Part shown: positions 1 through 30,339 of the stretch, in pieces
How the letters are laid out: every line of letters begins with the position of its first letter
Position numbering within the stretch: position 1 is the stretch's first letter
IMG/VR virus record: IMGVR_UViG_3300045988_111924
Span: 1 to 30,339 of that record
Source of the DNA: a virus
DNA length: 30,339 bases
Strand: one strand, 5' to 3'
Program-made: the position numbers and the translations under genes
Notes under the pieces: generated by a model
The model's input: only the letters and a program-made list of their open reading frames with translations
What the model was told of the DNA's origin: nothing
Database searches by the model: none

Positions 1-85
1 AAATCTCCACTATTTAACTTTACATCTGCATATGTTTGAGCAGAACCTATAATACTACAAAGAGGTACACCATCTATATTAAGGG
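1..85. repeat. Terminal direct repeat copy 1 (identical to 30255..30339). It is either a circular-assembly overlap or a short terminal redundancy.
   Basis: Read directly. The first 85 bases (aaatctccactatttaac...ctatattaaggg) recur exactly as the last 85 bases of the window. Confidence 0.9.
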
Positions 86-365
86 ATAAATCACTAAGAT
101 CTGCGGTAAAACTAAGTACTGTTGATTTAGTACCAGATCCTCTACCCATCCAATCTCTTTGAATATCACTTATAGTTCCATCATAGTTACTAAATATATA
201 ACTGCAAGGATCAACTACTGTAGTTCCTTGTGGAACAGGATTAGCAACTGTAACTATTTGGGGATTACAAGGATTAATAGGCCAGACTTTGGTACTGCCA
301 ATATAAATAGCAGTACCTTGTCTGTCACCTACATAAAATGTTTTTAAACCATCTCTAATATTCAT
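1..365 (-). CDS. 5' (N-terminal) part of a wrap-around gene for a 373-aa tail protein with a C-terminal BspA/DUF285-like LRR domain. It continues at 30254 and runs down to 29498.
   Basis: ATG at 363-365 lies 1 nt after the fibre gene stop (367-369). The frame stays open to base 1. Via the 85-bp overlap, the phase (30256 mod 3 = 1) matches ORF 29498..30028, with no stop in 30029..30254. Confidence 0.75.
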   Translation of the reverse strand, partial: MNIRDGLKTFYVGDRQGTAIYIGSTKVWPINPCNPQIVTVANPVPQGTTVVDPCSYIFSNYDGTISDIQRDWMGRGSGTKSTVLSFTADLSDLSLNIDGVPLCSIIGSAQTYADVKLNSGD

Positions 366-366
366 A

Positions 367-2502
367 TTATTCTACAATTAAATATTGTGTATTAGGATCT
401 TTAGTTGATAAACCATCATACTCTGATTGAGTTAGAACAGTAATAGTATTTATTTGAGGTTGGGTTCCAGTTCCAGCTTCAATATAGTTTCCAGCAGGCT
501 GAATACCTAAATCTGATAAACTCTTATTGCCAGATAACTCAACAGAATTAATCTGAGGTTTATTTGTTAACTGAGTATAATCGGTAGTCCCTCCACTACC
601 AGATATTTCAAGATTACCTTCTCCTAAAATACTTTCACCATTAATAGTCTTTATATTAGTCCCAGAGACTAATTGCTCCTGATAACTATGATAACTAGTA
701 TCTGCTGATACTCCAGTTGGAGTAATAGTAGTTTGAACTACAGTATGATTAGCTGTAGTACTTTCAAAATGGAAAGTAGCTTGAATATTTTCTCCTGAAA
801 CAAAACATACTTCTGGAGCTGCTATATCACCATAACCTAGAATATTTACATAATAAAGCTCAAATGGTGTTTTATTAGCTATAGCATTCTTAACAGCAGC
901 GAAATCTCCAGAAAGATGAGTAGTGGAATTTATAAATAGAAATGGAATATTAGAGCCACTTTCAATTTCTATATTACCTTCTCCAAGTAAAGACTGACTA
1001 TTGATTGTTTTGATATTAGTTCCACTTACAAGTAAATCTTGTTTAGTAGCCATCTCTTTATCAAGAGCATCAATCTTGTTTCCATCTTCTTCTTGCTTTG
1101 TTTTAATAATTGATATGTCTGAAGTATTAGTTGCTACTTGAGTAGATAGAGATTCTACCACAGAAGAATCAGCTTTACCAGCAAGTTCTGTTTTTGTTGC
1201 ATAATCTCCTACAGGCTGTTTAGTAGCAAGCTGCTCATCAACATAAGTCTTATCTGCTTTACCTGCTAAATCTCCAGAAACCTCTGCTTCACTTACAAAG
1301 TTAGAATCATTAGTAAGCTCACTAATTTTAGTTGGAATATCACTCTTTAAAGCATAATCACCAACTGGTTGGTATCCAGATAAATCTACAGATAATTGGG
1401 ATTTATCTTCATTAAAAGCTAATGGAGCTTGTGGAGTAAATACACCTTGCTTAGTTGCAAGTTTCTCATCTACTTCATCTTTAGTATAACCTTTATTAGT
1501 AAGATCAACCTCAGTAACTTTAACAGTCATATTACCATTATTTACTAAGATTGCATTAATAACTACTAATACACCATTATCTTGGAAATAATAGCCATAT
1601 AAATCAATAGTTTCGGGATGCTCAATAGTTGCAACAGGAATAACTATAATATCACCTTTATATGTAATCTGGCAGAATAAATAGAAGTCCAGATTAGTTC
1701 TAATAAAGTCATAGATATGTTTCTGTCTTACAGGATCATTCTCATCTAAATTAAGTAAGAAATGATTCTCAAAAGCAGAGATTACATTATCTATAATAGA
1801 TATATTCTTTCCTGCTGTAAGCGTTCCTTGTTTTGAAGCTATCTCTTTATTAATAGCTGTATTTAAAGCATCAATTTCAGCTTTAGTATATTTATCTGCT
1901 AATTGTGCATATAGAGGACCATTAACAATACCAGCTTGATTAGTCTCTGTATTATATATTGGAAGTTCAACTGCTTCTCCAGTTTGATTACCAAATACAG
2001 GAGCTAAAGTAACTTTAGATGGGACTGATTGAATATTAATGGCAGGTACTATTGAAGCTGCTCCAGATAATTCAGTTCCATTTAAAGATGGTTTGTTACG
2101 AATAGTATTATAATCTGCAGAAATAGTATTCTCTTCAATTACTATACCGTCACCTTGAACGAGTGTATTTTGCTTTCCAGCAGTGGCTTCAGTAATCTCT
2201 GTAGTTACCTCTTCTTTAGTTGGATAGTCAGCTAGTTTCTCAGTAATCTGATTATCAACATCTTCAATAGAAGGAATTCCTAATTCTTTAGAAGGAATAT
2301 TTCCATTTAATTCAACCCCATTGATTTCAGGCTTAAATTGAAGATCTTGATAGTTACTTGATCCTAACTGAGAACCATCCATAACCTTAACTTCATCATC
2401 CTTGTCAATAACAATAACTTTAGTCACATTTGACTTATCTATTGTTTCGACTTCAAGGACATTAAGATAGGGAAGAATTGTCTTTTCAGTTTCGTTTGCC
2501 AT
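367..2502 (-). CDS. Tail fibre protein (711 aa) with repeated NKPxINGxELxG and IKTINGxSxLGEGNIEI motifs
   Basis: Intact ORF with ATG start and TAA stop. Internal repeats and fibre-like composition. Follows an intrinsic terminator and precedes the LRR tail protein. Contains no Trp codon. Confidence 0.7.
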   Translation of the reverse strand: MANETEKTILPYLNVLEVETIDKSNVTKVIVIDKDDEVKVMDGSQLGSSNYQDLQFKPEINGVELNGNIPSKELGIPSIEDVDNQITEKLADYPTKEEVTTEITEATAGKQNTLVQGDGIVIEENTISADYNTIRNKPSLNGTELSGAASIVPAINIQSVPSKVTLAPVFGNQTGEAVELPIYNTETNQAGIVNGPLYAQLADKYTKAEIDALNTAINKEIASKQGTLTAGKNISIIDNVISAFENHFLLNLDENDPVRQKHIYDFIRTNLDFYLFCQITYKGDIIVIPVATIEHPETIDLYGYYFQDNGVLVVINAILVNNGNMTVKVTEVDLTNKGYTKDEVDEKLATKQGVFTPQAPLAFNEDKSQLSVDLSGYQPVGDYALKSDIPTKISELTNDSNFVSEAEVSGDLAGKADKTYVDEQLATKQPVGDYATKTELAGKADSSVVESLSTQVATNTSDISIIKTKQEEDGNKIDALDKEMATKQDLLVSGTNIKTINSQSLLGEGNIEIESGSNIPFLFINSTTHLSGDFAAVKNAIANKTPFELYYVNILGYGDIAAPEVCFVSGENIQATFHFESTTANHTVVQTTITPTGVSADTSYHSYQEQLVSGTNIKTINGESILGEGNLEISGSGGTTDYTQLTNKPQINSVELSGNKSLSDLGIQPAGNYIEAGTGTQPQINTITVLTQSEYDGLSTKDPNTQYLIVE

Positions 2503-2556
2503 ATTATTTTTCTATAAAATATAAATTATTCATTATGTGGTATATAAACAAAATAA

Positions 2557-2582
2557 GGGGCAAGTAAATTAATACTCGCCCC
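2557..2582 (-). terminator. Rho-independent terminator after the tail-tube candidate gene
   Basis: On the minus strand: GGGGCGAGTA-TTAATT-TACTTGCCCC (10-bp stem with one G-U pair), followed by TTATTTTGTT. Confidence 0.75.
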
Positions 2583-2593
2583 TCTTTCTGTTA

Positions 2594-3118
2594 TTAAGCA
2601 CCTACAACGCTTTGGATAGCTTCTGCAGATAACTCATAAGGATAAGAATCTGAATCTGTTGAAAGTGTCAGAGTATAAGCATTCTGATCACCTTTAGCAG
2701 TACCAGTAACACCCGTACCAGCGGAAGCGCTTACATAATCATCTTTACCTAAGAACCAATACTTACCATTGCTATCTTCAACAACAACTGCAAGCTGACC
2801 AATTGATAAAGCTGCAATCTCTACTCGTTTTGCTGTTTCCATCTTTGTAAATACAAGAGCAAGCTCATTACTTACATAATTAACACCAGCACTTTCATCT
2901 ACATTTAAAGTTGAGGTTAGAGAACCAGTAGCCTTTCTAAATTGGTAGTTATACCATTTAGCTGAAGACTCAAGAGTAATAGCTGAAATCATATTGCTCT
3001 CAGGATCAACCGTTACACTTTTAACATCTGCATACTGGGTAATCCATACCTGTTTGATCCCACCCAATGAAGGTTGGCAATCAAGTGTGATTCCTGCGAT
3101 AGTTATTAAACAAGCCAT
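2594..3118 (-). CDS. Major tail (tube) protein candidate (174 aa)
   Basis: Intact ORF directly downstream of the capsid gene and followed by a strong terminator, which suggests a highly expressed structural gene. Size and beta-rich composition fit siphovirus tube proteins. All 3 Trp are TGG. A head-decoration role is not excluded. Confidence 0.45.
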   Translation of the reverse strand: MACLITIAGITLDCQPSLGGIKQVWITQYADVKSVTVDPESNMISAITLESSAKWYNYQFRKATGSLTSTLNVDESAGVNYVSNELALVFTKMETAKRVEIAALSIGQLAVVVEDSNGKYWFLGKDDYVSASAGTGVTGTAKGDQNAYTLTLSTDSDSYPYELSAEAIQSVVGA

Positions 3119-3158
3119 AATTTCAATATCATTTAGAAGTTAATAAAATCTATTGAAA

Positions 3159-4064
3159 TTAAGCCTTGGCACCTAATACTACTTCGTCAGGGAAAGCAAC
3201 TTGTACACCAGCGTTAAATTCAATAGCTAATCTGAACTCGCGGAAATCCTGTGAATACCACAATTCGAATTTCTCTTCATCGTTCATCATATCTACACCA
3301 TAGAAGAAGTTCTTGTCTAACTGACCAGCAACAATCTTATCAGTTCCATTAAGACCATTAACAGCAATAACCTTAACCTGTGAACCAGGAAGATAAATCT
3401 CACCATCAAGGCTCTCTCCGCTATAGTGGAAATAGTTCTTCTCAACAAGTTCATTTACGAACTTACGGAACATATCGGCACCAACAAGAATCGAAGCACC
3501 ATCAAGAACCTTCTCAGGAATTGCATTATAAACTGCCATAATGTCAGTATAGGCAGATGTTCCAGCAATTGTTACATCTACAGTACCAGCATCATCAGCA
3601 AGAATCTTAAGCAGACCATCAAAATACTTCAAGTTATTAGTTTCTGAAGCCGTATCACCCTGCCAGATAGCTACCTCAATAGCCTCTTTTACGTTCTCTA
3701 CAACAGCATTTACGAAATCCTCTTCAAAAGGAAGAGTCTTCTGACCAGCGGCTACCTTAACTGCATACTGAGTCCAGTATTTCAGCATAGCCTTATCGCA
3801 ATATGCCATATTAATCTTAATATTACCAGTCTTAAGAATTCTCTGAGAAAGAGTCTGAGTTCCAGACTCATCCCAACCACAAGTAAGACCATCACCGAAC
3901 TGAACATCGGTAGATAACAGGTTAAGAGCAGCATCAGTTTTAATATCTGTCTGAAGATTAAATAAACTTGCACTCTTAGCTTTTAAAACCGCTTCCTTAA
4001 TAAGAGGGAGACGTCTTTGCTCCACATAAGCAGGAAGCGTTGTCATAATTGGTGAATTTGCCAT
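3159..4064 (-). CDS. Major capsid protein, probably HK97 fold (301 aa)
   Basis: Intact ORF downstream of the protease and scaffold genes. Size and sequence character are typical of phage major capsid proteins. All 4 Trp are TGG and there is no TGA. Confidence 0.75.
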   Translation of the reverse strand: MANSPIMTTLPAYVEQRRLPLIKEAVLKAKSASLFNLQTDIKTDAALNLLSTDVQFGDGLTCGWDESGTQTLSQRILKTGNIKINMAYCDKAMLKYWTQYAVKVAAGQKTLPFEEDFVNAVVENVKEAIEVAIWQGDTASETNNLKYFDGLLKILADDAGTVDVTIAGTSAYTDIMAVYNAIPEKVLDGASILVGADMFRKFVNELVEKNYFHYSGESLDGEIYLPGSQVKVIAVNGLNGTDKIVAGQLDKNFFYGVDMMNDEEKFELWYSQDFREFRLAIEFNAGVQVAFPDEVVLGAKA

Positions 4065-4065
4065 T

Positions 4066-4635
4066 TTATAAAATTTTAAATAATAATTGTTTGTGAGTTT
4101 TTGATCTTCCAGCTATTACATTATCAATAGCTTTCGGATTAAATCCATCTAGTTTTAATTCGTTTCTCGTTTTATACATTTTAATTAATTTTCCGTCTAA
4201 AGAATAACAACCAATGTTATAGTCTTTATGCCAATTAGAGCCAACTCTTGATTTAGAGATTTGAGCTTTAGATACTTCTGTATGATGTCTGCCATAAAAA
4301 GGATTTTTCTCTCCAGAGTGATTATGACCTTGTCTTTTTCCTCCTTTTAATCCTCCAGGTTCTTGATTCATACATAACGGATCTGTTTTTCATAAATCTC
4401 CAACTCAATAAGCTTCCCTTTCAGCATTTTCTTCTTTAGAAGCATTCAGTTCAATTATTGTTTTACGGTATGTACCAACTGTTCCGTATTTATCGAAAAA
4501 AGATTTACAAAACCGACCACTGCCTCTATAAGCCTTATCATTTTCTGGCTTATAATTAACTGTTCGTTTTCCTATATAATATTTGCCAATATGTTTTGGA
4601 TGTAGGAAGTCGATTTTATAAATATAATGATACAT
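4066..4635 (-). CDS. GIY-YIG homing endonuclease (189 aa) inserted between the scaffold and capsid genes
   Basis: Track ORFs 4405..4635 and 4066..4371 share a frame and are joined by TGA at 4405-4407 and 4390-4392. N-terminus reads YIYKI...YYIGK (GIY-YIG). Read as EREAY-W-VGDL-W-K, the first TGA sits at the Trp position of the E-x-x-x-W-I motif known from I-TevI-type enzymes. A NUMOD3-like GEKNPFYGRHHT follows downstream. Confidence 0.8.
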
Positions 4636-5240
4636 TAACCAATAAAGTTTTTAAGCTTTCTATCTATTTCTGCTATCCCACTTATAGGAGCAGTTGTTTT
4701 ATTTTCAAGTGTTTCCTCTGCTGAAAAAGCAGCACTCATCTTACTCATTTTTTCTACAGTCTTTTCAGTAGCTTCTGATTTTCCTTCAAGTTCTGCTACT
4801 TTCTTAACAAGCTTATCAACAATGTCATAAAGCTCATTAATTTCGCGATGAATAGCGTCGATTGCATCAGTCTCAGTTTCTTTAACACCGTCTGTTTCAA
4901 CAGCAGGATCAGTAACTTCCTCAGCTTTTACTTTCTTAGTTCCACAAGCAGCATCAACCTCAACAGTTCTCATACCCTCTTCAGGATCAACCTCAGCTTT
5001 AGGATCAGTAATGGACTCTACTTTACCGTCTTTAACAACAATCGTTTTGCCATCTTCGGTAATATACTCACCATCAGCAGCAGGTGCATATTCGCCATTT
5101 TCATCAGCTACATAAACATCCATACCTTCTCTCAGATCCTCCTCTGAATCCCAAGTAAGCACAGCCTTGTCAGTTTTAACATCACTGAACTTTGCAAGCA
5201 TCTTAGCTAACTCAAGTTTAATTTTTGTGAATTTACTCAT
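4635..5240 (-). CDS. Scaffolding protein candidate (201 aa, acidic)
   Basis: Intact ORF between the protease and capsid genes. Acidic, with a coiled-coil-like C-terminus. Its stop overlaps the next ATG (TAATG). Confidence 0.5.
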   Translation of the reverse strand: MSKFTKIKLELAKMLAKFSDVKTDKAVLTWDSEEDLREGMDVYVADENGEYAPAADGEYITEDGKTIVVKDGKVESITDPKAEVDPEEGMRTVEVDAACGTKKVKAEEVTDPAVETDGVKETETDAIDAIHREINELYDIVDKLVKKVAELEGKSEATEKTVEKMSKMSAAFSAEETLENKTTAPISGIAEIDRKLKNFIG

Positions 5241-5246
5241 AATTAA

Positions 5247-5840
5247 TTAATGTTTAACTCTTTTTATTTTTCTCAACATTTTTTGAATCTCTTTAAGTTC
5301 CTCATATTCATCAGATTGTCTTTCTAAAGTAAACAATCCCTCAATAGAGAACCCTTTAAACTTGCCAGCTTTAATTGCATCCCATATAACAGGATTATTT
5401 ACTTTATAAGTAGCAAATAATGAACCATCTGGGCAATCAGTAAATTCAACTGGATTAATTCCTCTATCTATATCTTTAATATATAGTTCTTGAAGAATTA
5501 TTCCAGGGATTACTGAATCTTCCAAATGTTCAATATTTACATCAGTAGTTCTCTTATCATACATCATTTTTTCAGCCATTAAACGGAGAGTTTCTTTATC
5601 ATATTGAATATAATATTCTCCGTTTTTACTATCCCGTCTAAATATAGGTATATCACATACCATTAAACAAGAAGTAACTATATGTTTTTCTTCATCCATC
5701 GAGAACTTCTGAGATTCCCCAAAAGCAAGCCAATTAACTTGGGTTGCAGGTTTACTGGTCAATGCTACGAACTCTATTCCATCACAATCATCGGCAATAA
5801 TTGCTTGATATAATGGAAGATCATTATACATTTTTTCCAT
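5247..5840 (-). CDS. Prohead protease candidate, XkdF-like (197 aa)
   Basis: Intact ORF. The N-terminal segment IEFVALTSKPATQVNWLAF resembles the conserved start of XkdF-type phage proteases. Position is upstream of scaffold and capsid genes. Confidence 0.55.
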   Translation of the reverse strand: MEKMYNDLPLYQAIIADDCDGIEFVALTSKPATQVNWLAFGESQKFSMDEEKHIVTSCLMVCDIPIFRRDSKNGEYYIQYDKETLRLMAEKMMYDKRTTDVNIEHLEDSVIPGIILQELYIKDIDRGINPVEFTDCPDGSLFATYKVNNPVIWDAIKAGKFKGFSIEGLFTLERQSDEYEELKEIQKMLRKIKRVKH

Positions 5841-5919
5841 TTTTTATTAATATATAAGCTATTTTAAAAATGTAATATTGTTACAATCTTTTATTTTTAT
5901 ATATTTATATACTATCAAA

Positions 5920-5967
5920 TGTCAAGTTTTTACTCAAATTTGTATCTAAGATAAATAAATTTTGACA
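5920..5967. promoter_or_regulatory. Conserved quasi-palindromic intergenic element, copy A
   Basis: Sequence is tgtcaagtttttactcaaatttgtatctaagataaataaattttgaca. Arms are TGTCAAGTTTTTAC and TAAATTTTGACA. It lies between the tape-measure stop (6035) and the protease start (5840). A left-arm-like half copy (tgtcagaaattttactcac) is at 6015-6033. Confidence 0.7.
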
Positions 5968-5970
5968 TAG

Positions 5971-6014
5971 CACTACTATATAAGCACTGATAATCAGCAA
6001 CTTACATAGTAGTG
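5971..6014 (-). other. Compound stem-loop just downstream of the tape-measure stop
   Basis: Perfect 9-bp inverted repeat, cactactat (5971-5979) and atagtagtg (6006-6014). It encloses an inner ctga-taa-tcag hairpin. There is no clear U-tract. Confidence 0.4.
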
Positions 6015-6034
6015 TGTCAGAAATTTTACTCACT

Positions 6035-8803
6035 TTAGAAACTTGCATTTGATTCTGTAACTGCAACTTTAGTTTGAGCATTAGTAATATCACTCTCAAC
6101 TACATAGCATTTAACAGGTTCATTTAATAAATCAGTCTCTTTATCACCAAGTAAGTTTCGAGTATATTCTACAGGAGCAGTGTTTAAAGCAGCAGGTGCT
6201 GCAACAGATGCAGAAGCAGAAGATGCAGATGCTCCACTAGTTTCATCTACCTCTCAAATCTTTTTAACATTTGCAATACCTGCAACTACTGCGGCTGCAG
6301 CTGCAGCAATACCTAAAGCAGGACCTACAATAGGAATTCCTGCCATAGCAGAGTATGCGCTATTTGCTGCTGAATAAGTGTCAATTAAAGCTTGTGCAGT
6401 AGCAAATCCTTTTCCAACTTTACTCTCTTCTCCCCAAATACTTGCCATACTTCCTGCAATGCTTGAAGCTACAGATAAAGTACCTTGTAAAGCTTGCTGC
6501 CTTGCTTTTTGAAGATTTTGATAAGCCTGAGTATTTGCCTGTTCATTAGCTAATTGAGCATCTGATAAGGCCATATTATTCTCAGTAAGAGTTCTTTGAA
6601 TTTCCTCTTTTTGTTCAGCAGTTAATTGTTCATTCATTAATTGCTGACTTAATAAGGCATTCTCTTGCTCTATTCTACCTTGAGTTAATGAGAGTAAGTT
6701 GTTATTGTATTCAATTTGAGCATTGTATTGATTCTCTAAGTCCTCTCTACTCTGATATGTAAATTTATAACCAGTCCCTTCATAATCTCCAGCTAATCCA
6801 AATGCTTTCGATATACCTTGAGTATAAGTAGTCTGAAAGGTCTGCTCTCTTGGCTCTCTCAAATTACTTGTAGAAGATAAATCTCTAATCCTTTTTAATT
6901 CAGACTGTAGATCATTCCAAGCTTTATCTGCATCTGCTTTACGCTTAGCTTCTTCATCAGCTCTAGCTTTATCTCTAATCTTTTTAAGTTCTTCCTGATG
7001 CCAAGCTTCTACCTCTTCAATTCCCCTATTATACTTAATAGCTAATGCTAATAGTCTAATATATTCATCTTCAAGTTCATCTACTGGGTCTTTATCCTCT
7101 AATCTCTTTTGAAGCCATTCATCAAATTCATTTATTACCTTCTTAGCTTCAGTAGTGTTCTTTGTAATAGTTGGAATATTAAAGAACCCACCATACTTTT
7201 TATTAGTATCTGCTACATCCTCAAATAGCTTTTTAAGCCTTTTCTCAATGTCTTTATTTAAATCATCCAACTGTTTATAAGTATTCTCTTTATTTTGCTT
7301 TGTATACTCATAAATTGTATTTGAATAATCTTTTCAGAACATTGCTGTAGCTTTAAAAGCCTGCCAAGCAGATACCTCTCCAAAACTTGTATCAGAAATT
7401 TGATTCTCCAGTTCAGTACGTTTGTTTAAATACTCCTCATAAAGCTTAATTGCAGCCTGTTCAATAGCCTGAGCTTTTGCTCTTGCAGTTAATGCTTCTA
7501 CATAATTACCAGTATTATTTACAAACGCATCTTCTGCAGTCTTTACATCAGTGATATTTAAACCAGTCTCTTTAATCTTATCTGAATATTGCTCTATAAA
7601 CTTACGCTTAGCATCTGCAGAATCTCCAACCCTTTCGTAAGCTATTTGGAGCTCTCTAAAGATAGCTATAGATTTAGAAGCAATCTGATTAGTAGTATCT
7701 GTAATAGACTTTCTAAATTCAGCAGCCTCCTTTTCAGCTGATTTTATTGAGGATATATACTCTATTATCTTATTAATAGCTACTCCAATAGCTGTAGCTA
7801 ATGCAATTCATACAGTTACATTACCAATAGTTTTAAGTGCAGTTTTAACTTTACCTACTCCAGAAGCAGCTTGTTCTGAAGCTTCAGCCATTGCTTTCTG
7901 AGCCTCTGCTCCTTTTCGCAAAGTTGGAATGCCTTTTTCTACATTTTCCTTTAATTCAGCAAGATCTACACCTAAACGTTTAGCAGCTTTCTGCATTCTC
8001 TCTGCTAGAGTTCCAGTCTCTTTTGCTGTTTCCTTTAAAAATTCAGCAACTGTAGTAAATGTAGGTTTTACTTCTTTAAAAGACTTTTTTGCAGTTTCTC
8101 CTAATTTACCTATAATTGGAATCGTATTAGATACACTCTTATTAGAAGCAGATATTTCAGCAGGAGTTCCAAGCATACCCTGAACCATTCCACCTCTGAG
8201 ATTAATATTGGTGCCTTCTAAATCCTTGACTACTTTAGAGATATTACCTAATTCAGTTCCAACATTACCAACAGATGTGCCAATGCCATTAAGCTTAGAT
8301 GTATCAATCTGATTAAGGTTTTTGGCAGCATTATTCAATCCTGTATTAAATGGGGAAATAAAATCAGTTAATTTCTTAAACCAATTACCTAAAGTGGGTA
8401 ATTCTTCTAATAAATCTTTTATACCTCCCACACCTTGAACTAAAGCAATAGTAGATTGTAACTTAACCATTACTTTATTTAAATCTTCTGATTCTTTCCC
8501 AAATAAAGTAATAGCAGCAGTTGCAGCACCATATCCACTAGCTAAGCCAGTGGATATTTTAGCTACACTTTCAAATCTTTGAGCAGTAGTTCTCGAAGAT
8601 CTTGCTATCTGCTCATTAATTTTATTGAACTCTGATTGTCTTTTACCTAGTAATGCAAGAGTTTCATTATATTCCTTAGTACCAATCTCTAAATCATTCA
8701 GAGAACTAGATAATGCGTCAATATCTTTCTTTAAAGAGTTTATTGACTTATTACTTGACTTAGTATCAATACTAATTACTTTTTTAATTTCTGTTTGTGC
8801 CAT
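6035..8803 (-). CDS. Tape-measure-like protein (922 aa)
   Basis: Track ORFs 7808..8803 and 6254..7270 and the unlisted stretches 7271..7807 and 6035..6253 form one frame. The only interruptions are TGA at 7808, 7334 and 6254. I checked every codon in 7337..7807 and found no TAA or TAG. Long coiled-coil sequence with Ala/Gly-rich hydrophobic segments, typical of tape-measure proteins. TAA stop at 6035. Confidence 0.7.
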
Positions 8804-11800
8804 TAGATTGTAATATTTTTAACAGTATCTTCTGTTAGTGTTAAATTCTCTGTATATTTAATTGTTCCTGTTGGTCCGTCAGATACTCTAAATAAAAATT
8901 GAACTCCATTTTGAGCATATATTCTATAACTTCCATCATCTCTCATATAAGTGACATTTAAGAAATTATCATTTTCAGTTAGAATCTGATTAACGCCAGA
9001 AGGAATACCTCCAGTAGAAGTTTGAAGCTTTCCTGTAATAAGAATAGCTTTATTTGGGTCTGGAGTTTGAGTAAACATACATTGAGGGCCATTTATACTT
9101 CCTTGTTTATAAAGACTAAAGTAGAAACTTCTTTGGTCATATGTAGTATTCTCATTATAAGTAACTGTTAATTCTGTTTCTCCAGGTTGCCCAGATTCAG
9201 GTGTAATGCTTACAATTTCATTTGGACTATATCATCCTAATTCTCAAGGAATATTAGAAGTAACTGTAATCTTTTTAGTCCCAGCTTTATAATCTACAAC
9301 TGGATCTGAATCATCAAATGATATATATTCACCTAGATTTTGAACTCCAGCTAAATAACTATTAATATCTTGAACTTTAATAAATTCGCATCTAACTGTA
9401 GAATCTGAATTAATATCATAAGCATCAATCTTATTAAGTACCCAGTAAGAATCTTCAAAATAATAGAACTGTCTAAGTAAATCATACTTAACATCTAAAT
9501 CATCCAATCTTACAAAGCAGGTAACTTTTTTAGTATTTACATCAAATTGATCATTATAAAATTCACTCCAGAATCTACTATATAAAGTAGATTGTTCTAA
9601 ATAACTAACTTTATCAATGTATATTTCTCTTGGAACCCCAAAATCTCAAGATGAAGATATAAAATTACTAGAAATAGTGTATCTTATAAATTGTGGTAAT
9701 ATGTTTCTTCTAATAGCTATTTTTTGTCCTGCAGAATTATTTTCACTATTAGTATAGATATAACAAGGTTCTCCATCATTAAGAACTGACATTTCTGTAA
9801 CATCATCAGTAATCCAATAATAAATAGGATTACCATTTATATCTTTCATATTAACATCATCATTATAAAATAATAAAGTACTTTTTATCTCTTCAAGACT
9901 TTGTTCATTATTATCTAATGTATAAAAACAAGTTTTTGCAAATATATCATTTCCAGGAACATCCCACCATTCTGTAGTCTTACCTTGGTCTATAAAATTA
10001 GCTCCATATAAATCCTGATCATTAGTCTTTACTTCTGTAGAAGTTCTATTAAATAAACTATATGTAATATTATCATTCATAAATGCGGGTACATAAGTAT
10101 TTCCAGAATTAAAGAAATTTCTAAAATACTTATCTGCATCTCTTGCTGATACTACATTTTGAAATATATTTCCAGAATATAAATCAGTATTATCACTATT
10201 AAAATTATATCCAGTGTTTAATCTTTGCTGACCATAATCTATATCATATTGTCTATCATATTTCTTGGCATAATATGTTTCTGGAGTTTCTAATGACATA
10301 GTGTATCACTTCTTATCAAATAATATTGGATTTACATTGAAGTCTTTAGAATAATCAATTCTTTTACTCCAATCAGAGATTATATTCTTAAAGAAATTAT
10401 TTCTAGTATGTATTCTAATTGTTTTACTATCAATATCTTTTGTAAAATATAATCCAAATAGTTTTGCATAACTTAATAAGTAATCAGCAGGAGATTGTTC
10501 TGTCTTTAATAATTTCTGCTTAGTAATTAAAGCATCAGAAGTAACTGCTGAAGGCCAAGACGCTTTTAGCGTATATTGATCTTCATCATATAAAAATTCT
10601 GACCATCCAGCAACTCTATTTGCTGTGACATTATTAGGATGCATATTATCTGACTGTCATACAGCATCTTGGTTATATAAATTTTCAGTTCTTCTTGCAA
10701 TTTGTATATTCACTAAAATCTTATTAACTTTAGGCATATCTTTTACAGTAAATCTGAAAGTATTAGTATTATTATCACTTTTGAAATAATACCTATTTCC
10801 ACTATCTTTTACAAAATGCCCATAAATAGCTTCTACAGGTGCATCAGTTAATGGATAATAATTAAATCAAGTGCCAGGCCCAGATTGAACTTGAGTGTTT
10901 ATCTTATTTGTAAAGTTATATAAAGGAGAGTATGCTATAGGTCTACTAGGAGATGAAGTATCTTCAGCATCATATATCAATATCTGTGCTGTTACTGATG
11001 TTCTGTAAGGATCATTCCTATAATCTGTATTTCCAGCTCTTCCGTTCCTTACATAAGATAAATATAAATCATTACCTGCTGAAACATTTGCATTATAAAA
11101 TAGCTGAAAATCAACATTAATATTAACAAGAGTATTAGCAGGAGTTGCAGATAAATCAATTACTTGTCCTTCACCAGGTACTATTACATCACTCCCTGTA
11201 ACACTAAATCTTCCTCAGTTTACTGAAGTAGTTGTTCCTCCAGGTTTTAATCCACACCAAAACAAATCATTATATTTAGTAAGTTTAGCATTCTCTGTAA
11301 TATTATCTGATTCTTCATCTTCAGTAGATCCTAATAAAGGTAATGCGACAAACGCTTTATTTCAATATGGATTTGAATAATTAAAGAAACTATCATCAAA
11401 TATCACATCATATCCAGAATTCTCTTTTCTACATATAGTTTCTATTAACTTACTTAATTTTAATGCTGGCCTTTGCATATAACTTCTAAGATCTCTCATC
11501 TCCCATTCTGTATATGCTCTATTTAATTTAGCTAATCCATATCCATTATAAGGTGTGTATGTAGTTCCTGAATCGGTCTTACTAGTAGGAAATAAATTAT
11601 CTCCATTAGTATTTATTAAACAAGTTTCATTATCAAAGTTTTCATATAAACCGTTATATGCAGGAATAAATGTTAAAAAATCATAAATTTGACTTCCGTC
11701 ATTTACTTTACTCCAATTAAAACAAGTATTTACAAAATCTTTATTAATGTGGAAATTCATTTCAGTATCGGTAGGAAGTACATTACCATCCTCATCAGTT

Positions 11801-12243
11801 ACAAAGTATTGTAAATCAGCTAGAGTTCTAATAGTGCCATCTTCTTTATATTTAAGTCCATAAAAGAAATCTCCCAATCCTCCATATAAAGTAATATTAT
11901 AAGTAATAACTGCTTGCTTTATAGAGATGCTATTTAACTGCATATATCCTGATTCAACTAAATATCCATTATTATAGATTCCAAAGTCAACTCTTTTTGA
12001 AGGATCAAAATATATGCCAGAGAAATTACCTTCTTTTATATGGAGAAATCTATCTAACTTATAAATCTCTCCAAAAATCTTATTATTGTTTTTGTCTCCT
12101 GGAATGCTTATAGTCTTACTGAATGAATTTTTTACTATTGTTGGATTCTGAAAATCTTCTACAGTATAAGTCATTGGTAATGATATGCCTTCAGAACAAT
12201 GTACTTCTTTTCCTGCAATAAATAATTTAATATTCTTTCTCAT
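8803..12243 (-). CDS. Large tail tip or baseplate protein (1146 aa)
   Basis: Five track ORFs (11362..12243, 10306..10644, 9646..10299, 9244..9507, 8803..9078) all share the same frame. The gaps contain only TGA, at 11362, 11215, 10867, 10657, 10306, 9646, 9244 and 9232. I checked codon by codon and found no TAA or TAG. ATG at 12241-12243. The TAA stop overlaps the next ATG. Confidence 0.8.
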
Positions 12244-12245
12244 AA

Positions 12246-14426
12246 TTATTTACGATAAGTATCTTGAGAAGTTTCTACATTAATTGTATAGTAGAACTTA
12301 TTCTTACCTTGATTAGTATAAGTTTTATATTCACAATTTGTATCTGTAATTAATACTGGAGTAATAGTATTATCTTTAAGATTATGCAAATATACTTTAG
12401 TACTCTCAATTAGATTAAACATCTTAGAAGCTTGAATATCATTTAAATAACCAGTATAAAGAACCCAGCTTGAAGTTATAGTATTCAAATACTTATTTCT
12501 TGCAAACTCTTGTGATGTATTTAATACCTTACGAGTATATGTTTCAGATTTAATCTCATCATTCTTTTTAACATTACCCTCAACAAGTAATGAATCCCAT
12601 CCACCTGCTGAATTAGTATAATATAATACATAATCTTTACCTGTAGTATCTATATCATATCTAATCTGTCTATCACTAATATTTCCACCTTCTACAAATC
12701 CTACTATTAAATAGCTTCCACAAGGCCATAATTTATTACTTAAATCTTCTGTATATGTATATCCATTAATTCCAGAATTTAAACTAATATCCATAGCAGA
12801 TTGTACTCCATCTATATAAAAGAATCTATTAATAACTCCAGTTCCAGTTGGTAGAATTCAACTTGATACTAAATACTGCCTTGGATCAACTAAACCAGTA
12901 ATAGGATCACTTAACATAGTGCCTTTAGTTAGATCTCTATCTTTATAACTCCAGTCATTGAAGAAAGTAATTGGTTTTTCATTTCCACTAGATGTTATCA
13001 AAGTAAATGGTTTCAAATATTCTGGAGATACTATTGTTTTTGAAGTATTAAATATAATTCCATTAGATAGATAATTTTCAGCTACATTATTTAATAGAAA
13101 CTCTACTCTATCTGTTTCAGGATATTTATAAGCCTTGCCAGCATAAACCATATCTCCTGCATAATCTAGATGATATTCAATAAAATCTGAACTGATTATC
13201 TCATTCCAAACATAATCTTTCCAAATAGGAGATATATCAGATTTAACAGATTGTGTAATATTAATAGATAAATTAATAATACTTGAACTATTCTTTATAA
13301 CAGATACTCCAATAGTTGCTTGTCTAGAAGATAAACCTGAATTTTCTGCAATGTTCAAACTAATAGTTGCTACACCTTGAGGATTCACAGAGAACTTCTG
13401 ACCACTAATCCAACCTACAGGAATACTAAATACAACATCATCTAAGTTATTTGAGCCTGTACCAATTATATTTAATGTAGATGCAGTTCAACTTACTTCA
13501 TAATTAGTATTAGGAATCATTAAAGATGTTGCAGCTTGTTTAATTGGAACTGTAGCTTCAAGAGTATAACCTCCAGAAGTTGTTGCAGTAACCATTGCAC
13601 TAAACTCTAAATTATTAGTAGTTTTATTCTCTGGAACAGTTAATACAAAATAGTTATCAACAATAACCTTTTTAATATTACTAGCTTGAGGGCAGGTGAC
13701 ATTAAATGAAGTAATTGTTTCTTCTGCTTTAGTTGTACTTAAATGGAATTCTTCAGTAACAAAAGCAGATGCTCCATAAGTTCCAGATGAAGGAGTTACT
13801 ACTAACTTTAAATCTTCTGGAGTATTACTCTTTTCAATCTTAAAGCCATAACTATAACTAATAAATTTATTAGTGTCATAATAAGCTCCTAATTGGATAG
13901 TTCCAATTAAATCGGTATTCCATTGAGTATTAGCTCTTACTGTGAATTTAAACTTAATAGAGCAAGAATCCCAATCCAGAACTTCTATATTAACTAAAGC
14001 TGTAGCATTAACAACTGCTGCATCTCATTTAATAATATCTGATCTATTTAATACATACTCTACTGTATATTCTCCACCAGTATTTGGTACATTAATACTA
14101 CTATTAGCAGGATAGAATCCAGGAGCTTTACTATGTAGATTAATTGGTAAATCTTCCATTAATAAAGCAGTAGTAATACCTCTAGGATAAAAATGAAGTA
14201 CAGTAGAAGAATCGGTAGTTATTGTTGTGGGAGATAAAAATTGTATTGTACATCCAGAAGTACTTGGATCTTGTATAGTTACATTTAAAGGACCCTCTTC
14301 AGTATAATCATCTCCCCAAGTCCAATAATCATATTCTCCAGTAATTCCCCATCCAGGATTATTCCATTTAACAGGAAAACTCCTTGATGCGTTATATATT
14401 CCTAATTTACTTGGTATAAATGCCAT
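12246..14426 (-). CDS. Tail structural protein (726 aa)
   Basis: Track ORFs 14025..14426, 12858..13388 and 12246..12794 share a frame. The 636-nt gap 13389..14024 has no TAA or TAG in frame. TGA occurs at 14025, 13488 and 12858. TAA stop at 12246. Confidence 0.75.
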
Positions 14427-14428
14427 TT

Positions 14429-14917
14429 TTAAAAGTTTTTAAATAAATAATAATCTACTTGTCCTTGAAGATCTTTAGTTATAGCATCATCAAGAAGTTC
14501 CATATAATTGTTCTCTATATATTCTATAGTATTAGCAAGTGGATGTTTTCCTTGAGTTCCTTGAAGATGTATCTTTCTTCCAATTAAATATGCAAGTTGA
14601 TCTACAGTAGGTAACTTGCCATTATAAGGTCTTGGAATTACTGGCTTAGTTTTAATCCAACTCTTTATATCAGATAATGGAGGAAATTTACCAGAATGTC
14701 TGCCTTCTTCAACGTATTTCCAATAATCTAATAAACTAACATTAACTTCATAATCCCCATTTTGGGTCTCAACAATGTAATTTAAACTATTACCTAATGC
14801 TCCAGTATCATCAGTCCTTGTTTGAACCAATTCCTGTCTATATAAAGAAATTATAAGATCTCCTCACTTCCTTAATAGCTCATTTAAATTTGGGAAATTT
14901 AGTTCTTGAATATTCAT
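14429..14917 (-). CDS. Virion morphogenesis or neck protein candidate (162 aa)
   Basis: The track ORF 14429..14830 starts at an alternative TTG. The frame extends upstream through TGA at 14864 to an ATG at 14915-14917, which is preceded by an in-frame TAA. Reads MNIQELNFPNLNELLRK-W-GDLII. Confidence 0.55.
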
Positions 14918-14959
14918 TTTTGTTAAAATATATTAATTTATAGGTGAGTATCTAAACAC

Positions 14960-14984
14960 AAATAGGGAGATTTACTCCCTATTT
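14960..14984. terminator. Stem-loop adjacent to element copy B
   Basis: Sequence is aaatagggag-attta-ctccctattt, a 10-bp stem with a 5-nt loop. The A and T tracts lie inside the stem, so it could act in either direction. Confidence 0.5.
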
Positions 14985-14987
14985 AAG

Positions 14988-15037
14988 TGTCAAGTTTTTT
15001 ACTCACTTTTAGTAGTTAAAATAAATAAAAACTGACA
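14988..15037. promoter_or_regulatory. Conserved quasi-palindromic intergenic element, copy B
   Basis: Sequence is tgtcaagttttttactcacttttagtagttaaaataaataaaaactgaca. It lies between the terminase block and the tail block. Confidence 0.7.
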
Positions 15038-15182
15038 TTTTAATGTTTTCGTTTTCATTCTTCAATCTGTCTATTTTCTTCATTAGCTTTATCTATAACA
15101 TAGCATATAATGTTAAGAAACTCTTTAATCTGCATATCATATATCTGATGCCAATTAAATTTAGTAACCTCACTTACCTTAT

Positions 15183-15824
15183 CTATTCAGATAATTCAGC
15201 TTCATTTTTGAGTAAAAGGATTAATCGTCTCGTCTGTATTAAGCTCTTCAGAAGTTTCCTCCTTTCCAGTTTGTCCTTGGTTTTCCTTAGTCTCTTCTTC
15301 ATCTCCCTTTCCGAAGAGTGAAGGGTACTCAGAGTTGATAGTCGCAATAAGTTTACAAAAAAAAACATTATGTCAGAGAATATATCAATTGTTAGATGAG
15401 TATTTAAGAATTCTGCCTCATCAATAGGGTCATAATCTTCTCCATACTTCTTACCTTCTGGTAATAAAAAGCAAGCAGCTAGATTTGGCATATAATCATC
15501 ATACTTCTTATAAAAATTCTGAAAGTCAATATATTGACTGGCCGTCATCTTATTAACATTAAAAAAGACTTTATATTCCCTGTCTCCAATAATATATTTA
15601 GTTTCTGGAGTTTTAGGTTTATATGTACTCTCTACAAATTTAAGATTGTTAATTAATTCTTGTAATTTATTCAGCTCCATATTTTGAATTTCTTCTAAAG
15701 AAATATCACTAAGTACAGATACCATAGCTAAATTCATATCTAATTCATTTTCTCATTCTTTTCTAATTACATCCAATAGTTTTCTATAATGAGCTAAATT
15801 CATTTCATTCCAAGATTTTATCAT
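15183..15824 (-). CDS. Hypothetical protein (213 aa)
   Basis: Track ORF 15183..15737 extends upstream through TGA at 15753 to an ATG at 15822-15824, 1 nt after the terminase stop. It ends with TAG at 15183, and an in-frame TAA follows 3 codons later. Confidence 0.55.
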
Positions 15825-15825
15825 A

Positions 15826-17073
15826 CTATTTAATTTTAATATTATAATGTCCTTTGTTTGTATTTAATGAGTCATAGGCTAGCATTAATGAAATTACTGT
15901 ATCATCATTAAATCCAGATGGAGCATTATAACTAACATTTCCAGTTTTTGGATTATATGAAGCTTCATATAGTCTTAACTCATTTAAAAGTTTATCATCT
16001 TTTAATAATCCTATCTTTTCATTCTCCAAAGCAGCTTGAAGCTTATTAACTATATCTGCCTTACTCTTATTAGTAGTTAAGAATCGTATAATCCTGATTT
16101 TCGGATTCTTCCGAACTAACATATCATAGAAGACACTACCAATTGAGTTTTGTTCAACTTGTACAATCTTTATAAATCCTTGATACTCAGTTAGTATATT
16201 TGTTAATAAATCAACTTGCTCTGTTGGAGTTTTATCGTTAAAATACTTTATAAAGACCATTTGCCCAGATTCATTTAAAGCAGTAACACAAGTATAGTCT
16301 TTACCACTCCCAGTAGCCCAGTCTATTCCTATATAAAGACTCTGATAATCTGGTTTTTTCTCAATTATGCAATTAGCTATATTATTAAATAAACATCCAT
16401 CATCATCTGCAAATTCCCCTAAGTATTCGGTTCTAAATTTATTTTTTGAGGTTGTAAGTCGATACATCTCTAACTTCTCTTTATCTAAAAGCATAGATGT
16501 ATCTTCTAAAGCTCAATCAAATGATTTATAGAACTTGTCATATTTCGGATCTAACCCTTTAGTAAAGCAGTCATAAAAGAAACCCTCTCGGAACCTTGGA
16601 GTACTAATAATTAATATTGGAGCAGACCACACATCAGTAGTAGGTTTAATAATTTCAAATACTTCATCTTTTAAGTAAGCAGCCTCATCTAATACAAGTA
16701 ATCCACTTACAGAGAATCCTCGTAACGAATCCATTTGTTCTCCAGATCTAAATAATATAGAACTGCCATTATTAAACTCTAATTCAAGCAAAGTTTCATT
16801 CTTACGTTTAAGAATATCTGCTTCAGCTATAGCATTAACTATTTCTTTAAACACTTTTCTTGATTGTCCAAGAGTAGGTTCTACTATACAATTGACTGTT
16901 TTTGGATAGTTAATTGCAAATCGTAATAATTCATTTTCAGCTAAGAAAGATTTACCTACTTGTCGTTTAGCTTTAATTGTAAATATCCTTCCAGATCTAT
17001 AAGCATCTGCCATAGCTATATGAACCTTATATTGGTACATAAATGGCCTATATCCTTTATATATCCTTGTCAT
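15826..17073 (-). CDS. terL: Terminase large subunit (415 aa)
   Basis: Track ORFs 16513..17073 and 15826..16494 share a frame and are joined by a single TGA at 16513 (reads ...YKSFD-W-ALEDTSMLLDKE...). Walker A-like KAKRQVGKS and Walker B-like LLVLDEAAY are in the N-terminal half. A nuclease-like C-terminal half has IGIDWATG...DD. Stop is TAG at 15826. Confidence 0.8.
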
Positions 17074-17509
17074 TTATAATAGGATCTCCAAATTTAAATT
17101 GGCATTCATTATTTTGAATATTAACTTGAATTTCTGGTTGATTTAATCCAAACATAGAATTTATTGTTTTAATAACCTCAGTAGCAGATCTTACATCATT
17201 TTTACTAATAGCAATATCCAACAATGTTTCCAATCTTGTTAATTGTATATGTCTTAAATTCTTTATAAGATTATCGTTTTTATCTGCAATAATCTTATAA
17301 GCTTCTCTAATATATTTAGCAGCAGTAGTTTGCCCAACTCCATATTTAGTTTGAAGTTCCTCACTTACTTTATTTCTGGACCACCCTTTATTAAATAATC
17401 TTGCTGCATAAAGATATTTAGTTTTTTGTTCGTCTATTTGATCCTCTTTTACTTCTTCCTTTTTCGGTCTCCCTATTTTCTTCGGCAGTTCCTGATTCTT
17501 TACTTTCAT
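17057..17509 (-). CDS. Terminase small subunit candidate with helix-turn-helix (150 aa)
   Basis: Intact ORF directly upstream of terL and overlapping it by 17 nt. Basic N-terminus, then an HTH-like WSRNKVSEELQTKYGVGQTTAAKYIREA. The start codon is uncertain because the ORF overlaps the upstream ORF by 92 nt. Confidence 0.5.
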   Translation of the reverse strand: MKVKNQELPKKIGRPKKEEVKEDQIDEQKTKYLYAARLFNKGWSRNKVSEELQTKYGVGQTTAAKYIREAYKIIADKNDNLIKNLRHIQLTRLETLLDIAISKNDVRSATEVIKTINSMFGLNQPEIQVNIQNNECQFKFGDPIINDKDI

Positions 17510-17753
17510 TTTCCTTTAGTTTTTCTTGATATTCAAAATAGATTGGGGCAATCCTCTTTATAAGATTAAGTATACAAGTAGCACAAGCTACGCTCATTCT
17601 ATATTCTTGTTCAATTAAATATTCATAAATCTCTTTAAGCTTAATTACATCCTGCTTTTGTACATTTCTGCAATAATTAGACTTAGTTGCAGTTACAAAT
17701 CTATCTTCAAATCCTCTTAAATATTTAAACTGCTCTTCTGTTAATTGTTTCAT
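17418..17753 (-). CDS. Hypothetical protein (111 aa)
   Basis: Intact ORF with ATG start and TAA stop. Its 3' end overlaps the next ORF in a different frame. Confidence 0.45.
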   Translation of the reverse strand: MKQLTEEQFKYLRGFEDRFVTATKSNYCRNVQKQDVIKLKEIYEYLIEQEYRMSVACATCILNLIKRIAPIYFEYQEKLKENESKESGTAEENRETEKGRSKRGSNRRTKN

Positions 17754-17842
17754 AATTAGCGCTTTTTAGTATAAGTAAATATAGAAATTAACTTTCCATT
17801 CTTGTAGTGATAAATAACTTCTGTTTCCATAAAATATAATTT

Positions 17843-18175
17843 TTAATTAATAAGTTTGTATATAACATCTATCAGCTTAGTAGATGCATCTTTTAATAAT
17901 ATCATAATATCTTTAATTAAGTCGTTATAGTATGCAACTAGCAATACTAATAATAAGTTCGGCAAACTAAAACCAAATCAAAATAAACTAATTATACCAA
18001 TTCAGGTGCCTAAACACCAACTACACACTCAAGGCTTAATCATTCAATCTTCATTAAATGGTAATCCTCTATATAAGTAATTTCATAATCTTTTCCTTAT
18101 AGGAATATCAATTCCTGACATAGTATATATAACTATAACAGTATTAATTATTAGAATACTTCCAAATAAACCCAT
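17843..18175 (-). CDS. Small membrane protein, DUF1360-like (110 aa)
   Basis: Invisible in the standard-code track. ATG at 18173-18175, TAA at 17843. Five in-frame TGA at 18083, 18044, 18029, 18002 and 17978. Reads ...KP-W-VCSWCLGT-W-IGIISLF-W-FGF. The CxWCxGxW motif and hydrophobic segments resemble DUF1360. An alternative start is the ATG at 18119-18121. Confidence 0.55.
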
Positions 18176-18710
18176 AACAATGTTTCCAATTTACTTTGTT
18201 CCTACAAAACTTGGAAATGGTTCCATTATCATATCCCAAGCATCTTTTTATTTCTCTTATAGAATCTCATACTTTAATTAGGTTGCCATCTAAGTCATAC
18301 TGAGCTACTTTTTTAGCAAGTGGGCCATTTGTTAATTTTTCAACAACTTTCTTAGTATGAGTGCCATAATTTAAATTATACTTAGCAGTACACCACTCCA
18401 GATTTTCAATTCTATTGTTTAACTTATTTTCGTCAATATGGTTTACTTGAGGTAAATTATTTGGATTTGGTATAAACGTTTCAGCTACTAATCTATGCAC
18501 TCTAAAATTATATGTTTTGGAATGCAGTGAAATCACAATATAACTATATTCTCTAGTAATATATTGTTTTATAATCTTACTTGAGTAATTATATTCTCTG
18601 CCATCCTTATATTTGACTACCCTTTGCATAGTTCTAACTCTACCAAGAGTACTTACTTCAAAAGGAAAATCCTTGTATTGTTTCCATTCTTCTAACATAT
18701 CCTTCCACAT
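18144..18710 (-). CDS. HNH-family homing endonuclease (188 aa)
   Basis: Track ORF 18267..18710 has a NUMOD4-like WKDIxxF...VSxxGRV start and an HNH_3-like VNHIDENKLNNRIENLEW segment. It continues through TGA at 18267 into ...KV-W-DSIREIKRCLGYDNGTISKFCRNKVNWKHCYGFIWKYSNN. That is the usual C-terminal DNA-binding tail of these enzymes. TAA at 18144. Confidence 0.8.
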
Positions 18711-18949
18711 ATTTTATTTCTAATATTACTTATGCACCTTGCTATGGTAGTATGACTAATTCCCAATATTTTTCCCACTTCTCTATAACTGTGATATTCA
18801 GCATATAATATGATTACTGTCTTATCTGCCTTATTAAGCTCAAGTCATTTTGGATATATACTTAATAGTCTATCATCCATATTTGTAAACATACTATAGT
18901 CTATTTCATACTCAGTAAGTAAATCGTCAATATTAATCTTCCGTTTCAT
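18692..18949 (-). CDS. Sigma-70 region-4-like HTH protein (85 aa), second half of a two-ORF ECF-like sigma
   Basis: ATG at 18947-18949. One TGA at 18845 (IYPK-W-LELN). LNKADKTVIILYAEYHSYREVGKILGISHTTIARCISNIRNKI matches the region 4 pattern. Stop is TAG at 18692. Confidence 0.55.
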
Positions 18950-19241
18950 TTAATCAATCCTCCAATTCGTCATTTTGTTGTTCAAGTGGTTCTTTAACAA
19001 TCTCATAATATCGTTTATATGCATAATAGTATCTGCTATTCTTACTGAACCAGTTGTTTTTAAATACTCTTACAATTCAGTATTTTAATTCATTTTTGGC
19101 CAATAAACTATTTAATTTGGCATTATCTGTCTCTAGTAAAGCCAGTAGACAAATTTGAAAACAATCATCATCCATTCCAAATTTAAGTTTTAACTCTTGG
19201 CAGAAGTCATAGTATTTGGTAATAATCTCATTATTCGTCAT
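18933..19241 (-). CDS. Sigma-70 region-2-like protein (102 aa), first half of a two-ORF ECF-like sigma
   Basis: ATG at 19239-19241. TGA at 19077 and 18954. NELKY-W-IVRVFKNNWFSKNSRYY resembles the ECF region 2 pattern F-x-x-W-L-x-x-I-x-x-N, and the TGA falls at the conserved Trp. TAA at 18933. Confidence 0.5.
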
Positions 19242-19665
19242 TTGCTATATAATTACTAAATTCTGTATTTACATCTATCTTAATGGCTTTCTTTAAAGAC
19301 AACTCTGTTTTTAATGAATAGCCATAAGTTCCTCCAAAATCTGTTGTAGAACAACCATATTTCATTGAATCTTTAATAAAAGCTCTTTTTACATCTTTAT
19401 AAATATAAACTCCATCATCAAATATAATGACTAATATAGAGTTACATTTACTAAGTATATCAAACTTATCCCTGTTTATAATTGTAGTTGGATATTTATC
19501 TGATTTAAATCTTCTCCTTTTAACTTCAATTATATAATCTATATTATTCCAAGTAAATGTTCCATCATATCTGGAATAATCGTCTTTACATCATTCTATT
19601 TCTATATTATATTTATCTTTAAATAGATTCTTTATAAAGACTAAACTTCTTATATCTGTTTTCAT
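19231..19665 (-). CDS. PD-(D/E)XK-type nuclease candidate (144 aa)
   Basis: ATG at 19663-19665, TAA at 19231, one TGA at 19591. Motif YDGTF...IDYIIEVKRR fits D...(D/E)xK. Confidence 0.45.
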
Positions 19666-19904
19666 TATCTTACATTATGAATTTTTAAGGTTACATCACA
19701 ATACTGTTCATATAATTCAGATACTTCTGAACTTCCAGGATTATACCACATTACAGAGTCTAATTTATGCTGAAGTTCTGCCTGTTCTAATCTAAGCTCA
19801 AATGTTTTAGTTTGGTAGTCTCCATAAGCATTATATACTCTAATACCAGCTATAATAAAGCTAAGTACTAATAATCCAGCTAATATTTTATTTATCTTTT
19901 TCAT
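19665..19904 (-). CDS. Small membrane-anchored protein (79 aa)
   Basis: I trimmed the track ORF to the ATG at 19902-19904, giving MKKINKILAGLLVLSFIIAG, which looks like a signal anchor. The TAA stop overlaps the next ATG. Confidence 0.45.
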   Translation of the reverse strand: MKKINKILAGLLVLSFIIAGIRVYNAYGDYQTKTFELRLEQAELQHKLDSVMWYNPGSSEVSELYEQYCDVTLKIHNVR

Positions 19905-19915
19905 AATTAAATATA

Positions 19916-20095
19916 TTAGAAAGAAATACCTAAACCAAAAAACCAAGAGGATTTCTTTACCTTTTCATTGGTTTCAATCTCCTTTAATGCCTCATTACAT
20001 AATTCTTGAGCTTTCTCAATAGAACCATCTTCAGTAATCTTACCATCTAATATATCAAGAAAATATTCAAGTGCTTCAATTTGTTTAGTTTTCAT
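19916..20095 (-). CDS. Hypothetical small protein (59 aa), first gene of the minus-strand early block
   Basis: ATG at 20093-20095, TAA at 19916. It lies about 46 nt downstream of the minus-strand promoter motif. It falls just under the apparent length cut-off of the track. Confidence 0.4.
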   Translation of the reverse strand: MKTKQIEALEYFLDILDGKITEDGSIEKAQELCNEALKEIETNEKVKKSSWFFGLGISF

Positions 20096-20393
20096 AATTT
20101 ATAAAGTTTAATTGTTAATATTATGTCTTACTTTCATAGTACAAATATACAACAAAAAATTCCAATTTCCAAATTTTTTAGGTATTATTTTTATTATTTT
20201 CAAAAAAATATTACTATTTGTATTTTTTAGTGCTAAAAATTTTGTAGATTAAAAAATTATTCTTATATTTGTAGTGTGATAATAAAAATACAATTTTAAA
20301 TAAAAACAATGCTTAAATTATTTGGATTTTAAATAAAAATGTTGTATATTTGTACTATCAAAATAGATTATTATAATTAAAATTTTAAAGACT
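20096..20393. promoter_or_regulatory. Divergent early control region with three Bacteroides-type promoter motifs
   Basis: Plus strand: TTTG (20241-20244), 19 nt, TATATTTG (20264-20271). Plus strand: TTTG (20321-20324), 20 nt, TATATTTG (20345-20352). Minus strand: TTTG (complement of 20170-20173), 20 nt, TATATTTG (complement of 20142-20149). The 18-mer gttgtatatttgtactat occurs at 20341-20358 and inverted at 20136-20153. The same sequences can also be read as TTGnnn-N16/17-TATATT, a sigma70-like pattern. Confidence 0.55.
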
Positions 20394-20549
20394 ATGAAAA
20401 ATTCGATTAAAAACAATGGAACAATTATTATTGAAGATAATACAATTAAGAGCACTATGGAGAATTCAATTCCTTGTTCTGATGAACAATTTGCTAACTT
20501 ATTAGCTAACTCTCCTACAATTGCAGCTTATTTTAGTAAAAATAAGTAA
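20394..20549 (+). CDS. Hypothetical small protein (51 aa)
   Basis: ATG at 20394, TAA at 20547-20549. Followed by an intrinsic terminator. Confidence 0.4.
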   Translation: MKNSIKNNGTIIIEDNTIKSTMENSIPCSDEQFANLLANSPTIAAYFSKNK

Positions 20550-20563
20550 TTCTACTACTTCTA

Positions 20564-20589
20564 GGCAGGTGAAAGTCCTGCCACTTTTT
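20564..20589 (+). terminator. Rho-independent terminator
   Basis: Sequence is ggcagg-tgaaagt-cctgcc, followed by acttttt. Confidence 0.6.
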
Positions 20590-20599
20590 AATATTAAGG

Positions 20600-20648
20600 T
20601 GTCAACTTTTTACTCACCTGATGTGTATAGATAAAATAAAAATAGACA
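20600..20648. promoter_or_regulatory. Conserved quasi-palindromic intergenic element, copy C
   Basis: Sequence is tgtcaactttttactcacctgatgtgtatagataaaataaaaatagaca. It ends 26 nt upstream of the helicase ATG. Confidence 0.7.
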
Positions 20649-20673
20649 ATTAATAACCAAAATTATTACAACT

Positions 20674-22392
20674 ATGAAAACATATTTAAATGAAATTATT
20701 AATGAGTTGCCAACTAACTGTTTATTTGATAAAGGAAAAGTTGGATGTGGAGGAACTTCAATGGCAATTGAATGCAATAAGCCTTATGTTATTTGTGTTC
20801 CATTTACTAGCTTAGTTGAAAATAAACTTCAACAATATCCAAATGAAAGACGTACTGAGAAGATATTTGGAGTTTATGCTGGTGTTACTATTAAAGAGAT
20901 TAAAGATTATGTAGATAGTGTTAAATGCCCTAAAATCATTGTTACCTATGATTCTCTTTATAAAGTTATTTCTGCAATTAATCCTAAAGAGTTTAGCATT
21001 TTAATTGATGAATATCATATTCTCTTTAATCAGTATAGCTTTAGAAGCTCTGCTATTCAATCAGTGCTTAAATATTATAAATTATTTGGTAATTTTACAT
21101 TTATGACCGCAACACCTTTAGAGGAAGAGTTTGTATTAGATGAATTAAAAGATTTAGAATTAGTAAAGCAGGAATGGGATGATGTTATAGATGTAAAAGT
21201 GCAAACTGTTAAATGTGATAATGTAGAAGCTTCTACTATTAAACTTATAAATGGATTTTTAAACGGACAGGTTGAAGGTAACGCCTACATATTCGTTAAT
21301 TCAGTAGACTTTATAAAGAACCTTATTAAGAAAGCCAAATTAACATCTAATAATACCAGAGTTATATATTCCAAAAACAATAAAACTAAACTGTCAATTC
21401 CTAATTCAACAGTCTTAGATGAACCTAAGAAAATAAACTTATTAACTTCAACTGTATTTGAAGGTTCAGATATTTATGATGAAAATGGAAGGATAATAAT
21501 TATATCTGATCCAAGTAAAGCTAATACATTACTTGATATATCAACTTCTATACAGCAGATTGCTGGTAGAATTAGAAATAGTAAATATATTAATTGGATA
21601 ACTCACATTTATTCTACAACAAGATATGCTGATATATCTTATGAAGAATTTAAAAAGCTTAATATCCAGAATATTGAAGAAACTAAAATTGCTGTAGAAG
21701 CATACAATAAACTTCCAGAGATAGCTAAAAAGAAACTTAGAGAATTTACTTCTGATGCATACATTAAATTAAATTGGGATGATGTATTTGAATTTGACCC
21801 TAATATGGCTAAAATTGATTTATTTAATTTTAAAGTATCTAGAGGACTGTATTCTGCTAGAGCTAATCTTTCTAAGGAATATATTAATAAAGGATTCAAT
21901 AAAGTGGTAGAACAATACGATAATTCTATAAAAATAGATCTAAATACTAAAACAAAAGCATTTAAAGATATAATTAAAGAAGTAAGAGGGGAATATGAAA
22001 CTTTATATAAATTAAACACACCAAAATTAGATGATGCTCTTATTAAATACCCTTGGTTAATGGATGCTATTACTAAACTTGGATTCAATAAAATGGCCAC
22101 TCTAAAATACTGTATTACTAAAATAAAAGATGAACTTATTAAAACTTCAGATAAATCTGTAGATAATAAAGTAGCAAATAAACTTAATAAAGATATAACT
22201 TTAGGTATGTGGTATTCTAATACTGATATTAAAAAGATACTACAAAAAGCTTATGATTTAGTTAATAAAACTAATGCTAAAGCTACTGATATTACAAAAT
22301 ATTATGAAGTTAAGGTAACTAAAAAATCAGTGAATGGAAACAGATCTTATGGATATACTATTATAGGTAAAAAGTATGTCTTTAAAAATTAG
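20674..22392 (+). CDS. SF2 (DExH-type) helicase-like replication protein (572 aa)
   Basis: Intact ORF. Motif I-like GKVGCGGTS, motif II LIDEYH, motif III MTATP, motif V-like TSTVFEGSD and motif VI-like QQIAGRIRN. All 5 Trp are TGG and there is no TGA. Stop is TAG. Confidence 0.65.
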   Translation: MKTYLNEIINELPTNCLFDKGKVGCGGTSMAIECNKPYVICVPFTSLVENKLQQYPNERRTEKIFGVYAGVTIKEIKDYVDSVKCPKIIVTYDSLYKVISAINPKEFSILIDEYHILFNQYSFRSSAIQSVLKYYKLFGNFTFMTATPLEEEFVLDELKDLELVKQEWDDVIDVKVQTVKCDNVEASTIKLINGFLNGQVEGNAYIFVNSVDFIKNLIKKAKLTSNNTRVIYSKNNKTKLSIPNSTVLDEPKKINLLTSTVFEGSDIYDENGRIIIISDPSKANTLLDISTSIQQIAGRIRNSKYINWITHIYSTTRYADISYEEFKKLNIQNIEETKIAVEAYNKLPEIAKKKLREFTSDAYIKLNWDDVFEFDPNMAKIDLFNFKVSRGLYSARANLSKEYINKGFNKVVEQYDNSIKIDLNTKTKAFKDIIKEVRGEYETLYKLNTPKLDDALIKYPWLMDAITKLGFNKMATLKYCITKIKDELIKTSDKSVDNKVANKLNKDITLGMWYSNTDIKKILQKAYDLVNKTNAKATDITKYYEVKVTKKSVNGNRSYGYTIIGKKYVFKN

Positions 22393-22394
22393 TA

Positions 22395-22444
22395 TGTCTA
22401 TTTTTATTTTTATCTATATACATTAGTTGAGTAAAAAATAGACA
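22395..22444. promoter_or_regulatory. Conserved quasi-palindromic intergenic element, copy D (inverted relative to A, B, C and E)
   Basis: Sequence is tgtctatttttatttttatctatatacattagttgagtaaaaaatagaca. Its reverse complement matches copy C at 44 of 49 positions plus one 1-nt indel. It begins 3 nt after the helicase stop. Confidence 0.7.
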
Positions 22445-22464
22445 TTTATTAAAATATTTTAATT

Positions 22465-22626
22465 ATGGAAAATGATATTAAAGAAACAATTAAACAAACA
22501 GAAGAGTATATTAAAGAGTTAGATAGATGAATTCTCGAATGTAAAGAGGCTACTAAAAGATTTGGTGATATTATAGACAAAGTATTAAAAAATAAAGATT
22601 ATATGTTTATTTCTAAATTTGATTAA
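22465..22626 (+). CDS. Hypothetical small protein (53 aa)
   Basis: ATG at 22465, TAA at 22624. One in-frame TGA at 22528 (ELDR-W-ILECK). Under the standard code it would be only 21 aa. Confidence 0.4.
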
Positions 22627-22628
22627 TT

Positions 22629-22769
22629 ATGGATGATCATTTATTTAAAAAGCTTGAAGAACTAGAATACAGAATAGTTCAACTAGAAAACCAGAATAGA
22701 GGTTTAGTTTGGGAAGAAGTAGAAGAAATACCAAAACCAGAAATTACTAATGCAACATATACTGATTAA
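22629..22769 (+). CDS. Hypothetical small protein (46 aa)
   Basis: ATG at 22629, 2 nt after the previous stop. TAA at 22767. Coiled-coil-like sequence. Confidence 0.35.
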   Translation: MDDHLFKKLEELEYRIVQLENQNRGLVWEEVEEIPKPEITNATYTD

Positions 22770-22770
22770 T

Positions 22771-22911
22771 ATGAAATACCAAACCTATAAAGTATGTATA
22801 AATGGAGTGCATTATGTATATGTAATACCAGAAAATAGTAAGTTTTTAGTAGACTTACAAACAGGAGATTTAATACCTAAAGATGAGAAATTATTTGAGA
22901 TAATGGAATAA
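22771..22911 (+). CDS. Hypothetical small protein (46 aa)
   Basis: ATG at 22771, 1 nt after the previous stop. TAA at 22909. Followed by a terminator. Confidence 0.35.
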   Translation: MKYQTYKVCINGVHYVYVIPENSKFLVDLQTGDLIPKDEKLFEIME

Positions 22912-22915
22912 ACAA

Positions 22916-22940
22916 AAAGGAGGGTTATTTGCCCTCCTTT
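22916..22940. terminator. Bidirectional intrinsic terminator between convergent gene blocks
   Basis: Sequence is aaaggaggg-ttatttg-ccctccttt, with an A-run on the left and ttctttttt on the right. It lies between the plus-strand stop at 22911 and the minus-strand stop at 22950. Confidence 0.75.
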
Positions 22941-22949
22941 TCTTTTTTA

Positions 22950-23540
22950 TTAAACATATCTTCACTTGAATCCTTTTACTTTATATCCTTCTCTAATTGC
23001 TTTAGAAATAGAATTTTTATGAACTCCAACATCTAAAGAAGTACTAACAGCACAATCATATTCTTTAATAAGAACATCATCTTTATATGCACCTACTTTT
23101 TTGGCTCTAGGATTATTGCCAAAAGAATTATTTAAATAGCTCAAATCTCTTCCTTTCTGGCTATCACTCATCTTTTTCCTAGTTTCTTCTGATAGATGTC
23201 TTCCAATACTTTTAGCTCTTATCTTATCTTTTCTTTCTTGAGTAAATATAATTCCACAAGTACCGTCTCCTCCATCAGTAGCATTATACCCATATTTTGG
23301 ATTTCTAGTATTATACTTATAAATCAGAATCTTTTCTAAAGTCTTAGCACAAGCTTCTGGAAGATTATCTCTAATTATAATATGCTCAAAATTATCTCAA
23401 CCATATTTTTTAATTGCTTTATAAAATGGCTGCTTTTTGTAACCTGTACCATTAGCTCATCTTATTTCAGGTTTCTTACAGGTAATACCAAAATATAATT
23501 TATTATTAGTTTTATTCTTATGATAGTAAAGAGAATACAT
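22950..23540 (-). CDS. GIY-YIG homing endonuclease (196 aa), second copy of this class
   Basis: Track ORF 22962..23171 is only the C-terminal fragment. The frame is open from the ATG at 23538-23540 through TGA at 23457, 23397 and 22962 to TAA at 22950. Reads YYHKNKTNNKLYFGIT...EIR-W-ANGTGYKKQPFYKAIKKYG-W-DNFEH...GFK-W-RYV. The KYGWDNF and RW positions are conserved Trp in this family. Confidence 0.8.
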
Positions 23541-23986
23541 TATACTAATGTGAAATATTGGTTCTTTAAATTATTAGGATTATATGAAATATGCCATCAA
23601 GAAGGCACTCCTTTTTTAGGTTTTTCTCTTATTATTTGTGAGAATTTAATAGTTGGAATTAATTGCTCAATAAACTTATCAAATTCTTCCATTCTTTTAT
23701 TTGCAGGTTTTAAATCAGCAGCAAATCCTCATAAATGATCCGAGGTTTTAGATCCACCAACTGCTTTATTTAAAAGATTACTTCTATAACCTGATGTTAC
23801 TATTATAGCAGGATTACCGAGATTGTTGTCATTGCAATATTTTGCCCACTTTTCTCTCATAGTATCCAATAAATTATCAACTAATATATTCAGGTTTGAA
23901 ATTGTTTTTTCATCTGGAGTATTATCAATGCCTTTTTGTTCAGCAGTTGTAGATCTTGTTAATTCGCTAATAGTAAAATATTTCAT
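23540..23986 (-). CDS. Endolysin, Peptidase_M15-type (148 aa)
   Basis: Track ORF 23729..23986 continues through TGA at 23729 and 23597 to TAA at 23540. The SxHxxGxAxD zinc-peptidase motif reads S-D-H-L-(TGA)-G-F-A-A-D. The start overlaps the holin stop. Confidence 0.75.
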
Positions 23987-24147
23987 TATTTAATAATATC
24001 TTTAAGCATAGTATAACGGTAAAATAAATGACATCCTGCACCAAGTGCTATGAGTACTAATGTAATCCAAAATGGAATTACTTTTACAATTAAAAAGACT
24101 AAGATTATAATTACTATTGCTATTAAATATTTCATCCAATATTTCAT
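23986..24147 (-). CDS. Holin candidate (53 aa, two hydrophobic helices)
   Basis: ATG at 24145-24147. Sequence is MKYWMKYLIAIVIIILVFLIVKVIPFWITLVLIALGAGCHLFYRYTMLKDIIK. The TAA stop overlaps the endolysin ATG (TAATG). Confidence 0.5.
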   Translation of the reverse strand: MKYWMKYLIAIVIIILVFLIVKVIPFWITLVLIALGAGCHLFYRYTMLKDIIK

Positions 24148-24150
24148 AAC

Positions 24151-24804
24151 TTATTTATTTAAAATTATACTTATTTTAATTCCTGCATCTCTTAGTTTTA
24201 CTCAAGTATCAACTGGCATCTCATTATCACAATAAGATAATCCTAAAATTCCAATATCTCTATCTTCTGATTTTAAATAGAATATTGCAATCTTATTAAC
24301 CTCATTAGATTTAAATGCATAATACATTCTTCTATCTAATTCCTTTATATCTTCAACATCTCCAAATCATCCTCCTTTTTTAGATGTTTCCAATATAAAT
24401 AAATAATCAGATAATAGGAAGTCTTTATAGTGACTTGAAACTGGAGCAACTCCAGGTTCTGTTTCTTCACTATTCATAATTCCATAAGTGAATGGTAATC
24501 CTCCTAATCCTGAAGTGCCATTATGATACTCAATAACTCAAGCTCTATCTGCATTCGTATCATTTAAAAGATCTTTAAGGATATATCTAACCTTAAGATC
24601 CGCTTCTTGTCGTATTACTTGATTAGTATTATGAACTGTTTCTATATAACTTACAACTTTATCATATATTATTCCTGGATTAGTACTTATAATTATTACA
24701 TAAGAAATAAATATAAATCCAAATCCGCCTTTAATTATTTTTCACAGTCCATATTTATCTACTCATTCTAATACCTTTCCAAACCAGTTTAATTTATTTT
24801 CCAT
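24151..24804 (-). CDS. Membrane-anchored protein of unknown function (217 aa), upstream of the holin
   Basis: Absent from the standard-code track. ATG at 24802-24804, TAA at 24151. Five in-frame TGA at 24763, 24742, 24538, 24367 and 24202. N-terminal hydrophobic helix GGFGFIFISYVIIIS. Confidence 0.6.
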
Positions 24805-25229
24805 TACATATTATCTTCGCATACTCCAATAATATTGTCTACAGCTAAATCAACTCTAACAAATACTCCAGTGCAAATATCTTTGAACTTCTGATAAAAT
24901 GGAGTAAAAATTAAAGGATAAGAAATATCAACTTCTGGATATTGGTTATTAAATCGGTTAATTATATTAGTTAATGCTAATATTCCAGCTGATTGCTCTT
25001 CAAGCTGATTATTATCAGTCTCATCCCATCTTGCTATAAAATAGAGATTTAAAGAGTAAGTAATAGTATCCTCATCCATATTAAATGTATTTGGAGTTAT
25101 ATAAAATACATTATATTCAATAGTTGGGATACTATTAAGTTCATATATATCCTTACTTCCTACAAAATTAATATTGGGTTCTTCAAGAGCACAAGCTTTT
25201 AAATTGTTTATTAATTCAAAATACGTCAT
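24804..25229 (-). CDS. Hypothetical virion-associated protein (141 aa)
   Basis: I trimmed the track ORF to the ATG at 25227-25229 (MTYFELINN...), which lies 1 nt after the upstream stop at 25231. TAA at 24804. Confidence 0.45.
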   Translation of the reverse strand: MTYFELINNLKACALEEPNINFVGSKDIYELNSIPTIEYNVFYITPNTFNMDEDTITYSLNLYFIARWDETDNNQLEEQSAGILALTNIINRFNNQYPEVDISYPLIFTPFYQKFKDICTGVFVRVDLAVDNIIGVCEDNM

Positions 25230-25230
25230 T

Positions 25231-25911
25231 TTACTTACTCTTTTTATTGTTATCACTTGAAGGGAAATCATAAGCTCTTTGCAGAGGACCTTCACAAGAA
25301 TTATATCTCCAACCTTTACCTCTAGCTCCACCTAACCAAATAGTACAAGATGAACTTGAATACATATTTGGATACATATCTTTAAGAGGTTTATAAGAAT
25401 ACAATTCAGGAAAATCATTATAATATGTAATTACCCAATTTTGCAATCTAGTTTTAAAGAAATCTGCTTTATCTCTATAATACTTCTTAATAAGATTAAC
25501 TTGATTAATATCAGAAGTTAAATCTTTCTCATCATCAGTCCTCATAACCCCAAAGTTACTAAGCTTAAATGAGATGGGTATAGTAATCTCACTTAATACT
25601 TGATAAAGTAAATAAGGCTGAATATAGTAATCTAGCAATTCTTTATATCTATGATTTTCTGGGTCATCTATTGAAGTAGGATCATAAATAGGAGGTTCTA
25701 TTGGATGAACTGGTTTATTTGGATCTTTTCAATCAATTACTAATTTCTGAATCTTTTCTAAGAGCTTAGTTCCAATTAATGACTGAAGCTCAATATCTTG
25801 TGCACTAAAAATTGCTGATTGCAAGTACTTTCCCGATACATTATTATCTAGACTAGAATTAGATTTAATATAGTCTTCGGATATAAGCATTACGTTTCTA
25901 TAACTATTCAT
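25231..25911 (-). CDS. Head-tail connector or head-completion candidate (226 aa)
   Basis: Track ORFs 25729..25911 and 25231..25638 share a frame and are joined through TGA at 25729 (KLVID-W-KDPNKP). Position is directly downstream of the portal gene. The function call is weak. Confidence 0.4.
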
Positions 25912-25975
25912 AACTAAATTTATTATTTTTATAAAGTCTGTTTTCTTTTAAAGCTAGATTCTTATGACTGTATAA

Positions 25976-27067
25976 TTATTCAACATTTTCTGCATTATCT
26001 GACATTCCTTTTGGAGTTAAACTAAATGGTTCAATAGTAATGCTATTCTTAATACCGAAGATTTTATCAAATGAATCACAAATTTCTGATTGTATTGGGC
26101 GTACAAAAGTACGATTATATAGCTTAAATGCTTCATTAAACTCATTTTCATTAAATCCTGAGCTATAGTTTAAACCGAACAACGAAGGATTAGCTCTGAA
26201 GGCACAGAATATTTGATCTCTGGTTCTCTCAGATAATGATTGATATTTCTCATCAAAATCATCAGAATCTAATCTTTCAATAGTAGTCTTATTTGCCTCA
26301 TCTGCATTATATGAAATCAATATTCTGCCAGCATTCTGATAACCAGAGAACTTCTCATTAATATTCCTCTCAATCTCCTCTCTAATTTCATCTGTAGGTT
26401 CCCCATTATTAAAGTTAATAATAAGATTACCCATAAATCCATTATTGATGTTATTTAAATGGAATTCATTAATATTTTTCTCAGTTTCACAAGATAAAAT
26501 AGCAGCTCCATAAACAGGAATAGGATATACTCCTCTTGTTATATAACCTTTATTATAAAATATACTAGCTGGATTTTCATCCCCAGCTCCAAATTTTGGA
26601 TATTTTATAGCTTTTACAGACCAAGCTGTCCAATCAGTTGCATAATATAATATATCATTCTTTTCGCTTGACCTTACATTCATAAAATCAATATGATATA
26701 TCTCTGCAACTCTTCCGAGCATATCTCTAATTACTTGGATAGCATAACCTCCAAATATCATCTTATCAATAGTGATTTTTCTCATTATATCAACTATTGT
26801 TTCACCTTTCTTGTTTACAACTACTTCAAATCCTGGAGCATTACATTTAACATCGTTACCAACAATAAAGTCAGCAGAACCATTAATAATGGATTGGAGA
26901 GTGGCAACATTTAAATATAAATCCCATAGATATAATGGATATTTGTTATCTTCTCCCCACATTATCATATCAGAACCTCTTTTCTTTGTTTCCGTTGGAA
27001 GAACGATGTTAGATTGAATGAAAGGATCTATGGCTGACATCATTATTTTACTTTTATTTTCGCTCAT
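25976..27067 (-). CDS. Portal protein (363 aa)
   Basis: Intact ORF. The N-terminal W-x-x-DN-x-YP-x-x-L-x-x-L...S-x-x-L-x-SII-x-G pattern and the overall length resemble PBSX/HK97-type portals. All 4 Trp are TGG. Confidence 0.65.
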   Translation of the reverse strand: MSENKSKIMMSAIDPFIQSNIVLPTETKKRGSDMIMWGEDNKYPLYLWDLYLNVATLQSIINGSADFIVGNDVKCNAPGFEVVVNKKGETIVDIMRKITIDKMIFGGYAIQVIRDMLGRVAEIYHIDFMNVRSSEKNDILYYATDWTAWSVKAIKYPKFGAGDENPASIFYNKGYITRGVYPIPVYGAAILSCETEKNINEFHLNNINNGFMGNLIINFNNGEPTDEIREEIERNINEKFSGYQNAGRILISYNADEANKTTIERLDSDDFDEKYQSLSERTRDQIFCAFRANPSLFGLNYSSGFNENEFNEAFKLYNRTFVRPIQSEICDSFDKIFGIKNSITIEPFSLTPKGMSDNAENVE

Positions 27068-27446
27068 AACTTACGTATGTATTAGATTTATCATATTGAT
27101 AATTATTATTCTCATAATCTCCAATTCTTATTAATCCTGTTCCCAATATAGGTATTGGTTTACCAGCAACTAATATCTGAGTACCATTAGTAAGAGTATT
27201 ATTATATGTAACCAGAATAACTGGATTGCCATATAACTCTGATCTAAATGGATTGTTTACATCAACTATAACTTGAAATTTATTTGGATTAGTAAATAAA
27301 ATATATTGATATTCACCGTCTCTCATTCCTTCTTGAAGTGTAATATCAAACTTATAGTAGATATTCTCAGAATAATTCTGATTTTCAAGATCAAATGTAT
27401 AAACTTCTTTAGTAGTTGTATTTTGAAGAATTAAACTGTAGTTCAT
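27054..27446 (-). CDS. Hypothetical protein (130 aa)
   Basis: Intact ORF. It is the first gene after element copy E and overlaps the portal start by 14 nt. Confidence 0.45.
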   Translation of the reverse strand: MNYSLILQNTTTKEVYTFDLENQNYSENIYYKFDITLQEGMRDGEYQYILFTNPNKFQVIVDVNNPFRSELYGNPVILVTYNNTLTNGTQILVAGKPIPILGTGLIRIGDYENNNYQYDKSNTYVSYERK

Positions 27447-27522
27447 ATTTTACATAGTTTTACATTACTTTTACATATCTTTTTCTTAAAATATAAACCA
27501 ATTTACTAATGTATTAAAATAA

Positions 27523-27548
27523 TTAAAGGAGACCTAAGCCTCCTTTAA
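27523..27548 (-). terminator. Stem-loop adjacent to element copy E
   Basis: Sequence is ttaaaggag-acctaagc-ctcctttaa, a 9-bp stem. On the minus strand it is followed by aattattttaat. Confidence 0.5.
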
Positions 27549-27597
27549 TGTCAAGTTTTTACTCACTCAAAGTACTAAGAAAAAATAAAAACTGACA
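27549..27597. promoter_or_regulatory. Conserved quasi-palindromic intergenic element, copy E
   Basis: Sequence is tgtcaagtttttactcactcaaagtactaagaaaaaataaaaactgaca. It begins directly after the stop of the LRR gene at 27599. Confidence 0.7.
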
Positions 27598-27598
27598 A

Positions 27599-28576
27599 TT
27601 AGTTTGAACTTGCTAAAGTTCAGTTTTTAGATGCAGCTAATGATTTCTGTTCCTCAGTAAGTGCATTATAAACTGCAGAATTAAATGTAATAGTTTGTGT
27701 AGAAATTCCAGTTAAATCTGACACTGCTTCTAGAACATTATCAACTGAACTAGACGTTAATGAAGGAAGATTAGCTAAAGTAAATGACTTACTTGTAACT
27801 ACACCTCCGAATTCTGTTAATTCAGTTAGCCAGTATGAACTTCCAAATGTATAGCCAAAAGCTGTGGAGTCTAATGACTTATCAGGAGATATAGTTATTT
27901 TGCCTAAAGATTTTAATTTTTTACAATATGTAAACATCTGATTTGTTTGACCAGTACAGTTTGGAGCGTAAATATCTGGAATGGTTTCAATTGATTCACA
28001 ATAATTGAAAATGCCAGAAAGAGAAGTTGCTATAGAAAAATCTATATTTGGTAAAGTAAGCAAACTACTACAGTTACTAAAAGTTTGAAAATATTGAGAT
28101 AATTTTAAATTTGCATCTATTTCAACTAACTTAGTGCAGTTATAGAAAAGTTGGGAACCTTGATTACTGGTGCTATTTAATAAGGTTATTTTATGTATAC
28201 CATTAGCGGTGGAAATGGTATAAAACATAGTATTCATATTTTTGCCTTGGCAATCAAATGTGAATTCATCGTTTTGAGACCATTCACATCCGTAGAAAAA
28301 ATGATCATAAGAATATTTATTTAGTATAAAATAATCCTCCAATTTTAATTCCCCACCATCCCTAAATTTATGCATATTAGAAAATCCTAATGATAATGGA
28401 ATAATACTTAAATCAATTTTACCTCCACCACCTCCAGATATTTCTCCAATCTTTTCTGCATAACTTCTAAAGGTATCTGAATCTGATACAGCAACACCTT
28501 TAGCTACAATAGCATCTTTAATGGCACTCTTAGTACCTTCAAGATACGTTAATTTATCAGAAATTGTATTTGCCAT
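27599..28576 (-). CDS. BspA/DUF285-like leucine-rich-repeat tail protein (325 aa), receptor-binding candidate
   Basis: Track ORF 27620..28576 continues through TGA at 27620 to TAA at 27599 (...EEQKSLAASKN-W-TLASSN). Repeats of the type FxxCxxLxxIP...MFxxCxxL. The C-terminus is paralogous to 29498..30028. Confidence 0.65.
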
Positions 28577-28596
28577 ATTATATATTTAAAATGACT

Positions 28597-29256
28597 TTAT
28601 TCATTTGGAATTTCACCATTAATTGTATCAAGAGTAGTTGAAATATTACCAATCTGAGCCTGAATAGCTGAGATTTCTCCATCTAACTCTGTCATCTTTG
28701 CATTATAAGTATCTGTAGTTACATAGTTTGATAACTCACTTTTATCTGCTTTAAGTGCAACTTCATCTTTAGTAGCTAATCCAGATACATCAGGAATCTT
28801 ATTCTCTACAGCTGTAAGCTCTTCTTTAGTAGCAAAATCACTAGTATCAGGAATTTCTGCTTTAGTTGCATAATTACTTAAATCTACAGATAGTTGCAAA
28901 CCTTCTCCATTTCTATGTAAAGATAGAGGTTGATTAGCTTGGAATACTTCCATCTTAGAAGTTTCTAACTCCTCAACTTCCCCTTTAAGATTAGTAATCT
29001 CAGTATTAATTGGAACAAGCTTAGCATCTATAGATTGATCTACTAAAGGAGGAACTTGATCTTCAATACTTTCTGTTACTTTAGTATCAATTAACTCTTC
29101 TGCTTTCTCTTCAGAAATGTAATTACCTTTAGGTTGGAATCTTTCATCTGCTTCAATCTTAGTATAAGAACCAACAGGAAGTTGTCCAGATTCAATACCA
29201 CATTTCTTACTTACATAAAAAGTTTGTGTATTTTTAGTATTCTTAAGTATAATCAT
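28597..29256 (-). CDS. Tail fibre or coiled-coil fibre protein (219 aa)
   Basis: Intact ORF. Repeats such as DLSNYATKAEIP and ATKEELTAVENKIPDVSGLATKDEV resemble the central part of the 711-aa fibre. Confidence 0.55.
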   Translation of the reverse strand: MIILKNTKNTQTFYVSKKCGIESGQLPVGSYTKIEADERFQPKGNYISEEKAEELIDTKVTESIEDQVPPLVDQSIDAKLVPINTEITNLKGEVEELETSKMEVFQANQPLSLHRNGEGLQLSVDLSNYATKAEIPDTSDFATKEELTAVENKIPDVSGLATKDEVALKADKSELSNYVTTDTYNAKMTELDGEISAIQAQIGNISTTLDTINGEIPNE

Positions 29257-29258
29257 AA

Positions 29259-29495
29259 TTATCTAACTTTTATTGATTCCTCATACTCTTTAGAAGCTTT
29301 AATAGCTAATTCTTTATATTCAGCATCCTTATCTAAAGAGACTTCTGATAGATGCTCTAAATCGCAACTTAAAGGACAGATACATTCAGTAAATGAACTG
29401 TATAATTTAATATCCATTCCTTCTTTATAGTTAGTAAGTATATAACCTTCTTCTGGACTAACTACTTTATATTTTTCTTTAATTTCAATTTTCAT
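29259..29495 (-). CDS. Hypothetical small protein (78 aa)
   Basis: I trimmed the track ORF to the ATG at 29493-29495 (MKIEIKEKY...), 2 nt after the upstream stop at 29498. Confidence 0.4.
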   Translation of the reverse strand: MKIEIKEKYKVVSPEEGYILTNYKEGMDIKLYSSFTECICPLSCDLEHLSEVSLDKDAEYKELAIKASKEYEESIKVR

Positions 29496-29497
29496 AA

Positions 29498-30339
29498 TTA
29501 TGCAACTCGATTTATGCTCCAATTCTTTGAAGCGATTAATGATTTCTGTTCATCTGTTAATTTATCATATGCAGTAGATTTGAATGATATACTTGTATTA
29601 GAACTTACTGCTGTGCCAATAGATTCTGCTATAGTTTGTAATGAATCTGTAGATAAATTTGGAGATTGTGCAAAATAAAGAATTCCTCCTTTAGTTAAAC
29701 TCTCTCCTAATCCATTTAAAGCTCCTACAGTTACTAATTCTGGACAATTTGCAGCAAAACTAGTACAATCTGTAACAAGATGGCAATCTATTTCTGGTGT
29801 AGCTGTTAATCTACTACAAGTACTAAACATATAGCTTATATCTGTAATTCCAGTAAAGGTAAAATTACTTGGAATAGTTGTTAGATATAATGCTCTATGA
29901 AACATATGATTACAATCTCCTTTAAATGGAATATTAATCGTTATATTATCTATATTAGTAGCTCCATCATCTGTCTCTGCAAATGCCCATTTTGGATCTA
30001 CTAATACAAGATTTTGAAAATTATTCATTACAGAGAAATCATTATTATCTATTTTTACTCCAATAAATAAATAATTTGCACTTACTTCTTTAGTAGTTGT
30101 AGGTATTTTAACATTAGATAAAGTAGCACTATGTATTGTTTGACCCCAAAATTGAGATTCACTAGACCATCTTCCATATGCTTCATTAAGATTAGTAATC
30201 TCCTGGTTATTTAGATCAAAATGAGATGTTTCAAAAAACCCTCCTTTTCTACTTAAATCTCCACTATTTAACTTTACATCTGCATATGTTTGAGCAGAAC
30301 CTATAATACTACAAAGAGGTACACCATCTATATTAAGGG
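29498..30339 (-). CDS. 3' (C-terminal) part of the wrap-around BspA/DUF285-like LRR tail protein. Its N-terminus is at 1..365.
   Basis: The frame of ORF 29498..30028 stays open upstream to the window end, with no stop in 30029..30339. The repeat motif MFHRALYLTTIP...ISYMFSTCSRLTATP is DUF285-like. Ends ...EQKSLIASKNWSINRVA, with the Trp encoded by TGG at 29519-29521. Confidence 0.7.
   Translation of the reverse strand, partial: LNIDGVPLCSIIGSAQTYADVKLNSGDLSRKGGFFETSHFDLNNQEITNLNEAYGRWSSESQFWGQTIHSATLSNVKIPTTTKEVSANYLFIGVKIDNNDFSVMNNFQNLVLVDPKWAFAETDDGATNIDNITINIPFKGDCNHMFHRALYLTTIPSNFTFTGITDISYMFSTCSRLTATPEIDCHLVTDCTSFAANCPELVTVGALNGLGESLTKGGILYFAQSPNLSTDSLQTIAESIGTAVSSNTSISFKSTAYDKLTDEQKSLIASKNWSINRVA
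30255..30339. repeat. Terminal direct repeat copy 2 (identical to 1..85)
   Basis: Read directly. Exact 85/85 identity with the window start. Confidence 0.9.

What the first reader, a model, noticed from the sequence alone, without database searches (positions are those of the whole stretch)
1..30339. Genome-wide reassignment of TGA from stop to Trp (table-4-like): 42 in-frame TGA codons in 18 genes
Wherever neighbouring standard-code ORFs on one strand break, the pieces are in the same frame and the only intervening stop is TGA. I walked these frames codon by codon.
- 8803..12243 is open except for 8 TGA. This includes a 717-nt stretch (10645..11361) that is missing from the ORF track yet has no in-frame TAA or TAG.
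- 12246..14426 is open except for 3 TGA, and its 636-nt gap 13389..14024 has no TAA or TAG.
- 6035..8803 is open except for 3 TGA.

In a genome this AT-rich, TAA/TAG-free runs of that length in a single frame are not expected by chance. Several genes appear only after recoding, for example 17843..18175 (5 TGA in 110 codons) and 24151..24804 (5 TGA). Every gene end I checked is TAA, or TAG at 15183, 15826, 18692 and 22390. No gene needs TGA as its terminator.

TGA falls where family knowledge expects Trp:
- the E-x-x-x-W-I position of the GIY-YIG domain (4405)
- KYG-W-DNF and R-W in the second GIY-YIG (23397, 23457)
- F-x-x-W-L-x-x-I-x-x-N of sigma region 2 (19077)
- GFK-W-RYV in an endonuclease tail (22962)
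Basis: partly seen in the sequence, partly recalled or inferred. Interest (0 to 1): 0.92.

Follow-up and report, generated by a model that had tools for sequence, protein, structure and literature searches.

The report
Gut phage reads TGA as tryptophan
This is the complete 30-kb genome of an uncultured human-gut phage that uses the stop codon TGA as a tryptophan codon in 18 genes, a known kind of recoding, but it carries no tRNA of its own to read that codon.

Summary
Reading TGA as sense raises ORF coverage from 0.70 to 0.90. Reading TAG as sense does not.

TGA means Trp, not Gly. In about 35 related contigs, the window's TGA codons are replaced by TGG 181 times and by GGA once. TGG codons are replaced by TGA 195 times. 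In standard-code homologues these sites hold W, F or Y. One TGA is the near-invariant Trp of the M15 endolysin family.

The window is a complete circular phage genome of 30,254 bp with an 85-nt terminal overlap, and it comes from human gut. TGA-to-Trp gut phages are already described, and public gene calls for this phage already use code 4. It is therefore a new member of a known kind.

What remains open:
- Neither this genome nor about 65 loci from related contigs hold a tRNA, release factor or aminoacyl-tRNA synthetase.
- Indirect host clues point to Bacteroidota, which use the standard code.
- TGA is under-used (34% of Trp codons) and is absent from the capsid and helicase genes.
- Clade members exchange TGA-containing tail-fibre modules with TGA-recoded crAss-like phages.

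How UGA is decoded is unresolved.

The parts
1..85 (.). Terminal direct repeat, identical to 30255..30339. It is an assembly overlap of a circular genome, so the unique genome is 30,254 bp.
   Evidence: D2: 85 nt, 100% identical
4066..4635 (-). Homing-endonuclease-like gene (NUMOD3; ERE-x-Y-W motif), 189 aa. TGA at 4405 and 4390.
6035..8803 (-). Tape-measure-like tail protein, 922 aa. TGA at 7808, 7334 and 6254.
8803..12243 (-). Large tail protein, 1146 aa. TGA at 11362, 11215, 10867, 10657, 10306, 9646, 9244 and 9232.
   Evidence: The public gene call for this phage is also 1146 aa.
12246..14426 (-). Tail protein, 726 aa. TGA at 14025, 13488 and 12858.
14429..14917 (-). Tail-completion/Neck1-like protein, 162 aa. 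TGA at 14864.
15183..15824 (-). Unknown protein, 213 aa. TGA at 15753. TAG stop.
15826..17073 (-). Terminase large subunit, 415 aa. TGA at 16513. This site is W in the 42%-identical standard-code TerL of L035 and L036.
17843..18175 (-). Holin-like membrane protein, 110 aa. TGA at 18083, 18044, 18029, 18002 and 17978 (5 of 6 Trp codons).
18144..18710 (-). HNH_3/NUMOD4/NUMOD1 homing endonuclease, 188 aa. TGA at 18267.
18692..18949 (-). HTH / sigma-70 region-4-like protein, 85 aa. TGA at 18845.
18933..19241 (-). TGA at 19077 and 18954. Site 19077 is TGG in 27 of 33 relatives.
19231..19665 (-). Unknown protein, 144 aa. Its homologue in the sister lineage L212 has a weak PDDEXK_14 hit. TGA at 19591 is kept as TGA in all 28 aligned relatives. 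It is the second gene downstream of the leftward host-type promoter.
22465..22626 (+). Small plus-strand ORF, 53 aa. TGA at 22528. This is the 18th gene and the 42nd TGA.
22950..23540 (-). GIY-YIG/NUMOD3 homing endonuclease, 196 aa. TGA at 23457, 23397 and 22962 (all 3 Trp codons).
23540..23986 (-). Peptidase_M15_3 endolysin, 148 aa. TGA at 23729 and 23597. The 23597 codon is W130, the near-invariant Trp before the last zinc-binding His. The protein is 51% identical to the endolysin of Bacteroides phage vB_BfrS_UZM3.
24151..24804 (-). Membrane protein next to the lysis genes, 217 aa. TGA at 24763, 24742, 24538, 24367 and 24202.
25231..25911 (-). DUF6712 protein, 226 aa. TGA at 25729.
27599..28576 (-). 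BspA-type LRR (fibre-like) protein, 325 aa. TGA at 27620. The paralogous C-terminus of the junction gene has TGG at this position (...SKNwTLASSN versus ...SKNWSINRVA).
3159..4064 (-). Probable major capsid protein, 301 aa. It follows the protease (5247..5840) and the scaffold-like gene (4635..5240). It has 4 TGG and 0 TGA, and 0/64 across the clade.
20674..22392 (+). DExH helicase-like protein, 572 aa. It is the main gene on the plus strand. It has 5 TGG and 0 TGA, and 1/84 across the clade.
19947..20673 (.). Divergent control region. It holds three Bacteroidota-type promoter matches (TTTG-N17-23-TAnnTTTG): 20142..20173 on the minus strand, and 20241..20271 and 20321..20352 on the plus strand.
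   Evidence: 3 observed, 0.106 expected, P=0.0005. Sigma-70-type sites are not enriched.
25976..27067 (-). Portal protein, 363 aa. 4 TGG and 0 TGA.
367..2502 (-). Tail fibre, 711 aa, with no Trp codons in the window. In a circular 27-kb clade member, the middle 2.25 kb of this gene is replaced by a module 90-95% identical in nucleotides to a crAss-like phage fibre.

Best explanation
The window is the complete, circularly assembled 30,254-bp genome of an uncultured, apparently virulent tailed phage from the human gut. In it UGA is translated as tryptophan.

Shown:
- 42 in-frame TGA codons lie in 18 genes. They sit in tail, packaging, lysis, regulatory and homing-endonuclease genes.
- TGA never terminates a gene.
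- TGA and TGG substitute for each other freely within the clade.
- TGA sits at family-conserved Trp or aromatic positions.

Inferred:
- The host is most likely a Bacteroidota (Bacteroidales) bacterium with the standard code. On that reading the recoding is a property of the phage lineage, as in the recoded gut phages already described.
- The genome encodes no recognisable tRNA, release factor or tRNA synthetase. The UGA-reading tRNA must therefore be supplied by the infected cell. It could come from the host itself or from a co-resident or co-infecting element. One candidate is the TGA-recoded crAss-like phages with which this lineage swaps fibre modules.
- Decoding seems costly or limited. 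TGA is selected against in the most abundant virion proteins and in the helicase gene. It is tolerated or favoured in low-copy and lysis-related genes, where it could also delay expression.

Sub-probabilities: TGA is a Trp sense codon, about 0.97. The host is Bacteroidota, about 0.65. The decoder is not phage-encoded, about 0.6.
For: Recoding:
- ORF merging is specific to TGA.
- TGA and TGG interchange (181 and 195 events; GGA once).
- standard-code homologues hold W, F or Y.
- one TGA is the invariant W130 of the M15_3 endolysin.
- 0 of 32 genes stop at TGA, against 9-58% in standard-code relatives.
- public gene calls of the same phage are already 1146, 922 and 726 aa.

Complete genome without a decoder:
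- 85-nt terminal repeat.
- no tRNA in the window or in about 65 loci from related contigs, including the sister lineage.
- no tRNA-like Rfam hit, even at E<=10 in intergenic DNA.
- no translation-related domain.

Host:
- the endolysin is 51% identical to that of a Bacteroides fragilis phage.
- Bacteroidota-type divergent promoters (3 versus 0.1 expected), while sigma-70-type sites are not enriched.
- only 2 of 32 genes have a Shine-Dalgarno-like motif.
- homologues of the helicase gene lie in Hymenobacter and in prophages beside Bacteroidota-type integrases and BACON-domain genes.
- recent fibre-module exchange with crAss-like phages.

The recoding is phage-specific rather than host-wide:
- relatives with 42-46% TerL identity use the standard code.
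- phages sharing the helicase gene include TAG-recoded ones, one of them integrated in a standard-code host contig. No bacterium is known to read TAG as a sense codon.

Limited decoding:
- the TGA share is 0.34-0.43, against 0.67-0.76 in the crAss-like phages and 0.7-0.9 for other A/G codon pairs. It is 0/64 in the capsid gene and 1/84 in the helicase gene.
Against: - No host is identified directly. There is no prophage copy in 185,579 species genomes, and no CRISPR evidence could be sought.
- All host clues are indirect.
- TGA also occurs in genes directly downstream of the host-type promoters on both sides (19591, conserved in 28/28 relatives; 22528). UGA must therefore be readable early in infection. 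That fits a cell which already decodes UGA better than it fits a late code switch.
- Two unrelated phage lineages that share fibres both use code 4. That is also what a code-4 host would produce.
- The literature reports that 65-85% of predicted code-4 phages lack a detectable suppressor tRNA (10.1101/2021.08.26.457843; PMC11210395). Absence alone is therefore a common, unexplained state rather than proof of supply from outside the phage.
Confidence: 0.55

Rival explanations
1. The host itself uses code 4 (UGA=Trp, no RF2, tRNA-Trp UCA), and the phage simply mirrors its host, as Mycoplasma and Spiroplasma phages do. Candidate hosts are an undescribed gut lineage or the recently described code-4 Eggerthellaceae.
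For: - No tRNA anywhere in the clade.
- TGA occurs in genes next to the early promoters on both strands.
- TGA is never a stop.
- An unrelated crAss-like lineage that shares fibre modules is also code 4.
- According to PMC12386605, four of five opal-recoded zeta crAss-like genomes also lack a TCA suppressor.
- Walled code-4 bacteria with 31-40% GC do exist in mammalian guts (PMC13462651).
Against: - The phage needs an intact peptidoglycan endolysin, so wall-less Mollicutes are unlikely hosts.
- The promoters are Bacteroidota-type, and only 2 of 32 genes have a Shine-Dalgarno motif. This argues against Bacillota and Actinomycetota.
- No code-4 Bacteroidota is known (PMC13462651 lists the phyla).
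- The TGA share is far below mutational expectation, and TGA is purged from the capsid and helicase genes. This is unexpected if a cognate tRNA reads both codons.
- Related phages are TAG-recoded or standard-code.
Confidence: 0.25
2. The phage carries its own unconventional decoder. This could be a tRNA too aberrant for ARAGORN or Rfam, or a small protein. Such a protein might neutralise RF2 or edit or modify host tRNA-Trp(CCA) so that it reads UGA.
For: - About 2.2 kb is intergenic, and several ORFs of 21-53 codons have no known function.
- The authors of the recoding survey suspect that non-canonical tRNAs are being missed (10.1101/2021.08.26.457843).
- tRNA-Trp(CCA) variants can read UGA (PMC13092985).
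- A is slightly enriched at the base after TGA (0.40 versus 0.30 after TGG). From my own knowledge, this is the leaky context reported for E. coli by Engelberg-Kulka (1981).
Against: - No tRNA-like match at E<=10 in any intergenic region.
- Relaxed ARAGORN settings give only noise.
- The only ultraconserved non-coding stretch (17754..17842) does not fold.
- No deaminase, release-factor or tRNA-enzyme domain.
- Near-cognate readthrough could hardly deliver a protein with 8 TGA codons.
- The context bias is weak, and the sites are not phylogenetically independent.
Confidence: 0.12
3. TGA encodes glycine (table 25), as in phages of Gracilibacteria and Absconditabacteria.
For: Low GC content. Hosts with TGA reassigned to glycine occur in human microbiomes (PMC10746230).
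Against: Of 728 aligned codons opposite window TGA, one is GGA and 181 are TGG. GGA and GGT codons never align to TGA among the eight most frequent partner codons listed for each. Standard-code homologues hold G at 3 of about 134 aligned sites.
Confidence: 0.01
4. The TGAs are real stops. The genes would then be fragmented pseudogenes, sequencing or assembly errors, or isolated programmed readthrough or selenocysteine sites.
For: None beyond the formal possibility.
Against: - The same TGA positions recur in dozens of independent assemblies.
- The frames stay open for up to 1146 codons.
- Amino-acid conservation continues across the TGAs.
- Forty-two sites that toggle with TGG cannot be SECIS-dependent selenocysteine sites.
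Confidence: 0.01

Closest known systems
Stop-codon-recoded gut phages using code 4 (Borges et al., bioRxiv 10.1101/2021.08.26.457843; UHGV code-4 vOTUs in Cook et al., PMC11210395)
   Same: Human or animal gut origin. TGA is read as Trp. Close or distant relatives use the standard code or code 15. Recoded codons are concentrated in lysis and structural genes. Many members have no detectable suppressor tRNA.
   Different: The genome is small (30 kb) and complete, and the whole clade has no tRNA at all. TGA is also present in genes next to the early promoters and is absent from the capsid gene. The pattern is therefore not a clean split between standard-code early genes and recoded late genes. 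I could not test membership in any of the named clades (Garnet, Amethyst, Topaz, Agate and others).
Opal-recoded zeta crAss-like phages (proposed Echekviridae, for example phage Lera; PMC12386605)
   Same: Human gut. 30-33% GC. TGA=Trp in structural and lysis genes. Predicted Bacteroidales hosts for some. The crAss-like contigs found here (L148-L161) share a 2.25-kb fibre module, 90-95% identical in nucleotides, with a member of this clade.
   Different: They are an unrelated lineage: 155-190 kb, a crAss-type TerL of 772 aa, and 17-34 tRNAs that sometimes include Sup-TCA. Their TGA share is at mutational equilibrium (0.67-0.76), against 0.34-0.43 here.
Phages of Mycoplasma and Spiroplasma (code 4 inherited from the host)
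   Same: TGA=Trp with no phage suppressor tRNA needed. AT-rich genomes.
   Different: Those hosts have no cell wall, whereas this phage keeps an intact M15 peptidoglycan endolysin. Its promoters and its lack of Shine-Dalgarno motifs point to Bacteroidota. There is no sequence similarity to any cultured phage genome.
Bacteroides phage vB_BfrS_UZM3 (endolysin only)
   Same: A single-domain Peptidase_M15_3 endolysin, 51% identical over the full length.
   Different: UZM3 has TGG where this phage has TGA at the invariant Trp. No other gene similarity was found.

Membership tests
Genetic code 4 usage (UGA = Trp) | In-frame TGA codons inside otherwise intact, conserved genes | tested here: met
   42 TGA in 18 genes. 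Coverage rises from 0.705 to 0.904.
Genetic code 4 usage (UGA = Trp) | TGA positions correspond to Trp in homologues | tested here: met
   TGA and TGG interchange in relatives. Standard-code homologues hold W, F or Y. One TGA is the invariant W130 of the M15_3 endolysin.
Genetic code 4 usage (UGA = Trp) | TGA not used as a terminator | tested here: met
   0 of 32 stops are TGA. Of 360 aligned stop codons in relatives, none is TGA. Standard-code relatives use TGA for 9-58% of stops.
Genetic code 4 usage (UGA = Trp) | A tRNA able to read UGA (tRNA-Trp UCA or equivalent) is available | tested here: not met
   It is not encoded in this complete genome or in any relative. Whether the infected cell provides one cannot be tested here.
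Genetic code 4 usage (UGA = Trp) | Direct protein evidence (peptides with Trp at UGA) | not testable with these tools
   This needs metaproteomics or virion mass spectrometry.
Phage-specific recoding in a standard-code host (lytic-regulation model of Borges et al.) | The host uses the standard code | tested here: inconclusive
   Indirect clues point to Bacteroidota. There is no direct host link.
Phage-specific recoding in a standard-code host (lytic-regulation model of Borges et al.) | The phage encodes a suppressor tRNA or other code-change machinery | tested here: not met
   No tRNA, release factor or aminoacyl-tRNA synthetase.
Phage-specific recoding in a standard-code host (lytic-regulation model of Borges et al.) | Recoded codons are enriched in lysis and late genes and absent from early genes | tested here: inconclusive
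   The holin-like gene (60%) and the membrane protein (62%) are enriched, and the helicase is 1/84. But the capsid gene is 0/64, and TGA occurs in promoter-proximal genes (19591, 22528).
Genetic code 25 (UGA = Gly) | TGA aligns with Gly codons or residues | tested here: not met
   GGA aligns once in 728 comparisons. G occurs at 3 of about 134 aligned sites.
Crassvirales | crAss-type TerL, portal and capsid genes, and a genome of about 90-190 kb | tested here: not met
   The TerL is 415 aa. Its best cultured matches are 24-29% identical and come from Halorubrum, Meiothermus, Thermus and Pseudomonas phages. The genome is 30 kb. Only a fibre module is shared.

The most novel reading that the evidence does not exclude
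This lineage has outsourced its genetic code. It is a complete phage that encodes no UGA decoder, yet it needs UGA=Trp for its terminase, tail, sigma-like regulator, holin and endolysin inside a standard-code Bacteroidales cell. Decoding would then come from one of two sources. One is a co-infecting TGA-recoded crAss-like phage, with which the lineage demonstrably recombines TGA-containing fibre modules ('code hitch-hiking'). The other is a host UGA-reading capacity not yet described in Bacteroidota.
Probability: 0.3. Interest if true: 0.8.

Novelty: new member of a known kind. Interest (0 to 1): 0.4.

Why it matters
On its own, the recoding is a correct but already familiar call. Code-4 gut phages are published, gene callers detect them, and the public gene calls for this very phage are already made with TGA as sense.

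The practical lesson is that table-11 annotation of this genome breaks 18 genes, including the terminase, the endolysin and all large tail proteins.

The wider value lies in the open question of how recoded phages without a suppressor tRNA get their codon read. This lineage is a small, complete and abundant example:
- dozens of near-complete genomes;
- no tRNA anywhere in the clade;
- clear selection against TGA in abundant proteins;
- host-type promoters;
- documented gene flow with tRNA-rich code-4 crAss-like phages.

That makes it a tractable test case once a host is found.

Tried and rejected
1. The 148,631-bp IMG/VR contig carrying a copy of the phage looked like a prophage in host DNA. 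Walking upstream showed the remainder to be a TGA-recoded crAss-like phage. The contig crosses over inside the fibre gene. A second case of 175.8 kb behaves the same way. No host DNA was found.

2. The GTDB genome scan with a TerL profile found no close prophage. The best matches, at 41-46% identity, are phage-sized contigs placed in MAG bins.

3. Relaxed ARAGORN settings produced 11-94 'tRNAs'. The one with a TCA anticodon (25694..25791, plus strand) is the reverse complement of the in-frame TGA at 25729. That codon is TGG in 8 relatives, so it is noise.

4. The 89-nt ultraconserved spacer 17754..17842 was tested as a hidden RNA. It has no stable fold on either strand (z-scores +1.5 and +1.7).

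5. A PDB sequence search meant to place the GIY-YIG Trp positions on I-TevI found only the NUMOD3 linker.

6. I looked for a codon-context signature of leaky readthrough. It is weak: A at +4 is 0.40 versus 0.30, and C is depleted.

7. Megablast and capsid tblastn searches against 50,697 phage records found nothing.

8. I considered an Eggerthellaceae or Mollicutes host. I rank it second, for the reasons given under rival 1.

Full report
**Observation**

The window is 30,339 nt with 29.8% GC. Its first and last 85 nt are identical. It is therefore a circularly assembled genome of 30,254 bp. Nearly all genes lie on the minus strand.

- 6035..8803 becomes 922 aa with 3 TGA.
- 8803..12243 becomes 1146 aa with 8 TGA.
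- 12246..14426 becomes 726 aa with 3 TGA.
- 17843..18175 and 24151..24804 each hold 5 TGA.

I first counted 41 TGA in 17 genes. The missing one is a plus-strand 53-codon ORF, 22465..22626, with TGA at 22528. It stays open and conserved through the TGA in all 10 ungapped relatives.

All 32 main genes end in TAA (28) or TAG (4).

The effect is specific to TGA:
- ORF coverage is 0.705 under code 11, 0.904 with TGA as sense and 0.727 with TAG as sense.
- The summed length of ORFs of at least 100 aa rises from 8544 to 11749 aa with TGA as sense, against 9428 aa with TAG as sense.
- TAA plus TAG make up about 5.8% of codons per frame. A 1146-codon run free of both has a chance of about 1e-30 (my arithmetic).

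**Which amino acid**

A terminase search of IMG/VR returned 34 contigs with 80-100% TerL identity, most of them 27-33 kb. All are recoded in the same way: code-4 coverage is 0.89-0.94, against 0.54-0.70 for code 11.

I aligned these contigs to the window and read the codon opposite each in-frame TGA.
- Opposite window TGA: TGA 470, TGG 181, TAT 25, ACA 16, and GGA once.
- Opposite window TGG: TGG 1041, TGA 195.

Gly codons exchange mainly among themselves, and terminal TAA never aligns with TGA.

More distant relatives use the standard code. At the window's TGA sites they hold W 33, F 32, Y 17 and G 3. The TerL site 16513 is W in the 42%-identical L035 and L036.

In the M15_3 endolysin, the TGA at 23597 is W130. 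This is the near-invariant Trp before the last zinc-binding His, and it is also W in the endolysin of Bacteroides phage vB_BfrS_UZM3. Inside the window, the C-terminus of 27599..28576 (...SKNwTLASSN, with w marking the TGA) is paralogous to ...SKNWSINRVA in the junction gene, which has TGG there.

TGA is therefore Trp. Table 25, pseudogenes and assembly errors are excluded.

**What the thing is**

It is a tailed phage. Its recognisable genes are:
- terminase, portal, protease, scaffold-like protein, probable capsid protein, tape-measure-like protein and two large tail proteins;
- a fibre and BspA-LRR fibre-like proteins;
- a holin-like protein and the M15 endolysin;
- an HTH/sigma-r4-like protein and a DExH helicase-like protein;
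- three homing endonucleases.

I found no integrase. No cultured phage is similar at the DNA level.

The same phage occurs in human-gut assemblies: ENA LIJU14-1_SAMEA2338814 and GCA_900526895.1. The deposited gene calls there are already 1146, 922 and 726 aa, that is, made with TGA as sense. Seventy-two further metagenome loci, mostly from human-gut assemblies plus some JGI records of unstated origin, carry the capsid gene. Complete contigs cluster at 27-33 kb.

TGA-to-Trp recoding in gut phages is established in the literature:
- 10.1101/2021.08.26.457843;
- PMC11210395, which counts 46 code-4 vOTUs in UHGV;
- PMC12386605.

The phenomenon is known, and this genome is a new, well-resolved member.

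**How the codon is used**

TGA is 34% of Trp codons. The A-ending member of comparable pairs is 69-98%. The spread among genes is non-random (permutation P=0.006), and it is sharper across the clade.

| Gene | TGA share of Trp codons, clade-wide |
|---|---|
| capsid | 0/64 |
| 2594..3118 | 0/33 |
| scaffold-like | 0/9 |
| helicase | 1/84 |
| portal | 14% |
| large tail proteins | 31-40% |
| holin-like | 60% |
| membrane protein 24151..24804 | 62% |
| homing endonucleases | 58-72% |
| 27599..28576 | 79% |

Frequent toggling between TGA and TGG shows that mutation supplies both codons. The empty genes therefore reflect selection against TGA. By contrast, the crAss-like code-4 phages described below sit at 0.67-0.76, equal to their other A/G pairs.

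I read this as costly or limited UGA decoding in this lineage. Enrichment in lysis genes fits the published idea that recoding delays lysis.

**No decoder**

- ARAGORN finds no tRNA in the window, in about 65 loci from related contigs, or in the 27-kb sister lineage.
- Rfam gives no tRNA-like hit at E<=1 over the whole window, or at E<=10 in the intergenic regions.
- Relaxed ARAGORN settings give noise.
- No protein has a release-factor, synthetase, deaminase or tRNA-modification domain.

**Host clues**

All the host evidence is indirect.

1. The endolysin is a small single-domain M15_3 peptidase with intact H-x6-D...H ligands. It is 51% identical to that of a Bacteroides fragilis phage. The host therefore has peptidoglycan.
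2. The 727-nt divergent region 19947..20673 holds three matches to the Bacteroidota promoter consensus, TTTG-N17-23-TAnnTTTG. That consensus is established knowledge (Bayley et al. 2000, cited from memory). The matches are oriented outwards, with 0.106 expected and P=0.0005. Sigma-70-type sites are not enriched, at 5 against 7.9 expected.
3. Only 2 of 32 genes have a Shine-Dalgarno-like motif. From my own knowledge, this is typical of Bacteroidota and their phages.
4. The helicase-like gene has more than 1000 homologues. One, at 46% identity, lies in the Hymenobacter sp. J193 chromosome. Others, at 47-49%, lie in prophages beside Arm-DNA-bind_5/Phage_int_SAM_5 integrases and BACON-domain genes.
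5. There is gene flow with crAss-like phages, described next.

**The crAss-like connection**

One relative sat on a 148.6-kb contig. Walking upstream found no host DNA. Instead I found a crAss-type TerL of 772 aa and fibre genes shared with 85-170-kb contigs. Those contigs have 32-33% GC and are themselves TGA-recoded, with coverage 0.93-0.97 against 0.55-0.63.

The big contig is 99.8% identical to pure crAss-like contigs up to a point inside a fibre gene. It then continues as the small phage. A second contig, of 175.8 kb, crosses over in the same gene.

The cause is a real shared module. A 27,077-bp member of the clade closes on itself with a 55-nt overlap. It has a 1,168-aa fibre whose ends are of the small-phage type. 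The middle 2.25 kb of that fibre gene is 90-95% identical in nucleotides to the crAss-like fibre, and the fibre ORF as a whole carries 8 TGA codons.

The two lineages therefore recombine, which implies the same host cells.

**Where the recoding arose**

- Relatives at 42-46% TerL identity use the standard code.
- A sister lineage of 27.5 kb (capsid 73%, helicase 58% identical) is also TGA-recoded and has no tRNA.
- Other phages sharing the helicase gene are TAG-recoded. One of these is a prophage at a tRNA-Thr gene in a standard-code host contig.

Mixed codes among related phages favour phage-driven recoding over a host-wide code.

**Mechanism and my commitment**

UGA=Trp is shown. That the decoder is not a phage tRNA is shown, within the limits of detection. 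I infer that the infected cell supplies a UGA-reading tRNA, most likely in a Bacteroidales host.

Against a late 'code switch', TGA lies in genes just downstream of the host-type promoters: 19591, conserved in 28 of 28 relatives, and 22528. That pattern would fit a decoder already present at infection, either in a code-4 host (rival 1) or from a resident or co-infecting element.

Published tables show that four of five opal-recoded zeta crAss-like genomes also lack a TCA suppressor (PMC12386605). tRNA-Trp(CCA) variants with 4-bp anticodon stems can read UGA in bacteria (PMC13092985). A host-side capacity is therefore plausible. I cannot discriminate further with these tools.

**Verdict**

Both the observation and the interpretation are correct. 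The class is already known, and the open mechanism gives it moderate interest.

Noticed in passing
window 17754-17842: This 89-nt spacer between the holin-like gene and 17418..17753 is 99-100% identical in 22 relatives, although the flanks are only 69-90% identical. It is the only ultraconserved non-coding stretch in the genome. It has no stable fold. It contains a 24-codon micro-ORF (METEVIYHYKNGKLISIFTYTKKR) directly upstream of the small-terminase-like genes. It may be a pac site or a leader.
   Followed up: partly
window 5927, 6023, 14996, 20607, 27556 (minus orientation) and 22427 (plus orientation): Six copies of a palindromic element of about 50 nt, TGTCAGTTTTTA..N~25..GTGAGTAAAAACTTGACA. 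The 11-mer core is found 6 times against 1.5 expected. All copies lie at operon boundaries in the direction of transcription. At least two (14996, 27556) are followed by a GC-rich hairpin. They are candidates for phage-specific (late) promoters or operators, perhaps for the sigma-like proteins at 18692..19241.
   Followed up: partly
L143 + L237 (IMG/VR 3300045988_105798 = ERZ779669 NODE_390, 27,077 bp); L148-L161: A circular member of the clade has a mosaic tail-fibre gene. Its central 2.25 kb is 90-95% identical in nucleotides to the fibre gene of 85-170-kb TGA-recoded crAss-like phages. This is recent exchange of a TGA-containing receptor-binding module between unrelated code-4 phages.
   Followed up: yes
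L157/L141 (IMG/VR 3300045988_175865, 148.6 kb) and L228 (ORSJ01000015.1, 175.8 kb): Two public 'giant' viral contigs are fusions of a crAss-like phage with this 30-kb phage, crossing over inside the shared fibre gene. They are most likely assembly chimeras and could mislead genome-size or host analyses.
   Followed up: yes
L144 (ENA ERZ28598220 scaffold_71, 132 kb), about 5.9-21.7 kb of the locus: A prophage is integrated beside a tRNA-Thr gene in a standard-code host contig (39% GC). Its terminase, portal and capsid genes become whole only when TAG is read as sense. It carries a 47%-identical homologue of the window's helicase-like gene. L210 (53% identical homologue) is also TAG-recoded.
   Followed up: partly
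window 4066-4635, 18144-18710, 22950-23540: There are three homing endonucleases (two GIY-YIG/NUMOD3, one HNH/NUMOD) in 30 kb. Relatives carry them in different numbers and positions (for example L056 8748-9431, with 6 TGA). They have among the highest TGA shares (58-72%), so these selfish genes appear adapted to, and confined to, recoded phages.
   Followed up: partly
window 23986-24147 (minus strand): An unannotated 53-codon ORF encoding a two-helix membrane peptide lies between the membrane protein 24151..24804 and the endolysin. It is probably part of the lysis cassette. It uses TGG only.
   Followed up: no
window 29498-30254 joined to 1-365 (minus strand): One 373-aa gene runs across the artificial ends of the window. 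The public call in L138 gives the same 373 aa. Its C-terminal BspA-LRR domain is paralogous to that of 27599..28576.
   Followed up: partly
window 20110-20154 and 20340-20384: The arms of a 45-nt inverted repeat each carry one of the Bacteroidota-type -7 boxes (TGTTGTATATTTG). The two divergent early promoters are thus mirror copies, which suggests a shared operator.
   Followed up: no

Follow-up and report, generated by a model that had tools for sequence, protein, structure and literature searches.

TGA as a tryptophan codon in a complete ~30-kb phage genome without detectable decoding machinery

How does a phage read TGA as a sense codon when it appears to bring neither a suppressor tRNA nor a release factor of its own? 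We addressed this question over the whole of a 30,339-nt viral sequence (IMGVR_UViG_3300045988_111924; hereafter the window). The premise of sense TGA, taken from a preliminary description of this DNA, was borne out: the gene map contained 42 in-frame TGA codons and ended its genes at TAA (33) or TAG (4) but never at TGA, and with TGA treated as sense, ORFs of 100 aa or longer covered 93% instead of 80%, and ORFs merged to lengths of 1149, 928 and 731 aa. Treating TAG as sense did not improve ORF coverage. The meaning of TGA in this genome is Trp, and roughly a third of the Trp codons in the genome are spelled this way. In alignments to relatives, the partner of a window TGA was TGA in 318 cases, TGG in 144 and a Gly codon in one, TGA codons of the relatives stood opposite a window Trp 96 times, and TGA and TGG were polymorphic at 32 of 53 Trp columns among the relatives; these counts and swaps exclude the reading of TGA as Gly (table 25). 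In an ungapped reading of the alignment, an endolysin TGA lay opposite Trp of standard-code Bacteroides phage endolysins. In the portal gene (25976-27067, minus strand), the Trp36 codon, TGG in this genome, is TGA in close relatives, which is direct evidence that one codon can replace the other.

The assembly is complete and closes into a circle of 30,254 unique bp. Bases 1-85 are identical to bases 30255-30339 (100%, repeat family D2), and this 85-nt exact terminal direct repeat marks circular closure, so that no tRNA can lie outside the window. The genome (30% G+C) is that of a complete virulent tailed phage from a very common ~30-kb family, apparently of the human gut; its capsid had 4,047 homologues at E<=0.001, and the best 120 listed were 88-96% identical.

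ARAGORN, run on the whole window in linear, circular and intron modes, found no tRNA or tmRNA. At a relaxed threshold it returned only mismatched candidates, three with a tca anticodon, all within coding sequence, and five in intergenic DNA with other anticodons; neither setting yielded a tRNA or tmRNA. The Rfam families tRNA, tRNA-Sec and tmRNA were unmatched in the whole window at E<=1 and in the three largest intergenic regions at E<=10, and the T-arm pattern GGTTCRANNCC, with one mismatch allowed, occurred once, in coding sequence, against 2.6 expected. When all 39 ORFs of at least 46 aa were scanned with Pfam or PHROGs, no release-factor, aminoacyl-tRNA synthetase or tRNA-modifying family was matched, and no deaminase, methyltransferase or other RNA-modifying domain was detected in any ORF with these databases. 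In the six-frame translation, the release-factor GGQ motif appeared at a single place, outside coding sequence. The earlier claims of no suppressor or Trp(UCA) tRNA, no release-factor gene and no T-arm- or cloverleaf-like segment thus withstood each of these searches, and 80 related loci, with at least 14 of these relatives covered end to end, also contained no tRNA. A missing suppressor tRNA is not new, as most code-4 phages in published surveys are without a detectable one (found in only 15-35%; Borges preprint, Cook 2024).

The short, AT-rich non-coding segments listed previously agree with our gene map, in which non-coding DNA amounts to 1,387 nt (4.6% of the genome) in segments of 12-34% G+C. 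The second-largest (14918-15182, 265 nt) contains one copy of a repeated hairpin and then a terminator-like hairpin, and another (5841-6034, 194 nt) contains a strong hairpin with degenerate copies of the repeated element; Rfam gave no tRNA-like match in either at E<=10. The repeated hairpin element, conserved and ~50 nt long, occurs in intergenic regions and has a conserved TAC, not TCA, in its loop. The other structured elements look like terminators.

TGA is no neutral synonym of TGG in this phage family. Over the relatives, TGA:TGG was 1:110 in the helicase (24 relatives), 1:106 in the capsid, 2:84 in the tube and 0:67 in the holin, as opposed to 76:16 in an LRR protein, 20:1 in the fibre and 106:92 in a 217-aa membrane protein; TGA was frequent in tail, lysis, regulatory and homing-endonuclease genes. 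On the minus strand of the window, the tail genes (6035-14426) are rich in sense TGA (three in the tape measure, eight in a 1146-aa and three in a 726-aa tail protein), and the large terminase gene (15826-17073) has one, at 16513-16515. The lysis cassette (23540-24804, minus strand) encodes the 217-aa membrane protein with five TGA, a 53-aa holin-like protein with none and a Peptidase_M15_3 endolysin with two. Almost free of TGA is the head and tube module (2594-5840, minus strand; tube-like protein, major capsid protein, scaffold-like protein and prohead protease), which is interrupted by a GIY-YIG/NUMOD3 homing endonuclease (4066-4635) with two. The TGA codons showed no +4 context bias favouring readthrough. 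Capsid, scaffold and tube have 38-40% G+C, compared with about 28% elsewhere, and a mosaic origin of this head module could account for part of the TGA pattern; for helicase and holin this explanation is ruled out by their G+C of 24-26%.

In the early genes, TGA use changed with position. The divergent early control region (20097-20393, 298 nt, 14% G+C) contains three Bacteroidota-type promoters of the form TTTG-N19-20-TATATTTG, one on the minus strand (20142-20173) and two on the plus strand (20241-20271 and 20321-20352). The composite motif TTTG-N19-21-TAnnTTTG had three matches in the window, all in this region, with 1.2 expected window-wide, and relatives keep these promoters as TATATTTG or TATCTTTG. 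The rightward immediate-early genes (20394-22392, plus strand), a 51-aa ORF (20394-20549) and a 572-aa SF2 helicase-like protein with a helicase fold and five TGG (20674-22392), have no TGA, nor do the leftward ones (19665-20095, minus strand), a 59-aa ORF (19916-20095) and a 79-aa membrane protein (19665-19904). In all relatives compared, TGA is absent or nearly absent from the helicase and the 79-aa gene. Five further leftward genes (17843-19665, minus strand) already need TGA decoding: a 144-aa gene, third in the leftward order and the first with TGA (codon 25), a 102-aa gene (two), an 85-aa HTH/sigma-region-4-like gene (one), an HNH homing endonuclease (one) and a 110-aa membrane protein (five, versus one TGG). 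Among three small distal rightward ORFs (22465-22911, plus strand), orf54 (22465-22626) carries a TGA Trp codon at 22528-22530 that is conserved in the family, and the 46-aa and 53-aa ORFs have no TGA. The earlier statement that sense TGA occurs in both early and late genes therefore has to be qualified for the promoter-adjoining genes of 59, 79, 51 and 572 aa, with TGA starting in the third leftward gene.

The host signals in the sequence point to Bacteroidota and not to a table-4 lineage. The conflict previously noted between sense TGA and Bacteroides-type promoters is real, and it was strengthened by the endolysin, the scarce Shine-Dalgarno sites and the helicase homologues. The endolysin (Peptidase_M15_3, 61.4 bits) had only Bacteroides phages among its 30 best matches in cultured phages, with identities of 43-51% (tblastn) and 54-56% (alignment), and a Shine-Dalgarno core preceded only 2 of 38 genes. 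The early helicase has homologues in Bacteroidota integrated elements that carry Arm-DNA-bind_5/Phage_int_SAM_5 integrases and have BACON-domain neighbours, and also within a Hymenobacter chromosome. From these indirect signals we infer a standard-code Bacteroidales host, a native table-4 host being unlikely.

The three options raised for decoding TGA (a table-4 host, a host or co-infecting suppressor, another mechanism) are in our judgement the correct set. Our own, tentative, reading is that the host tRNA-Trp(CCA) decodes UGA after a phage factor has removed the competition of release factor 2 (RF2). This tRNA would pair with UGA via a C34-A mismatch and would read it efficiently once RF2 stopped competing, and that competition would be lifted by a putative phage product, either a TGA-free immediate-early protein or a protein delivered by the virion. 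The helicase may avoid TGA because it is needed before the switch, the capsid, scaffold and tube because they are made in very large amounts, and the holin presumably for timing; TGA in tail, lysis, regulatory and homing-endonuclease genes would delay or throttle their output. Any such switch would be very early or constitutive, as the third leftward gene already has TGA as its codon 25, and the eight TGA in the single 1146-aa ORF require a high decoding efficiency per codon. Ordinary near-cognate readthrough reaches only a few percent. No natural phage factor is known to weaken RF2 recognition of UGA, and no candidate RF2 antagonist was found; the largest of the TGA-free early proteins is the SF2 helicase, and the others (46-79 aa) have no detectable homology. 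When RF2 is attenuated in E. coli, about 80% of the residues at UGA come from native tRNA-Trp(CCA) (PMC11903333), and phages that differ from the host code show only TGA-to-Trp and TAG-to-Gln changes, which are near-cognate amino acids (Borges, bioRxiv 10.1101/2021.08.26.457843).

A Trp-charged tRNA(UCA) might instead be supplied in trans by a prophage, a mobile element or a co-infecting code-4 phage (e.g. crAss-like), which we regard as unlikely but worth weighing. It would suit a phage without decoding machinery, Bacteroidota phages with suppressor tRNAs exist (Borges preprint; Cook 2024), and the wider clade mixes codes 11, 15 and 4, as expected of easy switching if the decoder is external. 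However, obligate reliance on a second element would severely constrain so common a family, and the host DNA flanking related integrated elements held only tRNA-Thr, tRNA-Gly and tRNA-Arg, with no tRNA(UCA). Avoidance of TGA in highly expressed genes suits any weak decoder and does not discriminate.

Somewhat more doubtful is that the phage alters the host tRNA-Trp and not RF2, through C34-to-U editing, changed anticodon-loop modification or a weaker anticodon stem. TGA maps to Trp only, E. coli tRNA-Trp needs its A37 modification to read UGA (PMC11903333), in Blastocrithidia nonstop UGA is efficiently read by a tRNA-Trp(CCA) whose anticodon stem has 4 bp, a feature also present in Fastidiosibacteraceae XS4 (both in PMC13462651), and phage modification of bacterial tRNAs was proposed by Borges et al. 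(bioRxiv 10.1101/2021.08.26.457843). Against this, the Pfam and PHROGs scans detected no RNA-modifying domain in any ORF, and an active RF2 would still compete at 42 codons.

We consider it improbable that the host itself natively uses table 4, whether as a member of the Mycoplasmatales, of the gut Eggerthellaceae genera Equivita/Gorillivita (31-40% G+C) or of an undescribed lineage, even though a phage without tRNA or release factor, in which TGA is never a stop and appears early in the leftward operon, would fit such a host. The peptidoglycan endolysin argues against the wall-less Mycoplasmatales, the near-absence of Shine-Dalgarno sites does not suit an actinobacterial host, and the endolysin and helicase affinities and the promoter type are those of Bacteroidota. 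Strong gene-specific avoidance of TGA, family-wide in helicase, capsid, tube and holin while TGA and TGG flip freely elsewhere, argues against a host that reads TGA freely, as tRNA-Trp(UCA) without RF2 would not impose it. The phage G+C is near that of the code-4 Eggerthellaceae of mammalian guts, but these are known from 34 MAGs from the stool of a range of mammals, equids and primates among them (PMC13462651), whereas the phage family is abundant in apparently human-gut collections, and a 2026 survey names no Bacteroidota among table-4 lineages. Least probable is a phage-encoded non-canonical suppressor RNA overlooked by tRNA finders, which Borges et al. offer to explain low tRNA detection rates (bioRxiv 10.1101/2021.08.26.457843) and which the conserved intergenic hairpin might bring to mind, given the scant, G+C-poor non-coding DNA, the largest segments of which held nothing tRNA-like (Rfam, E<=10), the mismatched ARAGORN candidates with every tca one in coding sequence, the TAC hairpin loop and the terminator-like look of the other structures.

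This genome is a compact case of an already documented puzzle, namely how such phages change code. The closest system, matched by description, is the Garnet, Amethyst and Topaz clades of small-genome code-4 gut phages with standard-code hosts (Borges, bioRxiv 10.1101/2021.08.26.457843), which share its low G+C, genome of about 30 kb, gut-associated collections, alignment of TGA with Trp, wider-clade relatives with codes 11 and 15, preferential recoding of lysis and tail genes, some standard-code-compatible early genes and Bacteroidota host signals. Unlike in those clades, the genome here is complete and without suppressor tRNA, RF1 or TrpRS, and recoding spares its major capsid, scaffold, tube and holin genes, whereas Borges et al. 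described recoding as general for structural and lysis genes. The TGA-recoded Jade phages share the reassignment and the scheme in which early genes keep the standard code and the lysis cassette that follows is recoded, but they carry a code-change module upstream of that cassette (suppressor tRNA(UCA), TrpRS and RF1), none of whose three genes is present here, and have genomes of about 200 kb and predicted Firmicutes hosts. Mycoplasma and Spiroplasma phages share their hosts' table-4 code, with TGA as Trp and no suppressor tRNA needed; the phage here differs in its peptidoglycan endolysin and its avoidance of TGA in highly expressed genes, and sequence comparison showed no similarity to them.

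In Ca. Stammera capleta and Fastidiosibacteraceae XS4, code 4 operates without tRNA-Trp(UCA) (PMC13462651 for XS4); tRNA-Trp(CCA) alone reads UGA as Trp there, and a dedicated UCA tRNA is therefore not essential. These are cellular genomes in which prfB is typically lost (34 of 49 Stammera genomes), and the tRNA-Trp of XS4 itself has the 4-bp anticodon stem, whereas the change here would be temporary and imposed on a host that keeps RF2. The mechanism we propose is the same as that of E. coli with attenuated RF2 (the 'Ochre' precursor, PMC11903333), which, unlike this phage, is an engineered laboratory strain.

The preliminary description had treated TGA in this phage as a sense codon, and this premise was borne out: once TGA was read as sense, ORFs of 100 aa or longer gave 93% coverage rather than 80%, and the longest ones grew from 715, 586 and 365 aa to 1149, 928 and 731 aa. 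The same treatment of TAG brought no gain, and TAG recoding of the window was rejected. In-frame TGA codons number 42 and span 4390 to 27622; TGG codons number about 80. Genes of the window end in TAA (33) or TAG (4), never in TGA. Among 42 related loci from a portal-anchored scan of IMG/VR, code 4 (TGA read as Trp) increased coding density in 40, the exceptions being the two most distant, L041 and L042. In 740 alignments with relatives, the counterpart of a window TGA was TGA in 318 cases, TGG in 144 and a Gly codon in one, and TGA codons of the relatives stood opposite a Trp of the window 96 times. Of the Trp columns covered by enough relatives, 32 of 53 were polymorphic for TGA and TGG; portal Trp36, for example, is TGG in the window and TGA in a relative of 99% identity. 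These alignments and polymorphic columns together show that the code is table 4. The single Gly alignment, against 144 with TGG, excluded table 25, in which TGA encodes Gly and which would make this a code-25 phage of Absconditabacteria/Gracilibacteria, and selenocysteine is implausible at 42 sites that align with Trp. There was no codon-context signal at the TGA sites, as the +4 base (G 17, A 14, T 8, C 2) was near background and unbiased, and context-dependent readthrough and mRNA editing were therefore rejected. Two TGA codons close to the end of a gene might have been real stops (codon 319 of 325 for an LRR protein, codon 193 of 196 for the second GIY-YIG endonuclease), but this was rejected; the former corresponds to a TGG Trp codon in the homologous C-terminal motif of a paralogue (two sequences, read by eye).

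Bases 1-85 of the window are identical to bases 30255-30339, leaving 30,254 unique bp, and this terminal identity indicates a circularly closed assembly and thus a complete phage genome. It carries 38 genes, nearly all on the minus strand, with a single, short plus-strand operon (20394-22911) diverging from a 298-nt control region of 14% G+C. Pfam and PHROGs matches identified the large terminase, portal, prohead protease and major capsid protein; also recognized were a 922-aa tape measure protein, large tail proteins, and one holin-endolysin cassette (a holin-like protein and a Peptidase_M15_3 endolysin, 61.4 bits). The gene set contained no integrase, and megablast found no match, and hence no close relative, among cultured phages. 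The end ORFs were united across the circular junction into one minus-strand LRR-like gene (29498-30254 joined to 1-365), whose 373-aa product contains no TGA-encoded residue and is paralogous at its C-terminus to 27599-28576. Three minus-strand genes encode homing endonucleases (4066-4635, 18144-18710 and 22950-23540; two GIY-YIG/NUMOD3, one HNH/NUMOD), and all are TGA-rich, with TGA making up 53-75% of their Trp codons family-wide. One of them splits the head module, which is elsewhere nearly TGA-free.

No machinery that could account for this decoding was recognized. The earlier reading of the sequence had seen neither a suppressor tRNA nor a release-factor gene, and both absences held: ARAGORN found no tRNA in any standard mode, relaxed ARAGORN and mitochondrial mode, the sensitive check that had been advised, gave only mismatched candidates, and no ORF matched a release factor in Pfam or PHROGs. 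The candidates with a tca anticodon all lay inside genes (such as a 'tRNA-SeC(tca)' at 25694-25791, antisense to a gene) and were discarded. Rfam gave no match to tRNA, tRNA-Sec or tmRNA (E<=1 over the whole window, E<=10 in the three largest intergenic regions). The by-eye impression that T-arm-like segments were lacking agreed with the T-arm pattern, which was not enriched in the window, and the leftover non-coding DNA (1,387 nt in total) proved to be as AT-rich as described, at 12-34% G+C. In Pfam and PHROGs, no ORF matched RF1, TrpRS or another aminoacyl-tRNA synthetase, or an RNA-modifying enzyme, and the release-factor GGQ motif occurred once in the six-frame translation, within non-coding DNA. 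The TGA-free 572-aa early protein was considered as a translation factor and rejected, as its predicted structure (pLDDT 83; Foldseek) has an ordinary SF2 helicase fold. Among relatives, no tRNA was found in 42 portal-anchored and 38 tail-anchored loci; across both anchor sets, at least 14 relatives were covered end to end. The missing tRNA is a family-wide property, and a complete 30-kb genome together with at least 14 tRNA-less relatives covered end to end indicates that the absence is real, rather than produced by errors of assembly or detection.

Several signals pointed to a host in the Bacteroidota. The 30 best matches of the endolysin among 50,697 cultured phage records were all to Bacteroides phages, and it aligned at 54-56% identity with the endolysins of the B. 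fragilis phages BF3-TP1 and B124-14. A Shine-Dalgarno core preceded only 2 of the 38 genes. In the Bacteroides promoter consensus, TAnnTTTG sits near -7 and TTTG near -33. The Bacteroides-type promoters proposed for the early control region were found there: TTTG-N19-21-TAnnTTTG occurs three times window-wide (1.2 expected), every time within 20097-20393, twice rightward and once leftward. Their layout is conserved in relatives, with TTTG kept and the variable positions differing (TATATTTG or TATCTTTG). As the same sites are also passable or moderate sigma-70 promoters (TTGgAa-N17-TATAtT), the motifs alone are a supportive, not a decisive, pointer to a Bacteroidota host. Homologues of the helicase (44-49% identity) are found in integrated elements that carry integrases of a Bacteroidota type (Arm-DNA-bind_5/Phage_int_SAM_5) and have BACON-domain neighbours; one homologue lies in a Hymenobacter chromosome. 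A weak match to the viral BACON domain in the 1146-aa tail protein (BACON_2; 8803-12243, minus strand; residues 986-1043; E=0.004, under the Pfam cut-off) hints faintly in the same direction. The best terminase matches, to distant archaeal and Thermus phages, are uninformative on the host. Among the capsid matches listed, the close family occurred only on contigs of about 30 kb, and a GTDB capsid scan returned just two MAG-binned phage contigs, at about 48% capsid identity, whose bin labels ('Azospirillum sp. CAG:239' and 'Bacteroidaceae bacterium') are weak evidence of host. A relative of the phage also lies in a 148,631-bp contig (IMGVR_UViG_3300045988_175865; loci L034 and L078), where it is preceded by several extra TGA-rich tail-fibre genes in a stack. 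This contig was rejected as a host contig or jumbo phage, the 35 kb read containing only phage genes; a concatemer or an assembly of several strains is the probable explanation. Judged from these sequence signals, the host is likely a culturable member of the Bacteroidales. A 2026 survey named as table-4 lineages the Mycoplasmatales, several reduced-genome endosymbionts of insects and protists, two Eggerthellaceae genera and some Minisyncoccia, with Bacteroidota absent from the list; together with the Bacteroidota-type signals, this is indirect evidence for a host that may use the standard code.

TGA is not a neutral synonym of TGG in this family. When counts per gene were summed over relatives, TGA:TGG was 1:110 in the helicase, 1:106 in the major capsid gene, 2:84 in the tube-like gene, 0:67 in the holin, and 0:18 in both the scaffold and a 79-aa early protein, against 76:16 in the LRR protein, 20:1 in the tail fibre, 15:4 in the HTH/sigma-like gene and 46:15 in the GIY-YIG endonuclease at 22950-23540; two membrane proteins of 217 aa (106:92) and 110 aa (48:35) and the endolysin (46:61) lay between. 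Base composition does not explain the avoidance of TGA in the helicase and holin, as both are low in G+C (24-26%). The promoter-proximal genes of the window contain no TGA; the first one leftward is codon 25 of the third gene, and rightward TGA appears beyond the helicase, in a conserved ORF of 53 aa. This pattern is as expected if UGA decoding were unavailable at first or always costly, and is not expected of a host that has tRNA-Trp(UCA) and lacks RF2. We also observed that TGA per gene runs inverse to expected virion copy number (genes 2594-14426 and 25976-27067), with no TGA in the capsid, scaffold and tube genes, 0-1 in the portal, 3 in the tape measure and 8 in the 1146-aa tail protein. 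A role for TGA as a stoichiometry throttle would fit, provided that decoding is partial.

We tentatively favour the explanation that the host's tRNA-Trp(CCA) would decode UGA once competition from RF2 is lost, since Trp alone is inserted and precedents exist. In E. coli with attenuated RF2, near-cognate reading of UGA by tRNA-Trp is dominant, giving about 80% Trp (PMC11903333), and some code-4 bacteria lack tRNA-Trp(UCA); phages that differ from the host code are limited to just two 'near-cognate' reassignments (Borges preprint, bioRxiv 10.1101/2021.08.26.457843). The weaknesses of this proposal are that the switch would have to act very early, that an ORF with eight TGA codons calls for highly efficient decoding, that the TGA sites show no codon-context signal, and that no RF2 antagonist was identified among the window's ORFs. 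As the absence of a tRNA is real, a phage-encoded switch, if any, should be among a handful of small early genes. Candidate ORFs, all early and free of TGA, lie at 19916-20095, 19665-19904, 20394-20549, 22629-22769 and 22750-22911; a protein delivered with the virion is the alternative candidate. A bolder reading, held with low confidence, is that a 38-gene phage would impose UGA-to-Trp decoding on a standard-code Bacteroidales host while encoding no tRNA, no release factor and no synthetase, by means of a small unrecognized protein that removes RF2 competition or retunes the host tRNA-Trp. Provision of a suppressor tRNA in trans is unlikely as the explanation, and reprogramming of tRNA-Trp by the phage quite unlikely.

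A host that natively uses table 4 would make any switch unnecessary, and gut Eggerthellaceae (31-40% G+C) are the sole table-4 candidates that combine a cell wall with a mammalian-gut habitat; however, the translation-initiation and promoter signals of the phage do not fit them. Mycoplasmatales are wall-less and would call for no peptidoglycan hydrolase, whereas the window encodes the Peptidase_M15_3 endolysin. Furthermore, any native table-4 lineage should permit free TGA use across expression classes, but the helicase (1:110) and holin (0:67) counts depart from this, and we consider such a host very unlikely.

A cryptic phage RNA acting in place of a tRNA is scarcely credible, as the repeated intergenic hairpin carries a conserved TAC in its loop, not TCA, and is no tRNA surrogate. 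This element of about 50 nt, TGTCnnTTTTTATTT-(loop, conserved TAC)-GTGAGTAAAAAnTTGACA, is not tRNA-like. It lies between genes at operon boundaries, at 14996-15040, 20607-20651 and 27556-27600 on the minus strand and 22394-22446 on the plus strand, with degenerate copies at about 5915-6034 (minus strand). Its pattern was found four times with none expected, it is conserved at syntenic positions in 48 related loci, and in most cases a terminator-like hairpin richer in G+C comes next. The element could serve as a late promoter, mark a regulator site or signal RNA processing. An 85-aa protein encoded within 18692-19241 (minus strand) matches HTH_50, and sigma-70 region 4 below Pfam cut-offs; it is preceded in that interval by a 102-aa protein of unassigned function, and both genes contain TGA. 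Together the two proteins might constitute a split, phage-encoded sigma-like factor whose targets are the hairpin elements, which contain TTGACA. Strong hairpins, G+C-rich and with T runs, in 2503-2593 (folding z-score -6.6) and at 22915-22941 (within 22912-22949; bidirectional, closing the converging plus- and minus-strand operons) look like intrinsic terminators.

Code-4 phages that appear to lack a tRNA may be incomplete genomes, may carry missed tRNAs, or may use a true tRNA-independent mechanism. The value of the window phage is that it is small (30 kb), complete and a member of an abundant family, with a host that is probably culturable; as the likely hosts are culturable Bacteroidales, the decoding question is directly testable. 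Should a small-protein switch prove true, phages would have a new class of genetic-code switch encoded in their own genomes, and genetic-code engineering could make use of a natural RF2 antagonist or of a factor that reprograms tRNA-Trp.

The known code-change machinery of code-4 phages comprises a suppressor tRNA(UCA) with RF1 and/or TrpRS, and the window differs in carrying none of these. Published surveys reported TGA suppressor tRNAs in 35% of code-4 phages (Borges et al., bioRxiv 10.1101/2021.08.26.457843) and in 11 of 73 (Cook et al.), and amber suppressors in 13% of TAG-recoded genomes (Gulyaeva et al.); a suppressor tRNA was thus undetectable in 65-85% of code-4 phages, and tRNA-less code-4 recoding is already documented, with the window adding one more case. 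In a 132-kb scaffold (L047; ERZ28598220 scaffold_71), a TAG-recoded prophage at about 5900-21740 lies beside a tRNA-Thr gene; its terminase contains 13 TAG codons, its homologue of the 572-aa helicase contains none in frame, and the flanking host genes are normal in the standard code. The two MAG-binned contigs of the GTDB capsid scan are distant relatives that share the window's gene order and have capsids 47-49% identical to its own: L043 (CAVEXR010000032.1; 46% G+C) uses the standard code, and L044 (CAVCAD010000156.1; 30% G+C) is TAG-recoded, with no tRNA within the 16 kb read. Set beside the window, these two place codes 11, 15 and 4 within one structural lineage, and the wider clade of this phage thus fits the picture of the mixed-code clades already published.

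Follow-up and report, generated by a model that had tools for sequence, protein, structure and literature searches.

A divergent intergenic region with three Bacteroidota-type promoter sites is the probable main transcription control region of a TGA-recoded human-gut phage

Organization of the phage genome around the divergent gap

The stretch of DNA analyzed here (the window; 30,339 nucleotides, IMG/VR record IMGVR_UViG_3300045988_111924) is a complete phage genome with a GC content of 30%. Its two ends share the same 85 bases, which gives a unit of 30,254 bp (30.25 kb), and a minus-strand gene stays in frame through this 85-base terminal junction. Family searches on the window proteins identified a large terminase, a portal, a capsid protein, a prohead protease, an M15-type endolysin, a tail fibre, and HNH and GIY-YIG homing endonucleases; no integrase was found among the proteins scanned. 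Proteins identical to those of the window occur in human-gut assemblies, and more than 50 related contigs are present in IMG/VR.

The genome reads TGA as tryptophan. Open reading frames (ORFs) of 922, 1146, and 726 amino acids are open only with TGA read as sense, and the assignment to Trp is supported by a paralogue pair (SKN(TGA)T versus SKN(TGG)S), by the endolysin, whose S(TGA)WH corresponds to WWH in its family, and by the GIY-YIG endonuclease, in which TGA falls at typical Trp positions. About half of the window genes contain TGA (code 4). ARAGORN detected no tRNA in the window or in its close relatives, and the sole tRNA among 57 related and homologue loci was one with a CUA anticodon in the distant locus L067; no suppressor tRNA was found in the window and 55 related loci. 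Rfam returned nothing relevant in the window at gathering or E-value thresholds.

With code 4, the minus-strand genes span about 27 kb from 20095 leftward across the terminal junction to 22950, in the leftward order of small genes, a nuclease-like protein, an HTH protein, the terminase, and the structural genes. The plus-strand module extends from 20394 to 22911 (2.5 kb) and holds a 51-aa ORF, a 572-aa SF2 helicase, and three small ORFs. The two blocks diverge from a 298-bp gap flanked by the start codons CAT at 20093 to 20095 on the minus strand and ATG at 20394 on the plus strand (Table 1). This gap is the largest and most AT-rich of the genome. The description of it as the only large intergenic region, given in an earlier note on this DNA, was overstated, as other gaps are sizeable under code 4: 265 nt (14918 to 15182), 194 nt (5841 to 6034), 152 nt (27447 to 27598), and 124 nt (20550 to 20673). 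The genes next to the gap are variable. In the relatives, the slot of the first plus-strand gene is occupied by ORFs of 46, 51, 63 to 66, 161, or 181 aa, or by none, and the first leftward gene is found in some relatives and missing from others. The predicted structure of the helicase (AlphaFold pLDDT of 83) is best matched in the PDB by the cores of DEAD-box proteins, Mfd, RecG, and UvsW. A phage sigma factor was also considered in the window and rejected: two adjacent proteins of 102 and 85 aa gave only sub-threshold matches to Sigma70_r4 and nothing convincing in the PDB, and the 164-aa ORFs found at that place in relatives, considered as a fused sigma factor, are HNH endonucleases.

Table 1. 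Features in and around the divergent control region and copies of the inverted-repeat element E
Feature	Position	Strand	Description
Divergent control region	20096..20393	.	298 bp, 14% GC; from first minus-strand gene to first plus-strand gene
Leftward promoter (predicted)	20137..20173	-	-33 TTTG 20173-20170; 20-nt spacer; -7 TATATTTG 20149-20142
Distal rightward promoter (predicted)	20241..20276	+	-33 TTTG 20241-20244; 19-nt spacer; -7 TATATTTG 20264-20271
Proximal rightward promoter, P3 (predicted)	20321..20357	+	-33 TTTG 20321-20324; 20-nt spacer; -7 TATATTTG 20345-20352
Left arm of exact 19-nt inverted repeat TGTTGTATATTTGTACTAT	20136..20154	-	promoter positions about -17 to +2
Right arm of exact 19-nt inverted repeat TGTTGTATATTTGTACTAT	20340..20358	+	promoter positions about -17 to +2
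Small HTH protein	18692..18949	-	encoded in leftward operon
First minus-strand gene	19916..20095	-	59 aa, no TGA, no family match
First plus-strand gene	20394..20549	+	51 aa
Terminator-like hairpin	20564..20589	+	GGCAGGTGAAAGTCCTGCC then ACTTTTT; between rightward promoters and helicase gene
SF2 helicase	20674..22392	+	572 aa; P-loop, DEYH box, QxxGRxxR; no TGA codon; main plus-module gene
Bidirectional terminator	22915..22941	.	plus module and minus-strand block converge
E, full copies	5920-5967, 14989-15041, 20600-20652, 22395-22444, 27549-27598
E, half copy	6014-6034
E, copy upstream of helicase	20600..20652	-	between terminator and helicase start

Three sites of the Bacteroidota promoter type lie in the gap

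The primary sigma factor of Bacteroidota (sigma-ABfr) is known to recognize -33 TTTG and -7 TAnnTTTG boxes (Bayley et al. 2000, as cited in PMC6847099 and PMC7366714). The consensus has been given as -33 TTTG / -7 TANNTTTG, with near-invariant T-12, A-11, T-8, T-7, T-6, and G-5 and two N positions that are never G (PMC6847099), and it was borne out by dRNA-seq in B. thetaiotaomicron in the form TAHHTTTG (PMC7366714). We found three TTTG-N19/20-TATATTTG sites in the gap, two facing the plus strand and one the minus strand, exactly where the earlier note had placed them. All three carry the published -7 TAHHTTTG and -33 TTTG boxes with spacers of 20, 19, and 20 nt. Start positions were inferred by the rule that the G of the -7 box is at -5 (PMC6847099). 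By this rule, the predicted starts are A20137 for the leftward promoter (leader of 42 nt before the ATG at 20095) and A20357 for the proximal rightward promoter (leader of 37 nt before the ATG at 20394); the distal rightward promoter is predicted to start at about 20276. The predicted leaders of 37 to 42 nt are A-rich and devoid of Shine-Dalgarno (SD) sequences. The three sites are intergenic and correctly oriented upstream of genes, with predicted leaders (42 and 37 nt) of typical length, the median in B. thetaiotaomicron being 32 nt (PMC7366714).

Such matches might be chance products of very AT-rich DNA, and the counts over the whole genome would fit this. The pattern TTTG-N18-22-TAnnTTTG occurs 4 times against 1.6 expected, and 8 of 100 shuffles reach 4, so that the genome-wide shuffle comparison proposed earlier was not significant and only a local excess stood. 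With TAHHTTTG as the -7 box, 4 matches were observed against 1.0 expected (2 of 200 shuffles reach 4), while the -7 box alone is not enriched genome-wide (42 observed, 46 expected). However, three of the four genome matches fall inside the 298 bp, about 1% of the genome, and among 20,000 dinucleotide shuffles of the gap none had three matches and 10 had two. The sites are also kept, with variable spacers, across 19 relatives as described below. The chance explanation was therefore rejected on these two grounds, and we assign it practically no probability.

The promoter sites are conserved in relatives

In order to follow the sites beyond the window, we used 22 IMG/VR loci fetched through the helicase (70 to 100% amino acid identity), 19 of them spanning the complete control region. 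Each of these 19 has two strict sites that face plus and one that faces minus. Over the 778 kb of window and relatives there are 142 strict matches; 127 are control-region promoters, with 31 distinct sequences, and the remaining 15 represent six coding-sequence strings. The relatives vary in spacer sequences, leaders, and the genes lying between or beyond the promoters, whereas both boxes and the 19- to 21-nt spacing persist: the spacer measures 20 nt in 24 of the 31 distinct variants, 19 nt in five, and 21 nt in two. The -7 box of the relatives is TATATTTG or TATCTTTG, and the family consensus, AAAaaATTTGGAaaTT-N~10-aTGTwkTATmTTTGTAsTAT, is longer than the textbook motif. More distant loci provide further examples. 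In a relative of 41% GC whose helicase is 49% identical, AATTTGGATTTTT...TATATTTG precedes the helicase gene, and TATTATCTTTGTACTAT lies upstream of a homologue on a Bacteroidaceae MAG chromosome. In one subclade, a host-type promoter replaces the copy of an inverted-repeat element (E, described below) downstream of the helicase, with its -7 box ending 4 nt before an ATG. The TGA-recoded locus L077, with a helicase 55% identical, showed no strict motif in 20.9 kb. These comparative data are the strongest evidence obtained, and they support the view that the three sites behave as real, selected Bacteroidota -33/-7 promoter elements.

The same sites can be read in another way, as sigma-70-type promoters (TTGnnn-N17-TATATT) used by a Firmicutes or Mollicutes host, and in a code-4 Mollicutes host TGA = Trp would be the host's own code. 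Our scan does list TTGGAA-17-TATATT at 20172 to 20144, and the TGA = Trp reading, the lack of a suppressor tRNA in window and relatives, and the genome GC of 30% all agree with such a host. Nevertheless, a sigma-70 promoter requires neither a T before TTG nor a TG after the hexamer, yet both are invariant at 57 of the 57 expected promoter positions in the 19 relatives, and the invariant TG behind TATATT or TATCTT is left unexplained. As a non-circular test of this TG, a relaxed sigma-70-style pattern was used, in which TG follows the hexamer in 29 of 64 matches in control regions versus 12 of 155 elsewhere, a result that is supportive but noisy in AT-rich DNA. Sigma-70-like matches in the 15- to 25-kb stretch are even below expectation (56 versus 73.5). 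The calibration phages, the translation starts, and the helicase homologues described in the next section also speak against the sigma-70 reading, and most published code-4 gut phages likewise have no detectable suppressor tRNA. We consider it very improbable that a sigma-70 host reads these sites.

Several lines of evidence point to a Bacteroidota host

The earlier note had proposed a comparison with phages of Bacteroidota and of Mollicutes, and this comparison favored the Bacteroidota type. In Bacteroides phage B40-8 the strict motif occurs 10 times against 1.3 expected, none of 200 shuffles reaches 10, and several of the 10 matches lie in gaps upstream of genes. The motif was not enriched in the two Mycoplasma phages (MAV1, 1 observed and 1.3 expected; phiMFV1, 2 observed and 1.4 expected) or in Lactococcus phage sk1 (0 observed, 1.3 expected). 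The translation starts lead in the same direction. An SD-like sequence at the customary spacing precedes only about 2 of 38 window genes, and A is enriched before the starts at -3 (25/38), -13 (26/38), -12 (21/38), and -11 (20/38); the lack of SD together with A at -3, -12, and -13 is a Bacteroidota signature (PMC6847099, PMC7366714).

The helicase has more than 1,000 homologues, and those on long bacterial contigs are all in Bacteroidota: the chromosome of Hymenobacter sp. J193, where the gene adjoins an integrase and a Hachiman-type defence locus, a Bacteroidaceae MAG chromosome, Cyclobacterium plantarum and C. lianum, and a 132-kb MAG contig labelled 'Bacteroidetes bacterium'. One more homologue is on a shorter contig, of 24.8 kb, from Algoriphagus, also of the Bacteroidota. 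A scan of GTDB with a helicase profile gave 9 loci. Matches labelled Bacillales, Intrasporangiaceae, Limnohabitans, and Chlorobiales come from MAG bins, where their contigs measure 1, 2.7, 22, and 45 kb. A tail protein has a sub-threshold match to the viral BACON family. No direct host link came from cultured phages or from the terminase scan of GTDB genomes, which gave no match. Among cultured phages, searches with DNA, terminase, capsid, and helicase found none close enough for host transfer (terminase identity below 30%, helicase identity of at most 32%, capsid protein without a match). The suggestion of a Bacteroidota host is thus supported, at phylum level and indirectly, by the absence of SD and the A pattern, the long-contig helicase homologues, and the motif calibration.

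Since this independent evidence points to a Bacteroidota host, it is plausible that the TGA = Trp recoding is specific to the phage, as had been suggested, and the host call in turn favors recoding as a property of the phage rather than of the host. Borges et al. (bioRxiv 10.1101/2021.08.26.457843) assign code-4 gut phages to standard-code hosts and found TGA suppressors in only about 35% of them; the presence of TGA in about half of the window genes is within their range for such recoded phages.

Two of the promoter sites share an exact inverted repeat

The leftward and proximal rightward promoters contain an exact inverted repeat, previously noted as an 18-nt pair; the pair is there, but its length is 19 nt (Table 1). 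No non-overlapping inverted repeat of at least 18 nt arose in 3,000 gap shuffles, the longest being 17 nt. The repeat extends imperfectly to 45 nt with 78% complementarity (20110 to 20154 and 20340 to 20384), and these longer arms span roughly -17 to +28 of both promoters. In the relatives, two core flavours, ...TGTTGTATATTTGTACTAT and ...TGTATTATCTTTGTAGTA, are interchangeable at the three positions. The 19-nt repeat of the window is simply the first of these flavours occurring on either strand; it comprises the extended -7 box together with the predicted start site, and the phage family reuses this flavour at different positions.

Alternatively, the 19-nt repeats and their 45-nt imperfect arms might also bind a phage or host regulator, which would switch the leftward and proximal rightward promoters together in an operator-like manner. 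The identity indeed exceeds the minimal consensus, covering -17 to +2, and similarity extends 28 nt into each of the two leaders. Relatives carry this extended core (ATGTTGTATATTTGTACTAT) at varying promoter positions, and the leftward operon encodes a small HTH protein. The 19-nt core itself, however, is not a palindrome, and the second flavour substitutes freely at the same positions. A near-optimal promoter combined with recent duplication or recombination accounts for the identity without a regulator, and no regulator is tied to the 19-nt site. We therefore regard joint regulation through the repeat as unlikely and prefer the reuse of one promoter flavour.

The gap as a proposed replication origin, and the inverted-repeat element in other gaps

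The gap had also been put forward as a candidate replication origin, on the grounds of its AT content and a direct repeat at 20294 and 20328. The repeat is present, although its second TTTTAAATAAAAA copy starts at 20327. That the region is, or also contains, the phage origin would accord with its being the most AT-rich stretch of the genome (14% GC), adjoining the sole replication-type gene, the SF2 helicase, and holding a direct repeat of 13 to 14 nt. Repeats of this length, however, arise in 2 to 6% of gap shuffles (6% for at least 13 nt in a gap of 14% GC), so the ttttaaataaaaa repeat is within chance (P of about 0.02 to 0.06). One copy is the spacer of P3 and the other an A/T-rich stretch upstream of P3, and neither copy is conserved as an iteron in relatives. 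The change of GC skew follows the switch of coding strand, flipping only over 20 to 23 kb and returning at 23 kb. Moreover, the inverted-repeat element that flanks the helicase gene on both sides is a better structural candidate. With a direct repeat that is within chance, lies inside the promoter architecture, and is not conserved as a repeat, the origin proposal for the gap was not upheld, and we consider it quite improbable.

Five other gaps carry this conserved inverted-repeat element of about 50 nt, E (TGTCwrTTTTTATTT-N~17-GAGTGAGTAAAAAnTTGACA; Table 1). A hairpin comes immediately after four of the five full copies and is GC-rich at three of them, and the two copies flanking the helicase gene form an inverted pair with 84% complementarity. 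All 19 distinct E variants fold better on one strand than on the complement, and two copies have fold z-scores of -5.3. In four copies the better-folding strand coincides with the gene strand; in the copy upstream of the helicase it is antisense. At distant helicase loci, the arms of E change in a complementary manner (TGTAAC/GTTACA, GCTAGA/TCTAGC, CCTATA/TATAGG, and GTCCAT/ATGGAC). E may act as an RNA hairpin at terminators, as a promoter recognized by a phage factor, as a palindrome bound by a protein, or as the origin of the helicase.

The probable main transcription control region

According to the above-described analysis, the gap is likely the main transcription control region of the phage, with three predicted strong sigma-ABfr-type promoters for the primary RNA polymerase holoenzyme of the host. 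The sequence features, their excess in the gap, their conservation in relatives, and the phylum-level host evidence are observed, while initiation at the three sites, promoter strength, and early timing are inferred. The host holoenzyme would initiate leftward at A20137 into the minus-strand genes, while two tandem promoters would fire rightward (about 20276 and A20357) through a variable small gene and a promoter-proximal terminator toward the SF2 helicase. The terminator-like hairpin before the helicase is kept in relatives, with a hairpin of other sequence at the same place in L016, L017, and L020, and in many relatives the promoter-proximal hairpin is only about 25 to 35 nt past the predicted start. 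From this retained position, a promoter-proximal attenuator before the helicase therefore appears to be conserved. Because the terminator lies between them, the rightward promoters may not drive the helicase efficiently.

The minus-facing site is the only host-type promoter for all of the approximately 27 kb of minus-strand genes, including the terminase and structural genes. For this reason, the label "early block" given to the leftward genes was too narrow. For the small, variable genes without TGA that come first, an early control region is plausible; as a whole, the region is better described as the single host-promoter cluster of the genome. A broader proposal is that all host-type promoters of the genome are confined to the 298-bp gap, every other operon boundary and both helicase flanks carry E beside a terminator, and 27 kb of late-gene expression, launched from the three promoters, proceeds by a mechanism undescribed in Bacteroidota phages. 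We put this forward tentatively, as a possibility that is rather less probable than its negation. If true, the mechanism could be terminator read-through brought about by RNA acting in cis, or else a promoter or factor specific to the phage, and it would operate in a phage that reads TGA as Trp without a tRNA of its own.

Some observations count against the host-promoter explanation. The genome-wide motif count alone is nonsignificant and L077 has no strict motif; TGA = Trp without an own tRNA on its face fits a code-4 host better; and the sites are readable as TTGGAA-N17-TATATT, there is no close cultured relative, and some helicase matches are on short MAG contigs labelled as non-Bacteroidota. 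The region shows where transcription of the window genome is most likely launched. It also allows a host call at phylum level (Bacteroidota), made from sequence, for a common uncultured human-gut phage lineage of about 30 kb that reads TGA as Trp. In addition, the 31 natural promoter variants with their long shared consensus are candidates for strong promoters in Bacteroides.

Comparison with known systems

Host-type promoters at a divergent phage junction represent an ordinary mechanism and a known kind of control region. Like the sigma-ABfr promoters of cellular genomes, the window sites have both boxes, no G at the two N positions, an AT-rich spacer of 19 to 21 nt, and an intergenic location; unlike them, they lie in a phage, their starts are predicted from sequence, and the conserved sequence of their family is longer than the minimal consensus. 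Promoters of Bacteroides phage Bf12P1 have been predicted by the same -7/-33 rule (PMC13139388), and both Bf12P1 and B40-8 have host-type promoters in intergenic gaps upstream of gene blocks, as the window does. The distribution is different. Bf12P1 is reported to have 14 such promoters, which serve its early, middle, and late modules (PMC13139388), and those of B40-8 are spread along the genome, whereas in the window all of them are in one 298-bp gap and other operon boundaries have a different element.

The arrangement also resembles that of Lactococcus phage sk1, whose E and PM promoters at about 26.4 kb, beside a putative origin, stand back to back at a strand switch between modules, with small variable genes directly downstream and replication functions nearby. 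The sk1 promoters, in contrast, are of the sigma-70 type (-35/-10) and include many early promoters; sk1 has no TTTG/TAnnTTTG matches, and no protein or DNA similarity between sk1 and the window was seen. In its general features, the window resembles the recoded gut phages of Borges et al., such as the small-genome clades Garnet and Amethyst: it is a human-gut phage of about 30 kb with TGA recoded in about half of its genes and a predicted Bacteroidota host, and it shares the absence of a detectable suppressor tRNA with about 65% of their code-4 genomes. The word "promoter" does not occur in the text of that study (bioRxiv 10.1101/2021.08.26.457843).

Conserved inverted-repeat element in intergenic gaps

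Five intergenic gaps other than the control region hold E, a conserved inverted-repeat element of about 50 nt with the consensus TGTC..TTTTTATTT..GAGTGAGTAAAAA..TTGACA, usually followed directly by a hairpin that is GC-rich at three copies. Two of these copies, which form an inverted pair, bracket the gene for the 572-aa SF2 helicase. All the variants (19 of 19) prefer folding on one strand, and the arms of E covary across distant relatives. E could act as a hairpin in RNA at terminators, as a promoter specific to the phage, or as a protein-binding or origin site.

Coordinates of the features discussed (in the window unless another record is named)
Feature	Coordinates	Remarks
E copy	5920-5967	
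E half copy	6014-6034	
E copy	14989-15041	
E copy	20600-20652	
E copy	22395-22444	
E copy	27549-27598	
TGA-recoding example	8803-12243	1146-aa tail protein
TGA-recoding example	23540-23986	
TGA-recoding example	27599-28576	
85-aa HTH protein	18692-18949	HTH_50 above threshold; Sigma70_r4 matches below threshold
102-aa protein, no assigned function	18933-19241	end overlapped by 85-aa HTH protein
Homing-endonuclease gene	4066-4635	
Homing-endonuclease gene	18144-18710	
Homing-endonuclease gene	22950-23540	GIY-YIG-like, the only one of the two GIY-YIG-like genes confirmed by family search
L068, helicase homologue locus	OY764215.1, 2264580-2272313	Bacteroidaceae MAG chromosome

Promoters, hairpin and variable slot around the helicase gene

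Between the rightward promoters (the two plus-facing host-type sites) and the helicase gene lies a terminator-like hairpin (20564-20589), which has a counterpart in all the relatives examined, often just 25 to 35 nt or so past the predicted start. At the same location, three of the related loci (L016, L017 and L020) carry a hairpin of another sequence. Apparently, a promoter-proximal attenuator has been conserved here.

In L006-L015, L020 and L022, the helicase gene is overlapped at its end by a fourth host-type promoter (roughly +1704 to +1746, counted from the start of that gene); in the window, an E copy takes this position instead. Because the -7 box ends only 4 nt (L006-L015) or 2 nt (L020 and L022) before the next ATG, a leaderless mRNA is predicted from this promoter in these loci.

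The slot of the first gene after the rightward promoters (20394-20549) varies among the window and the related loci L001-L022, holding ORFs of 46, 51, 63 to 66, 161 or 181 aa or none at all, and the promoter cassettes are reshuffled among the relatives. These observations suggest that the conserved promoter cores have been sites of recombination and that the variable slot serves accessory functions typical of early genes.

Other proteins encoded in the window

Together, the 85-aa HTH protein and the neighboring 102-aa protein are a candidate phage transcription factor, though a weak one; sequence searches of the PDB gave no convincing match for the pair. By appearance, two of the three homing-endonuclease genes are GIY-YIG-like, and the third is of the HNH type with NUMOD domains. 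A different HNH gene, of 163 to 164 aa, is inserted within the leftward operon (the minus-strand genes from 20095 downward) in L002, L007, L017 and other relatives. In the tail protein, residues 986 to 1043 match the viral BACON domain (PF19190) below threshold (E value of 0.004, 17 bits versus a cutoff of 25), and a faint BACON match is also on record for the relative L077.

Genome completeness

The window represents a complete genome of 30,254 bp, because it ends in an exact terminal repeat of 85 bp (1-85 identical to 30255-30339), and a minus-strand gene spans the junction in frame, from about 371 down to 29498. One relative (L020/L066, IMGVR_UViG_3300045988_175865) lies on a contig of 148,631 bp, about five times the genome length, for which a concatemer, a chimera and host DNA are the candidate readings.

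Codon reassignment in the wider family

About half of the window genes read TGA as Trp, with 42 TGA versus 52 TGG codons within those genes. TGA is absent from the genes for the helicase, portal and capsid protein, and from the first gene on each side of the control region. Neither the window nor 55 related loci yielded a tRNA. An amber-suppressor tRNA, its anticodon being CUA, is encoded at 2259-2346 of the relative L067 (53% helicase identity), which lies on a 22-kb contig of a MAG with the label Bacillales; therefore, TAG-recoded members also seem to belong to the wider family. In L068, the helicase homologue and its neighbors contain in-frame TGA codons at 27 to 30% GC and are adjoined by a recombinase-like gene, and this locus may be a TGA-recoded integrated element inside a Bacteroidaceae genome.

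What the first reader, a model, noticed from the sequence alone, without database searches (positions are those of the whole stretch)
27599..27640. Internal proof of TGA = Trp: a TGA aligns with a TGG Trp in an in-genome paralog
The two LRR tail proteins have paralogous C-termini. Gene 29498..30339 ends ...EQKSLIASKN-W-SINRVA, with the W encoded by TGG (complement of 29519-29521). Gene 27599..28576 reads ...EEQKSLAASKN-(TGA)-TLASSN and then a TAA. The TGA at 27620-27622 occupies exactly the Trp column. This needs no external database and argues against Gly (table 25) or simple termination.
Basis: seen in the sequence. Interest (0 to 1): 0.8.

Follow-up and report, generated by a model that had tools for sequence, protein, structure and literature searches.

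The report
Gut phage reads TGA as tryptophan
In this complete 30-kb gut phage genome the "stop" codon TGA encodes tryptophan, a known kind of phage recoding, and the genome carries no tRNA of its own that could read it.

Summary
Gene A (27599..28576, minus strand) has an in-frame TGA at 27620-27622, then six more codons and TAA. With the TGA masked or the query truncated before it, A still aligns to paralog B (E about 1e-11). The TGA falls exactly on B's TGG Trp, and both proteins have six residues after that column.

External tests agree. Orthologs carry TGA (29) or TGG (4) there. Standard-code relatives, including cultured Flavobacterium, carry TGG. Across 120 homologs the column is W or Y and never G. 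Genome-wide, the 40 in-frame TGAs align to TGA 497, TGG 204, Tyr 60 and Gly 1 in orthologs, and TGA is never used as a stop. Gly and simple termination are therefore rejected.

TGA-to-Trp phages are already described, so this is a new member of a known kind. The more interesting point lies outside the finding. The window is a complete circular genome of 30,254 bp with no tRNA, release factor or TrpRS. It has Bacteroidota-type promoters and start sites, and TGA is strongly avoided in capsid, portal and replication genes. What decodes UGA remains unknown.

The parts
27620..27622 (-). In-frame TGA, codon 319 of gene A, read as Trp
   Evidence: Sequence. Aligns to the TGG Trp of paralog B with the TGA masked or removed. 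Orthologs: TGA 29, TGG 4. TGG in standard-code relatives. W319 is one of 22 invariant columns in 51 sequences.
27599..28576 (-). Gene A: 325-aa LRR-type (DUF285/BspA-like) putative tail or receptor-binding protein, ATG 28576, TAA 27599-27601
   Evidence: Pfam LRR_5 E=2.4e-4, below cut-off. Homologs carry PF03382/PF13306. AF2 model of the 95%-identical ortholog has pLDDT 89.3. Foldseek neighbours are all LRR proteins.
27602..27619 (-). Six codons after the TGA (T L A S S N), translated as the last beta-strand of the protein
   Evidence: T-L-A-S is invariant in 33 orthologs although the codons vary: ACT/ACA, GCA/GCG/GCT, and Ser as AGT/TCA/TCT. Modelled as strand E319-323 in blocks with pLDDT about 98 and 91.
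27522..27549 (-). Intrinsic-terminator-like hairpin plus T-run about 50 nt after gene A's TAA
   Evidence: 12-bp stem, 4 GC pairs, followed by TATTTT.
29519..29521 (-). TGG Trp of paralog B in the same alignment column
   Evidence: In B's own orthologs this column is TGG 9, TGA 8.
29498..30339 (-). Gene B, C-terminal part (the gene continues from the other end of the window)
1..365 (-). Gene B, N-terminal part (ATG at 365). Bases 1-85 repeat 30255-30339, so the window is a circular assembly of 30,254 unique bp
   Evidence: exact 85-bp terminal overlap, and the joined ORF is 373 aa with no stop.
15826..17073 (-). Terminase large subunit with one in-frame TGA (16513-16515); split into two ORFs under the standard code
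   Evidence: Orthologs at that codon: TGA 27, TGG 3.
8803..12243 (-). 1146-aa structural protein with 8 in-frame TGAs
   Evidence: every TGA site has TGG in some orthologs.
12246..14426 (-). 726-aa structural protein with 3 in-frame TGAs
6035..8803 (-). 922-aa tape-measure-like protein with 3 in-frame TGAs
23540..23986 (-). Peptidase_M15_3 endolysin with 2 in-frame TGAs. SDHL[TGA]GFAAD aligns to SRHMYGHAAD of PDB 1lbu
   Evidence: Pfam E=1.1e-16; PDB alignment.
17843..18175 (-). Small membrane (holin-like) protein, 5 TGA / 1 TGG
   Evidence: 65% TGA across orthologs.
3159..4064 (-). Major-capsid-like gene that avoids TGA (0 TGA / 4 TGG; 2 / 121 across orthologs)
   Evidence: PHROG hits; codon counts.
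25976..27067 (-). Portal gene, TGA-poor (0/4 here; 16/124 across orthologs)
20674..22392 (+). The only large plus-strand gene (helicase-like), TGA-poor (0/5 here; 1/38 across orthologs)
20142..20352 (.). Three TTTG-N(19-21)-TAnnTTTG promoter-like sites (20173..20142 minus strand; 20241-20271 and 20321-20352 plus strand) in the divergent intergenic region
   Evidence: Conserved at the same place in 20 relatives, at 3.0 per kb against 0.081 per kb elsewhere. The consensus is that of Bacteroidota sigma-ABfr (PMC7366714).

Best explanation
SHOWN. The TGA at 27620-27622 is a sense codon for tryptophan (W319) in gene A, an LRR-type tail protein. Translation continues for six more residues (TLASSN), which form the last beta-strand of the C-terminal cap, and stops at TAA 27599-27601. 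This is one of 40 in-frame TGAs in a complete, circular 30,254-bp tailed-phage genome. That genome and its whole lineage use TGA as a second Trp codon (code-4-like) and terminate only at TAA or TAG.

SHOWN. Neither the genome nor any of 89 related loci encodes a tRNA, and no release-factor, TrpRS or tRNA-modifying domain is recognisable. TGA usage depends strongly on the gene. It is nearly absent from capsid, portal, scaffold and the plus-strand helicase-like gene. It is frequent in gene A, the nucleases and a holin-like membrane gene.

INFERRED (about 50%). The host is a Bacteroidota bacterium with the standard code. This rests on the sigma-ABfr-type promoters, the absence of Shine-Dalgarno sites, A at -3 and -13, and the peptidoglycan endolysin. 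UGA would then be decoded in the infected cell by something supplied in trans or not recognisable by sequence. Candidates are a suppressor tRNA-Trp(UCA) from a co-resident phage, prophage or the host; or a phage protein that antagonises RF2 or alters host tRNA-Trp. Low-copy and late proteins would tolerate or exploit such decoding, while abundant proteins avoid it. This matches the model of Borges et al.
For: Gene-level evidence:
- A aligns to B without the W (E=1.2e-11 masked, 2.1e-11 truncated), and the TGA lands on B's TGG with equal six-codon tails.
- 33 orthologs have TGA 29, TGG 4. L001 differs from four TGG loci by that one base only. The tail T-L-A-S is invariant while synonymous codons change, including Ser as AGT vs TCA/TCT.
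- B's own column is TGG 9, TGA 8 in its orthologs.
- Standard-code phages L106 and L109 (0 in-frame TGA, 56 TGG, TGA as stop in 2 genes) have TGG in SKG-W-NIAHW / AKG-W-NIASK. The masked-X alignments give E=6.7e-34 and 1.2e-26.
- Cultured Flavobacterium sp. CAU 1735 and F. supellecticarium have ...GKG-W(TGG)-TIVG*.
- In 120 homologs the column is W 101, Y 6, G 0. W319 is invariant in a 51-sequence alignment reaching 26% identity.
- In the AF2 model (pLDDT 89.3), W319-S323 form the terminal beta-strand.

Genome-level evidence:
- Reading through TGA fuses fragments into 1148-, 927-, 730- and 415-codon frames.
- Ortholog codons aligned to the 40 TGAs are TGA 497, TGG 204, Tyr 60, GGN 1.
- 31 of 36 covered TGA sites have TGG in at least one ortholog. 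BLOSUM scores are W 317, Y 108, F 58, G -145.
- Stop codons are 27 TAA, 3 TAG, 0 TGA.
- Every relative is recoded, with TGA 18-68% of Trp codons in long loci.
- M15 motif SDHL[TGA]GFAAD aligns to SRHMYGHAAD in 1lbu.

No decoding machinery: ARAGORN finds nothing. Rfam cmscan at E<=5 finds no tRNA. Relaxed ARAGORN gives as many hits as shuffled sequence. Pfam and PHROGs find no relevant domain. The genome is complete.

Host and mechanism inference: promoters; SD in 1 of 30 genes, A at -3 = 0.70 and at -13 = 0.73; M15_3 endolysin; per-gene TGA share of 2-3% in capsid-like and helicase-like genes against 65-82% in holin-like, GIY-YIG and gene A; TGA is only 33% of Trp codons although other NNA/NNG pairs are 69-89% A.

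Literature: TGA-to-W phages infecting standard-code hosts are documented, with a suppressor tRNA detected in only 35% of them (bioRxiv 10.1101/2021.08.26.457843).
Against: There is no protein-level evidence. The amino-acid identity is inferred from alignments only.

The orthologs are closely related, so the raw codon counts are pseudo-replicated. The per-site figure (31 of 36 sites) is the fairer one. The tblastn run used code 4, which favours placing TGA opposite W, although identities are mostly above 80% and the TGG counts do not depend on the code setting.

On the inferred decoding step, the host was not identified. TerL has no relative in 185,579 species genomes. The phage has no relative in GenBank phage records. 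The bacterial loci share only tail-fibre modules with it.

TGA-containing genes lie directly downstream of the minus-strand promoter, which argues against a clean early/late code switch. The base after TGA does not differ from the base after TGG (p=0.15 and 0.27), so there is no sign of competition with RF2. That is as expected if the cell simply lacks RF2, which favours the native code-4 host rival.
Confidence: 0.93

Rival explanations
1. The host itself reads UGA as Trp (native code 4: tRNA-Trp(UCA) present, no RF2). The phage has simply adapted to its host, so it needs no machinery of its own.
For: No tRNA or code-change gene in a complete genome or in 89 related loci. TGA is never a stop. 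TGAs occur in the first genes after the promoter and in about two thirds of genes. No +4 context bias. The trait is stable across the whole lineage, including relatives at 63-66% identity.
Against: Known code-4 bacteria are wall-less Mycoplasmatales, insect or protist endosymbionts and a few Eggerthellaceae (bioRxiv 10.64898/2025.12.01.691617). This phage has a peptidoglycan endolysin and Bacteroidota-type promoters and start sites. TGA is only 33-35% of Trp codons despite a 69-89% A preference in other codon pairs. It is almost absent from the most abundant proteins (2/121 in the capsid-like gene), which suggests that TGA is costly.
Confidence: 0.3
2. In gene A the TGA is a genuine stop. The product is 318 aa ending ...AASKN, the next six codons are untranslated, and the match to B's Trp is coincidence.
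For: Under the standard code the ORF ends there. Some database gene calls for homologs end at ...SKN. The TGA is near the 3' end, so truncation would remove only 7 residues.
Against: Four orthologs have TGG there and must translate the same tail. T-L-A-S in the tail is invariant despite synonymous codon changes, including a switch between the two Ser codon families. Standard-code homologs all continue 3-6 residues past a TGG Trp. The Trp is invariant and begins a confidently modelled terminal beta-strand. 39 other in-frame TGAs interrupt essential genes. The coincidence probability is about 7e-4. Partial termination that yields a minor truncated isoform cannot be excluded.
Confidence: 0.03
3. 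TGA encodes glycine (code 25, as in Gracilibacteria/Absconditabacteria and their phages).
For: Code 25 phages exist. The genome has low GC and no tRNA of its own.
Against: Among 341 non-TGA ortholog codons aligned to the window's TGAs, GGN occurs once, against TGG 204 and Tyr 60. The BLOSUM score for G is -145 against +317 for W. No Gly occurs in the gene A column among 120 homologs.
Confidence: 0.01
4. The TGA is a sequencing or assembly error, or a recent nonsense mutation in a decaying gene. Alternatively it encodes selenocysteine or cysteine.
For: It differs from TGG by a single base.
Against: The same TGA is present in 29-30 independent assemblies. It interchanges with TGG at 31 of 36 covered sites. 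No TGT or TGC aligns to any TGA site. Forty sites, several per gene in some genes, do not fit SECIS-dependent Sec insertion.
Confidence: 0.01

Closest known systems
TGA-recoded ('code 4') gut phages described by Borges et al. (bioRxiv 10.1101/2021.08.26.457843; clades Jade, Agate and small-genome clades)
   Same: In-frame TGA is read as Trp and the genome has low GC. Recoded codons are favoured in structural, tail and lysis genes and avoided in a replication gene. The predicted host uses the standard code. As in 65% of their code-4 genomes, there is no detectable suppressor tRNA.
   Different: This is a complete 30.25-kb circular genome with a thorough negative result for tRNA, RF1 and TrpRS. 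Membership of any of the named clades was not tested. No integrase was seen. TerL is under 30% identical to any deposited phage, and there is no match by DNA or capsid protein in GenBank phage records.
crAss-like phages of Bacteroidota with reassigned TAG or TGA
   Same: A probable Bacteroidota host, low GC, no Shine-Dalgarno sites, and stop-codon reassignment in late genes.
   Different: crAss-like genomes are about 100 kb and typically carry suppressor tRNAs. This genome is 30 kb with no tRNA. No relation was detected in the phage-collection searches. Only code 15 has been validated by proteomics so far (PMC9523058).
Phages of native code-4 bacteria (Mycoplasma and Spiroplasma phages)
   Same: TGA = Trp, with no suppressor tRNA needed and TGA never used as a stop.
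   Different: Those hosts lack peptidoglycan, whereas this phage has an M15 endolysin. Its promoters and start sites look Bacteroidota-like. TGA is the minority Trp codon and is avoided in abundant proteins.
Code-25 phages of Gracilibacteria/Absconditabacteria (TGA = Gly)
   Same: TGA is a sense codon throughout the genome, and no phage tRNA is needed.
   Different: The amino acid is Trp, not Gly: 204 TGG against 1 GGN at aligned positions.
DUF285 (PF03382) / BspA-type LRR_5 (PF13306) proteins
   Same: Genes A and B and their homologs share the LRR solenoid and the C-terminal cap motif ...(E/D)EQ..A..K(G/N)W(T/N)I.., in which the Trp is invariant.
   Different: Gene A itself scores below the Pfam LRR_5 threshold (21.5 vs 27.7 bits). 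It carries a phage-specific N-terminal anchor (MANTISDKLTYLEGTKSAIKDAIVAKGV...) that is exchanged among phages of many phyla.

Membership tests
Alternatively coded phage, TGA to Trp (code-4-like) | In-frame TGAs interrupt conserved essential genes, and read-through restores full-length ORFs | tested here: met
   1148-, 927-, 730- and 415-codon frames appear only with TGA read through. TerL is split at 16513-16515 under code 11.
Alternatively coded phage, TGA to Trp (code-4-like) | TGA positions align to Trp in homologs, including standard-code ones | tested here: met
Alternatively coded phage, TGA to Trp (code-4-like) | TGA is not used as a terminator | tested here: met
   27 TAA, 3 TAG, 0 TGA.
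Alternatively coded phage, TGA to Trp (code-4-like) | Phage-encoded suppressor tRNA(UCA) or other code-change genes (RF1, TrpRS). These are frequent in the family but not universal | tested here: not met
   no tRNA; no such domain. Borges et al. found a suppressor in only 35% of code-4 genomes, so this does not exclude membership.
Alternatively coded phage, TGA to Trp (code-4-like) | The recoded codon is biased toward late or lysis genes and away from early or replication genes | tested here: met
   helicase-like 3% and capsid-like 2%, against holin-like 65% and gene A 82%. However, abundant late proteins (capsid, portal) also avoid TGA, so the bias follows abundance as much as timing.
Alternatively coded phage, TGA to Trp (code-4-like) | Peptide evidence for Trp at TGA | not testable with these tools
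   This needs LC-MS/MS. PMC9523058 validated only code 15.
Code 25 (TGA = Gly) phage | TGA positions align to Gly in homologs | tested here: not met
   1 GGN among 341 non-TGA aligned codons. BLOSUM score for G is -145.
Phage of a native code-4 host (Mycoplasmatales-type) | Host lacks RF2 and has tRNA-Trp(UCA) | not testable with these tools
   Host not identified.
Phage of a native code-4 host (Mycoplasmatales-type) | TGA is the dominant Trp codon in a low-GC genome, with no abundance-linked avoidance | tested here: not met
   TGA is 33% of Trp codons against 69-89% A in other codon pairs. Capsid-like gene: 2/121.
Phage of a Bacteroidota host | Sigma-ABfr-type promoters (TTTG at -33, TAnnTTTG at -7) | tested here: met
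   Three sites in 20142-20352, conserved in 20 relatives and 37-fold enriched there. Consensus from PMC7366714. Genome-wide, TAnnTTTG alone is not enriched.
Phage of a Bacteroidota host | No Shine-Dalgarno sites; A-rich at -3 and at -11 to -15 | tested here: met
   SD in 1 of 30 genes. A at -3 = 0.70 and at -13 = 0.73 against a background of 0.37. The genome is AT-rich, so this is supportive but not decisive.
Phage of a Bacteroidota host | Direct host link (prophage, CRISPR spacer, isolate) | tested here: inconclusive
   No TerL relative in GTDB species genomes. The only full-length tail-protein homologs in cultured genomes are in Flavobacterium, but no other phage gene is shared.
DUF285 / BspA-type LRR protein | Significant match to PF03382 or PF13306 | tested here: inconclusive
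   Gene A: LRR_5 at 21.5 bits, below the 27.7 cut-off. Gene B: no hit. Many homologs carry both domains. Foldseek neighbours are all LRR proteins, at weak E-values of 0.007 or higher.

The most novel reading that the evidence does not exclude
UGA in this phage is decoded by something not yet described. The genome is complete, has no tRNA and has Bacteroidota-style expression signals. That leaves two novel options. One is a non-tRNA code switch made by the phage in a standard-code host, such as an RF2 antagonist that lets host tRNA-Trp read UGA, or C-to-U editing of the tRNA-Trp anticodon. The other is a still unrecognised UGA=Trp bacterial lineage with peptidoglycan, possibly within Bacteroidota. 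The more ordinary alternative is a suppressor tRNA borrowed from a co-resident phage, a prophage or the host.
Probability: 0.4. Interest if true: 0.72.

Novelty: new member of a known kind. Interest (0 to 1): 0.38.

Why it matters
Practical value. Under the standard code about two thirds of this phage's genes are fragmented or truncated, so annotation must use code 4. Public protein databases already hold calls of this very gene that end at the TGA position.

Scientific value. TGA-to-Trp recoding in gut phages is established, so the finding confirms a known phenomenon. What this genome adds is a small and complete test case: 30 kb, about 31 genes, no tRNA, no release factor and no TrpRS. How recoded phages without suppressor tRNAs get their stop codons read is still an open question. 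The strong avoidance of TGA in abundant proteins gives a quantitative handle on how costly that decoding is.

Tried and rejected
1. Host from the 148.6-kb IMG/VR contig (L036/L072). It is a concatemer of related phage genomes, not host DNA.

2. Prophage or host search with TerL in 185,579 species genomes: no relative found. A second scan with the tail-protein alignment returned only shared tail-fibre modules in genomes from many phyla, which does not identify the host.

3. GenBank phage collection. TerL is under 30% identical to anything there, and the capsid protein and 12 kb of DNA gave no match.

4. Hidden suppressor tRNA. ARAGORN at an 80% threshold gave 11 hits, including a 'tRNA-SeC(tca)' at 25694-25791. 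Shuffled sequence gives 11.45 hits on average and also gives tca hits, and the candidate's stems are full of mismatches, so I rejected it. Rfam at E<=5 returned only snoRNA and miRNA noise.

5. RF2-competition signature. The base after TGA does not differ from the base after TGG (p=0.15 and 0.27), so there is no support for leaky near-cognate readthrough.

6. Genome-wide TAnnTTTG enrichment: none (42 observed, 46 expected). Only the two-part motif in the intergenic region is significant.

7. TerL TGA against solved terminase structures. The alignments do not cover residue 187, so this was uninformative.

8. Summed ORF length under code 4 versus code 11 as a code classifier for distant loci. 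It is inflated under code 4 for every sequence, so I did not use it.

Full report
**1. The observation**

On the minus strand, gene A starts at ATG 28576 and reads ...GCA TCT AAA AAC TGA ACT TTA GCA AGT TCA AAC TAA. The TGA is at 27622..27620 and the TAA at 27601..27599. Gene B ends ...TCA AAG AAT TGG AGC ATA AAT CGA GTT GCA TAA, with TGG at 29521..29519. The finder's coordinates and peptide strings are correct.

BLASTP of A against B gives E=4e-13 when the TGA is translated as W. To avoid circularity I repeated this with the TGA masked as X (E=1.2e-11) and with A cut just before the TGA (E=2.1e-11). The truncated alignment ends at A318/B272, so the next column pairs TGA with TGG. Both genes then have exactly six codons before TAA.

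If the TGA were a true stop, the coincidence would be roughly 0.016 (Trp frequency in B) times 0.044 (six open codons followed by a stop), or about 7e-4. The single column is therefore good evidence, but it falls short of proof.

**2. The window is a complete, recoded phage genome**

- The first 85 bases repeat the last 85. The window is thus a circular assembly of 30,254 unique bp. Gene B is a complete 373-aa ORF that starts at ATG 365 on the minus strand, crosses the junction and stops at 29498. A related contig that joins sequence matching window ~27616 directly to window 279-511 confirms circular permutation.
- Under the standard code the minus strand is a patchwork of fragments. Reading through TGA produces frames of 1148, 927, 730 and 415 codons. 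I count 40 in-frame TGAs against 80 TGGs in 31 genes. The stop codons are 27 TAA, 3 TAG and no TGA.
- Annotated genes include a portal, a capsid-like protein and a head protease or scaffold (PHROGs and Pfam), TerL and a Peptidase_M15_3 endolysin (E=1.1e-16). There are also two GIY-YIG-type and one HNH homing endonucleases.
- The genome is that of a small tailed dsDNA phage with 25-36% GC along its length.

**3. Which amino acid: gene A**

*Orthologs.* In 33 IMG/VR loci the column is TGA 29 times and TGG 4 times, and never anything else. L001 (TGA ACA TTA GCT TCT GCA TAG) differs from L004, L021, L024 and L032 (TGG ACA TTA GCT TCT GCA TAG) by that one base only. The first four tail residues, T-L-A-S, never change although their codons do: ACT/ACA, GCA/GCG/GCT, and Ser as AGT, TCA or TCT. 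That is the signature of a translated region under purifying selection. Gene B's own Trp column is TGG in 9 of its orthologs and TGA in 8.

*Standard-code relatives.* Phage contigs L106 and L109 (37-38 kb, 34.5% GC) have 56 in-frame TGG, no in-frame TGA, and two genes that stop at TGA. They share the gene order fibre, DUF285 LRR, portal, DUF6712. Their homologs end SKG-W-NIAHW* and AKG-W-NIASK*, with W encoded by TGG. With the TGA masked, the full-length alignments (E=6.7e-34 and 1.2e-26) put X opposite that W.

*Cellular genomes.* Cultured Flavobacterium sp. CAU 1735 and F. supellecticarium, plus a Bacteroidetes MAG, have ...ATGKG-W(TGG)-TIVG*. A 'Mollicutes' MAG has ...NKG-W(TGG)-NVK*.

*Wider family.*
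- Among 120 database homologs the column is W in 101 rows and Y in 6. One properly aligned protein has F and none has G.
- Every W or Y protein continues for 3-6 residues after the column.
- Six proteins end exactly at the column (SKN or AKG). They look like gene calls truncated at a TGA, though I did not read their DNA.
- W319 and K317 are among only 22 invariant columns in a 51-sequence alignment that reaches 26% identity.
- A second recoded lineage (L107, L108) has TGA in the same column.

**4. Which amino acid: the whole genome**

For every in-frame TGA in the window I tabulated the codon at the aligned position in 71 related loci.

| Aligned ortholog codon | Count |
|---|---|
| TGA | 497 |
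| TGG | 204 |
| Tyr (TAT/TAC) | 60 |
| Gly (GGN) | 1 |
| Cys (TGT/TGC) | 0 |

The remaining counts are a scatter of Leu, Phe, Thr, Ala, Val and Ile. Because the orthologs are related, the per-site figure is fairer: 31 of 36 covered TGA sites have TGG in at least one ortholog, and one has GGN. A BLOSUM62 score over distinct residues per site ranks W 317, Y 108, F 58 and G -145. With W removed the order is Y, F, L. In the other direction, the window's TGG sites align to TGA 337 times.

The endolysin motif SDHL[TGA]GFAAD aligns to SRHMYGHAAD in PDB 1lbu, so that column holds an aromatic residue. All relatives are recoded, including those only 63-66% identical, with TGA making up 18-68% of Trp codons in long loci. 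Code 25 (Gly), Cys or Sec, sequencing error and simple termination are therefore rejected.

**5. What the Trp does in protein A**

AlphaFold2 on the 95%-identical ortholog P0001 (same length, same C-terminus) gives mean pLDDT 89.3 and pTM 0.78. Helix 308-316 (EEQKSLATS) is followed by a final beta-strand, 319-323 (WTLAS), in blocks with pLDDT of about 98 and 91. All Foldseek neighbours are leucine-rich-repeat proteins: Nogo receptor, Bacteroides ovatus BACOVA_04585 and T. pallidum TpLRR. The scores are weak (E of 0.007 or higher) but agree on the fold class.

The residues after the TGA are therefore part of the C-terminal cap of an LRR solenoid. That fits the invariance of the Trp and the conservation of the tail. 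The protein is modular:
- Its N-terminal ~50 residues form a widely exchanged anchor, found in tail genes of genomes labelled Clostridia, Alphaproteobacteria, Gastranaerophilales, Flavobacterium and Bacilli.
- Its central LRR part is swapped between orthologs, which are about 40% identical overall but nearly identical at both ends.

A role as a tail or receptor-binding protein is inferred from this anatomy and from the neighbouring fibre genes. It is not shown.

**6. How UGA gets decoded: the open part**

*No decoding machinery in the genome.*
- ARAGORN finds no tRNA in the window or in 89 related loci.
- Rfam covariance models at E<=5 find none.
- A relaxed ARAGORN run yields as many hits as shuffled sequence. 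Its one UCA candidate, antisense inside a gene at 25694-25791, is junk.
- No protein shows a release-factor, TrpRS or tRNA-modifying domain.

Because the genome is complete, the decoding agent must come from outside it or be unrecognisable by sequence.

*Host clues.*
- The M15 endolysin implies a peptidoglycan host, which argues against wall-less Mycoplasmatales.
- Only 1 of 30 genes has a Shine-Dalgarno-like motif. Start sites show A at -3 (0.70) and -13 (0.73) against a background of 0.37, with G depleted.
- The single large divergent intergenic region holds three TTTG-N(19-21)-TAnnTTTG sites, where about 0.06 would be expected by chance.
- These sites are conserved in 20 relatives, at 3.0 per kb there against 0.081 per kb elsewhere.
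- This is the sigma-ABfr promoter consensus of Bacteroidota, whose mRNAs lack SD sequences and are A-rich at -3, -6 and -11 to -15 (PMC7366714).
- No code-4 Bacteroidota is known. UGA=Trp is reported only for Mycoplasmatales, some endosymbionts and a few Eggerthellaceae (bioRxiv 10.64898/2025.12.01.691617).

*Codon-usage clues.* TGA supplies only 33% of Trp codons, although every other A/G-ending codon pair prefers A at 69-89%. Across the lineage its share is extremely gene-specific:

| Gene | Ortholog TGA / TGG | TGA share |
|---|---|---|
| Capsid-like | 2 / 121 | 2% |
| 2594-3118 | 2 / 92 | 2% |
| Helicase-like | 1 / 38 | 3% |
| Scaffold-like | 0 / 23 | 0% |
| Portal | 16 / 124 | 11% |
| HNH nuclease | 60 / 44 | 58% |
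| Holin-like | 64 / 35 | 65% |
| GIY-YIG nuclease | 41 / 12 | 77% |
| Gene A | 79 / 17 | 82% |

This suggests that TGA is costly or temporally restricted, as proposed for recoded phages of standard-code hosts (Borges et al.).

*Evidence pointing the other way.* TGA-bearing genes sit directly behind the minus-strand promoter. The base following TGA does not differ from that following TGG (p=0.15 and 0.27), so there is no sign of competition with RF2.

*My estimates.*

| Decoding scenario | Probability |
|---|---|
| Standard-code (probably Bacteroidota) host, with decoding supplied in trans or by an unrecognised phage factor | ~50% |
| Native UGA=Trp host | ~30% |
| Other or undetected | ~20% |

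**7. Comparison with what is known, and verdict**

TGA-to-Trp recoding in gut phages is documented, including the fact that only 35% of such genomes show a suppressor tRNA. Proteomic validation so far concerns code 15, and TGA-to-W remains a prediction (PMC9523058).

This lineage is absent from GenBank phage records and from GTDB species genomes. It is abundant in IMG/VR, with dozens of contigs of about 30 kb. It meets the defining features of an alternatively coded TGA=Trp phage, except that it has no suppressor tRNA, which is not a universal feature of the family. It fails the test for code 25.

As a discovery it is a new member of a known kind. Its residual interest lies in being a compact, complete case with no tRNA, which could be used to work out how UGA is decoded.

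Noticed in passing
window 1-85 and 30255-30339: An exact 85-bp terminal overlap shows that the window is a complete circular assembly of 30,254 unique bp. Gene B (373 aa) spans the junction, with ATG at 365 and TAA at 29498 on the minus strand.
   Followed up: yes
window 20142-20352: Three TTTG-N(19-21)-TAnnTTTG (Bacteroidota sigma-ABfr-type) promoter-like sites lie in the only large divergent intergenic region. They are conserved in 20 relatives and about 37-fold enriched there. Together with the near absence of Shine-Dalgarno motifs and A at -3 and -13, they point to a Bacteroidota host.
   Followed up: yes
whole window, e.g. 3159-4064, 2594-3118, 25976-27067, 20674-22392 versus 27599-28576, 22950-23540, 17843-18175: TGA share of Trp codons is extremely gene-specific across the lineage. 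It is 2-3% in capsid-like, 2594-3118 and helicase-like genes and 11% in portal. It is 65-82% in the holin-like, GIY-YIG and gene A genes. Overall TGA is only 33-35% of Trp codons, although other NNA/NNG pairs are 69-89% A.
   Followed up: yes
window 367-2502 (minus strand): The 711-aa fibre-like protein has no tryptophan codon at all (0 TGG, 0 TGA). It contains two copies of a motif of the form LVSGTNIKTIN..S.LGEGN.E. The motif recurs in fibre genes of relatives and of the standard-code phages.
   Followed up: partly
window 22950-23540, 4066-4635, 18144-18710 (minus strand): There are three homing-endonuclease genes: GIY-YIG/NUMOD3, a second NUMOD3/GIY-YIG-like gene wedged between the scaffold-like and capsid-like genes, and HNH_3/NUMOD4/NUMOD1. 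They are patchily present in relatives and among the most TGA-rich genes.
   Followed up: partly
L036 and L072 (IMGVR_UViG_3300045988_175865, 148.6 kb): This 'viral genome' is a concatemer of related ~30-kb genomes and not a prophage in host DNA. In it, sequence matching window ~27616 joins directly to window 279-511, so that variant lacks the gene A / gene B cassette.
   Followed up: partly
gene A N-terminus, window 28427-28576; loci L111-L125: The first ~50 residues (MANTISDKLTYLEGTKSAIKDAIVAKGV...TFRSYA.KI) occur at 47-78% identity in tail genes of genomes labelled Clostridia, Alphaproteobacteria, Gastranaerophilales, Flavobacterium and Bacilli. This anchor module is widely exchanged. The central LRR part of gene A is swapped between otherwise near-identical phages.
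   Followed up: partly
L107 and L108 (ENA contigs, 27.8% GC): A second, more distant TGA-recoded lineage carries a 401-aa homolog with three in-frame TGAs, one of them in the same Trp column (AKG-TGA-TIK*).
   Followed up: partly
database proteins P0008, P0009, P0042, P0044, P0049, P0120: These public protein predictions for this gene family end at ...SKN or ...AKG, exactly at the TGA column. They look like gene calls made under the standard code, which would make them database artefacts of unrecognised recoding. Their DNA was not read.
   Followed up: partly
L106 and L109 (ENA contigs of 37-38 kb, 34.5% GC): These standard-code phages share the window's gene order: fibre, DUF285 LRR protein(s), portal, DUF6712. 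They are candidate non-recoded distant relatives of the lineage, useful for dating the code change.
   Followed up: partly
window 20396-20548 (+) and 20565-20590: A small plus-strand ORF of 50 aa lies downstream of the two plus-strand promoter-like sites. It is followed by a GC-rich hairpin (AGGCAGG...CCTGCC) and a T-run. It has no TGA and its function is unknown.
   Followed up: no
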